Shown: positions 1 through 64,000 of the stretch, one piece after another
How the letters are laid out: the number at the start of each line of letters is the position of its first letter
Position numbering within the stretch: position 1 is the stretch's first letter
Source: Candidatus Babeliales bacterium
Lineage (GTDB): Bacteria; Babelota; Babeliae; Babelales; JBFXEV01
Direction: 5' to 3'
DNA: 64,000 nucleotides
NCBI GenBank assembly: GCA_050179755.1
Contig: JBFXEV010000001.1
Location: forward strand, 201,994 to 265,993
The notes under the pieces: generated by a model
What the model was told of the DNA's origin: nothing
The model's input: the letters and a program-made list of their open reading frames with translations, nothing else
Databases searched by the model: none
Translations under genes and position numbers: made by a program

Positions 1-286
1 GCTCACCCCATTGCCGCCGGTGCAACTCTTGTTGTGCTCGCATGCGATCGAACTCCCCACCACGTCGCTCTTGTTCAAGCCTTTGTTGACGGTTCTGATA
101 CCAGTCATAGCATACAATGGCTAACCCCAATGCACCCGTAACACTAGCTATTATTACGGGATGTTCTTTTGCGATATTCCATATACGGCCAAAAAAGCCT
201 TGATTATTATCTTGCTCCATGCCGAAGGCAGGTTGAGCAACACACATTACAGATAAAATAAGGGTTATTTTCTTGAAAATATTCAT
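1..286 (-). CDS. Secreted hypothetical protein, 3' end beyond window edge
   Basis: Own translation MNIFKKITLILSVMCVAQPAFGMEQDNNQGFF...; GGAGG RBS upstream (reverse of 293-297); runs off the window. Confidence 0.7.
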   Translation of the reverse strand, partial: MNIFKKITLILSVMCVAQPAFGMEQDNNQGFFGRIWNIAKEHPVIIASVTGALGLAIVCYDWYQNRQQRLEQERRGGEFDRMRAQQELHRRQWGE

Positions 287-484
287 TTTAAACCTCCAGG
301 TTCTTTTAGATTATTATTTCTAATTGTATATATTTATATAAAAAAGTCAATCGGCTTTCGATTCTGGGTTAAACCATAGAGGTCTATGGGTGATCATCCC
401 CAGGTTTGCAAACCTGTAAATCAAAGGCCAGGCTCTGCAATCTTCTCATGAGGACTGCAGTAACCTGGCCAAATTATGCTCTAG

Positions 485-1288
485 TTACCCTTCAATCGAT
501 TTAGCTATATTCTGCAATTGTTCAGAGCGCTCACAAAGATACTCCATATCTTGCCAATAAGGCAATGGGCCTACAAATGGAGTAAAATCCAATTCTTGCA
601 AAGCACACAATAAAGCCACATTAGTTACCCGTGTATGCAAGAATATTCTAGAGACTGAAAACGGGAGCTTAAAAATAGCGCTCAAAAGCAGTTTATCAAT
701 GCCGCGCTCATGTGCACCCTGCTCAACACCAAACATGGCTACCTTTACCGTTCCTGATTCAAAAAGAGGCTGCACCAAAAATTGAATGATGCCCAACGTT
801 TGGCCAGTATCAGCATCTTTGGCTGTTACAAACCATTGCCTCTCATCAGGAGCAAGATACTTTGCAAAATCAGTTTCAGAAAAAAACTGTACTAATTGTG
901 CATGCAATGTCTTTTCAACCTGTTCCCAATTCACGTGCTCTACACCATCTTTAAAAAATGATACCAGCGGCTTTAAAAACATTTCTGATTCTACTGCCTC
1001 AGGATGTTTACGAGCAAACTCCAGCTCCATTGTTGCATACGTTTGCGCAAAAATTTGACTTGCTTGCCTAAATACATCATTTAACCGTTTAGTTGTTACA
1101 TCCACTTCTTCCCAAACAAGTTGTATCGGCGCTCCAAAATTATCTTTTGCTTTTAATATTCCATAACTCATTGTTTTAATACTTTCAAGATTATGCTTAG
1201 TTATTGGCATACTCCACGAATTTGCCATAACAAATAATATGCTGAGGGTAGTAACTACCCCCAAAATATTACGTTGAACATACTGCAT
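485..1288 (-). CDS. Secreted protein with C-terminal GNAT-like fold
   Basis: Signal peptide; VKVAMFGVEQGAHERGIDKLLL resembles GNAT motif A; LHTRVTN resembles motif B. Confidence 0.55.
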   Translation of the reverse strand: MQYVQRNILGVVTTLSILFVMANSWSMPITKHNLESIKTMSYGILKAKDNFGAPIQLVWEEVDVTTKRLNDVFRQASQIFAQTYATMELEFARKHPEAVESEMFLKPLVSFFKDGVEHVNWEQVEKTLHAQLVQFFSETDFAKYLAPDERQWFVTAKDADTGQTLGIIQFLVQPLFESGTVKVAMFGVEQGAHERGIDKLLLSAIFKLPFSVSRIFLHTRVTNVALLCALQELDFTPFVGPLPYWQDMEYLCERSEQLQNIAKSIEG

Positions 1289-1605
1289 TGAGCATGCCCT
1301 TTCTGAAATTCAATAAATAACTATTTTACCAAAAAAAATTTGGTATTTGATAAAAAAAGAAAACAACAGCAATTATTGTGCTGCTACCTCTAAGATAAGA
1401 TTAAAAAGTATCATAGTTACCCTGCTTTCGTGGGTAATGGGTTAAGAATAAGCTATTTTCACAATAGCAGCATTTAATATTAAAGTCAAAACCTTACAGT
1501 GTGAGCAATTTTTTAATCGCTTACGGCGCGACTTCATGCTCCATAAACTCAACAATTTTTTGAGCTGCCTGCTCTGGCAATAAACCACAAAGATTTTTTT
1601 ATTAC

Positions 1606-3162
1606 TCATTCATGAGTAAGTTCCGTTATGAGAGCAAGCGCTTCTTTTACTATTGCCGCTTTTTTTAATTGTATTGTTAGTTGAGTCTTGAGATAGTGGC
1701 CTAGCCACTTGCCAGCTTGCGCTGCCGCAAGCAATCGCACCAAAGAGTTTGTTGCAGGTATTTGCCAATAATTATCTACTTCCTTTGCTACAGTAAAAGC
1801 TGATTTCTTTGTTTTATCATGTACGCGATCAGGATCCGCCCCTTCAAGCAATAACAATCTGGCGATTTCAATAAGTTTTATTGGGTGTCGCTGATATCTA
1901 TAACTATATTCAGCCAATACGTCGAGCGGTGTTTGCCCTTCATGATTTTGTTCCAGTAAACGATTACCTTCAACAGAAAATAATTCATGCAAGTGGTCAT
2001 CATCAGTCAGCATGCCAAATTTCGCCACATGATGGAATGCATTATTACCCTGCGCATCAACACTTCCCTTAGGAAGACGCGCAAGGAGCTTGACCATGGT
2101 TCCTGACCGAGCCCAATGAATAAGATCAATTTTATAAATCCCATGTTGTATGAAAAATTGCACCAATGGAATATCATCTTCAATTAGCGCAAGTTTGCCC
2201 AAGTTAAAACTTTCAAAATTTTCATTAAAATAATTTTTGTTAATCGTAAGAACCATAGCAATAAGCACGCGTAGCTCGTGCCAGTTTGAAAACACGGGAT
2301 TAAGTTCACACAATAATAAATCAGCGGCACCTTCACCAAATTCACGTGCATCTTGCACTGCAACAATGCGCTGCCAAAAAGGATATTTTGGATGTGATCT
2401 TATTACCTCACAATTCAATACCCCCGGGCTACCTGGCAAAATAGGGCACCATTGTTCTATATATTCTTTAGTAATAACTTTGGGCAACTTAGTTTGTATA
2501 TAAGCGCTTGCATGGCATTTGCAAGACTGCACTGCCCGGGAGACCACGTGCCTACGTGGTTTTAATATATCCGCAAAGATGCATGCTCTCATACTTGCAT
2601 GGAAAATACGCTGTTCAAGATGGCCAAATCTCGGCTCATATTGATAACACGCGCCATAATCCATAAATGTTTGTTCTGCGTCATCTTCCCGAGTAACGTC
2701 TGCTCCGTACTTATAAAGCAATGTTGCCCAGGCAATTGCATGCTCAGCATCAGTTCTACCAACTTCTTGGCCCACAATATGGAGTGGCGTGCGCCCTCGC
2801 GCATCAACAGCCCCTGCTGCTGCGCCATGTTCCAAATAAAATTGTAATAATGAAGTCTGTAATTTATTACGTGCAGCTGTTCTACACACGTGATGTAACA
2901 CGGTACCATTATGAATGCCACCTGTTAATGCATAATCAGCGCCGCGTGAACGTAAAGTTTCAGCTTCTTCCTTTGTTTTTGCGGTAAAAAAATAAGGAGC
3001 TTGTAAGGCTATTGTTGTGCCATTTGGTATGTGATACTCAATGCTTTCTTGCGCATTAGGATTAAGATCCATAGCACAGAGCACCGTTGTTCTCTGTACT
3101 AACAATAAAACAATAATGATGCAATAACGCATTGTATTCCACAAGCTCACAAAAATTCTCAT
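1606..3162 (-). CDS. Secreted ankyrin-repeat protein
   Basis: Ankyrin motifs GTVLHHV, DARGRTPLHIV, DAQGNNAFHHV, GQTPLDVL, LLLEGADP; signal peptide ending CAMD. Confidence 0.85.
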   Translation of the reverse strand: MRIFVSLWNTMRYCIIIVLLLVQRTTVLCAMDLNPNAQESIEYHIPNGTTIALQAPYFFTAKTKEEAETLRSRGADYALTGGIHNGTVLHHVCRTAARNKLQTSLLQFYLEHGAAAGAVDARGRTPLHIVGQEVGRTDAEHAIAWATLLYKYGADVTREDDAEQTFMDYGACYQYEPRFGHLEQRIFHASMRACIFADILKPRRHVVSRAVQSCKCHASAYIQTKLPKVITKEYIEQWCPILPGSPGVLNCEVIRSHPKYPFWQRIVAVQDAREFGEGAADLLLCELNPVFSNWHELRVLIAMVLTINKNYFNENFESFNLGKLALIEDDIPLVQFFIQHGIYKIDLIHWARSGTMVKLLARLPKGSVDAQGNNAFHHVAKFGMLTDDDHLHELFSVEGNRLLEQNHEGQTPLDVLAEYSYRYQRHPIKLIEIARLLLLEGADPDRVHDKTKKSAFTVAKEVDNYWQIPATNSLVRLLAAAQAGKWLGHYLKTQLTIQLKKAAIVKEALALITELTHE

Positions 3163-3393
3163 ATTCTATAATAGCGATGAGTTACAGCTTACCTGACTTA
3201 TAATAATTTCCAATTGTGTGTAATCGATTGTAATATGGAGATACTGCACAAAACAATATTTGTTATGCAATTACTCCGATTAAAGAAGTAGCGAGCTCAC
3301 GAGCATAAAAAATATAAAACTCTTTGGATATGAGCACTCAATGATGTATACTTATGAATGATCCACTAGTTCATTGTGCCAAAAGGCTTTATC

Positions 3394-4986
3394 ATGAGAC
3401 AATCCTTACAAAAATTTTCTAACTTTTCAGCAAACATTAAATCCGGGCTTACGCTCGCACTTGTGGCAACTCCCGGCGCCATTTCACTTGCGGTAGCTTC
3501 TGGCGTAAATCCTGCGATTGGCATGATCACTGGCATTTGGGCAAGCATTGTTGGTGCACTTTTTGGCGGCAGTAATTATAATATTATTGGCATGACGGGC
3601 GCACTCACGGGCATTATTGCATCATATGGTATTATGTACGGGCCAGAAATGATTCCCAGCTTAACATTAGTGGCCGCACTGTGCATGCTTATTGCGTATC
3701 TTACAAGATTAGAACGTTATTTAATATTTATTCCGTCAAGCGTTATTCACGGCTTTACCATGGGCGTTGCATTAATGCTCTTTCTTGGTCAAGTTAATGG
3801 TGCATTAGGCTTAGTCAATGTACCCAAACAAAGTAAATTTTTACTAAACGTTATTGAATCACTTAAGCACGTACCTCAATTTGACCCGCATGCCGTGCTT
3901 GCATTTGCATTCTTTTTTTGCAGTCTAATCTTGCTTAGAAAGTTGTTTCCCAAAATACCTGGCGCCATTGTTATAACGCCACTCAGTATTATACTGGGTT
4001 ATGCAACAACATCTGGCATCATTCCCGTTCGCCTACAAACGCTTGGCAGTCAATTTGGCACATTACACCCCCTTCTTTTTAAAATGCCCGCATTTCACTT
4101 TAACATGAATTTGCTGAGCCCTGCGCTGGTGGTTGCCTTTATTGCCATACTCGAGACTATGCTTGCTGCCAAAATTGCCGACGTACTCACCAAAACAAAA
4201 CATAACCCACGCAAAGAAATGTTTGGATTAGCGCTTGCCAATATTGCCACGGCCATTATGGGCGGCGTTCCAGCATCAGCAGCACTTGCACGAACCACGT
4301 ATAACATTAATGCAGGAGCCACTAACGCACTCTCGGCACTTTTTTCTGGCCTTTTTATGATCGTTATTTCATTTGCATGTTTATCCTTTTTTTCATATAT
4401 GCCAGTAACAGCAATTGCTGCCATTATAGTCTACATTTCTTTAACTATGGTAGAGCGTGAGCATTTTAGGCGCTTATACACCTATGATAAACCAAACTTT
4501 TTTATTGCACTTTTTGTAGCATTAATCATAGTAGGTGAAAACCCTATTGTGGGCATTCTTGCTGGGGCTGTTATGGCGCTGTTGATACTTATTAATAAGC
4601 TTGCAGAAAGTAACTATGAAGTAGCAGAGCATGAATCATATAAAATTGCACCATCAGATATGCGTGATGCCAAATCTCAAAACGTGCTTGTATACTTTTT
4701 TAAAGGGAAACTCGTATATCTTAATAGCCAAGGACATATTATACGTTTTCAGCACGAATTTAAAAACTATGCAGGTATTATTTTGGATCTTCATGATCTC
4801 TATTATTGCGATCTTGATGGCGTTGATGCTCTAGAAGAGATTATTGACACTATTAAATGTCGCGGACAAGCAATTGCTCTTATTGCACCAAAATCCCCGG
4901 TGAAAAATATGTTAGCAAAAAGCGCTCACTATAAAACATTAGAGGAATCTGGACGCGTGTTTGAGACGCTCCATCAGGCGTTATAA
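3394..4986 (+). CDS. sulP: SulP/SLC26 anion permease with STAS domain
   Basis: GLTLALVATPGAISLA, multiple TM helices, SSVIHGFTMG, C-terminal STAS (DLDGVDALEE). Confidence 0.92.
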   Translation: MRQSLQKFSNFSANIKSGLTLALVATPGAISLAVASGVNPAIGMITGIWASIVGALFGGSNYNIIGMTGALTGIIASYGIMYGPEMIPSLTLVAALCMLIAYLTRLERYLIFIPSSVIHGFTMGVALMLFLGQVNGALGLVNVPKQSKFLLNVIESLKHVPQFDPHAVLAFAFFFCSLILLRKLFPKIPGAIVITPLSIILGYATTSGIIPVRLQTLGSQFGTLHPLLFKMPAFHFNMNLLSPALVVAFIAILETMLAAKIADVLTKTKHNPRKEMFGLALANIATAIMGGVPASAALARTTYNINAGATNALSALFSGLFMIVISFACLSFFSYMPVTAIAAIIVYISLTMVEREHFRRLYTYDKPNFFIALFVALIIVGENPIVGILAGAVMALLILINKLAESNYEVAEHESYKIAPSDMRDAKSQNVLVYFFKGKLVYLNSQGHIIRFQHEFKNYAGIILDLHDLYYCDLDGVDALEEIIDTIKCRGQAIALIAPKSPVKNMLAKSAHYKTLEESGRVFETLHQAL

Positions 4987-5652
4987 ATTAATAACCTCAA
5001 TTTCTTCTTCGCCGCTAGGCGAAATCTGATATGCTTTTTTACCCTCTTTGGCACTCACCACGCAATGTAACGTGCCATCAACATAATGCGCGGCCACGTC
5101 GTCGTGCAAAGCAATGCCAGGTTTAACCGCGCGCTCTTGCATTAACTTTAAAAACGTAGGCCTGCGCTCAGGCTCAGTATCATAATGCGGGCAGCTGCTA
5201 CCAGGCAAAAAACCCAAACACTCAAGCACGCCAAGAGGCCACACAGAATCAGTAATGCCTTGTTCAAACCAACAGATCGCACCCGCGCTCACGCCAGCAA
5301 GCACTATGCCTTTTTCGTACGCCTCTTTAAGCACATGATCCACACCCCATTCACGCCAAAGCGCTAGCATGCTGCGTGTGTTGCCACCGCCCACAAAAAT
5401 GACGTCTGATGTAAGTAAGCGCTCTTTCCAATCCGGAGACACTCTACCAAACAAAGAAACAGCACTTGGTTGAGCGCCCAGACTCTGAAACGCATCATAG
5501 AATCTGACAATATATTCTTTTGACTCAGCACTTGCCTGGGGTAAAAAAGAGACTTTAGGGTTTGGCTTTTCAACTTGCGAAAGTATATATTTTTCCATAG
5601 TAAATGGTGATCTAAAGCCCCCACCAATTGCTATTATTTGTTTTTTTGGCAT
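4981..5652 (-). CDS. pepE: Peptidase E (S51 family dipeptidase)
   Basis: IFVGGGNT, GVSAGA nucleophile motif, CPHYD. Confidence 0.9.
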   Translation of the reverse strand: MPKKQIIAIGGGFRSPFTMEKYILSQVEKPNPKVSFLPQASAESKEYIVRFYDAFQSLGAQPSAVSLFGRVSPDWKERLLTSDVIFVGGGNTRSMLALWREWGVDHVLKEAYEKGIVLAGVSAGAICWFEQGITDSVWPLGVLECLGFLPGSSCPHYDTEPERRPTFLKLMQERAVKPGIALHDDVAAHYVDGTLHCVVSAKEGKKAYQISPSGEEEIEVINL

Positions 5653-5789
5653 AATTTTATACTAGTCTGTAAGATACATTATCAAGAACTTCTACATACT
5701 TCTAGTTTACACCCGGCCTTAGGCCTTGCATAGTTTAACTCCACCTATACACTAAAATCAAAGTAGTCTCTGATTTTCTAAAGATACGT

Positions 5790-6197
5790 ATGAAATTTGC
5801 AATTGCTTTTCTTGGCCTTTATATACTTGCAAGCTCAACAAGTTCTGCTATGGATATACAGGAATTGCATGAATGTAGGCTGCCCAGTGCAGAAGATTTG
5901 AAGAAACGCCTTCAAAAATTTAAACCGCTGATTGAAAACACAGATCTTATCGCCTCTGTTGCCGGCAAGAAATTAGTTGATTGTAACGTGCCATGGGCTG
6001 TAGATTTGGCAATTTGCGATTATCTTGCACATCTTAAGAAACAACAGCATAATAACACGGAAGTAAAACTCCATTTTGAACAATTAGAGTCACAAAGACC
6101 CATGCTTATTTGCTTATTGCTCCAAGATGCTCCCGAGGCAATTGCGATACTCAAAAGAGCACACGTATTTAAACGAAGAAAAGTCAATTACCATTGA
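5790..6197 (+). CDS. Secreted hypothetical protein, paralog family A
   Basis: Signal peptide ...SSAMD; RLPSAEDLKKRL and MLICLLLQDAPEA shared with 6253 and 12533 ORFs. Confidence 0.7.
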   Translation: MKFAIAFLGLYILASSTSSAMDIQELHECRLPSAEDLKKRLQKFKPLIENTDLIASVAGKKLVDCNVPWAVDLAICDYLAHLKKQQHNNTEVKLHFEQLESQRPMLICLLLQDAPEAIAILKRAHVFKRRKVNYH

Positions 6198-6252
6198 TGT
6201 AAAAAGCATCGATTGATCTTATCTAAGACAAAGATTAAATTATAAGGATTTT

Positions 6253-6642
6253 ATGAATATTAGAATATATAGTGCGTTATTTTTTATTTGGTTAAACTTT
6301 GCATGCCACGCTATGGACAACAAGCCCCTTGCTGAAGCAGATAAAAAAGTGGTTTTACGTATGCCAAATAAGGCCACCTTAAAAGCACGATTAAAAAAAG
6401 AAGAATTACAGCATATGCTTGAAAAAACTAAAGTTCTTGCGTACTTTAGCCAAAAAGAATTTGCTGTCATCGATTTTTCCGCCCAAGTAGCAACTCTTCT
6501 TCACGAATATGCAACAGATCTTATAAAAGCCGGTTCGGATCTACAAGTAGTCCAAATTCACTTAAAATTTGATAAACCTCGTTTACTAGCAGTTTTACTT
6601 AAAGATTATCCGCAAGTACTGGGTTCACTAGAAGTTGAATAA
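6253..6642 (+). CDS. Secreted hypothetical protein, paralog family A
   Basis: Signal peptide ...CHAMD; RMPNKATLKARL, LLAVLLKDYPQV. Confidence 0.7.
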   Translation: MNIRIYSALFFIWLNFACHAMDNKPLAEADKKVVLRMPNKATLKARLKKEELQHMLEKTKVLAYFSQKEFAVIDFSAQVATLLHEYATDLIKAGSDLQVVQIHLKFDKPRLLAVLLKDYPQVLGSLEVE

Positions 6643-6669
6643 TGCTCACACAAAGCACTATCATAATAG

Positions 6670-7053
6670 TTATTGAATTACCTCGCCAGTAATAGTCACG
6701 TGATCATTTTCATCAATGGTTATCTCAATTCTATCAACTTGCGACAGATATAACTTTTTATATTCTACTAAAATACAGATTAAACTAGAGATAGAAATTT
6801 CCAAATATGGCATATTCGGGAAAATATCTTCATTTATTAGGATACTAACGAATTCACCTTTCTTTCGAAGCATACTGATATTGCCAATAAGCTTAATTAA
6901 CTCTTCATTTTCTAAAAAATCAATATATGCTTTAATGCCCAATCCATCTTCAAGAAACAAGGCTAAAGTAAGCATTGAATCATCAGTATACTTATCAACT
7001 CGGTACACGCCGCTCGGTAATTTATTCCATGAAATATTTTGCATACGCATCAT
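6670..7053 (-). CDS. Putative immunity protein, copy 5
   Basis: Family motifs LALFLEDGL, GNIS, IFP, RIEITIDE; ATGA overlap with toxin-tip remnant. Confidence 0.75.
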   Translation of the reverse strand: MMRMQNISWNKLPSGVYRVDKYTDDSMLTLALFLEDGLGIKAYIDFLENEELIKLIGNISMLRKKGEFVSILINEDIFPNMPYLEISISSLICILVEYKKLYLSQVDRIEITIDENDHVTITGEVIQ

Positions 7054-7214
7054 TTTACTATTAAATTGGGGAAAAATGAGATACCTCTACCTGTATGATC
7101 ATCTATCACAACAGAAACTTCTATTCCACTCTTACGCTTCTGTTTAAAAATAGATCTACCAAATTTCGAAAAAATCTCATTCGGAAATTTCACCACATCA
7201 TAATAACAATTCAT
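7050..7214 (-). pseudogene. Orphan toxin C-terminal remnant (54 aa, not in ORF track)
   Basis: MNCYYDVVKFPNEIFSKFGRSIFKQKRKSGIEVSVVIDDHTGRGISFFPNLIVK aligns with the end of the 776-aa toxin (MKCYYGII...SAVINDSNGCGITFFANL). Confidence 0.8.
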
Positions 7215-7232
7215 CAATTGTTAATGAAGACT

Positions 7233-7597
7233 TTATTCACCAACAATAGTAACCTGATCAAACTCATCAATGGTTATTTCAATTCTATTGACTTCTAGAT
7301 CTTCAAGCCTATCATATTCTTGTATGATTTTAATTAAATTACAGATGCTTGTACTAAAAATTGGCGTGTTAGGATATATATAATCATCAATTTCTATTGA
7401 AACCATCTTTGCTTTTCTAAGCAACTAATATTACCTGATAGATTTTGCCTATTGCCTTCTTCTAAAAATTTTAAATAAGCTGCATATGGCAATCCATCAT
7501 TTAAAAAATATGCCAAGGCATACATAGTTTTATCACTCTCTTCCATATGCCTATAAATATGTTTTCTTAATTTCTGCCAAATAAATCGTCTTTTCAT
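7233..7597 (-). pseudogene. Putative immunity protein, copy 4, frameshifted
   Basis: ORFs 7394-7597 and 7233-7424 are the N- and C-halves of one family member; frame change near 7410. Confidence 0.8.
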
Positions 7598-7631
7598 AGA
7601 AATATTAGATCTTCATTATAGATTTTTATTA

Positions 7632-8009
7632 CTAAATTTGTTTCCCAATTACGCTAACCTGATCAAATTCATTAATGGTTATTTCAATCTCATCAACTCC
7701 CAATAAATACAAATTAAGATATTCTTTCAAGATTGTAATCAAATCATCTATAGCAATAATAAAGGGCGCTTGATTAGGAAATATTAGATCATCTATAAAG
7801 ATGATTGCTTTTTCCTGTTTTTTTTCAATATAACTTATGTTTCCAGAAAACTCAGCTCTTTCCTCATTTTCTAAAAACTTTATGTATGGCTCAAAGCCTA
7901 ATCCATCTTTCAAGAAAAGAGCCAAAGTAAACATTGAATCATCACTATACCGAGCGATCTTGTATATTTCATTTTCTAATTTACACAAAATAAGCTTTTT
8001 CTTAATCAT
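7632..8009 (-). CDS. Putative immunity protein, copy 3
   Basis: LALFLKDGLGF, SGNISYIEK, IFPN, EIEITINEFDQV. Confidence 0.75.
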   Translation of the reverse strand: MIKKKLILCKLENEIYKIARYSDDSMFTLALFLKDGLGFEPYIKFLENEERAEFSGNISYIEKKQEKAIIFIDDLIFPNQAPFIIAIDDLITILKEYLNLYLLGVDEIEITINEFDQVSVIGKQI

Positions 8010-8047
8010 ATCTTCCTAATCAAATCTGGGAAAAAACTAATTCCTTT
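8006..8047 (-). pseudogene. Toxin-tip micro-remnant KGISFFPDLIRKI*
   Basis: Matches the GxT/SFFP end of the other tips; ATGA overlap with immunity copy 3. Confidence 0.65.
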
Positions 8048-8136
8048 GTTTATAAATGTGTTTTTTTAATTTCGCCAAACAAATCATATGCTCCACACAT
8101 ATGGTAGATCTTCATTCTAAATTTTTTAATTGCAGA

Positions 8137-8511
8137 CTATTCCCCTGTTACACTGACCTGATCAAACTCATCGATGGTTATCTCAATTCTATTAACTTGA
8201 AGATAAAACAGTCTCCTATATTCCTGTAATATTGTTATCAAATTGCGTATAGTTGTTGTAAAAATTGGAGTATCAGGATATACATAATCATCTATGTCTA
8301 TAGAAATCATATCTCCTCGCTTTTCTAACCAACTAAGATTCCCTACAAATCTTTGCCGCTTTTCATCTAACAAAAAATCCATATATGTTTTAAATCCTAA
8401 TCCATCACTTAAAAAAATAGCTAAAGCCTCTATGGACTTATCACTAACGCTATCTTGTCTATAAATATTTTTTTTTAATTTATGCCAAATAAATTTTCTT
8501 TTTATCATCAT
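8137..8511 (-). CDS. Putative immunity protein, copy 2
   Basis: LAIFLSDGLGF, GNLSWLEK, YVYPDTP, RIEITIDEFDQV; ATGA overlap with orphan tip 2. Confidence 0.75.
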   Translation of the reverse strand: MMIKRKFIWHKLKKNIYRQDSVSDKSIEALAIFLSDGLGFKTYMDFLLDEKRQRFVGNLSWLEKRGDMISIDIDDYVYPDTPIFTTTIRNLITILQEYRRLFYLQVNRIEITIDEFDQVSVTGE

Positions 8512-9575
8512 AATAAATTCGGGAAAAAGGTCACACCATAGCCATCATTCTCTATAACCGCCGTAATTAATATCTCACTCCGACGTTCAAATTCAAAAGT
8601 TGTACGAAGTGCATTACATTTAACAATATTTTTATCATTAATAACTTCGTAATAACAGTTCATTAAATCTTCTGTAATCCATTGTTCTGGGAAAAAAGAT
8701 CTTTCAATCCATTCTCCACCGATAAATACTTTTGCTTTATAAAAACCTTCTCCATGCATTTCTACATCTTTAAGTAATCCTAAGTTTCGATAAAACCCCA
8801 TTCGATCTTGATGAAAACCTGTAATTTTCCCACTTTTTGAAATTTTCGCCACCCATGTATGCTCAAATGGCGGTATAATTAAATGCCCATTATGTGTTAC
8901 TTATTGAATATATTTACTTGCCTCTAAAAGCTCTGCTTCAGTAGGATATTGCATCGCTTGAATTATATCCATTGGTGAATTTGGAATATTGCCACCGCCA
9001 CTCACCGGAATATTTGAGCCATCTCCACCCGAGCCGGCATTTTGAGCAAACACAGCCAAAGGCGCAACTTTAGCAGCTTTATCAACCGCTGCCGCTGCAG
9101 CTTGACCAGCCGCTTCAATTGCTGCAGCACATTCGGCAGCAATAACTGCTTCATAGGTAATTGCTGCTTCAAATGAACTGGCATTGCAAGGCAAGTCCAT
9201 AAAGTTCTGCGAACCGCCACCCGCCTCAACAAGTTCTTTTAAAGCCGAGCTTCCGTTACCTACAAGAGAACTCAATGCACTAAAGGTTGCATGATTTAAG
9301 GCCATTTCAGTAGCGACCGCAGTTCCTTCTTCTGCAGCATACAGTACATTCTCTCGAGTTATACTACCCAGACTCGCTTCATTGCTTTACTCACGTTTCT
9401 ACTGAATACGCAAATGCAATTGCTGCAATTCCTGTATACCCTTCTCTTGTACAGGAGGTGCAATATATTTGCCGGATATTCGATCTATTAATTCATTTTT
9501 AGAGTCTTTTAAAGCACTCTTTATATTTAAATATGCACGATACTTTGCATCTTCAGTTATCTCAACGAGTAAGTA
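8508..9575 (-). pseudogene. Orphan toxin cassette: degenerate copy of the toxin 3' third with a variant EndoU-like tip
   Basis: Colinear with toxin from YLLVEITEDAKYRAYL onward; stops near 9385-9402; in-frame CAA>TAA at 8901-8903 separates ORFs 8901-9305 and 8508-8852. Confidence 0.85.
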
Positions 9576-9577
9576 CT

Positions 9578-9949
9578 CTACCCACCTCTTATTGTAACTT
9601 GATCCAGCTCGTCAAAACTAATCTCAATTCGGGCAACTTCAAGATCTTCCAATCTATCATATTCGTTTATTATTTTTATCAAATTTTCAATGGTTGTTAT
9701 CAGTGAGGGTAAGCCAGGGAAAATATAATCACTTATAGAAACTGAAACCATTTTCCCATTCTTTTTCAATATACAGATATTACCAAAAAGTATGTTTTCA
9801 CTAGGATCTTTTAAAAAATCTATATATGTTGGAAAGTCTAAACCATCTTCAAAAAATAAGGATAAAGTCGCCATTGTTTCGTCATGATATTCAGCTCTTC
9901 GATATACTTTATTTTTTACTCTGTACCAAATTACATTTTTTTTATTCAT
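9578..9949 (-). CDS. Putative cognate immunity protein, copy 1
   Basis: Start at 9949 (MNKK) overlaps the toxin stop as ATGA; same family motifs. Confidence 0.8.
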   Translation of the reverse strand: MNKKNVIWYRVKNKVYRRAEYHDETMATLSLFFEDGLDFPTYIDFLKDPSENILFGNICILKKNGKMVSVSISDYIFPGLPSLITTIENLIKIINEYDRLEDLEVARIEISFDELDQVTIRGG

Positions 9950-12276
9950 AGATTCCTCAAATTTGCAAAGAAGGTTATACCACATCCATTAGAATCATTG
10001 ATTACAGCTGAAATCTTAATTTTGTTTTTAAGCTCGGATCTGTAAAGAGTTTTTCCTAGCTGTTGAATAACCTCATCCGGCTCTTTAATTATGCCATAAT
10101 AACATTTCATGAGATCGCTTGTATCCCATTTTTTTGGAAAAAATGAGCGTTTAACCCATTTACCGTTGATAAATACTTTTGCACGATAAAAATCATCGGC
10201 AAACAATTCAATATCTTTAATCAGGCCTAGCTTTTCGTAAAAACCATTTCTGTCTTGATGAAACCCAATAATTTCGCCATTTTTACCGACCATGGCCACC
10301 CATGTATGGTCAAACGGTGGTATAATCAAATGCCCATTATGTGTTATTTGTTGAATATGTTTACTAGCTTCTAAATGCTCTGCATCTGAAAGCGGCTTCA
10401 TCGCTTGAATTATATCCATTGGTGGGTTTGGAATATTGCCACCGCCACTCACCGGAATATTTGAGCCATCGCCACCCGAGCCGGCATTTTGAGCAAACAC
10501 AGCCAAAGGCGCAACTTTAGCAGCTTTATCAATCGCTGCCGCTGCAGCTTGACCAGCCGCTTCAATTGCTGCAGCACGTTCAGCTGCTATTATAGCTTCA
10601 TAGGTAATTGCTGCTTCAAATGAACCTGCATTGAAAGGCAAGTCCATAAAGTTCTGCGAACCGCCGCCTGCTTCAATAATACTTTTTAATGCACCGCTAC
10701 CATTGATTGCCAGAGAACTAAACGCGCTCAACGTTACTTGAGTTAATGCCATGTCGGTAGCTAGAGCGGTTCCTTCTTCTGCAGCATACAAAACATTCTC
10801 TTTGGTTAAGTTGTTCCACGCACCATTTAAAACATACCCAACTTTTTGCGCATATTGCTCAAACGCTTGCGCCAGCTCTGCAAGACCTATTTCTTCTACT
10901 GGTGGGGCAACATAAGTACCATGCCAGCGATCCTTTAGTTCCTGTGCAGTTTCCTTTAACGCATTTTTGATACTTAAATATGCACGGTACTTTACATCCT
11001 CCGTTAACTCAACAACAAGATAGGCCAAATTTCTTATATTATTTCGTGTATCGCGTAATGTTTTAATAGGGTTGCGCACTTTGTCGATAAAGTTTTTACC
11101 TCCTTTTACAGCACCTCTACCAATCGCATTCTCTAACTCACATTCAAAAGCATAGGCTTCCTTAATGCAGTTAATTACGCCCCAGCAAAAATCTGCGAAG
11201 GTGCACGCATTTTTAATATGTCCTGCTTGATTATGCTGAGTACCTGCATGAGCAAAATGCGTTAATGTTGTTGTAAGGTTCTTGCGATCACCTAAATTTC
11301 CATTACAACGTAAGTCAGCAGTATCTGCTAAAATGGAAAGCATTTCTTGGTGCAAGACATGTTGCACTTGATTGCCATATAAAAGAGTATAAGAAGCAGT
11401 ATCAATGCTATGATCTTTAAGTAAATGCGTAACGTCTGATGAAACGCTATACGTTTCTTCTTTCCAAGAAACTACACCCTGTTGATACGCACTCAAAGCA
11501 TCAATACGTTTAACCAAAAACTTTTCTTGCAAAGTCATTGGTTCATTAAGCTCAGTAGTTTCTATTCCCTGATACCATGCATAATCCGCCAGTAAATCAT
11601 TTTCGGGCTGCTGCATTACAGCAGCAATCTGACTTTTCAAAAGTTCATCTTTGTTTTGCTTTGGCGCGACCGGTTTAGACTCTATTTTCGTTGGCTGGAG
11701 CTTTTGTTTATGCACAGATGAGACTGATCCATAATCGTATTGAGAGGAACAATATGAAAACTCAGATGCCATATCCATAATAATTGCTTTAAACTCATTA
11801 TGCGAACAGCCTTCAATTTCAAAAACTTTTCCTTGCTCTATTTCTGTTTTAAATTGAAGAACTCTCTTTTGATAGAAAGGAGACCAACGCAAAAAATCTC
11901 GAAATCCTGAAAAACGATAGAAACTGGTCTTTCTAAAAATAGGATCATCAAGAAGATCCTCACTATAACTCCACTCAAACGTATACCGATTATATTGAAA
12001 ATTTTCTGCAAACTTATCTGCATCCCATCCAGTATAAACACTATCTTGCCATCGCCTGTCTTTTTCAAAGCGCTTCTCTTTCTTTTTAACCTCAGATTCA
12101 CCTCTGCACCAATAATATGCCCCTGCTACAAACCCTAAAACTCTATGAAAAAAGGTTATATTTTCATGAGAGCGCGAGGAATTATTGCGAAATTCATTAT
12201 AAGAATTATCTGGATAAGAATGTATTTGACCAAACATTAATATGAAGAAAAGATTAAGATAAAATACTCGTTTCAT
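9946..12276 (-). CDS. Secreted polymorphic toxin with C-terminal bacterial EndoU-like nuclease domain
   Basis: Signal peptide, long helical body, Ala-rich and Gly/Ser linker, then PFDHTW...GFHQD...KRSFFPKKW...GITFF. Confidence 0.78.
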   Translation of the reverse strand: MKRVFYLNLFFILMFGQIHSYPDNSYNEFRNNSSRSHENITFFHRVLGFVAGAYYWCRGESEVKKKEKRFEKDRRWQDSVYTGWDADKFAENFQYNRYTFEWSYSEDLLDDPIFRKTSFYRFSGFRDFLRWSPFYQKRVLQFKTEIEQGKVFEIEGCSHNEFKAIIMDMASEFSYCSSQYDYGSVSSVHKQKLQPTKIESKPVAPKQNKDELLKSQIAAVMQQPENDLLADYAWYQGIETTELNEPMTLQEKFLVKRIDALSAYQQGVVSWKEETYSVSSDVTHLLKDHSIDTASYTLLYGNQVQHVLHQEMLSILADTADLRCNGNLGDRKNLTTTLTHFAHAGTQHNQAGHIKNACTFADFCWGVINCIKEAYAFECELENAIGRGAVKGGKNFIDKVRNPIKTLRDTRNNIRNLAYLVVELTEDVKYRAYLSIKNALKETAQELKDRWHGTYVAPPVEEIGLAELAQAFEQYAQKVGYVLNGAWNNLTKENVLYAAEEGTALATDMALTQVTLSAFSSLAINGSGALKSIIEAGGGSQNFMDLPFNAGSFEAAITYEAIIAAERAAAIEAAGQAAAAAIDKAAKVAPLAVFAQNAGSGGDGSNIPVSGGGNIPNPPMDIIQAMKPLSDAEHLEASKHIQQITHNGHLIIPPFDHTWVAMVGKNGEIIGFHQDRNGFYEKLGLIKDIELFADDFYRAKVFINGKWVKRSFFPKKWDTSDLMKCYYGIIKEPDEVIQQLGKTLYRSELKNKIKISAVINDSNGCGITFFANLRNL

Positions 12277-12532
12277 GTATGTTCCTAAAGATGAAGGTAT
12301 CTAAATCTTACAAACCATGAGCAAGTATAAAGATTAAAAATAGTGTGTAAAGTCATCTCAAAACATCGATACAATCAACAACACCGCATATTTATTATTG
12401 GTAATTTTCGTAATCATATAAACAGTGCACACTCTACGCTAACTAGCTACTAATTTATTAATTAGCATTAATATCTATACTGTAAACAAAGTGTTAGATA
12501 TTTTTTCACCATGCTACTCGGGAGAATCTCAT

Positions 12533-12931
12533 ATGACCTTAAAAGCAATTCTATTAATCACTCTATTAAGCAGCACATACTGCACTGCAATGGATGGCCT
12601 GTTTCAAATGCCTAGTCGACCAGTGCTTTATAAACGATTAACAAATGGTTCAACATGCCTTCATGAAGGTGACATAGAAGCATTTAATTTAGCAGGAGTT
12701 CTTGGAGGTAAAAAACTTTTATTCATGGAGATAAATACCCGTGTAACAGGTGCAGTTAAACGTCATTGTGCATTTCTTGTACGGGAATTGCGAGAAGTCA
12801 GCTCAAGGGAATCGATAGAAAAATGCATCCCTGATTGGGAAAAAACGATGCTTATTACTATTTTACAAGATTATGAAGAAGCATTGGATGAAATAAAAAA
12901 ACAGTCAGCAATAGAAGCACCAATAAAATAG
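12533..12931 (+). CDS. Secreted hypothetical protein, paralog family A
   Basis: ...CTAMD; QMPSRPVLYKRL, MLITILQDYEEA; GGAGA RBS. Confidence 0.7.
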   Translation: MTLKAILLITLLSSTYCTAMDGLFQMPSRPVLYKRLTNGSTCLHEGDIEAFNLAGVLGGKKLLFMEINTRVTGAVKRHCAFLVRELREVSSRESIEKCIPDWEKTMLITILQDYEEALDEIKKQSAIEAPIK

Positions 12932-12940
12932 CCACGATAA

Positions 12941-12970
12941 AAAAGAGGAGAACTTGCATTCTCCTCTTAA
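12941..12970. terminator. Probable bidirectional intrinsic terminator
   Basis: aagaggagaa-cttgca-ttctcctctt hairpin between convergent genes. Confidence 0.65.
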
Positions 12971-12980
12971 AAGTATTTGC

Positions 12981-13373
12981 TTATACTTTGCTTGCAATCA
13001 AAGATATTCTAAAAACATCTTCTTCTTGATTATCTTTCATTTGACCGAACGCAACAGTAGCTTCGTTATTGTACTCAACACAAAGTGATGGTGCAGTAAC
13101 AAGCTCAAAATTGCCTTCTTCATTTGCAACGTACACTGCATAATTAACCAAAAGCACGTCATTTTGCTCACTTGCAAAATTAGCTTCTATATACATTGAA
13201 TCATTGCTATAAATAACTGCTGATTCTTGCATATCAAGTTGCACTTCGGTTGCGATGCATTGCTTACCTTCACCAGGAAGTGTCATTTCAATATTTGAAT
13301 TGAATTGCACACGTGCCGATGCAAGTGAACAGGTTGCCAGCAAACCAAGGGTAAATAGTTTAGAAGAAATCAT
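12981..13373 (-). CDS. Secreted hypothetical beta-rich protein
   Basis: AAGGAG RBS; signal peptide MISSKLFTLGLLATCSLASA. Confidence 0.7.
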   Translation of the reverse strand: MISSKLFTLGLLATCSLASARVQFNSNIEMTLPGEGKQCIATEVQLDMQESAVIYSNDSMYIEANFASEQNDVLLVNYAVYVANEEGNFELVTAPSLCVEYNNEATVAFGQMKDNQEEDVFRISLIASKV

Positions 13374-13495
13374 GTGAACTCCTTTGAGTAAAAACGTGAT
13401 GTAGATATGAGAACATAAATGACTAGTCACGCTCTACGGTACTGCCAGAGAAAAATAAAGTCAAATTTATTGTGAAAAGATAAGGTTTTTTTTGC

Positions 13496-14878
13496 TTACT
13501 CTACAATCTCGCCATCACGAACAAGTTGTGCGTTTTTATTGCCAACATAGATTGCCGCCAATATCCACACTGCAGAAAGTCCAAAACTAAAAAGCGTACC
13601 ATAGACAAGTAATTCACCTAAATCGTGCTTAAACAAATCATTAATTTGCGCGCCTCCAAGCTTTGCCATGCGGCCGCCAAATACGTCAATAAAGCCTTTT
13701 GTTTTAAACTTGGCATCCTTGCTTGTAGGAATATACATCATTTCTTTCACCGGGTTATTGACCGCATAACCAAGGCCTTTAGACATAATCATCACCAAAA
13801 AGATTGCAAACAGCAAAAATCCTGCCGACGGTGTGCCAAAAAGATAATAGGTAAGTAAACCTGCAAGCCCTGCAATTAAACAAACTGGAAAGAATAAAAG
13901 TCCAAAACGTAAACCAAAACGCTTAATCAAATAGCTGGTGCCAAGTAGCGCCATTAAAAATGAAAGCACATTCGTTGAAACACCATAAATGCCCTGAAAC
14001 TGTGCAAAGCCAAGTTCGCCTTCAAAATACGGGAACGTATCAGCTTGAGATTTCATTTGATATTCAAGAATTTGATTAATAACCTCAAAAAGCGTGGTCA
14101 CGAGCAGTATCCCCATTAAATAGGGTTTAGTTGCAAGCAATCTGATACCTTCCAAAAATCCAGCTTCTTTTTTATGCGCATGCTCTGGCATATCGCTTGC
14201 CATTTGAGTGTGTGGAGTTGTTTTTACAAAATAATACATCATAGGGATAATGCTTAGCGTAAATGCTGTCACCAACGCAAATAATTGCCACAAGCCCATT
14301 TTATGTGCTAAAAACATAAGCGAAGAGCCACCAATTGCCCCTAGTTGCGCGCCAGCAATAATCATGGGGTAACCACGCCGTGCAGCATCAGATGTGGTGA
14401 TACTATTAGTAAACGACCAAAAAAGGGCAATAATAAGTGAACCAAAACTCTCAATGGCAAAATAAGAAACCCATCCAAGCATTGAAAGCGCTGTTTTACC
14501 AAGATAGATGTTGCCATACGTTTCACGCAAAAAAAGCGTTAATGCAAACGTGCCAAATAATACTGCATACACTGCGCAAATGATATAAAACAGCACGTGC
14601 CGCTTCACAAGATCTACCAGCTTTGAGTACACAAGCACTAGGCCCAGCACCACAATAGGCGACCAAAATTTGGCAACAGGCTGCAGCAAACGACCTTGGC
14701 ACGGCAACCAGCCAAGTTCCATAGGAAAACAGACTTTAAAAAAGAGTGTGTCTTTTAAAAGCCGCAAAAGCCAATACGCCCCTACCGTTAAAAACAGGGT
14801 ACCCGCAAGGAGTTTAAACTTGCGTAGTTCAGCGCCATTTAAATCGGGATAAAAATAACTCACTACTGAGTTAATCAT
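13496..14878 (-). CDS. Nucleotide transporter, ATP/ADP translocase (TLC/NTT family)
   Basis: LLRLLKDT, FWSFTNSITTSDAARRGYP, KGLGYAVNNPVKEMMYIP, KFKTKGFIDVFGGRMAK. Confidence 0.9.
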   Translation of the reverse strand: MINSVVSYFYPDLNGAELRKFKLLAGTLFLTVGAYWLLRLLKDTLFFKVCFPMELGWLPCQGRLLQPVAKFWSPIVVLGLVLVYSKLVDLVKRHVLFYIICAVYAVLFGTFALTLFLRETYGNIYLGKTALSMLGWVSYFAIESFGSLIIALFWSFTNSITTSDAARRGYPMIIAGAQLGAIGGSSLMFLAHKMGLWQLFALVTAFTLSIIPMMYYFVKTTPHTQMASDMPEHAHKKEAGFLEGIRLLATKPYLMGILLVTTLFEVINQILEYQMKSQADTFPYFEGELGFAQFQGIYGVSTNVLSFLMALLGTSYLIKRFGLRFGLLFFPVCLIAGLAGLLTYYLFGTPSAGFLLFAIFLVMIMSKGLGYAVNNPVKEMMYIPTSKDAKFKTKGFIDVFGGRMAKLGGAQINDLFKHDLGELLVYGTLFSFGLSAVWILAAIYVGNKNAQLVRDGEIVE

Positions 14879-14902
14879 TGCAATGCCTTTGCGCGCAGCA
14901 AA

Positions 14903-15334
14903 TTACTCTTGGTCAGATTCTTCATCTTCAGAGCCATCTGCGCCGCTCATAAAATTCAAAAAGTCTTCTTCTGAGGTAAAACCATCAAGCGTTTGGGCAA
15001 AAAATCCTTCTGACCAAAAACCAGTTGATTGAGAAAATTCTTCATATGCAGGGAACGCTGCTTTGAGGCCTTTATTTGTAAAGGCTTTTATAGTTTTTAC
15101 TGCTGCATCAAGGCTTATAGTATGCGGAAGCTCTACTACAACGTGCACCAAATTATCATGAAACTCAACATCCTCAAGTTCCCACTGATTCTCTTGAGCA
15201 CAATCTTGAATTAATTGCTTGATTTTATCTGCAAGTGGCCCTTGTAAAACGCGCGATTGAGCCACCGGCCCGAGCATAAGATGATATTTTAAGCGGCAAA
15301 GCACTTGCTTTTCAAAATCACAATTTGTACACAT
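14903..15334 (-). CDS. IS200/IS605 TnpA (Y1 HUH)-like protein, catalytic residues degenerate
   Basis: LKYHLML, DNLVHVVV, VKTIKA, FWSEGFFAQT; HUH first His replaced by Leu, catalytic Tyr position appears to be Phe. Confidence 0.7.
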   Translation of the reverse strand: MCTNCDFEKQVLCRLKYHLMLGPVAQSRVLQGPLADKIKQLIQDCAQENQWELEDVEFHDNLVHVVVELPHTISLDAAVKTIKAFTNKGLKAAFPAYEEFSQSTGFWSEGFFAQTLDGFTSEEDFLNFMSGADGSEDEESDQE

Positions 15335-15450
15335 ACATACCTTTAAAATAGAAATAGGCCCGAAGGCACTTAATACAACAAACTATAGGATACTCTTAGT
15401 GTATAGTAATCCGTTGCATCCCTCAACTCATTTCCAGCCTGCGCCATGGT

Positions 15451-15476
15451 CCGCTCGTCCTGAGCTTGTCGAAGGA
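15451..15476 (+). repeat. REP-like repeat family A (CCGCTCRTCCTGAGCTTGTCGAAGGA)
   Basis: Near-identical copies at 27212, 51946, 52071, 55528; variant at 15502-15530. Confidence 0.85.
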
Positions 15477-15531
15477 CGGCGGACAGACTATCCTTTCCGA
15501 TCCGCCTGAGCAAGCAAAGCGCGTCGAAGGG

Positions 15532-16146
15532 TCACCCTATCACTTTAGTAAACTCTGCAAACCCTTCAGGAGATTTTTGCAACGTAAAGCCTGCTTTTTC
15601 ATAAATTCTTTGCGCAGGTAGATTGCTTGACCTAGTCACAAGAGCAATTTTATTGGCCCCCCGTGCCTTTAGGTCATCTACTGCGGCATTAACAAGTTGC
15701 AAGCCATAGCCTGCTCCACGAAATGCAGGATCCACGTAAATAAAACGAATTTTACCCAAATAAAAGTTTTTATTATAATAGGCAGAAAATCCTGCTGGCT
15801 TGCCTTCAACATAGAGCATCTTCATAATAAGATCCCCCTTAGTAGAAAGATCACGAGAAGCACTCATGGTTTTCATCATATCTTCGGGTGAAAAATCTGA
15901 TCGACTGCCATCAACAAGCCAATACCAATTTTCATCGTCCTCAAACACTGCATTAACATAGTCATGGTCTCGTTGATAATTAAAATCAACAATGCCGGTG
16001 GTTACAGGAACTGGCGCACGTACATGCACTATCTTTTTTGGCTGCTCTTGGTGCTGATGCATATAAAGCATTACACCACCAGTCAGAGCTAAAAGACACC
16101 CGGTAAACAACGTGATTTGAAATAATTTTGATCTCAATATGCTCAT
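15532..16146 (-). CDS. Membrane-anchored GNAT acetyltransferase
   Basis: N-terminal TM; YVDPAFRGAGYG, NLPAQRIYEKAGF. Confidence 0.88.
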   Translation of the reverse strand: MSILRSKLFQITLFTGCLLALTGGVMLYMHQHQEQPKKIVHVRAPVPVTTGIVDFNYQRDHDYVNAVFEDDENWYWLVDGSRSDFSPEDMMKTMSASRDLSTKGDLIMKMLYVEGKPAGFSAYYNKNFYLGKIRFIYVDPAFRGAGYGLQLVNAAVDDLKARGANKIALVTRSSNLPAQRIYEKAGFTLQKSPEGFAEFTKVIG

Positions 16147-16155
16147 AATAACCTG

Positions 16156-16896
16156 CTATTTTATGTATCTTATCTTCTTTAATAATAACCCTTTTGCAGG
16201 GGCATTAGGCAAGAGTTGGCGTGGATGTTCTTTTGCTAAAGCCTCACTAAGCACATTGATGGGCATATGTTGTGATGCGGCCACTTTAATACACGCACCC
16301 ACAACGCGCCTAATCATATGTTGCAAAAACTTTTGACCAACAACTTCAATGCGATACACATTATACCGTTTTAAATAGGTCACGTGAATGGCGTCTATAG
16401 TGCGTATGGTATTCTCTCGTGACCAGCCAGAAGAAAACGATCTAAAATCATGTGTTCCTTCAAAAACCTTTAAGCACTGCTTGAGCTTTTCTATATCAAT
16501 AGGCCATTCATAATGCCAACCATACCTTGCCAAAAATGGCAGCGGCCGTTCTTGGAATATATGGTACCAATATACTTTATACTCAACGTTATAAAATGGA
16601 TGAAATTTCTCTGGGGCCACTTCTACTGATCGAATGTTAATTGATTCCGGCAACAAATTATTCATAGCAGCTTTAATATCATGAGGCTTTAAATCAAGTT
16701 CTGTTTTTAAAAGCATTACTTGCCCCAGTGCGTGCACACCAGCATCAGTGCGAGAGGCGCCCACCATTTGGAACTCACCTTCAAAAGAACGCGCAAATGC
16801 ATTATGCACCGTGTCTGCTATAGAATTTTTCTGCGGCTGTTTGGCCCAGCCAGAAAAATCCGTGCCATCATAAGCAATAATAAGTTTATAATTCAC
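16156..16896 (-). CDS. truA: tRNA pseudouridine(38-40) synthase
   Basis: AYDGTDFSGW, GASRTDAGVHALGQ, GTHDFRSF; likely GTG start just after the upstream stop. Confidence 0.95.
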   Translation of the reverse strand: MNYKLIIAYDGTDFSGWAKQPQKNSIADTVHNAFARSFEGEFQMVGASRTDAGVHALGQVMLLKTELDLKPHDIKAAMNNLLPESINIRSVEVAPEKFHPFYNVEYKVYWYHIFQERPLPFLARYGWHYEWPIDIEKLKQCLKVFEGTHDFRSFSSGWSRENTIRTIDAIHVTYLKRYNVYRIEVVGQKFLQHMIRRVVGACIKVAASQHMPINVLSEALAKEHPRQLLPNAPAKGLLLKKIRYIK

Positions 16897-16897
16897 G

Positions 16898-18406
16898 TTA
16901 ATACCATGTAATCCACGGTTTTTCTTGAGCTTTAGATCTTTCATATTTTTCTTGCCATTCACGTTCCCTTGCTGCCTGCTCTTCTTTTTTCTTTCTTGCA
17001 TCTTCTATTGCATTTTTTTCTTGTAATGTATGGATTGATTTCACGCGATCAACATACGTTCTTATAACACTTTTACGCAAATTCGCATCAGTGTTTTCTC
17101 TCCAAACTTGCAAAAGCTGTTCAAGATTAAGATTAAACGCCTTTGCCATCCAACATATAAAAGCATCATCGGTCGCTTGTTGCTTCTCACTTGGGCACAT
17201 CGGTTTTTTTCTTTTAAGTATACATAGTGTAAGATGTTCTTTAAGCACTAAGCGCAAGAGCATCAACTCAAAACGCGGTTCATTATATTTTTCCCACACT
17301 TTAGTAGCGTGATCGTCACAAGCAACAACCAATTGATTTTTGCACGGCTTTATTGCAATAGATCGCACAATGGCCAGATGCTCAAGGCGCGCAACTTCTT
17401 TATTAGTATGCATATCAAAAACAAATACGTTACTATGATTTGCAACAAATAAACGGGAACCTCTTTGATTAAATAAAAGTATAGAAACCGCATTAAGATA
17501 GTGACATCTTAAAACAGATTGTTTTTTGAGTGTTTGATCTTTGTGCCATATCGTAACAGTTCCATTGTCACCCCCTGTAGCATAGACACTCTCATATGGA
17601 TGAGCTGCCACTGCAGTTATTTTTTTAACATTAGGATCTGTCGCGTAGGTAATGATTCCACGATCTCCTTCATACTCATGTAATTCTAACTTATTATCAG
17701 CAACTGCCAGAAAATCTGTACCCTTTTGGCAAAACGCAACTTGCGAACTTTTCACATCTGAATGATGCGTTGGAATACCGCCCTCTAAAGGCCAAATTTT
17801 CATTCGAGGGATAACGCCTGCCTCACCCTTATGTGGCCATGTACAAATATGTGTACCTTGTTGATTAATCGCTAACACGCGAGGCCCACTCTGATCTTTC
17901 ACAATCTTTACTGTTTTACCTGTATAATCCACTCTTTCTAATGTTTGATTATCAAGTGAAGCAATCATAAAAGGCTGTGTGGGTGAAGCCACAAGGCCGG
18001 TAAGTGTACAGCCATATTGCTTTGTAACAGTTTTTTTGCCCCGTTGATCATATAAACGCAATGCATTATCTGTGCACGCTGCGGCAAGCAAAGCGCCATC
18101 TGAACTATAGCAAACTACCTGTGCAGGAGCGTCTGTTTGGCAATCAATTTCTTTGCTATACCACCACTCTTTGCCCTTCATAACCTCTTGAACCCATTTC
18201 TTTTTAAGATCATTAAGACCTTGGCTCGCACATACATTTGAAAGACCAAAATAATTATATAGCGATTGTGTCTGTTTTTTTGTTGTTTGAATTACTGGTG
18301 AATCTTCTTTCTGTGATGTATGTTCACTTTGCATACCAACAACAGGCGCTGGATAAATCACAGACAACATCACAAGTAAGTTTCTTCTAAAAAGAGAATG
18401 TAGCAT
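16898..18406 (-). CDS. Secreted WD40-repeat protein
   Basis: WD repeats (ATGGDNGTVTIW, VACDDHATKVW); shares family N- and C-terminal domains with 20213-24399 genes. Confidence 0.8.
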   Translation of the reverse strand: MLHSLFRRNLLVMLSVIYPAPVVGMQSEHTSQKEDSPVIQTTKKQTQSLYNYFGLSNVCASQGLNDLKKKWVQEVMKGKEWWYSKEIDCQTDAPAQVVCYSSDGALLAAACTDNALRLYDQRGKKTVTKQYGCTLTGLVASPTQPFMIASLDNQTLERVDYTGKTVKIVKDQSGPRVLAINQQGTHICTWPHKGEAGVIPRMKIWPLEGGIPTHHSDVKSSQVAFCQKGTDFLAVADNKLELHEYEGDRGIITYATDPNVKKITAVAAHPYESVYATGGDNGTVTIWHKDQTLKKQSVLRCHYLNAVSILLFNQRGSRLFVANHSNVFVFDMHTNKEVARLEHLAIVRSIAIKPCKNQLVVACDDHATKVWEKYNEPRFELMLLRLVLKEHLTLCILKRKKPMCPSEKQQATDDAFICWMAKAFNLNLEQLLQVWRENTDANLRKSVIRTYVDRVKSIHTLQEKNAIEDARKKKEEQAAREREWQEKYERSKAQEKPWITWY

Positions 18407-18415
18407 TTAAATCAA

Positions 18416-19516
18416 TCAAGTAACCAGTTGTTCATATTTTTTTGCTAACCTATACATTCTACCCTTACGCGCAGGCTGGGCAACCTCTAAAAAGCCTTCC
18501 TGCACCCACTTTGTGCACCAATTACGCGCAGTGCGATCTGCTATACCAAAACGCTGGGCAATTTGATTAGAAGTAAGTAAAGCATGTTCCTGAAATAAGG
18601 CAAGCACTTGCCGCTGCGCTTTGCTCAATTCTCGCAATATCCCAGTTTGATCTTGTGCTCCAGCCTGCGCAGCTTGGCGTGCACGTAGCTCCACGCGATC
18701 AAATGCGTCTGCCATACCAACACAAAAATATTCAACCCATTGAGTAATGTCAGCCTCTTCTCGCCCCATGTAATAGTTATGCGATGGCCCAATGGTCAAT
18801 GCATCATAATATGCTTGTATATCACGCGCATAATATTCATCAAGAGAATAAATGCCTTTTAGATCATACCCTCCTTGATGCACCAAGAGTGTTGCAAGTA
18901 AACGCGCCGTGCGCCCATTGCCATCTAAATACGGATGAATAGTGGCAAATTGATAATGCGCAATGGCTGCAATAATGGGGCATGGTATAGTATCTTTTTT
19001 TTCAGAAATCCAGGCAACTAGATCTTGCATCAATTCAGGCACATCTTTTGCTTCAGGTGGCATGTATACAATACGCCCCGAACCAGATTCTTTAATAACA
19101 TTTTGGCTCTCTCGATACGGCGATGGTTTTACTTTTACTTTACCACCAGCAATCACCAAAGCGTGCAATGTTTTAATCAAGTCCTGCGTAATGGGCGTAT
19201 TTTGCGCAACATATTTTTGCACCGCTTCTAATGCTTTATAATAGCCGCGTACTTCTTTTTCATCACGCTCACGACCAGGTATCATCTGATCTTTTTTTAT
19301 AACTTCTACCACTTGTTCTTGCGTTAATCGATTGCCTTCTATCATAGTAGAATAATGGACCGTTTGATAACGAGAGGTCTCTCGTAATTTGGCAAGCATG
19401 TGGCCAGTTATTGGCAATAATGACACTGCCTTTTGAGTAGCTTCAATGCGCATTAAAGCTTTTACTATGCTGTGCGTTAAACGATAATGAGGCGTAAATA
19501 GGTGTTTTTTGGGCAT
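18416..19516 (-). CDS. Fic family protein with C-terminal HTH
   Basis: HPYLDGNGRTAR catalytic motif, STMIEGN inhibitory motif, C-terminal winged HTH. Confidence 0.92.
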   Translation of the reverse strand: MPKKHLFTPHYRLTHSIVKALMRIEATQKAVSLLPITGHMLAKLRETSRYQTVHYSTMIEGNRLTQEQVVEVIKKDQMIPGRERDEKEVRGYYKALEAVQKYVAQNTPITQDLIKTLHALVIAGGKVKVKPSPYRESQNVIKESGSGRIVYMPPEAKDVPELMQDLVAWISEKKDTIPCPIIAAIAHYQFATIHPYLDGNGRTARLLATLLVHQGGYDLKGIYSLDEYYARDIQAYYDALTIGPSHNYYMGREEADITQWVEYFCVGMADAFDRVELRARQAAQAGAQDQTGILRELSKAQRQVLALFQEHALLTSNQIAQRFGIADRTARNWCTKWVQEGFLEVAQPARKGRMYRLAKKYEQLVT

Positions 19517-19526
19517 TTAATTCCTT

Positions 19527-19586
19527 TTTATCGGCCATTTAACGGCATTATCCTTACTTTTAGTATGCCGTTATTTGGCCGATAAA
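19527..19586. promoter_or_regulatory. Long inverted repeat upstream of fic
   Basis: tttatcggcca-tt-taacggcat ... atgccgtta-tt-tggccgataaa. Confidence 0.6.
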
Positions 19587-19707
19587 TCAAGATTCCGCTT
19601 AATTAGAGGTTTTTAGTACAAGAACAAATCCCTCTTGTGCGATAGAGGTAATTTAAGCTATGCTTTAAGAATCGTAAGCACATAATTTTTAAGAAAGGCA
19701 AACCTAT

Positions 19708-20034
19708 ATGACACTATCCAAAACAATCACGCATCTATTACTCGTAACCGCATGTATCATAAACTCACAATCCTTCTCTATGCATAGCAAGCTCGTACCA
19801 GGCGAAATAGAAATGTTATACTCATCATTTGCTGTTACGTACAGACGATTAGTACCGCCGGAAAACAAGGATGTGGAACTGGCACAATTTAACAGAGTTA
19901 AGGAAAGATATGAAGGATATATTCGTAAAAATGGTGCAGCCGAAGTAGAACCACTTTTGTTTCCACAAGTGGAATTTGATAGACTTGCGCAACTCTACGA
20001 GCAACAAGAAAAGGTAAGACTACACCCGCATTAA
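19708..20034 (+). CDS. Secreted hypothetical protein
   Basis: Signal peptide ...SFSMH; AAGG RBS. Confidence 0.6.
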   Translation: MTLSKTITHLLLVTACIINSQSFSMHSKLVPGEIEMLYSSFAVTYRRLVPPENKDVELAQFNRVKERYEGYIRKNGAAEVEPLLFPQVEFDRLAQLYEQQEKVRLHPH

Positions 20035-20210
20035 CAATACTTACGCTTAATTAAATTTGATCTATATAACAGAGTTGCAACAATACTTGCTTGCAACTTT
20101 TCTGGCATTGACTCCCAAGTCGCTTTCAATTCATCTTTTTTAAGATTGAATCGTTCAGCCATCCAGGGAACAAAATCGTCTTTGGTGGTACAAGCAACTT
20201 CTGGATTAAT
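20031..20210 (-). pseudogene. Orphan C-terminal remnant of WD40 family
   Basis: PEVACTTKDDFVPWMAERFNLK..ELKATWESMP is near-identical to the ends of the 21516 and 22930 genes. Confidence 0.8.
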
Positions 20211-20212
20211 AC

Positions 20213-21529
20213 TTACATTATGTGACATTTTTTTGTTCTTTTCTTACTATTAGCCATTTGATTAATGCGATTTACAAGTGACTCTACTAAACTTGTTTGC
20301 CATTCATTTGGCATAGTTAACCAGACTTTTTGCAATTCGGCATGATCAAGTTTCAACGTTTGGGCAATAAACACAAGTAATTCGGCTGCTTGAGCAGTAG
20401 TAACTTGCATCTTCTTTCTTCTTAGCATGCAGACTTTACTAAAATCACTCAGAACAACAAATAGCATTGTCTGCTCCAACGTTGGCTGATGCCGTTCATA
20501 TGTAAATACATATTGCTCCGAACAAGTTGCCATCCTATTATTTGATGCAAACGCTACAGCATTAACAAAGTCATAATGCTGTAATCTTGTACTTTTTTCA
20601 ATACTATCTAAATTCCATAAATATGCTCCATAATCCCATGATGCTATTGCCACTATATTCTCTTGTGGATGAAAGGCAATGGCGTTAGCCATATTTCCAT
20701 GATGTAGTTCGCGTAATTTATTACCTCCTATATCCCATAAATATACCCGGTAATCCCCTTCCGATGTTGCTAACATATCCCCTTGAGGATTAAATGCTAC
20801 AGCCCTAAGTACATCACCGTGTTGTAATCTTTTTAATTCCACTCCCTCACAATCCCACAAACGAGCTGTAAAATCCCATGAACCTGTAGCCACCATAGTA
20901 CATTGTGGATGAAATGCTACTGCAGTAACCCGATTATTATGATGCAATAAACGATATTTATGATTTTGTAAATTCCATAAAGCTGCTGTGTGATCATATG
21001 ATGCTGTTGCTACCATATTGCCTTGTGGATGAAATGCTACTGCGGTAATCATCTCTTTGCCATGTGAAAATCTACTTAATTCAGAACCATCTAACGCCAA
21101 TAAGCGTATTTTATTCTCCGATGCTGTAGCAAGCATAGTGCCATTTGGATGAAACGCCACCGCATTCACTTCAATATTATTGTTTAATTTTACTACTTTA
21201 TTATTTGCAAAATTTAATAAAAATGCCGCGTGACAGGTTGCCATAGCAAGCATAGTACCTCGCGGATTATATGCTATATCTTTAACATAACCATCTACAT
21301 CTATTGTATGACTTTTACACCACATTTTGCCAAAATTATTACGGGCATCTATATGTTGTACAATCAAACTTTTAACATCTCTAGACGCATGTTCAAAACA
21401 ATCAGCAAGATTAAAATACTGGTACAGCGATTTTGTTTTTTGAACCAAGGCTTGTTCCATGACAAAAACAGGCTGTACGCTGAGAATTTGAATAAATACC
21501 AATACAAAAAGTAAGTTACTTTTTATCAT
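20213..21529 (-). CDS. Secreted WD40-repeat protein
   Basis: About 7 canonical repeats (VAFHPQG..VATASYDHTAALWN). Confidence 0.92.
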   Translation of the reverse strand: MIKSNLLFVLVFIQILSVQPVFVMEQALVQKTKSLYQYFNLADCFEHASRDVKSLIVQHIDARNNFGKMWCKSHTIDVDGYVKDIAYNPRGTMLAMATCHAAFLLNFANNKVVKLNNNIEVNAVAFHPNGTMLATASENKIRLLALDGSELSRFSHGKEMITAVAFHPQGNMVATASYDHTAALWNLQNHKYRLLHHNNRVTAVAFHPQCTMVATGSWDFTARLWDCEGVELKRLQHGDVLRAVAFNPQGDMLATSEGDYRVYLWDIGGNKLRELHHGNMANAIAFHPQENIVAIASWDYGAYLWNLDSIEKSTRLQHYDFVNAVAFASNNRMATCSEQYVFTYERHQPTLEQTMLFVVLSDFSKVCMLRRKKMQVTTAQAAELLVFIAQTLKLDHAELQKVWLTMPNEWQTSLVESLVNRINQMANSKKRTKKCHIM

Positions 21530-22916
21530 GAGCTATATTGCTTGCTCGGTATAAAAGAGTATTTACAATACTTGTTTGCAACTTCTCTGGCATTGACTCC
21601 CAGGTTGCTTTCAATTCATCTTCTTTAAGATTAAATCGTTCAGCCATCCAAGGAACAAAATCGTCTTTGGTGGTACAGGCAACCTCTGGATCAATACATA
21701 AAACCCTACATCCTACTAAAAATTCTTGAAGCCTTCTGCGCAATAACACTTGTAGCAATGTGGGATTTTGATATTGCTTCCATACAACAGCTGCACTCTC
21801 CCTACCCGGCAAAACAATTGACTTATTACCTCCAACGGCAACAAATCGAGCTCCATCTGGGGCAAACGCAACTTCTTTAACTATGCTATGCTGATCTAAT
21901 TGCAACAATCTATTGCCTTCAAGGTCTCTTAACTGAATAAAACCCAATTGTGAAGCAACTGCCAAAAGATGACCTTTAGGATGAAATTTAATGTCATTAA
22001 CTTCAGCCAAACCTTCAGGATATAACTTTCCAACAAGTGAGCAGCGCTTGTGCCGCAAAGTGGGCAAAGAATCATCATGAACATCAAAGAGCGTGATATC
22101 TCCATTAAAACAAGTTGTTGCAAGCGATTTTCCATGAGGTGCAAATGCAACTGCCGTAAGTTCATTAGTATGCGCGAGCGTACCAATCTTTTTCCATGCA
22201 GCATTCCAGAGCATAAGCCTAGTGCCTTGCGCTAATGCAAACAAAGAACCTTCAGGATGAAACGTCATGCCCAGAATTTCTCTTCTTTGAAAATATGGAC
22301 GTGCGGTAGTAAGCTGCGCAATGTCTTGCTCTTTATCAAAATCAATAACTGTTACGGAGTCTTTCTCCCTGGCACCAAAAAGCGCATGACGAATGTTTGA
22401 AGTTACGACCACCACGCTGTTATTACATGGATGCACTAATATAGACCTTATATCCTCGGCAAAATCTCTGATATGATATCTCAATTGATTATGCCAGCTT
22501 ACAATGCTAATTCTCTTGCCAATAGCGTCAGCCTTTATTGAATGATTTAAAGCAGTCTTATGCATTTCGCCTGGAACCGAGACAGAACTACTTCCCTTCT
22601 TTTTTGAAACTATTTCTTTAAGCGTGGAAAACTGCCATGCACGCATTATACAATCTTCAGCGCATGTTAAAAGAAGATCTTGAGTGGGATCAGGGTGCGC
22701 TATAGCAGCGCCCACAAAGCAACCATGCGGCAAAACACCTTCCGAATACCACCACCCAGCAGGGCCTACAATATGCTGCGCAAGCAATCTTCTCATATCG
22801 CCCTGCGCCTGAAAAGCCGTTGGCACATTGTAATGCTGATAAAGAGATTGAGGCGCCATGCCAAAAATAGCGTGGAGGTAGAAGCAAAAAATAAATAATA
22901 AAAAGCGTTGACTCAT
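21516..22916 (-). CDS. Secreted WD40-repeat protein
   Basis: WD repeats; close paralog of 22930-24399. Confidence 0.85.
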   Translation of the reverse strand: MSQRFLLFIFCFYLHAIFGMAPQSLYQHYNVPTAFQAQGDMRRLLAQHIVGPAGWWYSEGVLPHGCFVGAAIAHPDPTQDLLLTCAEDCIMRAWQFSTLKEIVSKKKGSSSVSVPGEMHKTALNHSIKADAIGKRISIVSWHNQLRYHIRDFAEDIRSILVHPCNNSVVVVTSNIRHALFGAREKDSVTVIDFDKEQDIAQLTTARPYFQRREILGMTFHPEGSLFALAQGTRLMLWNAAWKKIGTLAHTNELTAVAFAPHGKSLATTCFNGDITLFDVHDDSLPTLRHKRCSLVGKLYPEGLAEVNDIKFHPKGHLLAVASQLGFIQLRDLEGNRLLQLDQHSIVKEVAFAPDGARFVAVGGNKSIVLPGRESAAVVWKQYQNPTLLQVLLRRRLQEFLVGCRVLCIDPEVACTTKDDFVPWMAERFNLKEDELKATWESMPEKLQTSIVNTLLYRASNIAHDKK

Positions 22917-22929
22917 AACACAATATCTT

Positions 22930-24399
22930 TCATTCTAGAGTTTGCTTTTTGAGAGCCTGTTCCTTTGCTCTATACTGTGCATGCACTACTTGTATCTTTT
23001 GCGCGCGAGATATCAACGTTTCAAAAATACTCTGACGCAAATCTTGCGGCATTGACTCCCAAGTCGCTTTCAATTCATCTTCTTTTAGATTAAATCGTTC
23101 AGCCATCCAAGGAACAAAATCGTCTTTGGTGGTACAGGCAACCTCTGGATCAATACATAAAACCCTACATCCTACTAAAAATTCTTGAAGCCTTCTGCGC
23201 AATAACACTTGTAGCAATGTGGGATTTTGATATTGCTTCCATACAACAGCTGCATTATCTTTGTTTTTTAACACTGTTGAGTTATTCCCACCCACCGCAA
23301 CAAGACCTGTACCCCCAGAAAGAAATGTAAGTTCTTTAACTATGGCGTGCTGAGATATTTGAACTAATCTAGCGCCTACTACATCTTTAAGCTGTATAAA
23401 TCCCTGTTGTGAAGCTATTGCCAAAAGTTTACCATTTGGATGAAATTTAATATCATTAATTTCTGGTGTGCCCTGAGAATGTAGCCTAGAATCCAACGAA
23501 CAACGCCAATGCCGTATGCTTGGCAACTCCATGCCATGCAGATCAAAAAGCCCTACAGCCCCGTTATGGCAAGCAGTCGCAAGCATTGTGCCTTGCCCAT
23601 TAAATGCCACAGCAGATATTGGACTATCGTGCGCTACTACGCCTACTTTTTTCCATGCATCATTCCATAATGCCAACCTAGTATGCTGCCCCAAGGCAAA
23701 CAAGCAACCTTCGGGATGCAGCGCCATAGCTCGGACATTTCTTTGCACAGGATAATAATGAGTACCAAATTCCACCAGTGTTTTTTTTGTCTCTAAATCA
23801 ACAACTTTTACAAAATCCTTGCGTTTAAATTGCCCATTATGAGGAATAGTATCAACAGATGACACAATGAGCAATTCTTTTTTGAATGGATGTGGTAACG
23901 CTGACCGTATATTTATATCAGATCCTATTGTTATTTCTGCTTTGTTAACAGTCGCCACAACGCACCGATTTAAAGCATTTGCACAAATGGAAAAATTTCT
24001 ATTAAGAGTTACTGTATTCATCTCTCCTTCAAGAGGAACCACAGTCGCTTTTTTATAGTTTGAAATTTGTGTATTCTCTTTCAAATCCCAACCGCGCATA
24101 TTGCCATCTTCCGCTGCAGTAAATACCCAAGGCAAAGTCGGGTGTGCTGCTACAGAATAAACAAAACAACCGTGTGGCAGCTCTACATCTGGGTACCACC
24201 AGCCCGCAGGCCCTACAATATACTGCGCAAGAGATTTGGTCATATCTCTCTGTACCTGAAAAGCCGTTGGCACATTGTAATGTTCAAACAAAGATTGCGG
24301 AGCTTTGTCCATTGCAACTACCGGGCACGCACAAACAATTAAAAGAACGATGGCAAGACATGAAGTAATGGCTAACTTGGCTGTTACTAATAAACTCAT
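22930..24399 (-). CDS. Secreted WD40-repeat protein
   Basis: WD repeats; signal peptide ...VVAMD. Confidence 0.85.
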   Translation of the reverse strand: MSLLVTAKLAITSCLAIVLLIVCACPVVAMDKAPQSLFEHYNVPTAFQVQRDMTKSLAQYIVGPAGWWYPDVELPHGCFVYSVAAHPTLPWVFTAAEDGNMRGWDLKENTQISNYKKATVVPLEGEMNTVTLNRNFSICANALNRCVVATVNKAEITIGSDINIRSALPHPFKKELLIVSSVDTIPHNGQFKRKDFVKVVDLETKKTLVEFGTHYYPVQRNVRAMALHPEGCLFALGQHTRLALWNDAWKKVGVVAHDSPISAVAFNGQGTMLATACHNGAVGLFDLHGMELPSIRHWRCSLDSRLHSQGTPEINDIKFHPNGKLLAIASQQGFIQLKDVVGARLVQISQHAIVKELTFLSGGTGLVAVGGNNSTVLKNKDNAAVVWKQYQNPTLLQVLLRRRLQEFLVGCRVLCIDPEVACTTKDDFVPWMAERFNLKEDELKATWESMPQDLRQSIFETLISRAQKIQVVHAQYRAKEQALKKQTLE

Positions 24400-24414
24400 G
24401 ATTTCTCTAAAAAA

Positions 24415-24452
24415 AAGCTGCTCATTTTTATTTTCATAAAATTGAGCAGCTT
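24415..24452 (-). terminator. Probable terminator after typA
   Basis: aagctgctca...tgagcagctt stem with A-run on plus strand (U-tract on minus). Confidence 0.6.
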
Positions 24453-24476
24453 AACTATTCTCTTAAATTTTTGATA

Positions 24477-26270
24477 TTAATTCTTCTTACGGAACGTTTC
24501 CTTAAGAATCTTCTTTCTCAAGCGCAATGAAAGAGGTGTCACCTCAATCAATTCATCTGGGCGAATCCATTCCATAGATTTTTCAAGCTCAAGCTTGCGA
24601 ACTGGCGCCAACTGCACTGCATCATCAGTACCAGAAGCTCGCATATTCGTCAGTTTTTTAAGCTTACACGGATTCACGGTTAAATCATTATCGCGGCTAT
24701 GCTCACCAACAATTTGACCTTCATACACTTTGTCAGTAGGCTCCACAAAAAGGATACCACGTTCTTGCAACGTATCTAGCGCATACGCAGTAACCGTGCC
24801 ATTTTCCATAGAAACTAAGGCACCTTTGGTGCGCACGGGAATTTCACCTTTAAACGGCTCGTATCCTGCAAATTGAAAGTTAAGCAAACCGGTGCCACGC
24901 GTGTCGGTCATAAATTGGCTCTTAAAGCCCATAAGACCACGTGATGGCACTTCAAACTCAAGGCGTACACGCCCGTCATCATAGGTTTGCATATCTTTAA
25001 GTTGAGCTTTTTTCATGCCAAGACGTTCAATAACAATACCTTGATACGCTTGATCCACGTCAACAATCACATGCTCAATTGGTTCATACTTTTTACCGTC
25101 AATCATTTTGTAAATAACTTCAGGAGCACTAAGTTGCAACTCAAAGCCTTCCCGGCGCATGTTTTCTACCAAAACGCCAAGGTGCAATTGCCCGCGGCCT
25201 GAAATCTTAAATGTTTCAGGAGAATCAGTTGGTTCTACACGCAATGCAACGTTTGTTTTAAGTTCTTTTTCAAGGCGTTCTTTAATCTGGCGAGACGTAA
25301 GCAATTTACCTTCGCGGCCATTAAACGGTGAGTCGTTTACCGACATATACATAGAAAGGGTTGGTTCATCAACAGAAACATACGGATACGGAGCTACATG
25401 CTCAGGTTCACAAATAGTCATGCCAATGGATACGGGTTCGGTAAAGCCTGCCATGGCAATAATATCACCAACGCTCACTTCATCAACTTCCATGCGGTTC
25501 AAACCAAGAAACGTGTAAAGTTTAGTAGCCTTCATAGGCTTGCTTACTTTATCGTCTTTTGCAAGCACAAATTGCTCACCAACTCTGAGCGAGCCACTGA
25601 ATACACGGCCAATAGCAATAATGCCCAAAAAGTCAGAATGGTCTAAGCTGGTTACCAAAATCTGCAAATGTGCTTCTTTTGGCGTTGGTGCAGGAATTTT
25701 TTCTATAATAGTTTGCAATAGCGGGGTCATGTCCCCAGATGTTGCTTTGGGATCAAAACCTGCAAAGCCGTTTCTACCAGAACCATACAGCACCGGGTAA
25801 TTCAATTGAGAATCATTAGTTGCCAAGTCTAAGAACAAATCTTGCACTGAAGATTCAGTTTTTTCAACATCAGCATCTTTACGATCAATTTTATTAATAA
25901 ATACGATTGGCTTTAAATTTAGTTCTAATGCTTTTTTGAGTACAAATCGCGTGCCAGGCAATACGCCTTCTGCAGCATCTACAAGTAAAAGAAATCCTTC
26001 TACCATTTGCAAGGTACGTTCAACTTCACCACCAAAGTCACTGTGACCAGGAGTGTCTACAATATTGATTGCATGATTATTAAAACGAATACCAGTTTGC
26101 TTTGCAAGAATGGTAATACCACGTTCACGTTCAAGATCATTAGAATCCATCACACGATCGGCCGCTGCGAGCGTGCCAGATTGCGTGAGCAATTGATCAA
26201 CCAAGGTTGTTTTGCCATGGTCAACGTGAGCTATAATGGCTATATTACGAAGCTTTGAGCTATCTTTCAT
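24477..26270 (-). CDS. typA: Translational GTPase TypA/BipA
   Basis: NIAIIAHVDHGKTTLVD, DTPGHSDFGGEVER, KKLTNMRASG. Confidence 0.98.
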   Translation of the reverse strand: MKDSSKLRNIAIIAHVDHGKTTLVDQLLTQSGTLAAADRVMDSNDLERERGITILAKQTGIRFNNHAINIVDTPGHSDFGGEVERTLQMVEGFLLLVDAAEGVLPGTRFVLKKALELNLKPIVFINKIDRKDADVEKTESSVQDLFLDLATNDSQLNYPVLYGSGRNGFAGFDPKATSGDMTPLLQTIIEKIPAPTPKEAHLQILVTSLDHSDFLGIIAIGRVFSGSLRVGEQFVLAKDDKVSKPMKATKLYTFLGLNRMEVDEVSVGDIIAMAGFTEPVSIGMTICEPEHVAPYPYVSVDEPTLSMYMSVNDSPFNGREGKLLTSRQIKERLEKELKTNVALRVEPTDSPETFKISGRGQLHLGVLVENMRREGFELQLSAPEVIYKMIDGKKYEPIEHVIVDVDQAYQGIVIERLGMKKAQLKDMQTYDDGRVRLEFEVPSRGLMGFKSQFMTDTRGTGLLNFQFAGYEPFKGEIPVRTKGALVSMENGTVTAYALDTLQERGILFVEPTDKVYEGQIVGEHSRDNDLTVNPCKLKKLTNMRASGTDDAVQLAPVRKLELEKSMEWIRPDELIEVTPLSLRLRKKILKETFRKKN

Positions 26271-26336
26271 AAAATTCCGAAAAGGTAAAAGAAGCCCACA
26301 GTATCTGTGAGCTTCTTGATAAGTATCGAGAGATAA

Positions 26337-26624
26337 TTAATAACGTGGTGCGCAATACGCAATCAACGCCATTGTTCTAGATTGGCGAATAGCGCCAGAC
26401 AATTGACGTTGATGGAAACAGCAGTTTCCAGAAATGCGAGAAGGCAATATTTTACCACGTTCAGTCAAGAAGGCACGCAATAAGTTAACATTTTTGTAAT
26501 CAATAGTGCCTGCTTTTTCTTCGTTGCCACAAAAACGGCAGTTTTTAGGCGGAGAAAAAGTTTTACGGCGTGATTTCTTGCGAATTAAGCGAGCGCTAAT
26601 TTTAAGTTTTGCTTTAGTAACCAT
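26337..26624 (-). CDS. rpsR: 30S ribosomal protein S18
   Basis: [26 protein letters not shown]. Confidence 0.97.
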
Positions 26625-26635
26625 ACGGTCGATCC

Positions 26636-27109
26636 TTAATATGAGTTATAGTCTAATTGAGCGTCATCACCAAGCCCTGCTTCTCCAGACATATCGTTTG
26701 GTGAAAGCAAGCCGTCCATTTTATTATCACGTAAGAATTGACCAACATCACGTGTTGGCACGTCTTCTACTGAATCAGGACGTTGATATTCAAGTGATGC
26801 TTTTGCATTCAATGCGCACGTCATGTAACGAGCAACAATATGATTATATTTAACCGCAAATAAGGCGTTGATTGCTGCAAGCAATTCTTGTTTTTTCTCA
26901 GAAGAAACTTCAAAACGGCTTAAAAAGTAGATACCATAATCGTTTCTTTTGATAGGGAATGCAAGGCGCAATTTGCCCCATCGTTCATAGGAAATTACGT
27001 TGCCAGCATGTTGTTGCACAATTTTTTGAAACTCTTTTTCAAGAGTAGACGTTTCATCTGAGGTGATCTCAGGGATCGCGAGTATAAGAACTTCGTAGCG
27101 TTCCATCAA
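26636..27109 (-). CDS. rpsF: 30S ribosomal protein S6
   Basis: [23 protein letters not shown]. Confidence 0.95.
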
Positions 27110-27110
27110 G

Positions 27111-27164
27111 GTATGTCCTTTGTACTAAGTGGAAATGATATAACCCCATTTTACCGGGGCATAC
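27111..27164 (-). promoter_or_regulatory. Structured rpsF 5' leader (possible S6:S18-binding element)
   Basis: On minus strand GTATGCCC can pair with GGACATAC covering the AAGGA RBS; TATAAT just upstream. Confidence 0.4.
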
Positions 27165-27211
27165 ATTATAAGACGGTCCATCCGTCTTATTTAGTTATTT
27201 CACCTTTAACA

Positions 27212-27237
27212 TCCTTCGACAAGCTCAGGATGAGCGG
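27212..27237 (-). repeat. REP-like repeat family A
   Basis: tccttcgacaagctcaggatgagcgg is the reverse complement of the consensus. Confidence 0.85.
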
Positions 27238-27386
27238 TGACTAAAAAAGTATAGCAGAAAGATCCAAAAATGCGAGTCTTTTGCGCCTTTGCTTACCGCT
27301 TGGGCATGACTTTGCTGGCTCTTTCTGCTATAACTGTTAAATTTCCAAAAATCATCCCGCGCGAAGCATGAGCCCGGGATTTGAAT

Positions 27387-28061
27387 TTATGCCATTTTTT
27401 GCTGGCGTTGCACGACTCTGCCAATAATTCTAAAGTGATCTTTACCACGAATCAACGCAATAGGCGCTTGTTTGTGATTTACTGATTCAAGGACCACAAA
27501 GTCTTCAGTAAAAGTAACTTGCATAATGCCGCGAACCGGCGTTTCATTGCCATATTCCACTGCTGCAATATCACCTGAGCGCGTCCACACTTCTGGAGAA
27601 ATGATCAACACGTCACCTTTTACAAAGGTAGGAGACATTTGGTTATCATTGATAGAAAGTGCAAACATTGCAGAGTCATTCGCGTTTAATACCGGAACAA
27701 ACTCGTCTTTATGACCAGATGTCACTTGTGCAAGTTGGTTGTTATAAGGCGATGGGTTTGCAGGGATTTCGCCTACGATTGGCACCACTTGAACCTTTAA
27801 ATCAACTTCTGTTGATTCAGGCAGGCTTACGTTGCTTTCCACGTTATCAGTGCGGCCACGGCGCTGAGCAAATAATTCAATAGGGCTTAATTCAAAGGCA
27901 TTGGCTAACTTACGCAAAGAATCTTCATTCCAGCGGCGGGTGCCATTTTTAATGTGAGTAAGGTAACTTTCAGACATCCCTGTTTTCTCAGCAAGTATCT
28001 TAGTAGTCCAGCCCTTTTCACGTAGTAATTCTTTTACGCGTAATTCCGTAGAAGATGACAT
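27387..28061 (-). CDS. XRE HTH plus S24 peptidase-like (LexA/CI-like) regulator
   Basis: HTH LAEKTGMSESYLTHIKNG; VPIVGEIPA; DNQMSP...GDVLII; IIGRVV; GGAGGA RBS. Confidence 0.85.
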   Translation of the reverse strand: MSSSTELRVKELLREKGWTTKILAEKTGMSESYLTHIKNGTRRWNEDSLRKLANAFELSPIELFAQRRGRTDNVESNVSLPESTEVDLKVQVVPIVGEIPANPSPYNNQLAQVTSGHKDEFVPVLNANDSAMFALSINDNQMSPTFVKGDVLIISPEVWTRSGDIAAVEYGNETPVRGIMQVTFTEDFVVLESVNHKQAPIALIRGKDHFRIIGRVVQRQQKMA

Positions 28062-28171
28062 AGCCAGTTCCTCCTGGTAAAGTATAGTATAATGTATGAT
28101 TAAAATTGACACAGCTTTATATTCTAATAGTACTGACTTCTGAAGAACTTGTCAAATGGAAAAATTAAATC

Positions 28172-28858
28172 ATGACAACCCTCAAATATCTGCCAAATTT
28201 TGTCAAAAACAGGTTTGAAAAGGCTTCCTGGAGCACAAATCAGCTGGTTTGCGGCATAGATGAGGTGGGCAGGGGGTGCCTGGCTGGTCCTTTGGTAGTA
28301 GCAGCTGTTATTTTACCTGTAAATCGCTCATATAAGCTCCTTAAAGACTCAAAAATACTCAGCGCCAAAGAATTACAACTTGCAAGTAGCTGGATCATCA
28401 AAAATTGCCATTTTAGCATAGTTCCGGTGCATCATCGGCTCATAGATAGCCGCAATGTTTATCAGGCAACGCTCTTTGCTATGGCGCGAGCAGTCATGCA
28501 GGTTTGTACTCTGTCTGCTCAAAAACCGGCTCAGATTGTGGTAGACGCCATGCCCTTAAAACTTACTGCAACACCCTATCACGATATCCCTATAGCGCAC
28601 TTTATTAAAGGTGAAAGCAAATCCAGTTCCATTGCAGCAGCCTCTATCATTGCCAAAGTATATCGAGACAATCTTATTACTGAATATGATAAATTAATTC
28701 CAGGATATTACTTGGAAGAACATAAAGGCTATGGCACCGAGCAACACCGTAATGCGCTTAATACTCTCGGCAAATCATTTATACATAGAACCACGTTTAT
28801 AAAAAAGGTAACTTGTGGCAACTCTTACGACACTCAACACCAACAAACCATTTGCTGA
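28172..28858 (+). CDS. rnhB: Ribonuclease HII
   Basis: GIDEVGRGCLAGP, DSK, SIAAASIIAKVYRD, HKGYGT. Confidence 0.96.
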   Translation: MTTLKYLPNFVKNRFEKASWSTNQLVCGIDEVGRGCLAGPLVVAAVILPVNRSYKLLKDSKILSAKELQLASSWIIKNCHFSIVPVHHRLIDSRNVYQATLFAMARAVMQVCTLSAQKPAQIVVDAMPLKLTATPYHDIPIAHFIKGESKSSSIAAASIIAKVYRDNLITEYDKLIPGYYLEEHKGYGTEQHRNALNTLGKSFIHRTTFIKKVTCGNSYDTQHQQTIC

Positions 28859-29438
28859 AATTATAGAAAGTTCACTCACGCAATGGGTTGCCCAAAGTTG
28901 GCAATGGAATACGTTCCCCTCATTTGGCGCGCTTGTGACGCTTGCAAATGAGCATATAACCCACGTGGCATTGGTTACTGGTATACAAACAGGATCTTCT
29001 GATCCTTCTCGCACGCCAATCCCCTATCAAAAAACAGAAGATGAGCTGCATGCGGAGCAACCGCAGATTTTTGCATTTTTAAAAACTACGTTCACGTGCG
29101 TGCCGCTTGGCTATTTTGATAAGGGCCGCTTGCGCTATCAATTGCCACCGCAACCACCCAAAATTCATAGCTTTGTGCAAACGGCAGACCTTGCCACTAG
29201 CCGTCAATTCTTTGCCCATACTCAGTATTTGCATGTTCTTTTTGGTATGAGTAATCAAATTGTTTACATGGATGAGCTACTTTTGGCAATCTTAGAACAG
29301 CAGGCGAGCATTGGGGCTCTCACGCAAGAGCGAGTGATAACTATTATTGAAACAATTTCTCTTCTTACAGGCAATGATTACCGCCGCCTTAAATTATTCT
29401 TGCAGCGCGCGCAGCCAATTATACAATCTAAAGAATAA
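28815..29438 (+). CDS. HAS-barrel-like domain protein
   Basis: AEIIESS..WVAQ, PSFGALV, EQPQIFAFL, QLPPQPPKIH, DYRRLK pattern. Confidence 0.55.
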   Translation: MATLTTLNTNKPFAEIIESSLTQWVAQSWQWNTFPSFGALVTLANEHITHVALVTGIQTGSSDPSRTPIPYQKTEDELHAEQPQIFAFLKTTFTCVPLGYFDKGRLRYQLPPQPPKIHSFVQTADLATSRQFFAHTQYLHVLFGMSNQIVYMDELLLAILEQQASIGALTQERVITIIETISLLTGNDYRRLKLFLQRAQPIIQSKE

Positions 29439-29502
29439 AAAATGCCCGATCGTCCCGATCGAATCGGCGATAGTAATGAAAATGAGCAGAGGAGTTGAAG
29501 GA

Positions 29503-30264
29503 ATGAATAAACGCATTGACACCATCATAGTAGACTTAACCGGAGTTTTATTTACCATTGATCAGTGGCAGGTATTCAAACTTATGGGCATCAAAAACGT
29601 GCTCTGCTATTTGGTTACCCATTTTAAAAATCCCTTTACAGAAACTCTCAAAATTGCAACTCTTATTGCACAAAGAGAAAAGCAAAGCAACTTGCCACTA
29701 CTGCTTTATAAAACGTATCAAATGCCTTCGTGCCTAACCAAGTCTCACTTAGGCATAATAACAGCGCAAGAAGCGCATAAAGAATTTACACAAAAGCTCC
29801 AACAGCTTGTGCAAGAAGGCCTTATAAAAAGTAAGCTTGAGCAAAGAATGATGCAGCAATTTATTGATGTGATAAGCGATCCAGAAATACGAGCGCATTT
29901 AATAACACCCAATTATGCATTGCTGAATCTTATTTTAGAGTGCAAAACTATTAAGCGGCGCTTTATACTTTCTAACCTTGATATGTCCACGTATGGTGCA
30001 TTACGCACGCACTATCCTGATATGTTTGCCCTATTTGAAGGTTCTATTATTTCTGCGGAAGTTGGCATGGTTAAACCAAATAGTGATATTTATGAATATC
30101 TGCTTACAACATATAACTTACAGCCTGCAAATTGCCTTTTTCTTGATGATCAGCAAGAAAATGTTGAGACTGCTCAAAAGCTTGGGATCACCAGTATTTT
30201 ATATACAAGCACCACGACGCTCAAACAAGAATTGAGACAGCTAATGTTGATTGCCAAAACCTAA
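29503..30264 (+). CDS. HAD family phosphatase
   Basis: IIVDLTGVL, LSN, SAEVGMVKP, FLDDQQENV. Confidence 0.88.
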   Translation: MNKRIDTIIVDLTGVLFTIDQWQVFKLMGIKNVLCYLVTHFKNPFTETLKIATLIAQREKQSNLPLLLYKTYQMPSCLTKSHLGIITAQEAHKEFTQKLQQLVQEGLIKSKLEQRMMQQFIDVISDPEIRAHLITPNYALLNLILECKTIKRRFILSNLDMSTYGALRTHYPDMFALFEGSIISAEVGMVKPNSDIYEYLLTTYNLQPANCLFLDDQQENVETAQKLGITSILYTSTTTLKQELRQLMLIAKT

Positions 30265-30279
30265 AAATGAAAGTAAATT

Positions 30280-31056
30280 ATGAAACATATTAAACTTCTC
30301 AGTCTTCTCGGCATTTTCTTACCGCACTTTGCAATACACCCTATGAAACAACAGGGAAAAACCTTTAGTGTTACCCTGCAAACAGTAAACACCAAAAAAT
30401 ACGTTTCACTTTTAAGCGCCCAGAATATCCTTAAAGCCAAGTATCCTAAAATGATTACGCTGTATAAGCCTGAGGAGCTGCACATGACACTGCTCTATTT
30501 TAAAATATCAATACCTGAAGGCCAGTCCGGTGAAAAGCTTGCTACAGAACTTGCAAAGCTCGTTTCTGAATTTCAAGAGCAAATTTCTGCTATTTCTTTT
30601 ACTTTTGACCGCATCTCTCCTATTGTTGGTTCAACTAAGCAATTTATTGCCGCAAAATACCAACCAATTACAGCATTTAAAGATATTCAGAACAATGTAT
30701 TTTATCCACTGGTGCAAAAGATTCAATCAAAGTATCCTTATCTGCAAGTGGAACCGTATAACTTTCAATACCCTGATTTTCATATCAGTTTAGGATACAC
30801 TAGCCCTCATGCCTCAATACCTGATCTTAAAAAGCATACGCTTGACGTACACGTAGCTGATTATCAACTTGCAAAAGCAGGATTGCAAGTGAGCGTGCGA
30901 GATGATTACAATAGTTGGATTAAAGATGTGCCAACTATAAAGACTGCACTTCTAAAGCCACTCGAAAAACCTGAGACAGCCCTATCAGCTAGTAATCTTG
31001 ACGTTACGTTATTTGAATTAAAGGATGCCTTGTTGAAATTAGCAGTGGAGCTATAA
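30280..31056 (+). CDS. Secreted 2H phosphoesterase-like protein
   Basis: Two HxT/S motifs (LHMTL, FHISL) about 100 aa apart; signal peptide. Confidence 0.7.
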   Translation: MKHIKLLSLLGIFLPHFAIHPMKQQGKTFSVTLQTVNTKKYVSLLSAQNILKAKYPKMITLYKPEELHMTLLYFKISIPEGQSGEKLATELAKLVSEFQEQISAISFTFDRISPIVGSTKQFIAAKYQPITAFKDIQNNVFYPLVQKIQSKYPYLQVEPYNFQYPDFHISLGYTSPHASIPDLKKHTLDVHVADYQLAKAGLQVSVRDDYNSWIKDVPTIKTALLKPLEKPETALSASNLDVTLFELKDALLKLAVEL

Positions 31057-31077
31057 AGTTATATCACTACGAATAAC

Positions 31078-31126
31078 CCTACTACGCCAACGTGTTCTAC
31101 GAAGTTAACGAAGTAGAAAGCTTCGA
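31078..31126 (+). repeat. REP-like repeat family B
   Basis: cctactacgccaacgtgttctacgaag repeated at 32601. Confidence 0.75.
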
Positions 31127-31183
31127 AGAATGTTACTTCTGATAAAGTAGCAAAATGCTGCAAAAGGCACAATTCCTCTTGCA

Positions 31184-31333
31184 ACGTATAAATTAAAACC
31201 CGCAGAATGCCTTTTTTTAGATGATCAACAAGAAAATGTTGAAACTGCACAAAAACTTGGGATTACCAATATTTTATACACCATACCTGAACGCTTAACC
31301 AAAAACTGGCAACCACGAATCTTCTTTGATTAA
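31184..31333 (+). pseudogene. Duplicated 3' end of the HAD phosphatase gene
   Basis: TYKLKPAECLFLDDQQENVETAQKLGITNILYT versus TYNLQPANCLFLDDQQENVETAQKLGITSILYT. Confidence 0.8.
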
Positions 31334-31337
31334 ATAA

Positions 31338-31844
31338 TCAATTATTTTTTGGATATAATCCTTGTTGCTGGCCACATTGACAGATAAGTTGGCGAATCAA
31401 AATAGCGCGTTCCATAAGAGTTGCATATCTATTTTCATCTTCTTTTGTTGCTCTTGGATTTCTTCTATTTTGAATATATGAGTCACTAAATAGTTCTACA
31501 TTTTCTTGCGCGAGATTCATTACAGCTTCAGAATTTAACCCTTGTTTTGCAGCCTTAGCTAAAATCTCGTTTACATACCCGCAGGTAAAAATATATCCCG
31601 TAGTTCTATTATACAGAGTGTAGTTGCGATACATTTCTCGCATTTCTGTTCGAGCATGGGCCTTTATAGAGTCAGTAGCACCAGGTCTATAAGGAGCAAG
31701 GCCATGAATTATTAGATAAGCCCTTTCTACTGTTTGATCTATTCTTTGCTTAACTTCTTCGTTACTTTTTTGCTCCGTGCAAATGGAATCACCTGCCACA
31801 GCAAGAACCGCTATTACTACTACTTTTTTAAAAAACTGATGCAT
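31338..31844 (-). CDS. Secreted hypothetical protein, paralog family B
   Basis: MHQFFKKVVVIA; CGYVNEILAKAAKQGL; ERAILIRQLICQC. Confidence 0.7.
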   Translation of the reverse strand: MHQFFKKVVVIAVLAVAGDSICTEQKSNEEVKQRIDQTVERAYLIIHGLAPYRPGATDSIKAHARTEMREMYRNYTLYNRTTGYIFTCGYVNEILAKAAKQGLNSEAVMNLAQENVELFSDSYIQNRRNPRATKEDENRYATLMERAILIRQLICQCGQQQGLYPKNN

Positions 31845-31859
31845 AAAAATCTCTATTTG

Positions 31860-32453
31860 TTATTCTTTATTAACGATTTCTTCTTTATGAAGGCTTCTTT
31901 GTTGCCTACATTCACAAACCAGTTTACCAATCAAACGAGCGCGCTCAGCAAGCTTGAGTTCAAGCGCACTTGCGACTTTATTCAGATATTTTTTAAATCG
32001 AGCCTCAGTATCTTCTGGAGTCTCAGTATCTTCTCTAGATGCAAGCAACATGAGTAAAGTATTGTTATCTTTCCCTGCGGCATAAAGTACCTGATTTCTT
32101 TGCGCACTCTCCATTACATCTTCAAAAGTCAAGCCGAGCTTTGCAGCTTCGTCTAAAATTTCATGTATGTAGTCGCACTTGGATATATAGAAGGTCGTTT
32201 TAATGTTCCAAGTATAATCCTGAAACAAAGAATCTAACTTTTTTAAAGCTTTCCGTTTCTCTTTGGCCTTTTTATTGCGCGCCTCTCTTTCAGCCTGATC
32301 TCGTTCTTGTGCTTCAGACAAAGATAACCCCCGTTTTACTTCGGCCATATTATCTTGCTCAGCATCGAACCTTGGTTGTGCTAAACTATTTTGACTATTC
32401 AAACATGTTACCACCAGCGCTATGATAATTACTTTTTTAAATAAAGGATGCAT
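31860..32453 (-). CDS. Secreted hypothetical protein, paralog family B
   Basis: MHPLFKKVIIIA; CDYIHEILDEAAKLGL; ERARLIGKLVCEC. Confidence 0.7.
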   Translation of the reverse strand: MHPLFKKVIIIALVVTCLNSQNSLAQPRFDAEQDNMAEVKRGLSLSEAQERDQAEREARNKKAKEKRKALKKLDSLFQDYTWNIKTTFYISKCDYIHEILDEAAKLGLTFEDVMESAQRNQVLYAAGKDNNTLLMLLASREDTETPEDTEARFKKYLNKVASALELKLAERARLIGKLVCECRQQRSLHKEEIVNKE

Positions 32454-32600
32454 ATAGTTACTCCATGTAATAAAAATAAACTCTATATCTCAGAATATAG
32501 ATCCTGTGCGTTATTTCAAGGCCTCAAGAATATTTTTCATACTTTTTACTTAAAAAGAGAATATGGCAGAATCTCTTCTCTTGCGATAGCAATTTCACAT

Positions 32601-32659
32601 CCTACTACGCCAACGTGTTCTACGAAGCTTAGCGAAGTGTAAGGCTACAGCGGCCAGGC
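32601..32659 (+). repeat. REP-like repeat family B
   Basis: Second copy, ending aaggctacagcggccaggc. Confidence 0.75.
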
Positions 32660-32701
32660 AGCCTATCCACAACGCAGAATGAAAAAAAATCCTACACGAA
32701 A

Positions 32702-32837
32702 CGGTGGAGCCTAGTGAGAATTTCATGCAAAGAAATTCGAGATAGGCGTCTTCACCGGGAGAGAGGGTTATTAGGGAGCGTATGCGTCCCTAATTTTGGT
32801 TTTCTGCATACTCTTTTGGCAAACCCAAAAGAGTATG
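32702..32837. other. Multi-hairpin intergenic element (MITE-like or ncRNA)
   Basis: Stems cggtggag/cttcaccg, gaatttc/gaaattc, ttaggga/tccctaa, catactcttttgg/ccaaaagagtatg. Confidence 0.5.
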
Positions 32838-32962
32838 TGCCGCCACGCATAGTGGCCCCGAGAGAAGCAATTGTAAAGATAAAGGCTTTTTCTAAATTAA
32901 CACAATAATCGACAATTATGCTATATTATGCATAATCTATACTTCAAACACCTAGGATAGTT

Positions 32963-33430
32963 ATGCAAAAATTAATAAATCTTATTATTTTCTCAATTAT
33001 TATACTCATAAGCGTTACATCCCAAGCAATGGACCCAGCTCATATGAGCAGAATAGTAATTTCAAATCAATCAGAACAAAGTATTCTAGTTGCTCCACTA
33101 ACTAATCCTGGATTCATCTTAGAACCCAAAGAACAATCTAAGATCATAGGAATTTCCCCTAGCATAGGCAATAGTGACCTCTATTTCTCATCAACAAAAG
33201 GTGTGTATGAACTTAAAATTGTGCCCCTATTGGACCTATTTAATCCCAAAATAGCCCTTTGTTTACTATTGGCAAGACAAGCCGCCTTTGTCACTCTTGA
33301 GGAAAAAACAATGAAATTCCCACATGCCACAGTTACCGTGCAACTTGATGCTGCACATATTGCAACATTTGTTGAGCGCGAAGGTGTAGAAGAAACAGAT
33401 GAAAAACATGCGCTCCTATTAAAGAAATAA
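32963..33430 (+). CDS. Secreted hypothetical protein, paralog family C
   Basis: ...SQAMD; ISNQSEQSILVAP; ATFVEREGVEETDEKHALLL. Confidence 0.7.
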   Translation: MQKLINLIIFSIIILISVTSQAMDPAHMSRIVISNQSEQSILVAPLTNPGFILEPKEQSKIIGISPSIGNSDLYFSSTKGVYELKIVPLLDLFNPKIALCLLLARQAAFVTLEEKTMKFPHATVTVQLDAAHIATFVEREGVEETDEKHALLLKK

Positions 33431-33459
33431 AACAATCAAACTCATTTCGTGAGAACCAC

Positions 33460-33978
33460 ATGAAAAAAATAATAAATTTATTTATTCTATTCATTGTTAC
33501 ATTAACGAGTGTTAAATCACAAGCCATGTATCCAACTCCGCCAAGGCCTTATTCTACAGGCTCACATGCTATGCACCAAACTCTATGCGCATTCCAGGCA
33601 ATAATTTCTAATCAATCTACACAACCCATTTTAGTCTCACCACAAGGCAAAGCAGGAACAATTTTATTTCTTGGTCAGTGCGCCGCACCCATAGAAGTTT
33701 CGTCAAAAGGACTGATTAATACTGGTCAAATACTTATTTCTTCAGCAAAAGGTGTAAACCAATTATGCTCATTGACACACCTTCCCAGTAAAGAAGTAAT
33801 AGTTTTTTTATCGTTGGCAAGAGCGAACGACTTTGTGCTAATGGAAAGCATCGCATGTTTATGGCATAAGGCACTATCTTTCTTTATAAAAGTTGATGAT
33901 ACTGGGCTGGCCACCTTTGTTGATCGCGAAGGCGTACAAGAAACTGATGAAAAACTGGCATTACTATTGGAAAAATAA
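33460..33978 (+). CDS. Secreted hypothetical protein, paralog family C
   Basis: ...SQAMY; ISNQSTQPILVSP; ATFVDREGVQETDEKLALLL. Confidence 0.7.
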   Translation: MKKIINLFILFIVTLTSVKSQAMYPTPPRPYSTGSHAMHQTLCAFQAIISNQSTQPILVSPQGKAGTILFLGQCAAPIEVSSKGLINTGQILISSAKGVNQLCSLTHLPSKEVIVFLSLARANDFVLMESIACLWHKALSFFIKVDDTGLATFVDREGVQETDEKLALLLEK

Positions 33979-34038
33979 GGCAAACAATCCACACTCACTA
34001 AAACAAATATTCTTCAAACACCATCAGGAAAACGCATT

Positions 34039-34923
34039 ATGTTCGGCTTCATAAAAGAAAAACTCACTAAAGTATTCACCCAAGTCACACAAAAATTTAA
34101 CACCCTATTTTCAAGAAAATCGATTGACCAAGAAGCCCTTACCGAACTTGAAAAAATATTAATCCAAGCAGATGCTGGCGTACTCACCACCAGAAACATT
34201 TTAAAACAAGTCACCCTTGAGTGGCAACAAGGCCGCATACAAGAAGGTGCTGACTTGCATCAAGCAGTCAAAGAGCATTTGCTTGCGCAACTTCCTGAAC
34301 ACAAGCAAACCGATTGCCAAGTATATCTGCTTGTTGGTATCAACGGCAGCGGCAAAACCACGAGCGCTGCCAAATTGGCCTCAAAATTAAAAGATGAAGG
34401 TAAACGAGTACTCTTGGTCGCTGGCGATACGTTCCGTGCAGCGGCAGTGGAGCAACTTGCCGTTTGGGCCAAAAAAATTGATGTGCCGTTAATGGTTGGT
34501 GCACCAGAGCAAGATCCTGCCTCAGTTATTTTTTCAGGATGCACGCGCTTTAAACAAGAGGGCTTTGATGCACTTATTATCGACACTGCAGGCAGATTGC
34601 AAACAAAAGTAAATTTAATGAAAGAACTTGAAAAAATTAAAAAAGTAATAGAAAAACAATTGCCAGATCACACCATATGCACGTTACTCACGGTCGATGC
34701 TATGTTGGGGCAAAACTCTTTTGACCAAGCCAAATTGTTTCATGAAAGCACCAAGCTTGATGGCTTAGTGCTTACCAAAATGGATGGCACGGGCAAAGGC
34801 GGCATAGTGTTTGCTATAACCAAGGAACTTTCAGTCCCTGTGCTCTATATTTCATATGGGGAACAACTTGACCAACTCAAGCCATTTGATAAACAAGAAT
34901 ATATTGAGCAATTACTTGGCTGA
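34039..34923 (+). CDS. ftsY: SRP receptor FtsY
   Basis: GINGSGKTT, DTFRAAA, DTAGR, TKMDGTGKGG. Confidence 0.97.
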   Translation: MFGFIKEKLTKVFTQVTQKFNTLFSRKSIDQEALTELEKILIQADAGVLTTRNILKQVTLEWQQGRIQEGADLHQAVKEHLLAQLPEHKQTDCQVYLLVGINGSGKTTSAAKLASKLKDEGKRVLLVAGDTFRAAAVEQLAVWAKKIDVPLMVGAPEQDPASVIFSGCTRFKQEGFDALIIDTAGRLQTKVNLMKELEKIKKVIEKQLPDHTICTLLTVDAMLGQNSFDQAKLFHESTKLDGLVLTKMDGTGKGGIVFAITKELSVPVLYISYGEQLDQLKPFDKQEYIEQLLG

Positions 34924-35487
34924 TACTGCTTTTGCGTTCAATACTGTTTTTTCTTTAAACATCATTTGGCTTGTACTCAATGATTTAAATGCCACAAGTT
35001 TGGCAGCATTGCTTTTGCTGCGCTTAACGTGCGCAGCAAATTGATCTAATCGCAGTGCTGCAATGTTTTGTTTAACTTCCAAAGTCTTTGCTTCATCAGC
35101 CTCGACTGCATACAGGTTTTCAAAACCCGGCATTTTTGCACACAAAGCTTGAACCTTATCAATCAAGACTGGCTCTTTAAAACTTAAAACATATATTCCC
35201 AAATTAGGAACCGGATTTAATGATCTTGCCTTACATATTGAACACAAACTTGATAATGCTTGTTCATGCTTTGCAGCTTGTATCCCAGAAATTGGTCGTA
35301 CTAAATTTGTCCCTGTCACATAACCTGGTCGAACTTGTAGTAGAACACATGATACCATTGTATTATCAGCAGAAGTTGTAGCAGCCTCACGCGTCCCATC
35401 TGTAACTTGAACCCTCTCTTGCTCCATACATTTAATCTGCATACTTGCACCAAGTGCAAGCACTCCTAAAAACTTGTTAATTTGCAT
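34912..35487 (-). CDS. Secreted hypothetical protein
   Basis: Signal peptide ...IKCMEQ; AAGGTG RBS. Confidence 0.65.
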   Translation of the reverse strand: MQINKFLGVLALGASMQIKCMEQERVQVTDGTREAATTSADNTMVSCVLLQVRPGYVTGTNLVRPISGIQAAKHEQALSSLCSICKARSLNPVPNLGIYVLSFKEPVLIDKVQALCAKMPGFENLYAVEADEAKTLEVKQNIAALRLDQFAAHVKRSKSNAAKLVAFKSLSTSQMMFKEKTVLNAKAVSAK

Positions 35488-35642
35488 ATAAACACCTTAT
35501 CTTAAGCATTAAAAATTTTATAAGTTATTCATACTGTACAAGAAGCTGTTCTTTTTTCCAAGGGTATTGCACAAAATAATTCACTTTTGCTGGCAATACC
35601 AGTAAACTAACACTATATTCTTTACAAAATCACGAAAGAAAT

Positions 35643-36530
35643 ATGAAGCAACCAATTCACGCACTCGTTGCAACTATTACCAAGAAATTAGAAACTGAAT
35701 ACCATGATCTTATGCTTGCTCAACAAACTGCATGGTGGCTACTTGAAGCACTCACTAAATTAACACAAGCACAATTAATAGTTCAACAAGAACTTGAACT
35801 TTCCAAAGAGCAAGAGCAACAACTTGCAGCATGGGTTACTGAAATTACCACCAAACACAAGCCACTCCAATATATTTTAGGCAGTGTCCCTTTTGCAAAT
35901 CTAGAAATTTTAGTAAAACCACCCATCTTAATTCCTCGTCCTGAAACAGAAGAATTTGTGCTCAATCTTATTGATCAACTTAAAGCATTTAAAAATGAAA
36001 AACTTTCTATCTTGGATGTTGGCACGGGCACCGGATGCATTGCACTTGCGCTTGCCAAAGCATTACCGCATGCAACAATCACCGGAATTGATATAGATTC
36101 GCGCGCACTTGCCCTTGCACGCACCAATGCGCAGCATAACAATATACACAATGTTGTATTGAGTGAATCAGACGTGTACGCAAATTTGGGCACCTACCAA
36201 ACATTTGATCTTATAGTAAGCAATCCACCCTATATTGCACCCGAAGAATGGCAAGCACTTGAGCCTTCGGTTACTCAATGGGAAAATCCTGGTGCATTGC
36301 TTGCTCCGCACGAAGGCCTTGCAATCATTGAGCGTATTATAAAAGATGCACCAACGCATCTTAAGCGCGATTCAGCACTACATAAAAATCGTATGGCGCA
36401 ATTGATTATAGAAATTGGCTATATGCAAGGGCCTGCGATAAAACAACTCATGGAACAGCATGAATTTACCCGAGTAGAAATAAAAAAAGATCTAGAAGGC
36501 AAAGACCGCACCGTATGGGGCTATTTATGA
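35643..36530 (+). CDS. prmC: Release factor glutamine methyltransferase
   Basis: PLQYILG, LIPRPETE, LDVGTGTGCIA, SNPPY. Confidence 0.96.
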   Translation: MKQPIHALVATITKKLETEYHDLMLAQQTAWWLLEALTKLTQAQLIVQQELELSKEQEQQLAAWVTEITTKHKPLQYILGSVPFANLEILVKPPILIPRPETEEFVLNLIDQLKAFKNEKLSILDVGTGTGCIALALAKALPHATITGIDIDSRALALARTNAQHNNIHNVVLSESDVYANLGTYQTFDLIVSNPPYIAPEEWQALEPSVTQWENPGALLAPHEGLAIIERIIKDAPTHLKRDSALHKNRMAQLIIEIGYMQGPAIKQLMEQHEFTRVEIKKDLEGKDRTVWGYL

Positions 36531-36988
36531 AAGCAATTATCACACCCTGTTTAGATCAACTCGTTTCGGTAATACTACGCCCTCATCAGGTAGATTGTAT
36601 CTTGCTTGAGGAAGTTTCAAAAAATAACTTTACCTTAAAATATTCTGCTGGCGTCTATGCACAAGGTTTATCACTTGCACAACCGGTCTACATTGAAAAT
36701 TTTATACGTGAATTCTTACACTCACGTAACATACCCAATGCTTTTGTTGCTATCGCAATGCTATCAGACACTTCTGAACAAACTATAAGCTCTCATGAGC
36801 TTTTGCAGTGCCAATTACTTGCAATAAACACACCGTTTCACTGTGCAGGCATTACCACCCATGCACGTGCTCAAGAGTATGCCCATTCTCACCATGCATC
36901 GGGAGAAAATAGCTCACGCCTTATATCTAACGAAGATTTTTTGTGTAGTATCGGCCTTTATCTTATGGCACGAAAGCCTCAGCGATGA
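36527..36988 (+). CDS. Hypothetical protein (possibly reduced PilM-like)
   Basis: Coupled to the PilN-like gene; C-terminal SIGLYL is reminiscent of the PilM AxGLA end. Confidence 0.4.
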   Translation: MKAIITPCLDQLVSVILRPHQVDCILLEEVSKNNFTLKYSAGVYAQGLSLAQPVYIENFIREFLHSRNIPNAFVAIAMLSDTSEQTISSHELLQCQLLAINTPFHCAGITTHARAQEYAHSHHASGENSSRLISNEDFLCSIGLYLMARKPQR

Positions 36989-37524
36989 ACAACATTAATT
37001 TTATTAATACGCCACCACCAGATAAACAGCTGGCCGTCTATCGTTGGTATCACTATAGTATTGGCTTATCTCTTGCACTCATGCTCGCGCTCGGAGCACT
37101 CACGAGCTATTATTATTACGAACTCAAGCAAGAACAAATAATCAAAAAGCAACTACGAGAAGTAAAAGAGCAACAATCAATACTCTCTGAGCGGATAACA
37201 GAATTTGCCAAAGCGCAAGAAAAAGTAAAAACCCAAAACAATAAACTCATGAGCGCCAAAAACTTTCAACCAATAACCTATTTAGAAGCACTTGCAGTAA
37301 CCATTCCTCAGGATACGTGCTTATTTACCGCAGACATTCACAAAAAAAAGAAACTACAGTTACACGGCTATACAGAATCGGCCGACTCCTTAAAAAAATT
37401 TATGGAACAATTATCTGGCACAACGCTGGTTAAAAAAATTGAACTTTCTAGTTTGCAGCCAGAGAGCAGCAATGCAAAGCAACTTTATAAATTTACCTTA
37501 ATAGCACAATTGCAAACAGTATAA
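36985..37524 (+). CDS. PilN-like protein
   Basis: MNNINFI start, TM, coiled coil, LEALAVTIPQD, LHGYT, KFMEQL, YKFTL. Confidence 0.7.
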   Translation: MNNINFINTPPPDKQLAVYRWYHYSIGLSLALMLALGALTSYYYYELKQEQIIKKQLREVKEQQSILSERITEFAKAQEKVKTQNNKLMSAKNFQPITYLEALAVTIPQDTCLFTADIHKKKKLQLHGYTESADSLKKFMEQLSGTTLVKKIELSSLQPESSNAKQLYKFTLIAQLQTV

Positions 37525-37543
37525 TATTGGGTATGATGGTGAT

Positions 37544-39358
37544 ATGAATATTATAAAACAATTATCACCTGAGCAAGCAAATCAAATTGCAGCAGGTCAA
37601 GTGGTAGAACGACCAGCAAATATTGTAAAAGAGCTTATAGAAAACAGCATTGATGCGGGAGCCACTCGCATTGAACTATTTATTGAGCAAGGCGGCCATC
37701 AATTAATCAGAGTAATTGATAATGGCCATGGCATGTCCCCCGATGACGCACACGCTTGCTTTTTACGCCACGCCACAAGCAAACTTGCAAACATTGATGA
37801 ATTACCCACCCTTACCACATTTGGTTTTCGCGGTGAGGCACTTGCAAGCATTGCAGCAGTAAGCAACGTCACGCTTATTACCAAACACAGTCGCGACGAT
37901 CTTGCCACCAAAATTGCGCTTTTTGATGGTAAAATTACCGCATGTAATATAACTGCTACCACTGGTACAGATATTACCGTTGAACAGTTATTTTATAACG
38001 TGCCTGCACGTAAAAAGTTTCTAAAAAAAGATAGCACCGAATGGCGCGCAATCGAACAATTGTTTGAAGCTTTTTGCCTAAGCTTTTTAACAAAGCATTT
38101 TATTTTATGGCATGATGGCAAACAAATTCTTAACTGCCCTCCTGTTGCCACGTTGACTGAACGGGTAGCTCAATTATTACCGGCAGCAATTTCTACAACC
38201 ACCATACCATTGATCGATCATGAACAAAAAGGTATTGCTGTTTCTGGCGCAATTACCCATCATCATTATTTTAGGTATGATCGCAACAATATCTTTTTAT
38301 TTGTAAACAATAGATGGGTGAAAAATAAAGAACTTTCAAGCGCAATGCTCAACGGTTACTTGAACGTTTTACCCGCGGGCAGATTCCCTGCTGGTTGTAT
38401 TTCAATTACCGTTGATCCACATGAAGTTGATATTAATACGCATCCACGAAAAGAAGAAGTAGTCTTTGTGCATCCACGGCGCGTTAGCACATTAATCACC
38501 ACTGCGGTAAAAGCAACACTAGAGGCTCATCTTTCTAAACAACTTGCACGCACTATTACATTTGCACCATCACGCAGCACCACGCTGCCTCCCGATGATC
38601 CGTTTGCACGGCAAGATTCTAGTTTTATTATGCCACCCAAGCCTCCAAGCCCGCTGGGCCCATTGCGACCAATTTTAAGTTCTTTACAAACAGCAAGCAA
38701 TGCCCTCTATACTCCAAATACCAACTTTCATCATAACCAAGAGATACCTCACACGCAAACAAAAACGACCCAAGATAAACACTTTACTATCATTGGCCAG
38801 TTATCAAGCACCTATATATTGCTTGATCACGAGGATGGCCTTTTTGTTGTTGATCAACATGCAGCACATGAACGCGTGCTCTATGAGCAATTTAAATCAC
38901 GTTTTGGCAACGTGCCCACTATTGAGCTCATGTTCCCTCACGTAATTGAGCTGACACAGCACGACATAGAAATTATAGCTGATCATCTTGAATTGCTTGT
39001 GGCGCATGGTGTGAGCATTGAACGATTTGGCCCAACACAATTACGCATCACCAGCACGCCGGTACATGCAAAAGAAGTTTCGGTTGAAGAACTCTTAAAA
39101 GAAATGATTGGCTGGATTAAAGAAGCTGATACGGTAACCAAAGAACAGCTCCATGAACAAATCAATGAAAAATTACATGCTCAAATGGCATGCAAAGCAG
39201 CAATAAAGGCTGGCGATATATTGAACAATGAAAAAATGCATGCACTACTTACTGAACTATACGCATGCGAAAATAGATTTATTTGTGCACACGGCAGGCC
39301 CACTGGATGGTTACTTTCCACCCATGAAATTGAAAAAAAATTTAAAAGAGTGAGTTAA
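37544..39358 (+). CDS. mutL: DNA mismatch repair protein MutL
   Basis: NQIAAGQVVERP, GFRGEALASI, DQHAAHER, ACK, CAHGRP. Confidence 0.97.
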   Translation: MNIIKQLSPEQANQIAAGQVVERPANIVKELIENSIDAGATRIELFIEQGGHQLIRVIDNGHGMSPDDAHACFLRHATSKLANIDELPTLTTFGFRGEALASIAAVSNVTLITKHSRDDLATKIALFDGKITACNITATTGTDITVEQLFYNVPARKKFLKKDSTEWRAIEQLFEAFCLSFLTKHFILWHDGKQILNCPPVATLTERVAQLLPAAISTTTIPLIDHEQKGIAVSGAITHHHYFRYDRNNIFLFVNNRWVKNKELSSAMLNGYLNVLPAGRFPAGCISITVDPHEVDINTHPRKEEVVFVHPRRVSTLITTAVKATLEAHLSKQLARTITFAPSRSTTLPPDDPFARQDSSFIMPPKPPSPLGPLRPILSSLQTASNALYTPNTNFHHNQEIPHTQTKTTQDKHFTIIGQLSSTYILLDHEDGLFVVDQHAAHERVLYEQFKSRFGNVPTIELMFPHVIELTQHDIEIIADHLELLVAHGVSIERFGPTQLRITSTPVHAKEVSVEELLKEMIGWIKEADTVTKEQLHEQINEKLHAQMACKAAIKAGDILNNEKMHALLTELYACENRFICAHGRPTGWLLSTHEIEKKFKRVS

Positions 39359-39468
39359 TTATTATAATCTTAATTACTATTTTTTGTGGTAATCTCTAGA
39401 CATTGAATTAAGGAATTCTGTAAGCTTACCTTGAAATAATAGTAATGCCTTATATAAGGAGTATCATA

Positions 39469-39810
39469 ATGGCATATAGCGTTAAATCTAAAAAAAGCGG
39501 GAAGACTTATTATCTTCACTCAAAAACAGTAACACTTGCTGGTAACCGCAAACAATTAATTTATTACTTTGCTGGCGTAGCAGAAAAAAATGCAATGAAT
39601 GCATTACCTGCTGGCTATGAAGTAATGGAAAACTCTCGCACTGGTTTGCCTATGTTACGCAAAGCTGGCGGTGCCAAAAAAGCTGCAAAGCCTGCTGCTA
39701 AAGCAAAACCTGCCGCAAAACCGGCCGCTAAAGCTAAGCCTGCTGCAAAACCGGCTGCTAAAGCAAAGCCTGCTGCAAAAGCTAAGCCCGCTGCAAAAAA
39801 GAAGAAATAA
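39469..39810 (+). CDS. Small basic protein with histone H1-like PAAKAK tail
   Basis: AAGGAG RBS; globular N-domain (YYLH...IYYFA...GYEVMENSRTGLPMLRK) plus Lys/Ala/Pro repeats. Confidence 0.85.
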   Translation: MAYSVKSKKSGKTYYLHSKTVTLAGNRKQLIYYFAGVAEKNAMNALPAGYEVMENSRTGLPMLRKAGGAKKAAKPAAKAKPAAKPAAKAKPAAKPAAKAKPAAKAKPAAKKKK

Positions 39811-39883
39811 GCGTTCACGCAAAATTCTTCGTAGCCTATTTTATAGGCGAAGTAGAATAAAAATTCTATTTTTTTGTCACTTG

Positions 39884-39915
39884 AATGGGGAGCTTAAAAG
39901 AGCTCCTCATTTTTA
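39884..39915 (+). terminator. Intrinsic terminator
   Basis: aatggggagct-taaa-agagctcctcattttt. Confidence 0.6.
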
Positions 39916-39988
39916 TTGAAGATCAAACTTCTGCTCATGAATTTCTGGTATACTAGAATTCCACGCACACAACACCAAGGGAAAACAC

Positions 39989-40507
39989 ATGGCACAACTC
40001 AAGCGAATGCTTTTTTCTGAATTCACCACGCGAGAACAAGAACTTATTAACGCAGCACTTGATGCAATGAGACGCGCCCAAGCACCCTATTCCAACTTTC
40101 ATGTAGGATCTGCAATACTCACTGATAAAAATGAAATATATGCCGGTTGCAACGTAGAGCGCTGCTCATACACGCAAACTACTCATGCAGAACAAAACGC
40201 AATTGATACTATGGTAGCGCATGTAGGATCAGCAAAAATCACCATGGTTGTTGCCGCTGCTGCACCAAAAGGTAAAAAAATAGAATTGAACATGCAATCT
40301 GTGCATAAGAATGACTTTATTGCATCACCTGCATATACATGCGGCCATTGTAGGCAAATTATTTGGGAAAATTGTTATAACGATCAATCAGTCAGATGCG
40401 TGCTTATTGCTGAAAATGGCGATATTTATTGCACCACCATTGGCGATTTATTGCCCTTCCCTTTTGGCCCAACAGCACTTGGCATTACGTATTCCACAGA
40501 ACGATAG
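39989..40507 (+). CDS. cdd: Cytidine deaminase
   Basis: APYSNFHVGSA, GCNVE, HAEQNAI, CGHCRQ. Confidence 0.92.
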   Translation: MAQLKRMLFSEFTTREQELINAALDAMRRAQAPYSNFHVGSAILTDKNEIYAGCNVERCSYTQTTHAEQNAIDTMVAHVGSAKITMVVAAAAPKGKKIELNMQSVHKNDFIASPAYTCGHCRQIIWENCYNDQSVRCVLIAENGDIYCTTIGDLLPFPFGPTALGITYSTER

Positions 40508-40614
40508 TTATAAAAAAAGGTGGCACCTGCAAAACATATGCCACCATAAATTTATTATATTAGCGTTCGCCCCAATCGAACCTTTGGTCAGTTGAGGGGT
40601 ACGAATGATTTTTG

Positions 40615-41097
40615 CTATTTTACTTCCAACAATTCAACATCAAAAATAAGATCTGAATTTGGTTTAATAACAGGGCCAGCACCGCGAGCGCCATAGCCTA
40701 ATGCCGCTGGAATAAACAATCTGCGCTTTTCGCCAACTTTCATGCCAGCAACACCTTCATCCCATCCTCTGATCACATTACCAGCACCAAGATTAAAGCT
40801 GAATGGTCTATTTCTTGAATGGCTGCTATCAAACTGCGTGCCTTCTTTGCCGTTATCATTTAACCAACCGGTATAGTGTACAGTGGCTGATTGACCACGC
40901 TTTGCTTCTTCACCTGAACCTACCGTGATAATTTCATACTCTAACCCAGACGGCATTCTTTGACGTGTCACTTGAACTGTTCTTTCGGTTGTTGGTTGTT
41001 GTGCGTCTTGCTTTTTGGCATCATCAGTGCCACATCCTGCAAACACTGAAAGCGATACGGCGCTTATTGATACCATAATAGATAATTTTTTGATCAT
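40615..41097 (-). CDS. FKBP-type PPIase lipoprotein (Mip-like)
   Basis: Lipobox FAGC; VHYTGWL, FDSS, VIRGWDEG, LIFDVELL. Confidence 0.93.
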   Translation of the reverse strand: MIKKLSIMVSISAVSLSVFAGCGTDDAKKQDAQQPTTERTVQVTRQRMPSGLEYEIITVGSGEEAKRGQSATVHYTGWLNDNGKEGTQFDSSHSRNRPFSFNLGAGNVIRGWDEGVAGMKVGEKRRLFIPAALGYGARGAGPVIKPNSDLIFDVELLEVK

Positions 41098-41214
41098 AAT
41101 AATCCCTTTTGGTTTAAATTAACGTAATTGATTTTAAAAAAAGTGTACCACAGAGAAAAATTAAGACAAAATCAAACTGACTTGAAGATAAAAAACTTGC
41201 AAAGTGGTTCCAGT

Positions 41215-41228
41215 ATATGGTACCATAT
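41215..41228. promoter_or_regulatory. Palindromic operator of hicAB
   Basis: Perfect palindrome ATATGGTACCATAT in the promoter region. Confidence 0.55.
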
Positions 41229-41264
41229 TATAAGATAATCTTTGGTTGAACCATAGGATCAGTA

Positions 41265-41525
41265 ATGGGTAACAAGCAGCAAAAACGTGGAAAGCTATAT
41301 TTGCAAATCCTATCCAATCAAATGTAAGATGGAAGGATATTGAAAATCTCTTTATCAGCGTGGGAGCTAAGATTTCTGAAGGGAACGGCTCGAGAGTGTA
41401 TAGAATTAAATGGAGTTAAAGCTGTCTTTCACCGGCCACATCCACATCCTGAAACAGATAAAGGGGCTTTAATGTCAGTTCGTAAGTTTTTAATAAATGC
41501 GAGGATATCTTATGATGAAATATAA
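41265..41525 (+). pseudogene. hicA: HicA toxin, two frameshifts
   Basis: Stitched frames give KAIFANPIQSNVRWKDIENLF...ISEGNGSRV/IELNGVKAVFHRPHPHPETDKGAL; shifts near 41283 and 41399. Confidence 0.85.
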
Positions 41526-41826
41526 AGGGTATATTGGGCACGTAGAATACGATTCTGAAGCAAAGGTATTTCACGGTGAAGTCATTGGTTTAAAAGATGT
41601 CATTACCTTTCAAGGCACTACTGCCGAAGAAATTGAACAGGCATTTAAAGATTCAATCAATGATTACCTCATATGGTGTAAGGAACGTGGCGAAGAACCA
41701 GAAAAAACTTATTCGGGAAATATTCGACTTAGAATGTCTCCTGATATTCATGCACGCCTTGCCTTAGAAGCTGCACGACAAAAAATAAGCCTAAATGATC
41801 TTATTAATCAAAAGTTATATAAATAG
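41512..41826 (+). CDS. hicB: HicB antitoxin
   Basis: MMKYKGYIGHVEYD, FHGEVIGLKDVITFQG, YSGNIRLR, SLN. Confidence 0.93.
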   Translation: MMKYKGYIGHVEYDSEAKVFHGEVIGLKDVITFQGTTAEEIEQAFKDSINDYLIWCKERGEEPEKTYSGNIRLRMSPDIHARLALEAARQKISLNDLINQKLYK

Positions 41827-41890
41827 TATATCTTGTAGAATAAGGCTCACATTCTTGAAAAATTATCAACAAAATCGTATATGAAAGACT

Positions 41891-42460
41891 TTAAAGAAAA
41901 ACTACTTTTTTATTGGCATATGCCACTCTATCGGCTTCTTGTATCGCAGGTGCTCCGCTATACCGAGCCCTGAACTTTCTTATGGCATTTTCTAGTTTAT
42001 GTATGTCACAACTTGTATGAGCAAATTCTATACGTCCCCCAAAACCAGGCTCTGAATATAAAATAGTAAAATCTACATCTTTACCAGGAGCCACATACGT
42101 GGACGATGAAAGCACTTGCAGCAACTCTGCGTTTACATAGTCAATCTCAATGCGATAATACCCGCGTCTTTTATAACGCTTTATGTATCTTTGAGAGATG
42201 TTAGTTATACCATTCCATGGGATAAAAAGATATTCATTACCACTTTGCCACGCATAAATGCCATCCACATTCATACCTATATGAATTTTATCAAGTAAGA
42301 AATACGCGTGATATGCAAAAAAAAGACCTATAAAGAATGGTATAAATAGCCATGTATATTTTTTTTTAGCATACATACTTATACCAATTAGGATGCAAAA
42401 CAATAATGTTCCAAGCGAAATAATAAACACATCTTGTAAAACCGCACAAATGAACTTCAT
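41891..42460 (-). CDS. Two-TM membrane protein, paralog family D
   Basis: GMNVDGIYAWQSGNEYLFIPWNGITNI. Confidence 0.65.
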   Translation of the reverse strand: MKFICAVLQDVFIISLGTLLFCILIGISMYAKKKYTWLFIPFFIGLFFAYHAYFLLDKIHIGMNVDGIYAWQSGNEYLFIPWNGITNISQRYIKRYKRRGYYRIEIDYVNAELLQVLSSSTYVAPGKDVDFTILYSEPGFGGRIEFAHTSCDIHKLENAIRKFRARYSGAPAIQEADRVAYANKKVVFL

Positions 42461-42477
42461 ATTTTTTACCTCAGCGC

Positions 42478-43065
42478 CTACTGCATTATTGCTTTTAGAT
42501 CTTTTGTATCAAGTAATGCACATGCGGCTGGCATAGCGCGTATATTGCCTTCTAGCCCTTTTATATCATGAAAAGGAATATAAAAACTCAAAGATTTTTT
42601 ATCTGCAAGCTCCGTAGAAAGCACTTCCAGATCAACTTCTTGGCACCGATTAACATATGTTGATAACCTACTAACAGTGAGTATTGCACCTTGCTGATAT
42701 TCTATATATAAATAATTATGCAAACGATGATTCACACTATATTTTCTTACTTCAATTTTTGTAATATTTTTCCAGGGGCAAAAAAGATATTGGTTGCGCC
42801 GCTGCCAAATACAAACGCCTTCTCTATTAACACCAACCATTAATTTATTTTTCAAATACACCAATTGATAATAAAGAAAAGGAGCAAAAAGAGCTGCAAA
42901 AACTATAAAGAACGCTTTATAGAAAGAAACTAAGAGTAAAAAAGCTAACCAGCCAAAATAGAGAAAGCGAGTAAAATACGAAGACTGATACGTATAGGCA
43001 TAAGTGAATTTCATGAGTGACACCATAAAGAATTGAATATTATTCTCATTAGTATACAGAGGCAA
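42478..43065 (-). CDS. Two-TM membrane protein, paralog family D
   Basis: GVNREGVCIWQRRNQYLFCPWKNITKI. Confidence 0.65.
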   Translation of the reverse strand: MPLYTNENNIQFFMVSLMKFTYAYTYQSSYFTRFLYFGWLAFLLLVSFYKAFFIVFAALFAPFLYYQLVYLKNKLMVGVNREGVCIWQRRNQYLFCPWKNITKIEVRKYSVNHRLHNYLYIEYQQGAILTVSRLSTYVNRCQEVDLEVLSTELADKKSLSFYIPFHDIKGLEGNIRAMPAACALLDTKDLKAIMQ

Positions 43066-43285
43066 TTATTAAAATACACCCCTGATTCACTCTTGTCCAG
43101 ATATTCATTTCTATTTGACATTATTTGATGTTAATGTATACTAATACTATAAAATACAGTGTATCAAACCTGTAATGGTATTGAATAACAGGGTCCCTAC
43201 AATGATTTCTGGTATACTAATACCAACTAGTATACATAAGCCAGTCCTCCGATTTAATGAAATCCAAAGATTAAAGGCAAACAGC

Positions 43286-44431
43286 ATGAATATTAAAAAT
43301 ACATTACTTATCTGTGCCCTTGTGTGCGCACCCCAAGCATACGCTATGAAAGCTAAAATGCTAGTTCGCATGGCGGCGCCGGTCACTGCTGCTGTACTCT
43401 CAGAAAGAATTGGCAAGAGCCTATTTGAAAAACCTTTAATTAAATCTGAATACCCTACAATGGGAATGAGTCTGTTTCCAATTTTTGATATACTCTCAAA
43501 AAAAGCTAAACCTATTGAAGAAGCTGCACCAGTGCTTGCGCGCGAGCATGTTTCCATTGAAAAACTTAATTACGGGGATTTACCCGCAATTCTGGAAGCT
43601 TTAAAGCATGCAACAGAAGATGATAAATGCGTGGTCGCACAAGAAGTTGCAGATCATCTTAAACGTTACAAAACAACAGCACTCATAAAAATGTTACAAT
43701 GTTCTACTAAAAAACCACATCGCAAGCTCGTGAATGCTGTATGTAAAAATATAACATCATTTAGAACAGCAGATATCATCGAGATCCTTAATGCTGATGC
43801 AAACTGCCAAACTCATAAATTACTTGCTCAAGCGATAGGGCAACATGCAACATATTTCACTACCTATTCATTCTGCGGTATACAGCTTTATGCTACAAAC
43901 GAATATCGCGGTGAATATCTGAGCATGCTCTCTCGATTACAACCTGAATATCAAAGGCAAGCGTTAACCCCTATCTTGCATTCACTTGGTGAGTATGACG
44001 TTCTGCGCCTACTGCGCATAGTAAAACAAGAAGATAATAAACAATTAATTCTTGAAGCATTCAATACTATAACTACTATTAATCTTTCAGCGTACAATGT
44101 ACGCGAGCTTGATCAACTTTTTAAATTAACTCAATCAGGCAATCAAAAAGTGGTAGCACAGGCCGTTGCAGCCAATATTGACGCATATAATGGCTGGCAT
44201 TTTTATAGCATATTTAAATATTGTACGCGAGAAAGTAAAGCCATTATTATTGCCGCACTCATGAAAAATTTTGAAACAAAAGCCAAAAGCTATGATAATT
44301 ATACGTTAGAACTCATTAAAGCAGAAAGCGAGCAACCTCAACTTGAACTTATAGAAACGTACACCAAACCAACCTATGTACCCGTGCCCGGCGCAAAATT
44401 TACCCTGCATACGGTATACAATAAGCAGTAA
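43286..44431 (+). CDS. Secreted helical-repeat hypothetical protein
   Basis: Signal peptide ...AYAMK; recurring helical units (VVAQEVA, LLAQAIG, VVAQAVA). Confidence 0.7.
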   Translation: MNIKNTLLICALVCAPQAYAMKAKMLVRMAAPVTAAVLSERIGKSLFEKPLIKSEYPTMGMSLFPIFDILSKKAKPIEEAAPVLAREHVSIEKLNYGDLPAILEALKHATEDDKCVVAQEVADHLKRYKTTALIKMLQCSTKKPHRKLVNAVCKNITSFRTADIIEILNADANCQTHKLLAQAIGQHATYFTTYSFCGIQLYATNEYRGEYLSMLSRLQPEYQRQALTPILHSLGEYDVLRLLRIVKQEDNKQLILEAFNTITTINLSAYNVRELDQLFKLTQSGNQKVVAQAVAANIDAYNGWHFYSIFKYCTRESKAIIIAALMKNFETKAKSYDNYTLELIKAESEQPQLELIETYTKPTYVPVPGAKFTLHTVYNKQ

Positions 44432-44467
44432 GTTTGCTCACGCCAGCCAATGTGCTATAATTAAACT

Positions 44468-44614
44468 ATGAAACATATTATAATTGCATCTCACTCTTCA
44501 TTCTCAGATAGTATTCAGGGCTTTAACAAAACAGCCATTAGCCTATTGTGCCTAAATCTCACTAGTTATTCTTATTGCTCTTATAATTCTGGGGAATTGA
44601 ATATACTTTCATAA
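44468..44614 (+). CDS. Tyr-rich leader peptide (48 aa)
   Basis: MKHIIIASHSSFSDSIQGFNKTAISLLCLNLTSYSYCSYNSGELNILS*; TGnTATAAT ends 6 nt before the ATG. Confidence 0.6.
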   Translation: MKHIIIASHSSFSDSIQGFNKTAISLLCLNLTSYSYCSYNSGELNILS

Positions 44615-44636
44615 CAATAGTTAGATATAAGATAGT

Positions 44637-44671
44637 AAATCCCCGGCATAAAAATCCGGGGATTTTTTTTT
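44637..44671 (+). terminator. Attenuator terminator 1
   Basis: aaatccccgg-cataaaaat-ccggggattttttttt just before the RBS. Confidence 0.85.
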
Positions 44672-44682
44672 AAAGGAATCAC

Positions 44683-45636
44683 ATGAAAAACTTAACAAAA
44701 CTAATAATCGCATTGAGCCTCACCTTAGGTGCAAGCGCATGGCTCATATTAAAACATAAACAACAACATACCACGTTAGGCCAAAAACACACCACTATTG
44801 GTATTTTGCAAACAGCATCACACCCTGCGCTTGATGCAGCGCGCCAAGGATTTATAGAAACACTCAAACAAGCTTTACCTGAAAACATTGAATTCATCGT
44901 GCGTAATGCAGAAGGCTCAATCCCTGCAGCGCACACCATTTCACAAAGTTTTAAAGCACATAATCTAGACGGCATTTTTGCAATCGCAACTCCTGCAGCA
45001 CAGGCAGCAGCTTCACTTATACACGATACACCTATTTTTATTGCAGCAGTAACAGACCCTCAAGCTGCGGGTATTTGTAAAGAAACTGTAGGTGGTTGCA
45101 CCGATATGGTTTCACTTGAAAAAACAATAAACTTACTGCAAAAGCTCGCTCCTTCTGCGCGTAACATTGCCATTCTTGCAAATACTGGTGAAATTAATTC
45201 CCAAGTTCAAGTGAGCACTCTGCAAGAAATACTAAAAACTCGCGGGTTAAATCCACTCATTTTTGGTTTTACTTCAGAAGCAGATGTAGCAACCGCAGTA
45301 ACTTCTGCCGCTCTTAAAGCAGACGCCATTCTCGTGCCAAACGATAATACAATTTCTTCTAGTATTACATTGGTGGCTGCACTTGCATTAAAACATAAAA
45401 AACCTCTTATTGCATGCGATACCATGCTCGTTGCAAAAGGCGTGCTGGCAGCAAACGGCGTTGATTACCATGCAACAGGAGTGCAAGCAGCGCACCAAGC
45501 GCTTGAAGTACTGCGTGGCAGCACAAAAGGAATGACTATTGAGCAGCCGCAACAAGAAATGATCATGATTAATAAAAAAGTTGCTGACACGTTGCAGATT
45601 AACGTGCCAGAAGAGCTAGCCAAATTTGCTATTTGA
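44683..45636 (+). CDS. ABC substrate-binding protein, TrpX/aromatic amino acid type
   Basis: IGILQTASHPALDAARQGF, AIATPAAQA, FIAAVTDP, VPNDN, GVDY. Confidence 0.88.
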   Translation: MKNLTKLIIALSLTLGASAWLILKHKQQHTTLGQKHTTIGILQTASHPALDAARQGFIETLKQALPENIEFIVRNAEGSIPAAHTISQSFKAHNLDGIFAIATPAAQAAASLIHDTPIFIAAVTDPQAAGICKETVGGCTDMVSLEKTINLLQKLAPSARNIAILANTGEINSQVQVSTLQEILKTRGLNPLIFGFTSEADVATAVTSAALKADAILVPNDNTISSSITLVAALALKHKKPLIACDTMLVAKGVLAANGVDYHATGVQAAHQALEVLRGSTKGMTIEQPQQEMIMINKKVADTLQINVPEELAKFAI

Positions 45637-45660
45637 AAACTTTTGTGCTAAGCTACTTCT

Positions 45661-45813
45661 ATGAACCAAACTAAAACTCTACCTCACAACTCATTACCAA
45701 ATACTGTGAATAATGCCCTTACAACGGCACATAGCACTCTTTTTGCTCAAATCTATACCTTTGCGTTTATTTACTTTAGTAAGCCGGGGCTTTTGAGCAT
45801 GCTTTTCTATTAA
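45661..45813 (+). CDS. Phe/Tyr-rich leader peptide (50 aa)
   Basis: MNQTKTLPHNSLPNTVNNALTTAHSTLFAQIYTFAFIYFSKPGLLSMLFY*; TGnTAAGCT ends 6 nt before the ATG. Confidence 0.6.
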   Translation: MNQTKTLPHNSLPNTVNNALTTAHSTLFAQIYTFAFIYFSKPGLLSMLFY

Positions 45814-45834
45814 AATATAAGAAATAAAAGCACC

Positions 45835-45868
45835 AAATCCCCGGCATAAACACCCGGGGATTTTTTTT
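45835..45868 (+). terminator. Attenuator terminator 2
   Basis: aaatccccgg-cataaacac-ccggggatttttttt. Confidence 0.85.
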
Positions 45869-45906
45869 GCCCAAAATTTACTTTTTTTATTTTTAAGGAA
45901 CTTATT

Positions 45907-46869
45907 ATGAACAGCATAACAAAACTCAGTATCGCAACAATTTTAACACTTATTGCAGGCGCAGTAGTACTCACTAGGTATCAACAACCTGCTGCCACAA
46001 ACATGCTCACCATTGGTATTTTACAAACTGCCTCGCATCCTGCGCTAGACGCCACACGCCAAGGATTCACTGACACCTTAGAAAAAGAACTGCATGGCAA
46101 CATACAGTTCATTATACGCAATGCAGAAGGCTCAGTTCCTGCAGCACATACGCTTGCACGAAGCCTTAAAGCGCACAATATCGATGGCATCTATGCAATC
46201 GCAACACAAGCTGCCCAAGCAATTGCCAACATGGAACAAGAAAAGCCTATTTTCATTGCAGCAGTTACCGATCCTCAAGCTGCGGGCATTTGCAACCAGA
46301 ATGTGTGTGGCTGCACAGATAAAATATCCATTGAAGCTACTATCAATCTCTTGCAAGAACTAGTGCCGCATGCGCAACGAGTAGCAATCATTGCAAACAG
46401 CGGAGAAGTTAATTCCCAAGTGCAAGTTAATCACATGCAAGAGCTATTAAAAAGCCATGGCTTAACGCCTATTGTATTCGGTTTAACGTCAGAAGCTGAT
46501 GTTGCACCCGCAACAACAAGCGCAAGCCTGAAAGCTGATGTGCTCTTGGTGCCCAATGATAATATTATAGGCTCAAGCATTCAACTTGTTGCAGCAATTG
46601 CTTTGAAACATAATAAAGCCGTGATTGCATGTGCAAATACGTTTGTGGAGCAAGGAGCATTGGCAGCACGTGGTGTTGATTATTATAAAACTGGTGCACA
46701 AGCTGCTCACCAAGCACTTAAAGTGCTGGTGAACGGTGTATCACCTCGAGAGATCTCACTGGCAGATCCAGATGAAGGTATCGTCACTATTAATACAAAA
46801 ATAGCTGATGCATTAAGAATAATTATTCCCGACGTATTACTAAAAAACAGCGTATTTGTTAAAGGATAA
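45907..46869 (+). CDS. ABC substrate-binding protein, TrpX/aromatic amino acid type (paralog)
   Basis: Same motifs as 44683-45636. Confidence 0.88.
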   Translation: MNSITKLSIATILTLIAGAVVLTRYQQPAATNMLTIGILQTASHPALDATRQGFTDTLEKELHGNIQFIIRNAEGSVPAAHTLARSLKAHNIDGIYAIATQAAQAIANMEQEKPIFIAAVTDPQAAGICNQNVCGCTDKISIEATINLLQELVPHAQRVAIIANSGEVNSQVQVNHMQELLKSHGLTPIVFGLTSEADVAPATTSASLKADVLLVPNDNIIGSSIQLVAAIALKHNKAVIACANTFVEQGALAARGVDYYKTGAQAAHQALKVLVNGVSPREISLADPDEGIVTINTKIADALRIIIPDVLLKNSVFVKG

Positions 46870-46871
46870 CC

Positions 46872-47696
46872 ATGCTATCACTTTTACCCATTCTTGAAGG
46901 CGTTATTGAACGAGGGTTATTATTCTCTCTGGTTGTTGTTGCCGTATACTTAACATCACGCATAATTAAGTTTGATGATCTTTCGGTAGAGGGCAGCTTT
47001 GGCATTGGTGGCGCAGTAACCGCTGCCTGCCTTGCGCACGATATTTCTATAATCATTGCACTACCACTTGCACTGCTTGCAGGAGCACTCACCGGTATGG
47101 CAACAGGCTTGCTGCATACGAAACTCAAGTTAAATAACTTAATGAGTGGTATTATTGTGACTACCGGACTATTCTCTATTGCACTTAAACTTGCATCCTC
47201 CAATGTTGGTTTATCACATGCCACTACCTTATTTACCTATGCGCCGCATACAATAATAGTATTAATTATAATAAGCGTATTAATTGCCTGGGGCGTGCTT
47301 TGGTTGTTGCATACAGAAGTTGGTTATATGCTCTACGCTGTAGGATCAAATGAGCGTATCCTCACTACGTTAGGCAAAAATATTGATACGTATAAAATTG
47401 GTTGCCTCATGCTTGCAAATAGTATTACCGCACTTGCAGGATCATTATTTGTGCAGTTAGTAGGCTATTTCTCCATATGGTCAAACGTAGGTATGCTCAT
47501 AATTGCAATGACAGGCCTTATTCTTTCAGAAATGATAACTACTCACATCACTTTCTGGAGTTTGCTTTTGGGCTCAATACTCTACCAAGGCATTATTGCA
47601 GCAACATTTGAATTTCAACTTGACCCTAGTTGGAACAAATTAATTACTGCACTACTTCTTGTAGCATTACTATCCATTAAACAACTACGCAAATAA
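46872..47696 (+). CDS. ABC permease (TrpY-like)
   Basis: DLSVEGSFGIGG, GLLHTKL, LANSITALAGSL. Confidence 0.9.
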   Translation: MLSLLPILEGVIERGLLFSLVVVAVYLTSRIIKFDDLSVEGSFGIGGAVTAACLAHDISIIIALPLALLAGALTGMATGLLHTKLKLNNLMSGIIVTTGLFSIALKLASSNVGLSHATTLFTYAPHTIIVLIIISVLIAWGVLWLLHTEVGYMLYAVGSNERILTTLGKNIDTYKIGCLMLANSITALAGSLFVQLVGYFSIWSNVGMLIIAMTGLILSEMITTHITFWSLLLGSILYQGIIAATFEFQLDPSWNKLITALLLVALLSIKQLRK

Positions 47697-47705
47697 GGCA
47701 TTACC

Positions 47706-48383
47706 ATGTTAGAATTACAAAACATTTCAGTTTCTTTCAATGATACGAAAGTACTCAATAATCTTTCATGCATCATTAAAAACGGTGCGCGCATTGTACT
47801 AGTGGGCGCTAATGGTTCAGGCAAAACAACGCTTTTTAATGTTATTCAAGGCAGCATAATGCCTGACCAAGGCCAACTCATTCTTGATGGTGTTGATTGC
47901 ACCAAACAAACAGCCCAGCAGCGTGCAAGCTGGATCAGTTGCTTGTTGCAAGACCCCACACGTAATACGGTGCCAACACTGACAGTGGCACAAAATCTTG
48001 CAATGGCGCTTTATAAAGGCAAAAAAGTACGCTTAAGAAATGGCGTAGCCACCCTGCAGGAGCACCCTGAAGTTAGTGCAATACTTAAAAAATTGGGGCT
48101 TGATCATCTCTTAGAACGGCCCATGGGCAGTATTTCTGGTGGGCAACGCCAATTAATTGCGTTTATTATGGCCACCATTATTCCGCCTAAAATATTATTG
48201 CTTGATGAACCAACAGCTGCGCTTGATCCTAAGGCAAGCACCTTATTGCTTGATTTTGCACAAGAATATATTAAAGAACATCAAATCACCACTTTGTTAA
48301 TCACGCATGATCAACAGATTGCAGCAACGTTTGGTTCAGAAACATGGCAGATGAAAGATGGTAATCTTATCACAAAGCTTTAA
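47706..48383 (+). CDS. ABC ATP-binding protein (TrpZ-like)
   Basis: GANGSGKT, ISGGQRQ, LLLDEPTAALDP. Confidence 0.93.
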   Translation: MLELQNISVSFNDTKVLNNLSCIIKNGARIVLVGANGSGKTTLFNVIQGSIMPDQGQLILDGVDCTKQTAQQRASWISCLLQDPTRNTVPTLTVAQNLAMALYKGKKVRLRNGVATLQEHPEVSAILKKLGLDHLLERPMGSISGGQRQLIAFIMATIIPPKILLLDEPTAALDPKASTLLLDFAQEYIKEHQITTLLITHDQQIAATFGSETWQMKDGNLITKL

Positions 48384-48501
48384 CTTCTTCTTACTCTCGG
48401 TTAACTTAAACCGCCTTTAAAGTTAAAGTTCGCTAGTTTGCAAAATTTAGCATTTGAGCATAAAATGACGTCAATACTCAATACATTAAGCGAGAAATTA
48501 T

Positions 48502-49881
48502 ATGAAACGGTATTTTTTAATCTCTAGCTGCCTAACTTTAATGCCAAATTTTTGCTTTGCTATGGAGCAAAAACCTCTGATAGAACTTACAAGCATGCAC
48601 CAGCAAGCATATCCTGCTCAACGCGATCTACTTTGGGATTTTGCAAAAATAGGCCATCTCATGCGCACAGCGCCTAAAGATCTATGCATTACAGGCGCAA
48701 GTAAAGAAGGTAAAACCGAAGCTTCTAAAGCAAAACTGCAACAAGCTTTTTTAAGCATACTTGGCTCAGTGCATGTAACTGCTCAAAATGACGATACACG
48801 CGTTAAACTTGATCTTACGCAACTTGACGCATTTTGCACACTCGTGCAACAACTAAGAAAAGATGCAAAAGCTGAGCAGCATGCTTGCCTTGATGAGCAA
48901 CTTGCAACGCTTGAGCAAACACCGCCAGAAAAAATATTCATTCGAGGACTTCCTTACCAAAAAAGAGAATTACAAATTGATATAGCTTCACGCTTGTGCA
49001 CGCTACCGAAAGCCATCGCCATTGATAAAAATGGCGTAGTTACTCTTGAAGGTCCATTAATAGATGCATTTGTATATAATGCTGAAGGTTTAATCTTACA
49101 AGATAAACGCCGAGCACTAACCAAAACGGAACAAATCATTGATAACTTTGAGGCTCTTGATAAAGTTTTAGATGGTATGCCAATGCCAGAATGGCCATTG
49201 GTAGAAGCTTGCCAGCCACACTATCATGAAGCATATATGTTGTTCTATCTGAGCAAGGGATGTTCGGTGACTACTTGGGGGCCAGATGGACTTACTCCAC
49301 CCTTAATTGCTCTTGCACATGCTGCAGAACTTCAACCATCACAACGCGCAAAGGCAAAGTTTATAGCATTATTAAAAGCAGGTGCTGACCCTAATCGAAA
49401 AATTCATGACCAAGGCTCTCCGCTACATTTTCTCAAAAAAGCTGATACCGATTCACGCAAAAAAAAGTATCCAAATTCCATACGTATAGGTATTGAACTT
49501 CTTGAAGCAGCAATAGATCCTGCAAAAAGAAATAATATGCCGCTCAATGAATATCTTGAATGTATGGAAAAAAGAGATGACCCAATAGACGAAAACCCAG
49601 AACAAAAATCTACTGAACCACAAATAGCCGAACTTATGAAAATACGCACTGCAACAAAAAAATATTGTGAAGAGGTGGAAAAGCATGTAAAAAGCGCAGC
49701 TGAATCACCGGATCGCTGGAAACAGCGTGTGCCAACACTATATGAACAGCAGTTGCAACGCTTACTTACAGAAATTCGCAAATTAGATGATCAGCTAAAC
49801 AAGATAGATCCCACTGGTGTAAGAAATACCATTGAATTTATAAATCGTTGGGGAGCTTTCATTGAGAGCAATGAAAAATAG
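48502..49881 (+). CDS. Secreted protein with ankyrin-like region, paralog family E
   Basis: ...CFAMEQ; LLKAGADPN..GSPLH; N-domain LLWDFAKIGHL. Confidence 0.7.
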   Translation: MKRYFLISSCLTLMPNFCFAMEQKPLIELTSMHQQAYPAQRDLLWDFAKIGHLMRTAPKDLCITGASKEGKTEASKAKLQQAFLSILGSVHVTAQNDDTRVKLDLTQLDAFCTLVQQLRKDAKAEQHACLDEQLATLEQTPPEKIFIRGLPYQKRELQIDIASRLCTLPKAIAIDKNGVVTLEGPLIDAFVYNAEGLILQDKRRALTKTEQIIDNFEALDKVLDGMPMPEWPLVEACQPHYHEAYMLFYLSKGCSVTTWGPDGLTPPLIALAHAAELQPSQRAKAKFIALLKAGADPNRKIHDQGSPLHFLKKADTDSRKKKYPNSIRIGIELLEAAIDPAKRNNMPLNEYLECMEKRDDPIDENPEQKSTEPQIAELMKIRTATKKYCEEVEKHVKSAAESPDRWKQRVPTLYEQQLQRLLTEIRKLDDQLNKIDPTGVRNTIEFINRWGAFIESNEK

Positions 49882-49896
49882 CAAAAGGAAATTATC

Positions 49897-50508
49897 ATGC
49901 ATTATTCTAAATTATTATTTTTTATTGTTTCATGCACCACAGCACATGCTCTCTGCATGGATCCGACTCCGCCAATCTGCCTGCAGGCACAGGGGCTATA
50001 TCGTGATATTCCAGACCACGCCATAGCTCCAACGGAGCAAAGGCGGGTGGATAAAGAAAGCAAAGAGCTAAGCTTAAAATGGGCGTTTGCCAAAATAAGT
50101 CATCTGCAAAATGCTGCAGCACAAGAAGTACAATTAATCGGTGTTTCTAAAGAACTGCAAACAACCCAAACAAAAGCTGGTATACAAGATGCATTGTTGC
50201 AAGCGATAAATGCTGTAGATCTCAGGCAAACACCGTTCCCGCAAGACCCGTGCCACCCGCACGTGTGCATTTCACTTGAAGCACTCAAACCACTAGCGGC
50301 TGTAATAACTAAATTACAAAAAACCGAAGCAGAACTTCAACGGCGCAAACTGCAAAAAGATTTCGAACAAAGATTTTGGGTTTCTATTTATGGGCTATTA
50401 GAAATGTATGGCCCTGCTCGCGCACAAGCGTTTTACGATCAATTGGAATCAGATAAAACAATCCAAAAATGTGGTTTAAAAATTCCTGTATACAGATACT
50501 CTTATTAA
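49897..50508 (+). CDS. Secreted hypothetical protein, paralog family E
   Basis: ...ALCMD; LKWAFAKISHL, LIGVSKE..TKAGIQDALL. Confidence 0.65.
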   Translation: MHYSKLLFFIVSCTTAHALCMDPTPPICLQAQGLYRDIPDHAIAPTEQRRVDKESKELSLKWAFAKISHLQNAAAQEVQLIGVSKELQTTQTKAGIQDALLQAINAVDLRQTPFPQDPCHPHVCISLEALKPLAAVITKLQKTEAELQRRKLQKDFEQRFWVSIYGLLEMYGPARAQAFYDQLESDKTIQKCGLKIPVYRYSY

Positions 50509-50547
50509 CAGCAACTAGATTTCAGATAAAGTAAAACAACAAACTTT

Positions 50548-51000
50548 TTAGGGGTTATTACGAATACCAAATTCGCTAATCAACACACCAAGCGGATACG
50601 GAACATATGCTCTTACTAGTACTGAAAAACAATTGCCCCAAAACGTACGCCGATTTTCAATATTCAACATTTTATCGGTCCATTGTGGCAATTTATAGAA
50701 TAAATATATTGTTAAAAGGCTCTGTAGCCATTTTGTAAGCTTTTTGTCCGATGCATCTATATCTGTGCGTTTGTAAAAATCTTTTGATGCATCATGTGCA
50801 AGATTTAGCCCAAGTAGCAACGCATAATTAGTTACCAGATGTGCGCTATAATATTTTAGGCCTGAAACTTCTTGCTTTTCTAGATTAGATACTTCATTTT
50901 GACCACTTTTTTCCTCACCCATAGGCAGTGTATCTTGCTCCATGCAATACTGCCGTGCAGGCATAAGCATCGCGAGCATTAAAAAAATTGTTTTATACAT
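50548..51000 (-). CDS. Secreted or membrane hypothetical protein
   Basis: AAGG RBS; signal peptide ...QYCMEQ. Confidence 0.6.
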   Translation of the reverse strand: MYKTIFLMLAMLMPARQYCMEQDTLPMGEEKSGQNEVSNLEKQEVSGLKYYSAHLVTNYALLLGLNLAHDASKDFYKRTDIDASDKKLTKWLQSLLTIYLFYKLPQWTDKMLNIENRRTFWGNCFSVLVRAYVPYPLGVLISEFGIRNNP

Positions 51001-51100
51001 AGTTACCTTTCTTATGAAACACACTATAAGATTTTTGCGCATTCATCGATCCAATCGCCCTTTTGCACGGTATTTTAAATATCAAAAAAACATTATACGA

Positions 51101-51433
51101 TCAAAGCAAATGAGTATCTCTCAAGCCATAGGGGAAAAAACTTAAGTATTTATGGATAAGTTCAAAAAAAATCTCGCCGTTAAAGGGATTAAAATTTTCT
51201 TTATAAAACTCCATGAAATAATGCTCGGTTAATTTAAGCTCACGTTCAATATCTAAATAATACAATTCACAACATTCTTGAGCTATTATAATCAATGCTC
51301 TAAAATCATCCTTTTTATGCTTAATCACTTCTCGACGCTTTTGAAGTCCTTCGCCATTCCCAATCTGGTGCACATATCTACTAAAAAGACAGGCATCAAT
51401 ATAGCTTAAAAGAATATCATAATAATTTGCCAC
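51101..51433 (-). CDS. Hypothetical protein, possibly a fragment
   Basis: 110-aa AT-rich ORF, no recognisable motif. Confidence 0.3.
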   Translation of the reverse strand: MANYYDILLSYIDACLFSRYVHQIGNGEGLQKRREVIKHKKDDFRALIIIAQECCELYYLDIERELKLTEHYFMEFYKENFNPFNGEIFFELIHKYLSFFPYGLRDTHLL

Positions 51434-51742
51434 TTTAAAAGAAAAATCATATGGTTCCGGTGAAAATATCTCTCAACCAGAAGTCAGCTGACTTCCTAAA
51501 TATTATTGGAGAATTGCGACCAGGAGAGGGCTTAGAGCCTTATTTGATATTAACAAGAAAAGCCATATTGGTCAATCTAAAATGAGCGTTCCAGACGCCC
51601 TCCTAGTTTACCCAGGGAAAAGAAAGCCGAGCACGCAAAAACCTGCTAAATACAGGATTTCCAAGATTTTATTGCACATTTTCTTGACAATTAAGCTATG
51701 AACAGATACATTTTTACTACTTATGTTATAAACTATAAGTGA

Positions 51743-51818
51743 GAGCCGGTAGCTCAGTCGGTAGAGCGGCAGCCTTTTAAGCTGTAGGTCGTTGGTTCGA
51801 GCCCAACCCGGCTCACCA
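51743..51818 (+). tRNA. tRNA-Lys(UUU)
   Basis: GAGCCGG/CCGGCTC acceptor stem, anticodon loop CTTTTAA, GGTTCGA, CCA end. Confidence 0.97.
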
Positions 51819-51945
51819 GTCATTTGCCAAAGCCAATCAGTAAAAGCCTGATTCTGGTGGGAGAATATGATCGGAAAACGTGTTGATCACGCCGAGCAAA
51901 TGACCGGCAAGCCAGTGGTATGTAATGAAAAAGATTAAGCCTTCA

Positions 51946-51971
51946 CTGCTCATCCTGAGCTTGTCGAAGGA
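51946..51971 (+). repeat. REP-like repeat family A
   Basis: ctgctcatcctgagcttgtcgaagga. Confidence 0.85.
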
Positions 51972-51978
51972 TTGAAAT

Positions 51979-52056
51979 GTCCCCGTCGTCTAGCCCGGTC
52001 TAGGACGTCGCCCTTTCACGGCGAAAACAGGGGTTCGAATCCCCTCGGGGACGCCA
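51979..52056 (+). tRNA. tRNA-Glu(UUC)
   Basis: GTCCCCG/CGGGGAC acceptor stem, anticodon loop CTTTCAC, GGTTCGAATCC, CCA end. Confidence 0.97.
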
Positions 52057-52070
52057 TACTTCGCTTCTTT

Positions 52071-52096
52071 CCGCTCATCCTGAGCTTGTCGAAGGA
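52071..52096 (+). repeat. REP-like repeat family A
   Basis: ccgctcatcctgagcttgtcgaagga. Confidence 0.85.
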
Positions 52097-52248
52097 CGTA
52101 AGGCTCCGCCACTTTCTTATGGATTTAACCCTCAATTACAATTTAAACAATAAAGTGGAAAAGCGAAGTACAGTTCTTCGAAGCTCCGCAGGAGCGTAGT
52201 AGAACAGTCTTCCAACACATTTTCATACATTTATAGATCTTATTTTAT

Positions 52249-52795
52249 GATCGCATTATTAATGCCCAGCGCATGAGAAATATTATCAAACGAGACAAGC
52301 TTGATCAGTTACTAGTAGCAGATAAATGCCTCTGCGATCAAAATGGTTTCCTAGAAGTATTATCACAAAAAGCTTCTCTTGGGCATGGCAAAAATACGCT
52401 TTCTCTCGCTGAAGTACAACAACTAATCCACCTTGCACAAGCAACTGGTTTTAGAGATTGGCGAAGCAACGTAAGGCGCAATGAAGATGGCAAATTAGTC
52501 TTTTTTGATACTGAAAACAACTCCTTTGCCATTGGTATGTATCGTGGAGTAAAAGGAGTAGCCAGCGCACTGTCCGTTTAACTTTGTTGTATCGTTAATG
52601 GTTTTTGAAGGCAATATGGAACCAGACGCTAGAAAACTTTTCCATGAAAAAATTAATTTATTGCTCAATACAGAAGTTGGCAAAGCAGACGCTCCTATTT
52701 TACCAAATAATCCAGCCTTTGATGACGCAGATATTGATTTTGTAAAATTAAAAAAAGAACTTAAACGGTGTCAAGAAAGGTATCAAGATTCGTAA
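52249..52795 (+). pseudogene. 5'-truncated, frameshifted kinase-like gene
   Basis: GFRDWRSNV...KLVFFDTE resembles a kinase catalytic loop and DFG equivalent; split into two ORFs. Confidence 0.45.
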
Positions 52796-52885
52796 TCCAA
52801 TACTCTTGAAACAGCTTATTTGGTCCTTAAATCAGAGCAATGCTAATTAAAGGACGCCATACTTCGCGCTGATGTTCTCAATAAT

Positions 52886-53683
52886 ATGAATAGATATAAA
52901 AAAACATCATCACCCATTATTGGGCCATTGCTTGATGCCGCTCGGCTGAACAGTTCCGTAACAATCGATAATACACATTATCCATTCTGCGTGCCCATTA
53001 TTAAAAACTTGCAAGAGTTATCATTCCCCTCTCAAGTCACCTTTTTTATTGGTGAAAATGGTACAGGCAAATCAACCTTGCTTGAGGCCATTGCATACCA
53101 TGCAGGATTTGGTGCAGAAGGTGGCAGCAAGAACATAGCTTTTAAAACATCTGGAAACGAAGTATATTCTGGCACTCAGAATCTTTCTGATCACTTAACA
53201 CTTTCATGGCGGCAAAAACCAAAAGATGGTTATTTTTTTAGGGCAGAAAGTTTCTATAACGTTGCAAACTATATTGATTATCTTCAAAAAGAATGTGGTG
53301 GCGCGGCGTATGATGCCTATGGTGGCAAATCACTCCACGCCCAATCGCATGGTGAAAGCTTTTTATCTTTCTTTAAAAATAGAGTGGGCAAGGGTGGCTT
53401 CTTTATACTAGATGAGCCTGAAGCTGCGCTTTCACCACAGCGACAACTCGCTTTGCTTATCATAATTAATGAATTAACAAAACACAGTAATACGCAGTTT
53501 ATTATTGCAACCCATTCACCGATATTACTTGCTTATCCACAATCAACTATTTACTCTTGTGATGATACTACTTTAAAAACAATTGAATATACAGATACGC
53601 CACATTATCAGATCACCAAAGACTTTTTAAATAACCCAGCATATTATCTTGAAACCCTGTTTAAAGAAGATCATGAAATATAA
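52886..53683 (+). CDS. Predicted ABC/AAA ATPase (COG3910-like)
   Basis: GENGTGKST, FFRAESF, QSHGESFL, LDEPEAALSP, IIATHSP. Confidence 0.9.
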   Translation: MNRYKKTSSPIIGPLLDAARLNSSVTIDNTHYPFCVPIIKNLQELSFPSQVTFFIGENGTGKSTLLEAIAYHAGFGAEGGSKNIAFKTSGNEVYSGTQNLSDHLTLSWRQKPKDGYFFRAESFYNVANYIDYLQKECGGAAYDAYGGKSLHAQSHGESFLSFFKNRVGKGGFFILDEPEAALSPQRQLALLIIINELTKHSNTQFIIATHSPILLAYPQSTIYSCDDTTLKTIEYTDTPHYQITKDFLNNPAYYLETLFKEDHEI

Positions 53684-54173
53684 AATTACTATGGTGCTTG
53701 CCCTCTTTCTCCCTGCATTGCATGCAAGCCCCATTTATAAACATCTCGTTATTGATACTGGTCTTTTTTATAATGAGACAAAAATCGGGTGTTCTATTGA
53801 TAACACTGAAGTTGGCTTTCTTAAATATACCAAAGCACCATTTCTCTCTTATTATGTTTTACATACTTTGTATGTGCATCCAGAGTATCGCAAACAAGGT
53901 TACGGCACACAGTTGCTTGCGTATGCATGCGACTATTTAAAGGCGCTAGGCGCGCAGAAAATTTATGTGCAACCAGGGCCTTTTGAAATAGTCCCAGATG
54001 GTAATATTTTTAAGACAGAAGATGTTTCAGGAGAAAAGCTGAAAGCACTTGTTTCCTTTTACCAAAAAAATGGATTTACAAAAGCACACGCCGCATTAAT
54101 GTGTTGCGCGCTCATGGCATATTATTGCATAAGCTTAGATGAAGATGCAAACTATTTGATGGTAAAAATCTAA
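53673..54173 (+). CDS. Secreted GNAT acetyltransferase
   Basis: Signal peptide; LYVHPEYRKQGYG; FYQKNGF. Confidence 0.85.
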   Translation: MKYKITMVLALFLPALHASPIYKHLVIDTGLFYNETKIGCSIDNTEVGFLKYTKAPFLSYYVLHTLYVHPEYRKQGYGTQLLAYACDYLKALGAQKIYVQPGPFEIVPDGNIFKTEDVSGEKLKALVSFYQKNGFTKAHAALMCCALMAYYCISLDEDANYLMVKI

Positions 54174-54238
54174 AAAATTCGGGCATAAGCGGTGCCAACC
54201 CCGAGCTTGACGGCATGTGTGCACAAGCAGGCATGATG

Positions 54239-54847
54239 CTATTGCTGCTGATTTGTAAGAGTATAATGCAATTGTGTTAATGCTTCTTTTTCAAGCGTAA
54301 ACCGCCATAAACAATCTTGTGCTTTACTAATACCAATACGTGGTGTTGCAATAACATCTTGCGCAGGAATTTCTGTACCTTCAATAACATAAAGTGCACC
54401 CTTTTTGGTCACATCAATATGATTATCAGCTAAGTTCAAATGCAACGCTTGGCCTATTTTGCCTGGACCGTTCGTGAGCTGAGAAACAACGTCAATTTGC
54501 CGCAACTTTTGCATGTGTTCAACACCCTCAAAAGGGATAAGCGCACGTAAAAGAACTCCACCAGCCTCTACGCCTTTCTCTTTTGCCACCAAATTTAAGC
54601 AATGGTGATTGCCATAGATAAAATAAACATAACTATGCCCTGGCTCACCAAACATTGCTTTATTGCGTGGTGTTTGACCTTTATAAGCATGGCTTGCAGC
54701 GTCAATAAGCCCGCAATACGCTTCTGTTTCCACAATAATGCCCGAGAGAACTTGGCCGTTCCATATTCGCACCAGGCGTTTGCCCAAAAGTTCTCGTGCT
54801 ACGTGCACCGTAGAGCGCATGTAAAATGATCGTTTAAGTATATTCAT
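54239..54847 (-). CDS. mpg: DNA-3-methyladenine glycosylase (AAG/MPG)
   Basis: IVETEAY, YVYFIYGNH, GVLLRA, NGPGK, PRIGI. Confidence 0.95.
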   Translation of the reverse strand: MNILKRSFYMRSTVHVARELLGKRLVRIWNGQVLSGIIVETEAYCGLIDAASHAYKGQTPRNKAMFGEPGHSYVYFIYGNHHCLNLVAKEKGVEAGGVLLRALIPFEGVEHMQKLRQIDVVSQLTNGPGKIGQALHLNLADNHIDVTKKGALYVIEGTEIPAQDVIATPRIGISKAQDCLWRFTLEKEALTQLHYTLTNQQQ

Positions 54848-55013
54848 ATCTACTATAGTGCTAGAAAAAAGGCTTTGAATCAAGGTTTTCTGGCCTTTGT
54901 GTTAATTAATGCTATACTTAACTTCAAAGTGTACATTGTTCTAACAAAAAGGGAGTTATATACCTGCTTTAGGCTTGATGCCAATCAGTTCTAAGGTAAC
55001 GAAAGGTTCAGCT

Positions 55014-55511
55014 ATGTTTACTCCAAAAAAATATCTCTTATTAATGCTTTGCAACATAACCATATCTGCTCATGCATTATCACTCTATGATCTTGAAAAA
55101 CGGCCTAGTTTAATTATTACGGGCATTAAAATCCTTCACAACGGCACAAAAATTATTGTGGGCATTGGAGACATCACCAAAATTGAGCATGTTGATGGTA
55201 TTGTTAATGCAGCACATGATCGCTTGATTTTTGACAATGCCATGGCAGGTTCTCTTGCGCTAGACTTATGCAAAGACGATGTTGAGCAAACAGATAATGA
55301 AGCACATGCAGTTATTGCTAAAACATTAGTTGATACATTAAAAACTGATACACGATTGAATGCCCTCAAAGAAGTTGTTCTGGTGATACCGCATCAACCA
55401 AATGCACAGTGTATTGCACAACAATGGCTTGCGTATGTTAACGAAGCTATCCATAATGATCCAAGCTATCAAACATTAGTCGGTTCAGGGCGTACACACC
55501 AAAATATATAA
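55014..55511 (+). CDS. Secreted Macro-domain protein with internal deletion
   Basis: IIVGIGDITKIEHVDGIVNAAH; lacks the HAVGP and GxF segments present in the 58994 paralog. Confidence 0.6.
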   Translation: MFTPKKYLLLMLCNITISAHALSLYDLEKRPSLIITGIKILHNGTKIIVGIGDITKIEHVDGIVNAAHDRLIFDNAMAGSLALDLCKDDVEQTDNEAHAVIAKTLVDTLKTDTRLNALKEVVLVIPHQPNAQCIAQQWLAYVNEAIHNDPSYQTLVGSGRTHQNI

Positions 55512-55527
55512 ATTAAATACGCTCATA

Positions 55528-55553
55528 TCCTTCGATAAGCTCAGGATGAGCGG
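55528..55553 (-). repeat. REP-like repeat family A
   Basis: tccttcgataagctcaggatgagcgg. Confidence 0.85.
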
Positions 55554-55583
55554 TAAAACAAGAGCTAAGAATAAGTAAATTAC

Positions 55584-56897
55584 ATGTCACAACAACAACA
55601 TAAAATCTCACTCTTCACTGCAATACTTATGAACATCAACATAATGGTTGGTTCTGGAATTCTTTTTGGGCCAGGCATCATTGCAGCAGTGTCTGGCAAT
55701 GCAAGTTTTTTGACTTGGCTCATGGTAGCCTTTATTTTCTTACCTATCGTGCTGTGCACGGTTGAATTAAGCCGCATGTTCCCCGGCGCTGGTGGTTTTT
55801 ATGCATATGCCAAAGAAGGGCTTGGCATGCGTGCCGGCTATTGGGCCGGATGGATATATATAGTGGGCTACACGTTTGCTGCTGCCATGGAAACTCTTGC
55901 TTTGCGTAAAACCCTTATAGAAGCATTTAATCTTAACTGGCCATGGCTAACACAAAACCACATTTACTTTAATCTGCTTGCAGTGATTATTTTTACTGCA
56001 TTGAACTTTTTAAGCTTGCGCATTTTATCTGGCATACTAAATTCCATCACTATTGCAAAAATTATTCCTTTATTAGTGCTTATTGCTCTGATTCCTTTTG
56101 TATTTAATTATAACTTTACCATTACTGGTGGCGAACTTTCTGCATTACCATTATCACTTTCTATGGCAATATTTGGTTATTTTGGCTTTGAATATTGCAG
56201 CTCTATAAGCCATCACATAGAAAATAGCGAGCGTAATGCGCCACTTGCCATTTTAATTGGTTTTTTTGTTACCGCATTACTCTATACCCTCTTTCATTTT
56301 GGAGCGCTTAACATAATGGGCGTAGAAGAGTTAGTGCGCCAAGGTGCTCCTGCATTTGCAGAATTTATAACGCTGCCTATTCCATTTCTTAAAACAGGTT
56401 TAAGTATTTTGATTCCTGCAGCATCTGCTATCACCCTTTTTGGTGCGGCAAACGGTGTATTAAATTCTAATGCAACCATGCTGCATGCCATGGCAGAAAA
56501 AAATGTATTTTATAAATCACGCACACTTACACAGTTAACCACAGCTCATCGTCCTTGGATTATGATTCTGATACAAGCATGCGCTATCTTTGCCATTACC
56601 ACAGGATCTTCACTTATTACTGGTGATCTTAACCGCGCTATTTTGATTGTAAGCAATTTATGCATTATTGGCGTATTTACTTCATTTACGCTTCCTTTTG
56701 CTTCACTCATAGTTATACAACGCAGAAACAAACAGCATAAACATATTGCGCTTACCGTGCTTGGACTTATTGCAGTGGCAGGACTTGCGCTCTATAGCAT
56801 GTATTCACTTGCACCAACCATGCATCAACGCTTGGTACTTTCTTTGCCACTATTGTTGCTTTTTGCACTTGGCGCTGTTATTGCAAAACGTAATTAG
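55584..56897 (+). CDS. APC family amino acid permease
   Basis: MVGSGIL, ELSRMFPGAGGFYAY, FGYFGFE, 12 TM pattern. Confidence 0.92.
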   Translation: MSQQQHKISLFTAILMNINIMVGSGILFGPGIIAAVSGNASFLTWLMVAFIFLPIVLCTVELSRMFPGAGGFYAYAKEGLGMRAGYWAGWIYIVGYTFAAAMETLALRKTLIEAFNLNWPWLTQNHIYFNLLAVIIFTALNFLSLRILSGILNSITIAKIIPLLVLIALIPFVFNYNFTITGGELSALPLSLSMAIFGYFGFEYCSSISHHIENSERNAPLAILIGFFVTALLYTLFHFGALNIMGVEELVRQGAPAFAEFITLPIPFLKTGLSILIPAASAITLFGAANGVLNSNATMLHAMAEKNVFYKSRTLTQLTTAHRPWIMILIQACAIFAITTGSSLITGDLNRAILIVSNLCIIGVFTSFTLPFASLIVIQRRNKQHKHIALTVLGLIAVAGLALYSMYSLAPTMHQRLVLSLPLLLLFALGAVIAKRN

Positions 56898-56936
56898 TTT
56901 TTTAAAATAGTAATTGAACACTTATCAGGAGCACAT

Positions 56937-57149
56937 TTGAAAATAGTTTATAAAAATATTTCACTTGCCGAACTAAATACTATGGCACAAAAGATGTATG
57001 GTGAGCTAGTGAAAGCAAAAGAAAAACGCATAGAATTTGATTCTATGATTAACATAAGACCCTCACAAGGCAATAAAACTCGTGGCGTAGAAAACAAAGA
57101 TTTACAAAAAAAAATTATAATCATCGTTGATAAGTTGGTGTCAGAATGA
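56937..57149 (+). pseudogene. DUF5674-like protein with internal deletion
   Basis: N-terminus ELNTMAQKMYGELVKA joined directly to IEFDSMINIRPSQGNKTRGVE. Confidence 0.55.
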
Positions 57150-57481
57150 TTATTCATAAGAGCTTTGCAGATGGGCGCTGGTATACTTTTTCATTATTTG
57201 ATCAATTAGGCAATGTTGGTACTGATGTTGAAAGAGCAATCAACTGGAAAAAACGCGGTGAAACCGATGACAGCGAAAAAGCACTGGTAAGAGGACTTGA
57301 ATTATTAGATCTTACTATCAAAGATCCCAAAAATAAAAATCGTCGAAAAGAGTTGTTCCGAATTAAAGAAGCTCTTCTTGATTATTTTTATGGAAATAAT
57401 CAATATGGTTTTACCGACGAAGCATGGCAACAATATTTCTATTGTTATGCCTATGCATCTGCCATACAAAAAGGTCGATAA
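57146..57481 (+). CDS. Conserved hypothetical partner of the DUF5674-like gene
   Basis: GRWYTFSLFDQLGNVGTDVERAINW; ATGA coupling. Confidence 0.65.
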   Translation: MIIHKSFADGRWYTFSLFDQLGNVGTDVERAINWKKRGETDDSEKALVRGLELLDLTIKDPKNKNRRKELFRIKEALLDYFYGNNQYGFTDEAWQQYFYCYAYASAIQKGR

Positions 57482-57502
57482 GAAACAAATCAATTTAAAA
57501 AT

Positions 57503-58339
57503 CTACTTTTGATCAATAGGGCAATAATAACAGCTTCTTCCTGCTATTGTTGCCTTTTTTAGTTTATGCTTTTTATTTTTAGGGCACAGCCTATCAGTAT
57601 GACGGTGCGTTTGCAAATAAGTATTTGGAAAACCATCAACTTCATCATTTGAGAACGTATGCTCACCTTTTACGTTGTTCATTTGTTTTACTCGCACTTT
57701 CACTGCAAATTTAAGCACTGATTTTATCTTTTTATAAAGTAATACACGTTGCGCATGAGTTAAGTCTTGTGCTCGATGATGCGGATCAATACGCGCTTGA
57801 AACAGTATTTCATCTGAATATTCATTACCAATACCTGCAATAATTGATTGATCCATTAAAAGCGCTTTTATGTTTTTGCGATTATTATCTTCTAAAACTT
57901 GCAAGAACTGTTTTTGCGTTATTTTTAATGCATCTTTGCCCAGCAGAGAAAGCCCTTTAATAGCCGATAAATCTGCAATCCACCACACACCACCAAACTT
58001 GCGTTTATCAATCCAAAATAATGCAGAGCCATTGCTGAAAATAAAGCTAACTTGCGCATATTTTGGTGCAAGTTGTGCATCTTTTTGATAATCGACCGAG
58101 CCGTTCAACCCAAAATGGAGCACAACACGATAATCACTTTGCGTCAGTGAGAGCAACACATATTTGCCTTGCCGCTCTGCCTTGGTAAACTGGTGCCCTA
58201 TAAGCGCTTTTTTGAATGAAACTAAACTCACTTTTTTTAGCAAGCGTTTATCTTTAACAGCCACATCTATAATTTTTTTGCGCAAACTATTACGCGCTAT
58301 GTAGCTTCTAAACGCTTCTACTTCTGGTAACTCTGGCAT
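57503..58339 (-). CDS. mutM: Fpg/Nei DNA glycosylase
   Basis: MPELPEVE, RQGK, IKALLMDQ, GIGNEYSDEILF. Confidence 0.9.
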   Translation of the reverse strand: MPELPEVEAFRSYIARNSLRKKIIDVAVKDKRLLKKVSLVSFKKALIGHQFTKAERQGKYVLLSLTQSDYRVVLHFGLNGSVDYQKDAQLAPKYAQVSFIFSNGSALFWIDKRKFGGVWWIADLSAIKGLSLLGKDALKITQKQFLQVLEDNNRKNIKALLMDQSIIAGIGNEYSDEILFQARIDPHHRAQDLTHAQRVLLYKKIKSVLKFAVKVRVKQMNNVKGEHTFSNDEVDGFPNTYLQTHRHTDRLCPKNKKHKLKKATIAGRSCYYCPIDQK

Positions 58340-58437
58340 ACTATCTTCCTTTCTATTATCACTAATATTGCATTTGGCAAATAGCACACGCTACACTTAA
58401 AACATATCTTATTCATTATTTTAAAAAAAGGATTCTC

Positions 58438-58986
58438 ATGAAACAAAATTTAAAAGAATATAAAGTGGCTATTCTCGTGGCTCCAGGTTTTGAAGAATCA
58501 GAAATGACAAAGCCACGCCAAGTACTTGATGACGCGGGTGCAAAAACAATGCTCATTTCACCAGAATCAAAATCAGTATACTCGTGGTCCACTAATGATT
58601 GGTCAAAAAGCTATACGGTAGATTTGCAGCTTGATATGGCAAATCCCGGTGATTATGATGCATTGTTATTACCGGGCGGCGTGATAAACCCAGATAAATT
58701 ACGGTTAAATAAAAATGCCATCGACTTCATTGCACGTTTTGGAGAAATGGATAAACCAATTGCTGCTATTTGCCACGGCCCATGGACACTCATTGATGCG
58801 GGTTTAGTAAATGGCAAAACATTAACATCTTGGCCATCAATACGCATTGATCTAGAAAATGCCGGTGCCAAATGGGTAGATAAAGAAGTAGTGATAGACG
58901 GCAAACTGGTGACCAGCCGTAAACCAGAAGATATTCCTTTTTTTAATGAAGCTATGCTTAAAGTATTTACACAGAACAGAGAGTAA
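58438..58986 (+). CDS. pfpI: PfpI/DJ-1 family protein
   Basis: GFEESE, LPGGVINPDKLR, AICHGP, TSRKP. Confidence 0.93.
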   Translation: MKQNLKEYKVAILVAPGFEESEMTKPRQVLDDAGAKTMLISPESKSVYSWSTNDWSKSYTVDLQLDMANPGDYDALLLPGGVINPDKLRLNKNAIDFIARFGEMDKPIAAICHGPWTLIDAGLVNGKTLTSWPSIRIDLENAGAKWVDKEVVIDGKLVTSRKPEDIPFFNEAMLKVFTQNRE

Positions 58987-58993
58987 GTAACTC

Positions 58994-59806
58994 ATGCAAA
59001 AATTAACAAAGATACTCATAATTCATTTTCTGTTAGCACAACCACTCATGCATGCGATGGATACGTTAGAAAATGAATTAAAATTCCTACACAACAGACT
59101 TACTTCTCTAAGAAAAGCATTCACTCCAATAGCACAAACAATCAAGCCCGAACCTTTACCACAAGCTGAGCCTAAATTTAAAAAATTTAACGCACTTGGC
59201 GAACGCATCTTACCCAATGGCAAAAAGATTATTGTAGGAATTGGCGATGTTGAAAAAGTAGAAAATGTAGATGCTGTAATAAATGCTGCAAATAAGAATT
59301 TACAATTTGGCAGTGGCGTTGCAGGGGCAATCGCTGCAGCATTAGGTGCAGAAGGAGTTAAACAGGTATACGCAGAAATCAATGCAAAGTATACAACGCC
59401 AGTTAACGTGGGTTCGGCGACCCCAACATCAGTACCAGCAAATACTCTTCTTGCACAACGTGGTTTTAAATACATTATTCACGCAGTAGGCCCAGATTGT
59501 AGAGACCAAGAACAATCAAAAAACTGGCAAATGCTATTGGCAAGCGCCTATCGCAATGCTCTTACTGAAGCTGCAAAGCTTAACCTTAAAACTATAACAG
59601 TGCCAGCATTAAGCATTGGCGTATTCCAATGTGATTATCAAACAGCAATCACTATCATGATGGGGTCTATAACACAAGCGTTATTACAACCTTCATCGCT
59701 AGAAGAAGTGCTCTTGGTAGTTTGGTCAGGTGGCCAAAATAATACTGCTACGGCGCAAAATTGGCTTGCTGCACTTGATAAGGCTATTAGGATCGCAACC
59801 CTATAA
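58994..59806 (+). CDS. Secreted Macro-domain (MacroD-like) ADP-ribose hydrolase
   Basis: GD, VINAAN, GSGVAGAI, IIHAVGP, PALSIGVF; signal peptide ...MHAMD. Confidence 0.9.
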   Translation: MQKLTKILIIHFLLAQPLMHAMDTLENELKFLHNRLTSLRKAFTPIAQTIKPEPLPQAEPKFKKFNALGERILPNGKKIIVGIGDVEKVENVDAVINAANKNLQFGSGVAGAIAAALGAEGVKQVYAEINAKYTTPVNVGSATPTSVPANTLLAQRGFKYIIHAVGPDCRDQEQSKNWQMLLASAYRNALTEAAKLNLKTITVPALSIGVFQCDYQTAITIMMGSITQALLQPSSLEEVLLVVWSGGQNNTATAQNWLAALDKAIRIATL

Positions 59807-59809
59807 CTA

Positions 59810-61168
59810 TTACCCCAAGAAAAACGTGCATACTTGTGTATAAATAAACAAGCCGCAAATATCCATGAGTGTTGCCAAGAACGGCCCTGCAGCAAATGCA
59901 GGGTCGATGCGTAATTTTTGTAAGATAAGCGGCATACAACTGCCAAGTGCCACGGAAACAAGCACAATTAATGACAGCGATATGCTCACCGCAAGGCTTG
60001 GAATAAGCGCACCTATAGTAAAATATGCCCTGCCAAACGCAACAACACCTAGAATGCATGCAAGCATCACCGACATGGCAAACTCGCGCGTTAAGAAACG
60101 GCGAATGGTTCCTGGGTGAATTTCACCAGACGCCATGCCTTGAATCACCAGCGCAGATGTTTGACTGCTTGAGTTGCCACCAGCACTCACAAGCATGGTT
60201 AAGAATAAGTTAAAAAAAACGTAGCCGCATGCAAGCGCACTATAACGCTCAAGTATCATGCTAGAAACTGATTGCGCAAGCAACAAAATAATAAGAATAT
60301 AGCTACGCTCAAATAAAATTTTAAAGAAAGGCGTTTCAAAATACGTATCTTTAATGGCAGGCATGGCAGACATGTGATACACGTCTTCACTGGCCTCTTG
60401 CGCAATAATGTCAACTAACGTATCACCCTGAATCACGCCCAAAAAGTAATTGTTCTCTCCTACTACCGGTGCAAACGTGGCATCATAGTGCATCATAATA
60501 CGCGCAACTTCTTCTCTATCTTCAAGCACGTCAATGACCAGCGTTGGCTTATGCATAAACTGCGATAATCTCACTTCTGGTTTTTGAAGCACCAAGCTTT
60601 CTATCATTATGTAACCTACCAACTGATTGTCTTGATTGGTTACATAAATAATGTGATGCAGCTCTTTCCTTGGCTGTAAGCGCTGTAATAAATGTATACT
60701 TTTGGCGACAGTAAAATCTTGCATAAGCGTGAGCACTTCGGTATCCATGATACCGCCGGCCGATTCTGGATCAAACTTCATAAGGGCAACTACTTGTTTG
60801 CGGTCTTTTTTAGATAGCAATGGCAAATAACGCTCTAAGTCTGCATCAGAAAGCTCTTCAAATAAATCAGTAAGTTCATCAAGGGGAATTTCTGCAAGTA
60901 ATTGCTCGCGCTCATTATCAGAAAGGAATGAGAGAATATACACTTTAAGCGATTCAGAAACATGAGAGAAAATGCCTACCTGTAAATCACGCCGTAAGCG
61001 CACAAATAGATCTTGCAAATCGCGATCTGATAAATCAGAAAAAAAATCGGCACTATCTGCCGGATGCAAAGCAGTAAGCTCCTGCCATAAAGCAATCCCT
61101 TCTGGAGTCTCTTGCTTTATCGCTTCTAGATTCTGATAGGCTCGCGCAAAAAGCTCTTTATAATTCAT
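59810..61168 (-). CDS. mgtE: Magnesium transporter MgtE
   Basis: SAGGIM, CBS pair, GGNSSSQ, DPAFAAGPFLATLMD. Confidence 0.95.
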   Translation of the reverse strand: MNYKELFARAYQNLEAIKQETPEGIALWQELTALHPADSADFFSDLSDRDLQDLFVRLRRDLQVGIFSHVSESLKVYILSFLSDNEREQLLAEIPLDELTDLFEELSDADLERYLPLLSKKDRKQVVALMKFDPESAGGIMDTEVLTLMQDFTVAKSIHLLQRLQPRKELHHIIYVTNQDNQLVGYIMIESLVLQKPEVRLSQFMHKPTLVIDVLEDREEVARIMMHYDATFAPVVGENNYFLGVIQGDTLVDIIAQEASEDVYHMSAMPAIKDTYFETPFFKILFERSYILIILLLAQSVSSMILERYSALACGYVFFNLFLTMLVSAGGNSSSQTSALVIQGMASGEIHPGTIRRFLTREFAMSVMLACILGVVAFGRAYFTIGALIPSLAVSISLSLIVLVSVALGSCMPLILQKLRIDPAFAAGPFLATLMDICGLFIYTQVCTFFLG

Positions 61169-61339
61169 AGGATTCCCACCTGTGCTAATCTCTCATTAGC
61201 AAATCAGCTTAATATGTCAATTTGACGATTTTTGGCTATTTTGTATACTCAATATACTACAAAAAAACAGTATCTCCACCCTTCTATAAAATAGTGTACT
61301 GGAAATACCCAGTATAGCATAGTAAATGGCAGTAACAAT

Positions 61340-62290
61340 ATGAAAAAGAGTATATCGTTGGAACATTCACCAACAAAAACCATTGTTGTTGGCGAACAAG
61401 AAGTAGGCAAGCGGATTGATGCCGCACTTTGTCAGTTACTACCAGAATTTTCGCGTACCTATTTTCAAGAACTTATTGAGCGCAATGCCATTATGGTACA
61501 CGGCAAGAAAATCTCAAAAAGCTATCGTGTAAAGCCTGATGACGTAATAACCATATCGTTTCCTCCAAGCACACCACTTTTTACCACTAAAGTTATCCCT
61601 GATAATCTAGGCGTGGAAGTACTTTTTGAAAATGAACATTTTTTAATCGTCTATAAACCGGCAGGCCTCATTGTGCATGCACCGCATTTGACCACGCCAG
61701 AAGTAACGTTGGTTGATTGGCTGGTGAAGCGCTATGAGCATATTAAAGATCTGGGGTTTGATAACAGGCCAGGCATAGTGCACCGGCTTGATAAAGATAC
61801 GTCGGGCATAATCATTCTTGCCAAAACGCTCCATGCGCATAATGAATTTGCGCGGCTTTTCCGCGAGCGCGGCGTGCATAAAACATATTATGCTTTAGTG
61901 CAAGGCCACCCTGAGCGCACCGGATCAATAAACTTTCCTATCGCACGTGATGAAAGAGTGCGCAATCGCATGACACATAGAGATCCGCAAGGCCGAGCAG
62001 CGCTCACGCATTATGAAGTGGAAACATATTTTAAAAATACGTCACTTGTGAAAGCATTTCCAGTCAGCGGCAGAACACATCAAATTCGCGTTCATTTTGC
62101 AGCCATTGGCCATCCCATTGTGGGTGATGCGCTTTATGGTCAACCTTCTAAAGAAATAAAACGCCAGGCGTTGCACGCATATAAACTTTCATTTGAGTTT
62201 GATGGCGTTCCTTATAATTTTGAAAAAAACATTCCTGCTGATATGCAGCACTGCATCGATATTCAAGAAAAAATAGATAAGAATTTTTAA
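61340..62290 (+). CDS. rluD: RluA/RluD family pseudouridine synthase
   Basis: S4 domain, KPAGL, GIVHRLDKDTSG, GRTHQIRVH. Confidence 0.9.
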   Translation: MKKSISLEHSPTKTIVVGEQEVGKRIDAALCQLLPEFSRTYFQELIERNAIMVHGKKISKSYRVKPDDVITISFPPSTPLFTTKVIPDNLGVEVLFENEHFLIVYKPAGLIVHAPHLTTPEVTLVDWLVKRYEHIKDLGFDNRPGIVHRLDKDTSGIIILAKTLHAHNEFARLFRERGVHKTYYALVQGHPERTGSINFPIARDERVRNRMTHRDPQGRAALTHYEVETYFKNTSLVKAFPVSGRTHQIRVHFAAIGHPIVGDALYGQPSKEIKRQALHAYKLSFEFDGVPYNFEKNIPADMQHCIDIQEKIDKNF

Positions 62291-62388
62291 AAAATGGCTC
62301 TTGCTTTTTTATCAAAAGAGGGATAGCCTTATGTTCGAGCTAAGAAGGAATTGTAGTAATGAAGCTAAAAAAAATCTTCTAGCTCACG

Positions 62389-63084
62389 CTATCTAAAACA
62401 CTTAAATCTTCTAAACACTTTGCCAAATTCCACGAGCAAATTATTACCAACATATTTACAATATGGTCTCAGCTGTACATTGCTCTTTTTGGCCTGTTGA
62501 ATGCGTTCTTTAGTGCCATGCCATGCTTGTTGATAGGTTTCTACAAAATCTGAGTTATTGGTGACTATCACATTTTCTTCATTACCTGTCAAACCAACTT
62601 TGGTGATATTTGCAGAACCTGACCATACTACAGAATTGGTACCCAAAGTATCCGCAAATACAAAATATTTATTATGCATAAGTGATCTATAGTGCGCATA
62701 AAGATGTACTGGTATGCCATATTCATACAACACGCTAATGCGTTCATATTTACCGCGCAAACCTTCCACGTCGGTAATCACCTGCACGTCAACGCCACGC
62801 TTGAACGCAGCAATAATGGCACTTGCCACGTCTGGCTCAGTAAAGTTATAAAGTGCTGCAAGGATTTGATTTCGTTCATTATGAATAAGAGCCATGAGAA
62901 GTGCTTTGGGAGCATCAACCGGAATAATAAACGCTTGATGAAAATCATCAGTGCTACTGAGTAGCTGCTCAATAGACGTATCTGTTTTAGTTTTTGGAAC
63001 AGCTCTGGTTTTTGCTTCTAGTGGTGCAAAAGCCAGAAATATGAGAACGAGATATGCTCTACCTATTACCTGAAACGTCTTCAT
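62389..63084 (-). CDS. Secreted phospholipase D/Nuc-like protein (single HKD)
   Basis: MHNKYFVFAD, WSGSANIT, NEEN; signal peptide. Confidence 0.85.
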   Translation of the reverse strand: MKTFQVIGRAYLVLIFLAFAPLEAKTRAVPKTKTDTSIEQLLSSTDDFHQAFIIPVDAPKALLMALIHNERNQILAALYNFTEPDVASAIIAAFKRGVDVQVITDVEGLRGKYERISVLYEYGIPVHLYAHYRSLMHNKYFVFADTLGTNSVVWSGSANITKVGLTGNEENVIVTNNSDFVETYQQAWHGTKERIQQAKKSNVQLRPYCKYVGNNLLVEFGKVFRRFKCFR

Positions 63085-63263
63085 TCTAATCTCCTTGTTG
63101 ATAATTTTTTCTTTGTGATTGGTAGAGAGAGAGTAATATACGTTTAATCTTTTCTCTACATGCGTAGTAGTATAGCACAAATATAACCCTTTTTGACAAC
63201 ATTTTGTAAAAAAGATATACTATTTGTGGTGAAATTCCACATCTTAACTGAAAGGGTTTATTT

Positions 63264-64000
63264 ATGAATAAACGACTTCTTTCGTCTTTATGTATCGTTC
63301 TGTTACTCACTACACCATTAACCAAAGCGGGAAGCTGGTGGGATGTAGACAAAGACTCAAAAGTTCTTCCTATTATAAGCGCAGGCCTTGCAGCAGCGGG
63401 CATTGCAGGACTTGCAACGTGGTTGCTTAGTGAATCTGATTACGATGTGATCAATCAAGCAGAATCTGATTTGCACAACGTTCAGCAACGCTATAACAAT
63501 ATTCGTTATGCTTATGAACAAACTACTTATGATCGATATGCACAAGAGCAAGAGCTTAAACGCGTGATCAAACAACAATGTGGCCACGAGGAATTTTATC
63601 TTATTGCCTATCATGATAGACTTGGCACCAGCCACAAGCTCTTACGTTCTCAAATGAATAAAGTAAAAGAGCGTTTGCACACGGTAGAATCAAAAATGGC
63701 TAAACTATCGCGCCATAATGAAAAGTTTGATGTTGCAAATCGTGCGCGCATACAGCTGAATGACATTTTGCATGATCTTGAAAAAACAGCTGCTTTCTTG
63801 GGCGATTTGCACCAGCGCATTGGCTCATGGCCGGAACTTGCACAGCAGCACAAGAAACACCGCAAATATCTTGCAAAACTTGAGCAAGAACGCAAAGAGC
63901 GTGAACGCGAACGCAAGATACGTGACCAGCAATATGAGCTTGATCGTATGAACGATAGAGTGCGTCAGCTTGAACGTGAAAAACGCGCGGCATATGAACG
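63264..64000 (+). CDS. Secreted coiled-coil hypothetical protein, runs off window
   Basis: Own translation MNKRLLSSLCIVLLLTTPLTKAGSWWD...; open to the window end. Confidence 0.7.
   Translation, partial: MNKRLLSSLCIVLLLTTPLTKAGSWWDVDKDSKVLPIISAGLAAAGIAGLATWLLSESDYDVINQAESDLHNVQQRYNNIRYAYEQTTYDRYAQEQELKRVIKQQCGHEEFYLIAYHDRLGTSHKLLRSQMNKVKERLHTVESKMAKLSRHNEKFDVANRARIQLNDILHDLEKTAAFLGDLHQRIGSWPELAQQHKKHRKYLAKLEQERKERERERKIRDQQYELDRMNDRVRQLEREKRAAYE

Follow-up and report, generated by a model that had tools for sequence, protein, structure and literature searches.

The Dependentiae are a phylum of widespread but scarcely studied protist parasites. In their accessible parts, three reports on the Dependentiae secretome (PMC4378268, PMC6561590, PMC4776705) describe the same cargo and machinery as found here, with signal peptides on most ankyrin proteins and two secretin copies. 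The accessible text of these reports speaks of signal peptides only and does not mention a conserved post-cleavage residue; the word "methionine" occurs 0 times in PMC4378268 and PMC4776705 and "motif" 0 times in PMC6561590, and the supplements of PMC4378268 hold nothing relevant to a motif. A Met-first rule was not found in the Dependentiae literature searched, subscription papers and recent reviews being outside the scope. We analyzed a protist-parasitic Candidatus Babeliales genome of this phylum (G000) and, within it, a window of 64,000 nucleotides, which is the whole stretch of DNA referred to below. For about 230 exported proteins, chiefly orphans and carriers of ankyrin or WD40 repeats, a Met-Asp or Met-Glu start is predicted after leader removal, and this start probably aids effector survival in, or sorting to, the host cell.

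Cleavage sites are predictions of our own rule model and segment model rather than of SignalP or proteomics; both models leave the +1 residue unscored, and the segment model leaves +2 unscored, too. Enrichment, register, class bias, conservation, and non-start-codon status were computed directly. The enrichment of Met at the predicted cleavage site, which the sequence-only reading had proposed from the window, is genome-wide: +1 Met was predicted in 163/535 signal proteins by the rule model (binomial p ~1e-139) and in 194/567 by the segment model, against a background of 2%. With a looser rule, 233/606 proteins had Met at the predicted +1. Met also made up 5 to 9% of residues at positions 19 to 23 of the 628 proteins with a hydrophobic N-terminus, compared to 1 to 3% in 724 others. 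The Met-first leaders have the build of Sec/signal peptidase I leaders, which run to 15 to 30 residues and combine a positive n-region with a hydrophobic h-region and small residues at -3/-1; the Met-first set is 15 to 28 residues long (mode, 20 to 22), with A (58%), G (18%), C (11%), or S (11%) at -1 and L/A/V/T/I/S/C (93%) but no Arg at -3. Two S26 signal peptidases are encoded in this genome. In the genome-wide looser-rule set, Met is followed by D/E in 135/233 proteins (D, 33%; E, 25%) and by D/E/Q/N in 165/233, with Lys, Gln, and Asn less frequent than Asp/Glu (Met-Lys, 21/233). Small residues follow in only 15/233, against a background of 38% and 120/317 among signal proteins without Met, and bulky hydrophobic ones in 18/233 (background, 26%). 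This bias was the same over 123 independent clusters (69 with D/E, 8 with small, and 8 with hydrophobic residues), and Met located farther downstream had no acidic bias at +2 (D/E, 12% of n = 217).

All 20 signal-peptide ends that had been read as carrying the motif in the window were found in the translations of the named genes. In the segment model, the Met site was the top site in 12/20, an alternative site in 4/20, and weak in 4/20 (p, segment-model probability for cleavage before Met):

1..286, minus strand: exported orphan, 354 aa, extending past the window edge; AFG|MEQ; Met codon 220-218; top site, p=0.95; no Pfam match
485..1288, minus strand: exported 267-aa protein; SWS|MP; Met codon 1210; weak, p=0.03; no Pfam match at 1e-6; doubtful
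1606..3132, minus strand: ankyrin protein (Pfam Ank); LCA|MD; Met codon 3072; alternative, p=0.23, best site one residue upstream
5790..6197, plus strand: orphan; SSA|MD; Met codon 5850; top site, p=0.92
6253..6642, plus strand: orphan; CHA|MD; Met codon 6313; top site, p=1.00
12533..12931, plus strand: orphan; CTA|MD; Met codon 12590; top site; homologue in the closest relative retains Met-Asp at 37.5% identity
16898..18406, minus strand: WD40 protein (Pfam WD40); VVG|MQ; Met codon 18334; top site, p=0.71, signal score low
19708..20034, plus strand: orphan; SFS|MH; Met codon 19780; top site, p=0.74
20213..21529, minus strand: WD40 protein (Pfam WD40); VFV|ME; Met codon 21460; alternative, p=0.36
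21516..22916, minus strand: WD40 protein (own WD40 profile); IFG|MA; Met codon 22859; alternative, p=0.09
22930..24399, minus strand: WD40 protein (own WD40 profile); VVA|MD; Met codon 24312; weak, p=0.00 (leader long), yet top site in the rule model
30280..31056, plus strand: 258-aa exported protein; IHP|MK (-1 Pro); Met codon 30343; weak, p=0.01; no Pfam match at 1e-9
32963..33430, plus strand: orphan; SQA|MD; Met codon 33029; top site, p=0.97
33460..33978, plus strand: paralogue of the preceding gene by homology; SQA|MY; Met codon 33526; top site, p=0.68
34912..35487, minus strand: orphan; IKC|ME; Met codon 35427; top site, p=0.96
43286..44431, plus strand: orphan; AYA|MK; Met codon 43346; top site, p=0.99
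48502..49881, plus strand: 459-aa exported protein; CFA|ME; Met codon 48562; top site, p=0.99; no Pfam match at 1e-9
49897..50508, plus strand: orphan; ALC|MD; Met codon 49957; alternative, p=0.07
50548..51000, minus strand: orphan; QYC|ME; Met codon 50943; weak, p=0.01
58994..59806, plus strand: Macro-domain protein (Pfam Macro); MHA|MD; Met codon 59057; top site, p=0.98; homologues begin Met-Asn or Leu-Glu

SWS|MP is the most doubtful member because Pro hardly ever follows +1 Met. The ankyrin, WD40, and Macro labels given earlier to these proteins were borne out by Pfam or our own WD40 profile, but "2H" and "GNAT-like" had no Pfam match at the thresholds used; the two Pfam-confirmed GNATs in the window are without the motif. 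As had been stated, it is missing from the two ABC binding proteins, the FKBP (a lipoprotein), the PLD, and the 776-aa toxin-like protein. A different PLD, elsewhere in the genome, carries Met-Asp.

Split by domain class, the exported proteins of this genome confirmed that the motif is tied strongly to eukaryote-like and orphan proteins; a lineage-restricted motif, too, is supported. Ankyrin and WD40 proteins carry Met in 67/84 cases versus 8/131 for envelope proteins and enzymes (odds ratio, 61; p=3e-30; envelope, 4/34, two of them doubtful; enzymes, 4/97), and the motif persists after redundancy removal. As a complete marker of the host-targeted secretome, the role proposed for it, Met fails: 12/64 signal-bearing ankyrins are without it, the secreted ubiquitin C-terminal hydrolase (deubiquitinase) has a predicted Ala start, and a few envelope-type proteins have it. 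Carriers of +1 Met include a DD-carboxypeptidase-like protein, an S41 protease, and a thioredoxin. The 233 Met-first genes have 206 distinct leader clusters (mean leader identity, 14%), and a single expanded paralogue family was ruled out by 139 mature-part clusters, 121 of them singletons. Met is retained between homologues at 24 to 73% identity; the close-relative comparison covered ~100 kb of DNA. In a phosphatase/nuclease clade, delimited on a quick rather than a careful tree, Met is present in 10/10 scoreable members at 50 to 67% identity while the leaders diverge. The +1 residue changes repeatedly inside single families.

Several further Babeliales families share the motif, but in two sampled genomes (G061 and G122) ankyrins mostly have Ala/Ser or X-Pro-Ala starts instead; narrowing to Met-Asp/Glu was seen in G000 and G007. 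In 4/4 genomes examined, ankyrin/WD40 proteins less often have a +1 residue predicted to be destabilising than the remaining exported proteins do (G000, 14/105 vs 216/460, p=3e-11; G122, 11/71 vs 10/18, p=0.001; G061, 4/29 vs 21/47, p=0.006; G007, 11/42 vs 3/7, p=0.39), the sampled regions having been chosen as ankyrin-rich and paralogues not being independent; with similar leaders collapsed, destabilising starts were still 10/43, 3/17, and 9/29. Among the non-Met Pfam-verified ankyrins of G000, 6/12 start with A/S/G/T/V, as do 26/80 enzymes (raw counts). The deubiquitinase family, found in 23/61 Babeliales genomes, has an Ala start in 4/6 sequences and Met-Gln in one truncated record (by eye). 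For a shared terminal helix, significance did not extend past its seed sequences. A profile of 108 leader-plus-Met fragments, too short as a query, gave one irrelevant match in 1.84 billion proteins, and residues 1 to 40 of one orphan gave no usable feature match in the ESM Atlas. A search of plasmids for ankyrins of protist-symbiont outgroups returned only unrelated hosts among the best 40 of 312 matches, the single signal-bearing ORF (by eye) of one Holosporales plasmid was without Met, and a metagenome scan with a secretin query gave no match.

The secretion route had been called unidentified, a description that does not hold, since two tandem type II secretins are present in G000 and in 13/13 Babeliales genomes searched (G061 and G122 not among the 13) and type II is the only system reported for Babela in the accessible text of PMC4378268, a statement we take over from that source. 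Three prepilin-like genes were found in this genome by pattern. Export probably runs through Sec and the type II system of the phylum rather than along an unknown pathway. A dedicated signal peptidase is unsupported: signal peptidase I copies (1 to 3 matches) do not track the motif by family, in genomes mostly different from the motif-sampled ones.

The best explanation, which we hold with middling confidence, is that Met-Asp/Glu forms a new, host-stable N-terminus that escapes the N-degron ligases of eukaryotes. Cleavage, route, destination, and stabilising effect, as we infer them, would be as follows. The proteins would be usual Sec/signal peptidase I substrates with selection on the first two mature residues; a cut after common small -3/-1 residues is predicted to uncover Met-Asp/Glu, exit would probably be through the type II system, and the destination, judging from the ankyrin/WD40 content, would be the protist cytosol. 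There, new N-termini made by proteases are normally read by N-degron ubiquitin ligases. A Met whose next residue is acidic or an amide should stay untrimmed by methionine aminopeptidase (MetAP), bind ligases poorly, and resemble a native NatB-type host protein; because such a start would evade both MetAP and ligases, the rule would most likely give host-stable effectors. Other Babeliales lineages may get the same result with Ala/Ser or X-Pro-Ala. In human cells, according to the accessible part of PMC10611716, MD- and ME- starts are stabilising and an ME- peptide binds poorly to UBR4/KCMF1/UBR2, unlike MI/ML/MY/MF; MetAP takes off Met before small residues and can thereby create degrons (bioRxiv 10.1101/2024.10.03.616566, accessible part). 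MetAP and aminopeptidase P of this genome both lack a signal peptide, so the MetAP-shaped +2 pattern points to a cytosol. The mostly Ala-first deubiquitinases, which must act on host ubiquitin, were counted for stability. The N-degron rules applied are human and yeast rules and may not be those of this bacterium's host. NatB acts mainly cotranslationally, and acetylation of delivered proteins is therefore doubtful. Against stability stand the 11/42 G007 ankyrins with predicted destabilising starts, the tolerated Met-Lys, the non-Met ankyrins, only half of them A/S/G/T/V-first, and Met on the DD-carboxypeptidase-like protein, S41 protease, and thioredoxin. Ala is the cheap default at +1, and the Ala/Ser of G061 and G122 may be that default, inherited by paralogues. 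Ala would also be stable, and the narrowing to Met-Asp/Glu is therefore tighter than degron avoidance requires.

That narrowness would suit a linear signal for sorting: once cleavage had exposed it, the type II machinery or a vacuole-crossing step would read it and separate exported effectors from periplasm-retained proteins. We consider this possible but less probable than host stability. The very sharp class split and the constant Met of the phosphatase/nuclease clade despite diverging leaders argue for it, and the two conserved secretins could handle two cargo classes. Precedents, from the accessible parts of the sources, are Plasmodium mature N-termini made by signal peptidase, which confer export (PMC10653839), and a +1 Phe after signal cleavage, which directs plastid import (bioRxiv 10.64898/2026.03.27.714854). 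Tentatively, Met-Asp/Glu could then be a PEXEL-like export tag for the type II system or a vacuole translocon, whose dialects (Met-acidic, Ala/Ser-Gln, X-Pro-Ala) would coevolve with the machine. However, the secreted deubiquitinase and 12/64 ankyrins are without the motif, as are most G061 and G122 ankyrins though secretins are order-wide (in the 13 genomes, excluding both); the +1 switches within families and the signal peptidase I copy number likewise count against sorting, and type II systems probably recognise their substrates in the folded state. It is unlikely that Met-acidic is a bacterial-side device that resists periplasmic or vacuolar aminopeptidases or improves cleavage and translocation, with no host mimicry. 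This genome exports many peptidases (M3, M16, M49, C11, S41), and the Bacteroidetes Q-rule protects exported proteins from aminopeptidases (PMC10653852, accessible part), but that rule is not compartment specific (PMC5837995, likewise in part), whereas resident envelope proteins here are mostly without Met, and the avoidance of small +2 residues fits MetAP, a nonexported enzyme here.

Less likely still in our estimate, and strongly disfavored, is a by-product of gene birth without current function, in which leaders were fused before existing starts or an ATG-ending cassette was shuffled. Some nonhomologous genes do have near-identical leaders, and a cluster of signal-less ankyrins natively starts with Met-Gln/Lys/Glu, but the leaders are otherwise diverse (206 clusters), Met is retained across diverged homologues, and native position 2 is K/S/A/N, with D at 2% and E at 5% versus the 33% and 25% after +1 Met. 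Relic GTG/TTG starts were not enriched among +1 Val/Leu codons (5/60). That translation truly begins at the inner ATG, or does so there as a eukaryotic Kozak start, with untranslated leaders, is highly improbable, and we reject it; the sequence-only reading had raised this objection against itself. Ala-Met-Asp/Glu does encode a Kozak-like GCN ATG G (-3 G, 76%; +4 G, 64%), but the inner ATGs lack a ribosome-binding site: a Shine-Dalgarno-like word precedes 73% of first starts versus 1.7% of inner ATGs and, in another comparison, 2/233 +1 ATGs versus 98/2767 random inner ATGs, and the first start outscores the inner ATG in 224/233. Moreover, Ala/Gly/Val at +2 occur in 14/233, below the expected 21%, although they would yield a +4 G as well; therefore, the constraint acts on the amino acid.

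With its two residues, the motif can be read from a genome and flags ~230 candidates for host-directed proteins, the majority of them orphans. If host stability is the reason, Sec-exported effectors evolve cleavage sites that comply with host N-degron rules, and the same constraint should bear on every intracellular microbe whose delivered proteins are matured by a protease. If it is sorting, type II substrate choice, a long-open question, would be testable by single-residue changes, and an export tag would be a short linear type II substrate signal and would parallel, in a bacterium, the mature N-terminus of PEXEL proteins.

The PEXEL mature N-terminus has the consensus xE/Q/D, and its acidic or amide second residue is shared with the Babeliales Met rule. 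In Plasmodium, too, effectors are distinguished by the N-terminus remaining after the leader cut (PMC10653839, accessible part); unlike PEXEL, the Met rule is found in a bacterium, at a standard signal peptidase I site, with no RxL motif or -3 Arg and with Met as first residue, and an export role would hold by analogy. NatB-type N-termini of the Arg/N-degron pathway (PMC10611716, in part) are alike in having Met plus an acidic or amide residue and in avoiding Met-hydrophobic and Met-small, a MetAP-resistant pattern that the +2 counts (165/233 and 15/233) fit. The Babeliales starts, however, would be made by proteolysis in the bacterial envelope, not by initiation, and acetylation and stability would again be analogies. 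The Bacteroidetes Q-rule (Gln at +1; accessible parts of PMC5837995 and PMC10653852) likewise places a lineage-specific residue directly after the signal peptidase I site, and the stabilising role shown for it is one that we infer for Met. Gln is not the majority here (segment model: Met 194, Gln 33 of 567), although as a positive control our model finds +1 Gln in the Bacteroidota-like clade of one family (10/22 rows). The Q-rule concerns most substrates whatever their compartment and was demonstrated to have no sorting role, whereas the Babeliales rule combines Met with an acidic +2, applies to ~35 to 40% of substrates, and is confined to effector-like cargo.

The sequence-only reading had proposed that 20 exported proteins in the window share a Met directly behind the signal peptide, and all 20 motifs were indeed present. 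A model scoring neither the first (+1) nor the second (+2) residue after the predicted signal peptidase I cut upheld Met at +1 as the top site in 12 of them; in 4 it was an alternative site, and in the other 4 the site was weak. As claimed, the motif was absent from the ABC binding proteins, the FKBP, the PLD and the toxin. The enrichment at the cleavage site that was to be expected was borne out in the whole genome (a single contig of 1.525 Mb; 1,396 genes called with our own script): Met was at +1 in 163 of 535 proteins by a rule model and in 194 of 567 by a segment model, against a background of 2%. Since this same genome served to build or train the two models, the cleavage sites are predictions. 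When any site with a posterior of at least 0.05 was accepted, Met was found in 233 of 606 proteins (Leu, 86; Gln, 67; Ala, 64; Asp, 33), and 21 more proteins matched a relaxed rule allowing Thr, Pro, Asn or Val at -1. Among proteins with a hydrophobic N-terminus, Met peaks at positions 19 to 23, and the Met class is distributed across the whole chromosome.

Protein classes were assigned by Pfam scans of 546 entries (thresholds 1e-6, 1e-9 and 1e-12) with class lists drawn up by hand; Met-class ankyrin and WD40 proteins that the first batch did not include were assigned by separate analyses, including our own WD40 profile. Met was at +1 in 50/64 ankyrins and 17/20 WD40 proteins but in only 4/34 envelope proteins and 4/97 enzymes, a combined odds ratio of 61. 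Most of the remaining Met proteins gave no Pfam match (115 of 125 in one scan batch). Exceptions with Met are a DD-carboxypeptidase-like protein, an S41 protease and a thioredoxin; it is missing, conversely, from twelve ankyrins, a deubiquitinase and numerous exported enzymes. The motif is real, strong and class-specific; its function we infer.

Several further groups of proteins were seen. Large islands of glycosyltransferases, methyltransferases and UDP-glucose dehydrogenases have signal peptides (loci L043-L045 and L059), none with +1 Met. Ankyrin genes lacking a signal peptide, nine or ten in number, cluster at 1396453-1408000 of the genome (L097-L098); their native starts are Met-Gln/Lys/Glu, and a search for a hidden in-frame upstream leader in this cluster found none. 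PF00443 ubiquitin C-terminal hydrolases matched in 23/61 Babeliales genomes (up to 10 per genome) and in 0/14 control genomes. About 10 unrelated exported proteins (Macro, deubiquitinase, orphans) have a leucine-rich amphipathic helix at the mature N-terminus or the C-terminus, which reached no significance beyond its seeds:
Window 58994-59806 and 30280-31056; L059:6727-8157; L068:14993-19578: amphipathic-helix proteins

The leaders of the Met class are ordinary, mostly 18 to 23 residues long, with Ala/Gly/Cys/Ser at -1 and an aliphatic or small residue at -3. Behind Met, Asp (33%) and Glu (25%) predominate, ahead of Lys (9%), Gln (8%) and Asn (5%); small residues (15/233) and bulky hydrophobics (18/233) are depleted, whereas +2 is near background in 317 non-Met, non-lipoprotein signal proteins. 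The mature parts form 139 clusters, and the pattern was unchanged with one representative from each of 123 independent clusters. The possibility that the inner Met is the true start codon, named beforehand as a refutation, is so improbable as to be negligible: it is ruled out by the positions of Shine-Dalgarno (SD)-like words, which stand before 73% of the first starts but before 1.7% of the ATGs at +1 (2/233, less than the 98/2767 of random inner ATGs). The +2 profile is also unlike native position 2, and GTG/TTG relics, looked for at +1 in this genome, were not enriched. Ala, Gly and Val are depleted at +2, which excludes a Kozak explanation.

For many leaders the best reading has Pro at -1, as in A-L-P, I-H-P, A-W-P and I-T-P ahead of Met or Ala; either Pro is tolerated there by the signal peptidase of Babeliales or an X-Pro dipeptide is trimmed later:
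Window 30280; L208-L214 in Babeliales genome G122; loci in Babeliales genome G007: leaders best read with Pro at -1
Near-identical leaders precede non-homologous mature regions (window 1-286 with L038:6368-8775; L067:16005 with L068:4035-4802), suggesting that leaders may be shuffled among effector genes.

Signal-like leaders were also seen on enzymes that usually work in the cytoplasm (DNA polymerase I, GAPDH, GlmU, pyruvate phosphate dikinase, glutamine synthetase, ATP-dependent ligase, Ham1, HIT, adenosine deaminase and SurE):
Genome positions 591579 (L056), 988505 (L076), 95070 (L032), 1116929 (L083), 419919 (L047), 1003806 (L077) and others: leader-bearing enzymes
All lack +1 Met, a strong ribosome-binding site precedes most of them, for many BLAST detected no second copy, and several have an inner Met at the domain start. 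Inner ATGs with an SD-like word numbered 10/150, versus 98/2767 in the background (P = 0.04). These may be dual-start genes yielding cytoplasmic and exported forms.

The phylum's 261 genomes fall into 21 families of a single order. In 20-kb samples, +1 Met was found in 12/33 proteins of the closest relatives and, by family, in f2 (12/25), f9 (7/16), f14 (6/12), f21 (5/19), f5 (3/27), f19 (1/10) and f12 (1/6); it did not appear in the small samples of f3 (0/8), f7 (0/8), f8 (0/13), f15 (0/6), f17 (0/15), f18 (0/11), f20 (0/5), f10 (0/5), f11 (0/2) and f4 (0/1). Outside f1, Met was the most frequent top +1 residue overall (41/292). In ankyrin-rich regions scored with our own ankyrin profile, Met accounted for 30/42 starts in G007, chiefly as Met-Glu; a third genome, G061, had Ala 11, Ser 8 and Met 3 of 29, with Gln/Glu as the usual next residue, and G122 had Ala 19 and Met 8 of 71, with numerous X-Pro-Ala/Met starts. 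Most homologue pairs between the window's genome and its closest relatives keep their class, Met or non-Met. A quick tree of a phosphatase/nuclease family placed the query in a clade of 15 members, in which Met stood in 10/10 scoreable rows (5 unscored); elsewhere in the tree the +1 residue changed many times, and a Bacteroidota-like clade, in which two Met labels look false, had Gln, matching the Q-rule (Gln at +1 in Bacteroidetes). Macro homologues start with Met-Asn or Leu-Glu.

What might the Met start do? The +2 pattern matches a Met-retaining eukaryotic N-terminus, and such N-termini are bound poorly by N-degron ligases, according to the portions available of PMC10611716 and bioRxiv 10.1101/2024.10.03.616566; host ligases would then bind the effectors poorly. 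With Met, Ala/Ser/Gly/Thr/Val and X-Pro starts grouped as stable, partly after these papers and partly after general background, ankyrin/WD40 proteins avoided predicted destabilizing starts more than other exported proteins in four genomes, significantly in three, and the deubiquitinase family starts with Ala or Met. Together with the +2 pattern, these findings favor stability of effectors in the host, to which we give an even chance. However, Ala is the default +1 residue and would serve equally, the counts are inflated by paralogues, G007 has many exceptions, and the degron rules used may not be the host's. If the Met start were instead read as an export signal, the tightness of the motif would be better explained than by host stability, and the portion available of PMC10653839 offers a precedent in Plasmodium, but cargo without Met would need explaining; we consider this possible though less probable. 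Protection on the bacterial side is unlikely, and a neutral fusion of leaders slightly more so.

As to the route, the genome carries a tandem pair of long secretins at 498-505 kb, the pair was present in 13/13 Babeliales genomes searched, and prepilin-like genes were also present. In the parts available, PMC4378268 reports that Babela has no secretion system other than type II, and PMC4776705 that every TM6 genome has two copies of gspD. The copy number of signal peptidase I did not track the motif, and the MetAP of this genome is cytoplasmic by sequence. Two short PilM/PilN-type assembly-like ORFs, seen by eye at window 36515-37524, are distant from the secretin locus. Other features of the window are:
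6670-12276: a 776-aa exported protein; behind it, its C-terminal part recurs in orphan copies, along with about five similar ORFs of 124-135 aa
13496-14878: nucleotide transporter, matching Candidatus Babeliales/Dependentiae records
51743-51815 and 51979-52053: two tRNA genes
The 776-aa protein had no Pfam match; judged from sequence, the region resembles a polymorphic toxin gene followed by an array of immunity genes. Babeliales-type copies of the transporter, 44 to 49% identical, occur in records labelled Saccharimonadales, Alteromonas and Epsilonproteobacteria (L011, L020, L023), possibly mislabelled assemblies.

A Dependentiae secretome rich in signal peptides has been described (PMC6561590, PMC4378268, PMC4776705); the portions available of these papers do not mention the post-cleavage residue, and no description of a post-cleavage Met motif was found in the published literature outside subscription papers. 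The Met motif works like the Q-rule and like the N-terminus left by PEXEL, the Plasmodium export element, yet it is a member of neither.

Follow-up and report, generated by a model that had tools for sequence, protein, structure and literature searches.

Within a stretch of 64,000 nucleotides from the genome of a Candidatus Babeliales bacterium (hereafter the window), two tandem genes for paralogous binding proteins of an ABC importer are each headed by a short leader open reading frame (ORF) with a cluster of aromatic codons, followed by a terminator hairpin. Both leaders are probably ribosome-mediated transcription attenuators, of which the first would answer to tyrosine and the second to phenylalanine and probably also to tyrosine. 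The codon types of the leaders match the predicted ligands of the proteins encoded behind them, and sensor and transporter thus appear to have shifted specificity together.

All features of the locus lie on the forward strand. The first unit begins with a promoter-like site at 44434-44461, a consensus match only, in which a -35 box (TTGCTC, 44434-44439) and a -10 box (TATAAT, 44456-44461) are separated by a 16-nt spacer containing TG. It lies 6 nt 5' of the ATG of leader 1, with no Shine-Dalgarno sequence in the gap. Leader peptide 1 (44468-44614, 48 codons) carries Tyr34, Tyr36, and Tyr39 at 44567, 44573, and 44582 (cluster 44567-44584), and Phe is absent past codon 19. A candidate antiterminator segment, CTGGGGA (44589-44595), is complementary to the 5' arm of intrinsic terminator 1 (44637-44671), a 10-bp hairpin with a 9-nt loop and nine T (-15.0 kcal/mol). 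Binding protein 1 (317 aa, PF04392) is encoded at 44683-45636. The second unit repeats this order. Its promoter-like site (45626-45654), again a consensus match only, has a -35 box (TTGCTA, 45626-45631) overlapping the final codons of protein 1, a 17-nt spacer containing TG, and a -10 box (TAAGCT, 45649-45654) 6 nt 5' of the next ATG. Leader peptide 2 (45661-45813, 50 codons) contains Phe28, Tyr32, Phe34, Phe36, Tyr38, and Phe39 at 45742-45777. A predicted anti-antiterminator hairpin of the 1:2 type (45744-45799, -15.5 kcal/mol) pairs these Phe/Tyr codons with the G-rich segment GCCGGGG (45783-45789), the candidate antiterminator, and intrinsic terminator 2 (45835-45868) is a 10-bp hairpin with a 9-nt loop and eight T (-14.7 kcal/mol). 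Binding protein 2 (45907-46869, 320 aa, PF04392) is followed by a permease (46872-47696, 274 aa, PF02653) and an ATPase (47706-48383, 225 aa, PF00005) common to both binding proteins. A sequence-only reading of this DNA had already proposed such a like architecture before each binding-protein gene, with one permease and ATPase for the pair. The coordinates it gave were all correct on recheck, and the common elements proved to be a promoter-like site, an ORF of 48 or 50 codons, a G-rich segment, and a hairpin with U-tract.

The 11 nt between the end of the T-run of hairpin 1 and gene 1 are too short for a promoter, so that gene 1 needs read-through. The Shine-Dalgarno sites at 44673 and 45895 both lie outside the hairpins. 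When one mismatch is allowed, the hairpin pattern occurs at only two sites in the genome of 1,525,295 bases, both of them here. The two leaders can be aligned from the -35 box through the U-tract and hence form one duplicated module in which leader and gene were copied together. A generic scan for promoters and terminators listed neither promoter and neither hairpin; its loop limit was 3-8 nt and the loops here have 9 nt. At the Rfam gathering level only two tRNAs were found in the window, and at the E-value level only sub-threshold matches. The best match of both leaders was Phe_leader (RF01859), but with scores of 27 and 25.3 bits, where the gathering threshold is 55, they are not Rfam members.

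Evidence on the ligands comes from the binding proteins themselves. Proteins 1 and 2 match PF04392 with 186.8 and 176 bits (cut-off 25.9) and are 59-61% identical to each other. The only PDB sequence matches of both are CD0873 (6HNI), VC_1101 (3LKV), and SP1069 (3LFT), and a predicted model of protein 1 (mean pLDDT 91.7) has the same three proteins as its top fold matches (TM 0.74-0.81); an Atlas search returned a family name only. According to the accessible text of PMC6816091, the ligands of the three are Tyr, Phe, and Trp, respectively. The Tyr hydroxyl is held in CD0873 by Glu263, where both the Phe and the Trp binder have Ala; at a second selectivity position, Tyr279, the Trp binder has Gln. 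In fluorimetry Tyr was the only one of 20 amino acids to stabilize CD0873, and in C. difficile, too, two paralogues are neighbours (PMC6816091). In gap-free alignment stretches the Glu263 position corresponds to Asp246 in protein 1 (codon 45418-45420) and Ala243 in protein 2 (codon 46633-46635), and the Tyr279 position to Tyr262 and Tyr259; the CD0873 numbering was tied to the alignments by a 21-residue offset, fixed by Val235/Pro236 and Ala262. Protein 1 is therefore predicted to be Tyr-type, that is, a tyrosine binder with Asp in place of Glu, and protein 2 to be Phe-type, a phenylalanine binder. This evidence is independent of the leaders and, as an extrapolation from three structures, supports the Tyr/Phe divergence that the sequence-only reading had proposed for the pair. 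A contact between the Tyr hydroxyl and Asp, the shorter of the two acids, is putative. Relatives also carry His, Tyr, Phe, or Val at the Glu263 position, residues that none of the three solved structures shows there.

Comparison with relatives shows that the acid has been lost repeatedly. A tree built by a quick method from 90 proteins (84 orthologues from the order, two from Tissierellales, and four outgroup sequences) includes 15 proteins without the acid, which require nine changes, at least six of them forced by strong branches. Proteins 1 and 2 are sisters on this tree (support 99), and the duplication is hence lineage-specific. An operon with two copies was found in 12 genomes: nine combine an Asp protein with a non-acidic one (Ala, Val, His, Tyr, or Phe) and three are Asp/Asp. 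The proteins P0002 and P0003, encoded on contigs of equal length, form an Ala/Asp pair too, and twin leaders are predicted for them as well.

The leader codons follow the pocket type in two data sets. In the first, comprising 51 leaders picked by hand, of which 50 have three or more Phe/Tyr codons, the median Phe share in the best 12-codon window is 0.30 for 41 Asp-only leaders and 0.67 for nine with a non-acidic copy (p 2e-4). The second consists of 53 metagenome genes assessed by a fixed scoring rule; from 79 metagenome loci, seven near-identical to genomes already used, one duplicate, and 22 whose nearest proteins are from Tissierellales had been dropped. Here, among 25 genes with leader and hairpin, the share is 0.33 (18 leaders) versus 0.57 (seven non-acidic; p 7e-4). 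Both levels of significance are inflated by kinship. A test on independent pairs, from which G104 and the second G171 leader were left out, yielded seven pairs on 74 rows, with on average 5.5 in the same direction and none opposite; the median p was 0.03 with the Phe-share threshold set at 0.5 and 0.125 with it at 0.55, and scoring by unit gave 0.06, so that this test of the codon-pocket link is borderline. For all 14 of 14 non-acidic proteins the leader is Phe-richer than that of the nearest Asp-only relative, although these comparisons are not independent of one another.

Contrasts within a locus point the same way. In all four twin-leader loci with an Asp and a non-acidic protein for which both leaders were found, the Asp copy comes first and its leader is the Tyr-richer one; the Phe shares of leaders 1 and 2 are 0 and 0.67 at the present locus, 0 and 0.33 in G130, 0.2 and 0.83 in G145, and 0.4 and 0.71 in L122. 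The second leader contains both Phe and Tyr in five of five twin loci having both leaders. The earlier, clean division of the present pair into a Tyr sensor and a Phe sensor is oversimplified: leader 2 is not purely a Phe leader, its cluster comprising four Phe and two Tyr codons, and most orthologous leaders are mixed too. In a further locus, L113, the first leader was not found.

A different account of the same data accepts real attenuators but holds that they sense a general aromatic shortage, that the affinities of the two proteins for Tyr and Phe overlap, and that the codons differ through drift, UAY and UUY being a single base apart and the DNA U-rich. It gains from the mixture of Phe and Tyr in most orthologous leaders whatever the pocket (83 Phe versus 170 Tyr codons in Asp-only units), from three leaders that break the rule (the Phe-only first leader of the Asp/Asp locus L130, which stands before an Asp-type protein, and the Phe-rich leaders before Asp proteins in G110 and G161), from the independent-pairs p of 0.03-0.125, and from the three Asp/Asp operons. 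Nevertheless the trend has the same direction in both data sets and in all four within-locus contrasts, as it does in the 14 non-independent comparisons with the nearest Asp-only relative. The selectivity of CD0873 for Tyr and the repeated loss of Asp in one copy of a pair likewise speak against overlapping affinities, and we consider this account unlikely. Joint change of leader sensor and binding pocket is the reading preferred here.

Folding of the leader RNAs with a ribosome mask indicates how such sensors could operate. Pairing between G-rich segment and 5' arm was matched by only two of 100 shuffles for leader 1 and none of 100 for leader 2, so that the antiterminators proposed from the sequence alone beat 98 and 100 of 100 shuffles. 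In masked folding of full-length leader 2 the terminator forms with a probability of 1.0 for every ribosome position outside codons 25-36; within that range the value drops to 0.02-0.60 (0.38, 0.08, 0.17, and 0.02 at Phe28, Tyr32, Phe34, and Phe36). For leader 1 the terminator dominates at equilibrium for all ribosome positions, which means that its switch must be kinetic; on the nascent RNA the antiterminator keeps a probability of 0.89-0.99 as far as codon 36, against 0.29-0.50 with the ribosome at codons 38-48. The pattern was examined under 12 footprint settings and is kept, with exceptions, by upstream masks of 15 and 18 nt combined with 6-15 nt downstream, and when all upstream RNA is masked little of the equilibrium switch of leader 2 is left. 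Once the ribosome stands at the stop codon, the antiterminator of the nascent RNA climbs back to 0.3-0.9 in leader 1 and 0.85 in leader 2 if no further RNA is masked; at that position the off state depends on the footprint chosen. As computed, antiterminator and terminator would be mutually exclusive and the former exposed by a stall at the sensing codons, clearly for leader 2 and on nascent RNA only for leader 1. The alternative structures expected by the sequence-only reading are thus obtained at equilibrium for one leader and during synthesis for the other.

In 38 of 40 hairpin-bearing leaders the best-pairing segment starts at most 50 nt ahead of the leader stop and at most 16 nt past it, and in 13 of the 40 the antiterminator pairing is better than 95 of 100 shuffles. 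Cognate pairing of segment and arm, as compensatory changes would produce, is stronger than swapped pairing (-12.1 versus -10.5 kcal/mol), a comparison biased by the way the segments were picked, each to fit its own arm; the cognate-stronger pairs are clearest in G171, G160, and G161 under the same bias, and G104, G159, and G246 were left out of the test.

Hairpins are absent from some leaders of the order (G009, G016, G060, G129, G145), and distant PF04392 paralogues offer a second example. These have for the most part Glu at the position that is Gln in the Trp binder, and nine of 14 are directly preceded by a short ORF that ends in Trp codons and is followed by pyrimidine-rich DNA. The third PF04392 paralogue of the present genome is among the five without a directly upstream Trp ORF; its operon starts one gene earlier, with a leader of 30 codons that has two Trp codons at its end (G000:C1:886448). 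Rho is present in the genome, and that these Trp leaders are attenuated through Rho is a guess. For the twin leaders themselves, attenuation in which Rho-dependent termination or translational coupling does the work, and not the hairpin alone, would accommodate the hairpin-less leaders of relatives, the Trp ones included, that end in the aromatic run ahead of pyrimidine-rich RNA, the presence of Rho, and the failure of the leader 1 antiterminator ever to win at equilibrium. It is nonetheless very improbable: both hairpins here are followed by eight or nine T, a complementary segment lies at the classical distance, and the two Shine-Dalgarno sites are not enclosed by the hairpins. Switching through the intrinsic terminators remains the preferred mechanism.

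Leaders of this kind are conserved beyond the present genome. An orthologue at E 1e-30 or better was found in 70 of 261 genomes of the order, and 26 promoter-like sites scoring at least 15 and lying 5-9 nt before an ATG were found among 85 orthologue upstream regions. Of these best promoter-plus-ATG sites, 21 open a frame of 41-54 codons; the -35 consensus was derived from these same leaders, and ORF length was not a selection criterion. Of 30 ORFs, 24 allowed a decision on the frame of the aromatic run, and in 19 of these it is that of the ATG. Such promoter-ATG sites precede 12 of 1144 long ORFs of this genome (control 67 of 3432), and leaders 1 and 2 are among only 16 short-ORF matches genome-wide. 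Leaderless starts look rare in this genome. The spacing suggests that the leader peptides are translated leaderless, with transcription starting at or next to the AUG. Where the gene lies inside an operon the leader is absent, as in many relatives; four relatives keep the hairpin with no leader found (G250, G251, G252, G254). An apparent leader in G036 was rejected as the antisense of a divergent gene start, and a search for related loci in genome contigs gave one unrelated Tissierellales locus only. The codon clusters are thus conserved in orthologous leaders, and this conservation, together with the ribosome-mask folding, supports the ribosome-mediated attenuation proposed in the sequence-only reading.

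Judged by composition alone, the features of the two leaders differ in strength. Three Tyr in six codons, as in leader 1, are equalled in 8.3% of 5000 base shuffles (p 0.08), and this cluster taken alone is weak, although clustering is strong over the relatives as a whole; six Phe/Tyr in 12 codons, as in leader 2, are equalled in 1.6% of 5000. A branched-chain reading of leader 1, from a Val/Ile/Leu run in the +1 frame, was discarded: a stop lies just upstream, there is no start codon, and relatives keep the aromatic frame. That the hairpins are ordinary or leaky terminators, the first belonging to the upstream 418-aa gene and the second to gene 1, and that the short ORFs are untranslated by-products of U-rich intergenic DNA can be all but dismissed, for although each leader directly follows a gene on the same strand (the 418-aa gene before leader 1, gene 1 before leader 2), leader 1 folded as a whole does not surpass its shuffles (z -0.36), and a few relatives have a hairpin without a leader, this fails to account for the 41-54 codons opened by most of the top promoter-ATG sites, the in-frame aromatic runs, the rarity of such sites before ordinary genes and among short ORFs genome-wide, or the tracking of pocket type by codon type, including Trp leaders before the distant paralogues.

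The attenuation mechanism preferred here would work as follows. Each promoter would start transcription at or beside the leader AUG, and a ribosome would translate the leader. A shortage of charged tRNA would stall the ribosome on the aromatic codons, which lie 16-41 nt ahead of the G-rich segment; this segment, left free, would capture the terminator's 5' arm by pairing, and transcription would continue into the gene. With ample charged tRNA the ribosome would cover the segment, or the 1:2 hairpin of leader 2 would hold it, and the terminator would form. Promoter 1, leader 1, and terminator 1 would thereby cause protein 1 to be made when charged tRNA-Tyr is short, and under tRNA-Phe shortage the unit of promoter 2 would supply protein 2, permease, and ATPase, as it probably would, via Tyr32, under tRNA-Tyr shortage. 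A mixed Phe/Tyr sensor fits leader 2, since it gates the permease and ATPase common to both proteins. This OR step is the part of which we are least sure. As regards its history, a tandem duplication of leader and binding protein would have preceded the split, after which copy 1 may have retained its Asp pocket, for Tyr, and become a Tyr responder as Phe codons disappeared from its sensing window, and copy 2 may have exchanged Asp for Ala, for Phe, behind a Phe-rich leader still containing Tyr codons.

The switch mechanism itself is of the classical trp-operon type. In E. coli, pheL-pheA, pheM-pheST, trpL, and hisL (Rfam His_leader, RF00514) each combine an ORF of cognate codons with a competing antiterminator and terminator and a U-tract. 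The distance from codons to antiterminator in both leaders is of the same order as in E. coli pheL, trpL, and hisL, whereas the present leaders have 48-50 codons, are apparently leaderless, control an importer, include one Tyr-only sensing window, and occur as two in one gene cluster. Attenuation by pheL and at pheST is summarized in the accessible part of PMC11802643, as is the aroR leader of aroF in Corynebacterium glutamicum (Neshat et al., 2014). Like leader 2, aroR is a mixed leader (Phe-Tyr-Phe) controlling an aromatic amino acid function; unlike the twin leaders, it is a single unit and controls biosynthesis (DAHP synthase). It reportedly answers Phe and not Tyr (Neshat et al., 2014, in PMC11802643), so that Tyr codons are no guarantee of a Tyr response. 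With importers of the TrpXYZ/CD0873 type the locus shares PF04392 proteins, a PF02653 permease, and an ABC ATPase; in CD0873 the residue at the Tyr-hydroxyl position is Glu, and here it is Asp or Ala. The trpXYZ genes of S. suis are controlled by a T-box, according to the available portion of PMC9382623. In contrast, T-box RF00230 had no match in the window or the genome; in a control search the model was above cut-off in two of 14 genomes. Exchanges between T-boxes and leader peptides are documented (PMC2965389, in part).

The polycysteine short-ORF attenuators of mycobacteria (bioRxiv 10.1101/834739, in the portion available) are likewise leaderless amino acid sensors heading an operon; they sense Cys and control translation through structures that hide the ribosome-binding site, whereas the output here would be an intrinsic terminator. 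As in the Salmonella mgtCBR operon (PMC3641672, in part), two short-ORF attenuators serve one transporter cluster, and, unlike there, each heads its own paralogous gene here. A literature search found no tyrosine leader peptide, no attenuator of a PF04392 importer, and no attenuation in Babelota; older comparative surveys lay outside its reach, and the supplements of PMC2965389, which hold ABC-transporter candidates, could bear on priority. Tyrosine and phenylalanine are unmentioned in the accessible portions of PMC2965389 and PMC4833913. The contribution of the locus lies in its twin layout, in the matching pocket residue, which has arisen independently more than once, and in starts that appear to be leaderless. 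The two attenuators of Salmonella mgtCBR lie within one leader and respond to different kinds of signal.

The genome is 96% complete, and named homologues include Candidatus Babeliales proteins. Prephenate dehydratase and prephenate dehydrogenase had no match in the genome at this completeness, which suggests that uptake matters; the single PF00275 match is presumably MurA, as its enzyme motif reads. There is one tRNA-Tyr and one tRNA-Phe among 34 tRNAs. Dependence on host amino acids has been described for a cultured relative (PMC6561590, in part).

More tentatively, and with somewhat less than even confidence, a wider pattern may be proposed for Babeliales-like intracellular parasites, in which a leaderless sensor and a one-residue pocket switch would time and again have evolved in concert. 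Whenever the Tyr importer was duplicated, a Phe-type copy would have arisen whose leader moved from UAY to UUY, and where both leaders are kept the upstream one would be a single-amino-acid sensor and the downstream one an OR gate for the permease and ATPase in common. Leader 1 would on this proposal be purely tyrosine-responsive, and with the Trp leader of the third paralogue three host aromatic pools would be read separately by ribosomes only.

Such loci would amount to a natural repeated experiment in which a regulator and the protein it controls shift specificity jointly, by single-base steps in the leader (UAY/UUY) as well as in the pocket (from Asp to Ala, Val, His, Tyr, or Phe). Leader codons may thereby predict ligands for a family with three solved ligands, including pocket variants without a structure. 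Leader 1 is a short, portable candidate for a Tyr-only ribosome sensor, none of which was found described in the literature search. For the organisms themselves, the twin leaders would mean fine control by amino acids in a group described, in the available part of PMC6561590, as fully host-dependent and as having few regulators.

The source genome of the window (G000) carries a third PF04392 protein, whose operon lies behind a leader likely to be a Trp attenuator (L099). This leader, at G000:C1:886448 on the minus strand, is 30 codons long and includes two Trp codons in its terminal part; the stretch after it is rich in pyrimidines and lacks a hairpin. The operon behind it comprises a 175-aa ORF, the third PF04392 protein, a permease, and an ATPase; this PF04392 protein has Glu at the Trp-indole position.

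Within the window itself, two further coding regions were observed. A 121-aa ORF (window 39445-39810) has a repeated Lys/Ala/Pro-rich tail and is histone-like in appearance. Tandem ORFs of 61 and 109 aa (window 41340-41826) look like a putative HicA/HicB-type pair.

Further observations concern relatives from the same order. Four loci (L055 of G250, L062 of G252, L074 of G254, and L080 of G251) retain a terminator-like hairpin just past a promoter-like site. No leader ORF was found at them, and each may be either a decayed attenuator or a leaky damper. At L082/L102 (G247:C1, around 1081100-1081500) two ORFs precede a His-type binding protein: first a hairpin-bearing, Phe-rich leader, then a Tyr-containing ORF that has no hairpin, possibly the remnant of a lost paralogue. 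The promoter-proximal leader frame of L047 (G208) contains only a weak aromatic cluster; a Tyr/Phe run is found at the usual place, but in another frame, possibly through a frameshift or an assembly error. At five loci (L037 of G085, L039 of G092, L063 of G133, L036 of G136, and L059 of G209) the binding-protein gene lies directly 3' of a putative aminotransferase gene, which in translation reads like a branched-chain/aromatic enzyme, so any leader would have to lie further upstream.

Other loci have more than one leader. Two Phe/Tyr leaders in series, each with its own hairpin, precede a single Asp/Asp operon at L054/L103 (G171:C9), a predicted double attenuator. In the metagenome locus L122 the second leader, which lies upstream of the second binding protein, begins 2 nt past the stop codon of the first, a spacing that leaves no room for a promoter of its own and thus suggests reinitiation, with two gates in series. 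A second metagenome locus, L130, has twin leaders with two consecutive hairpins after each; the first of these leaders is Phe-only and the other mixed, and both binding proteins are Asp-type. L130 is an exception to the rule that Phe-richer leaders precede non-acidic pockets and Tyr-richer leaders precede Asp pockets.
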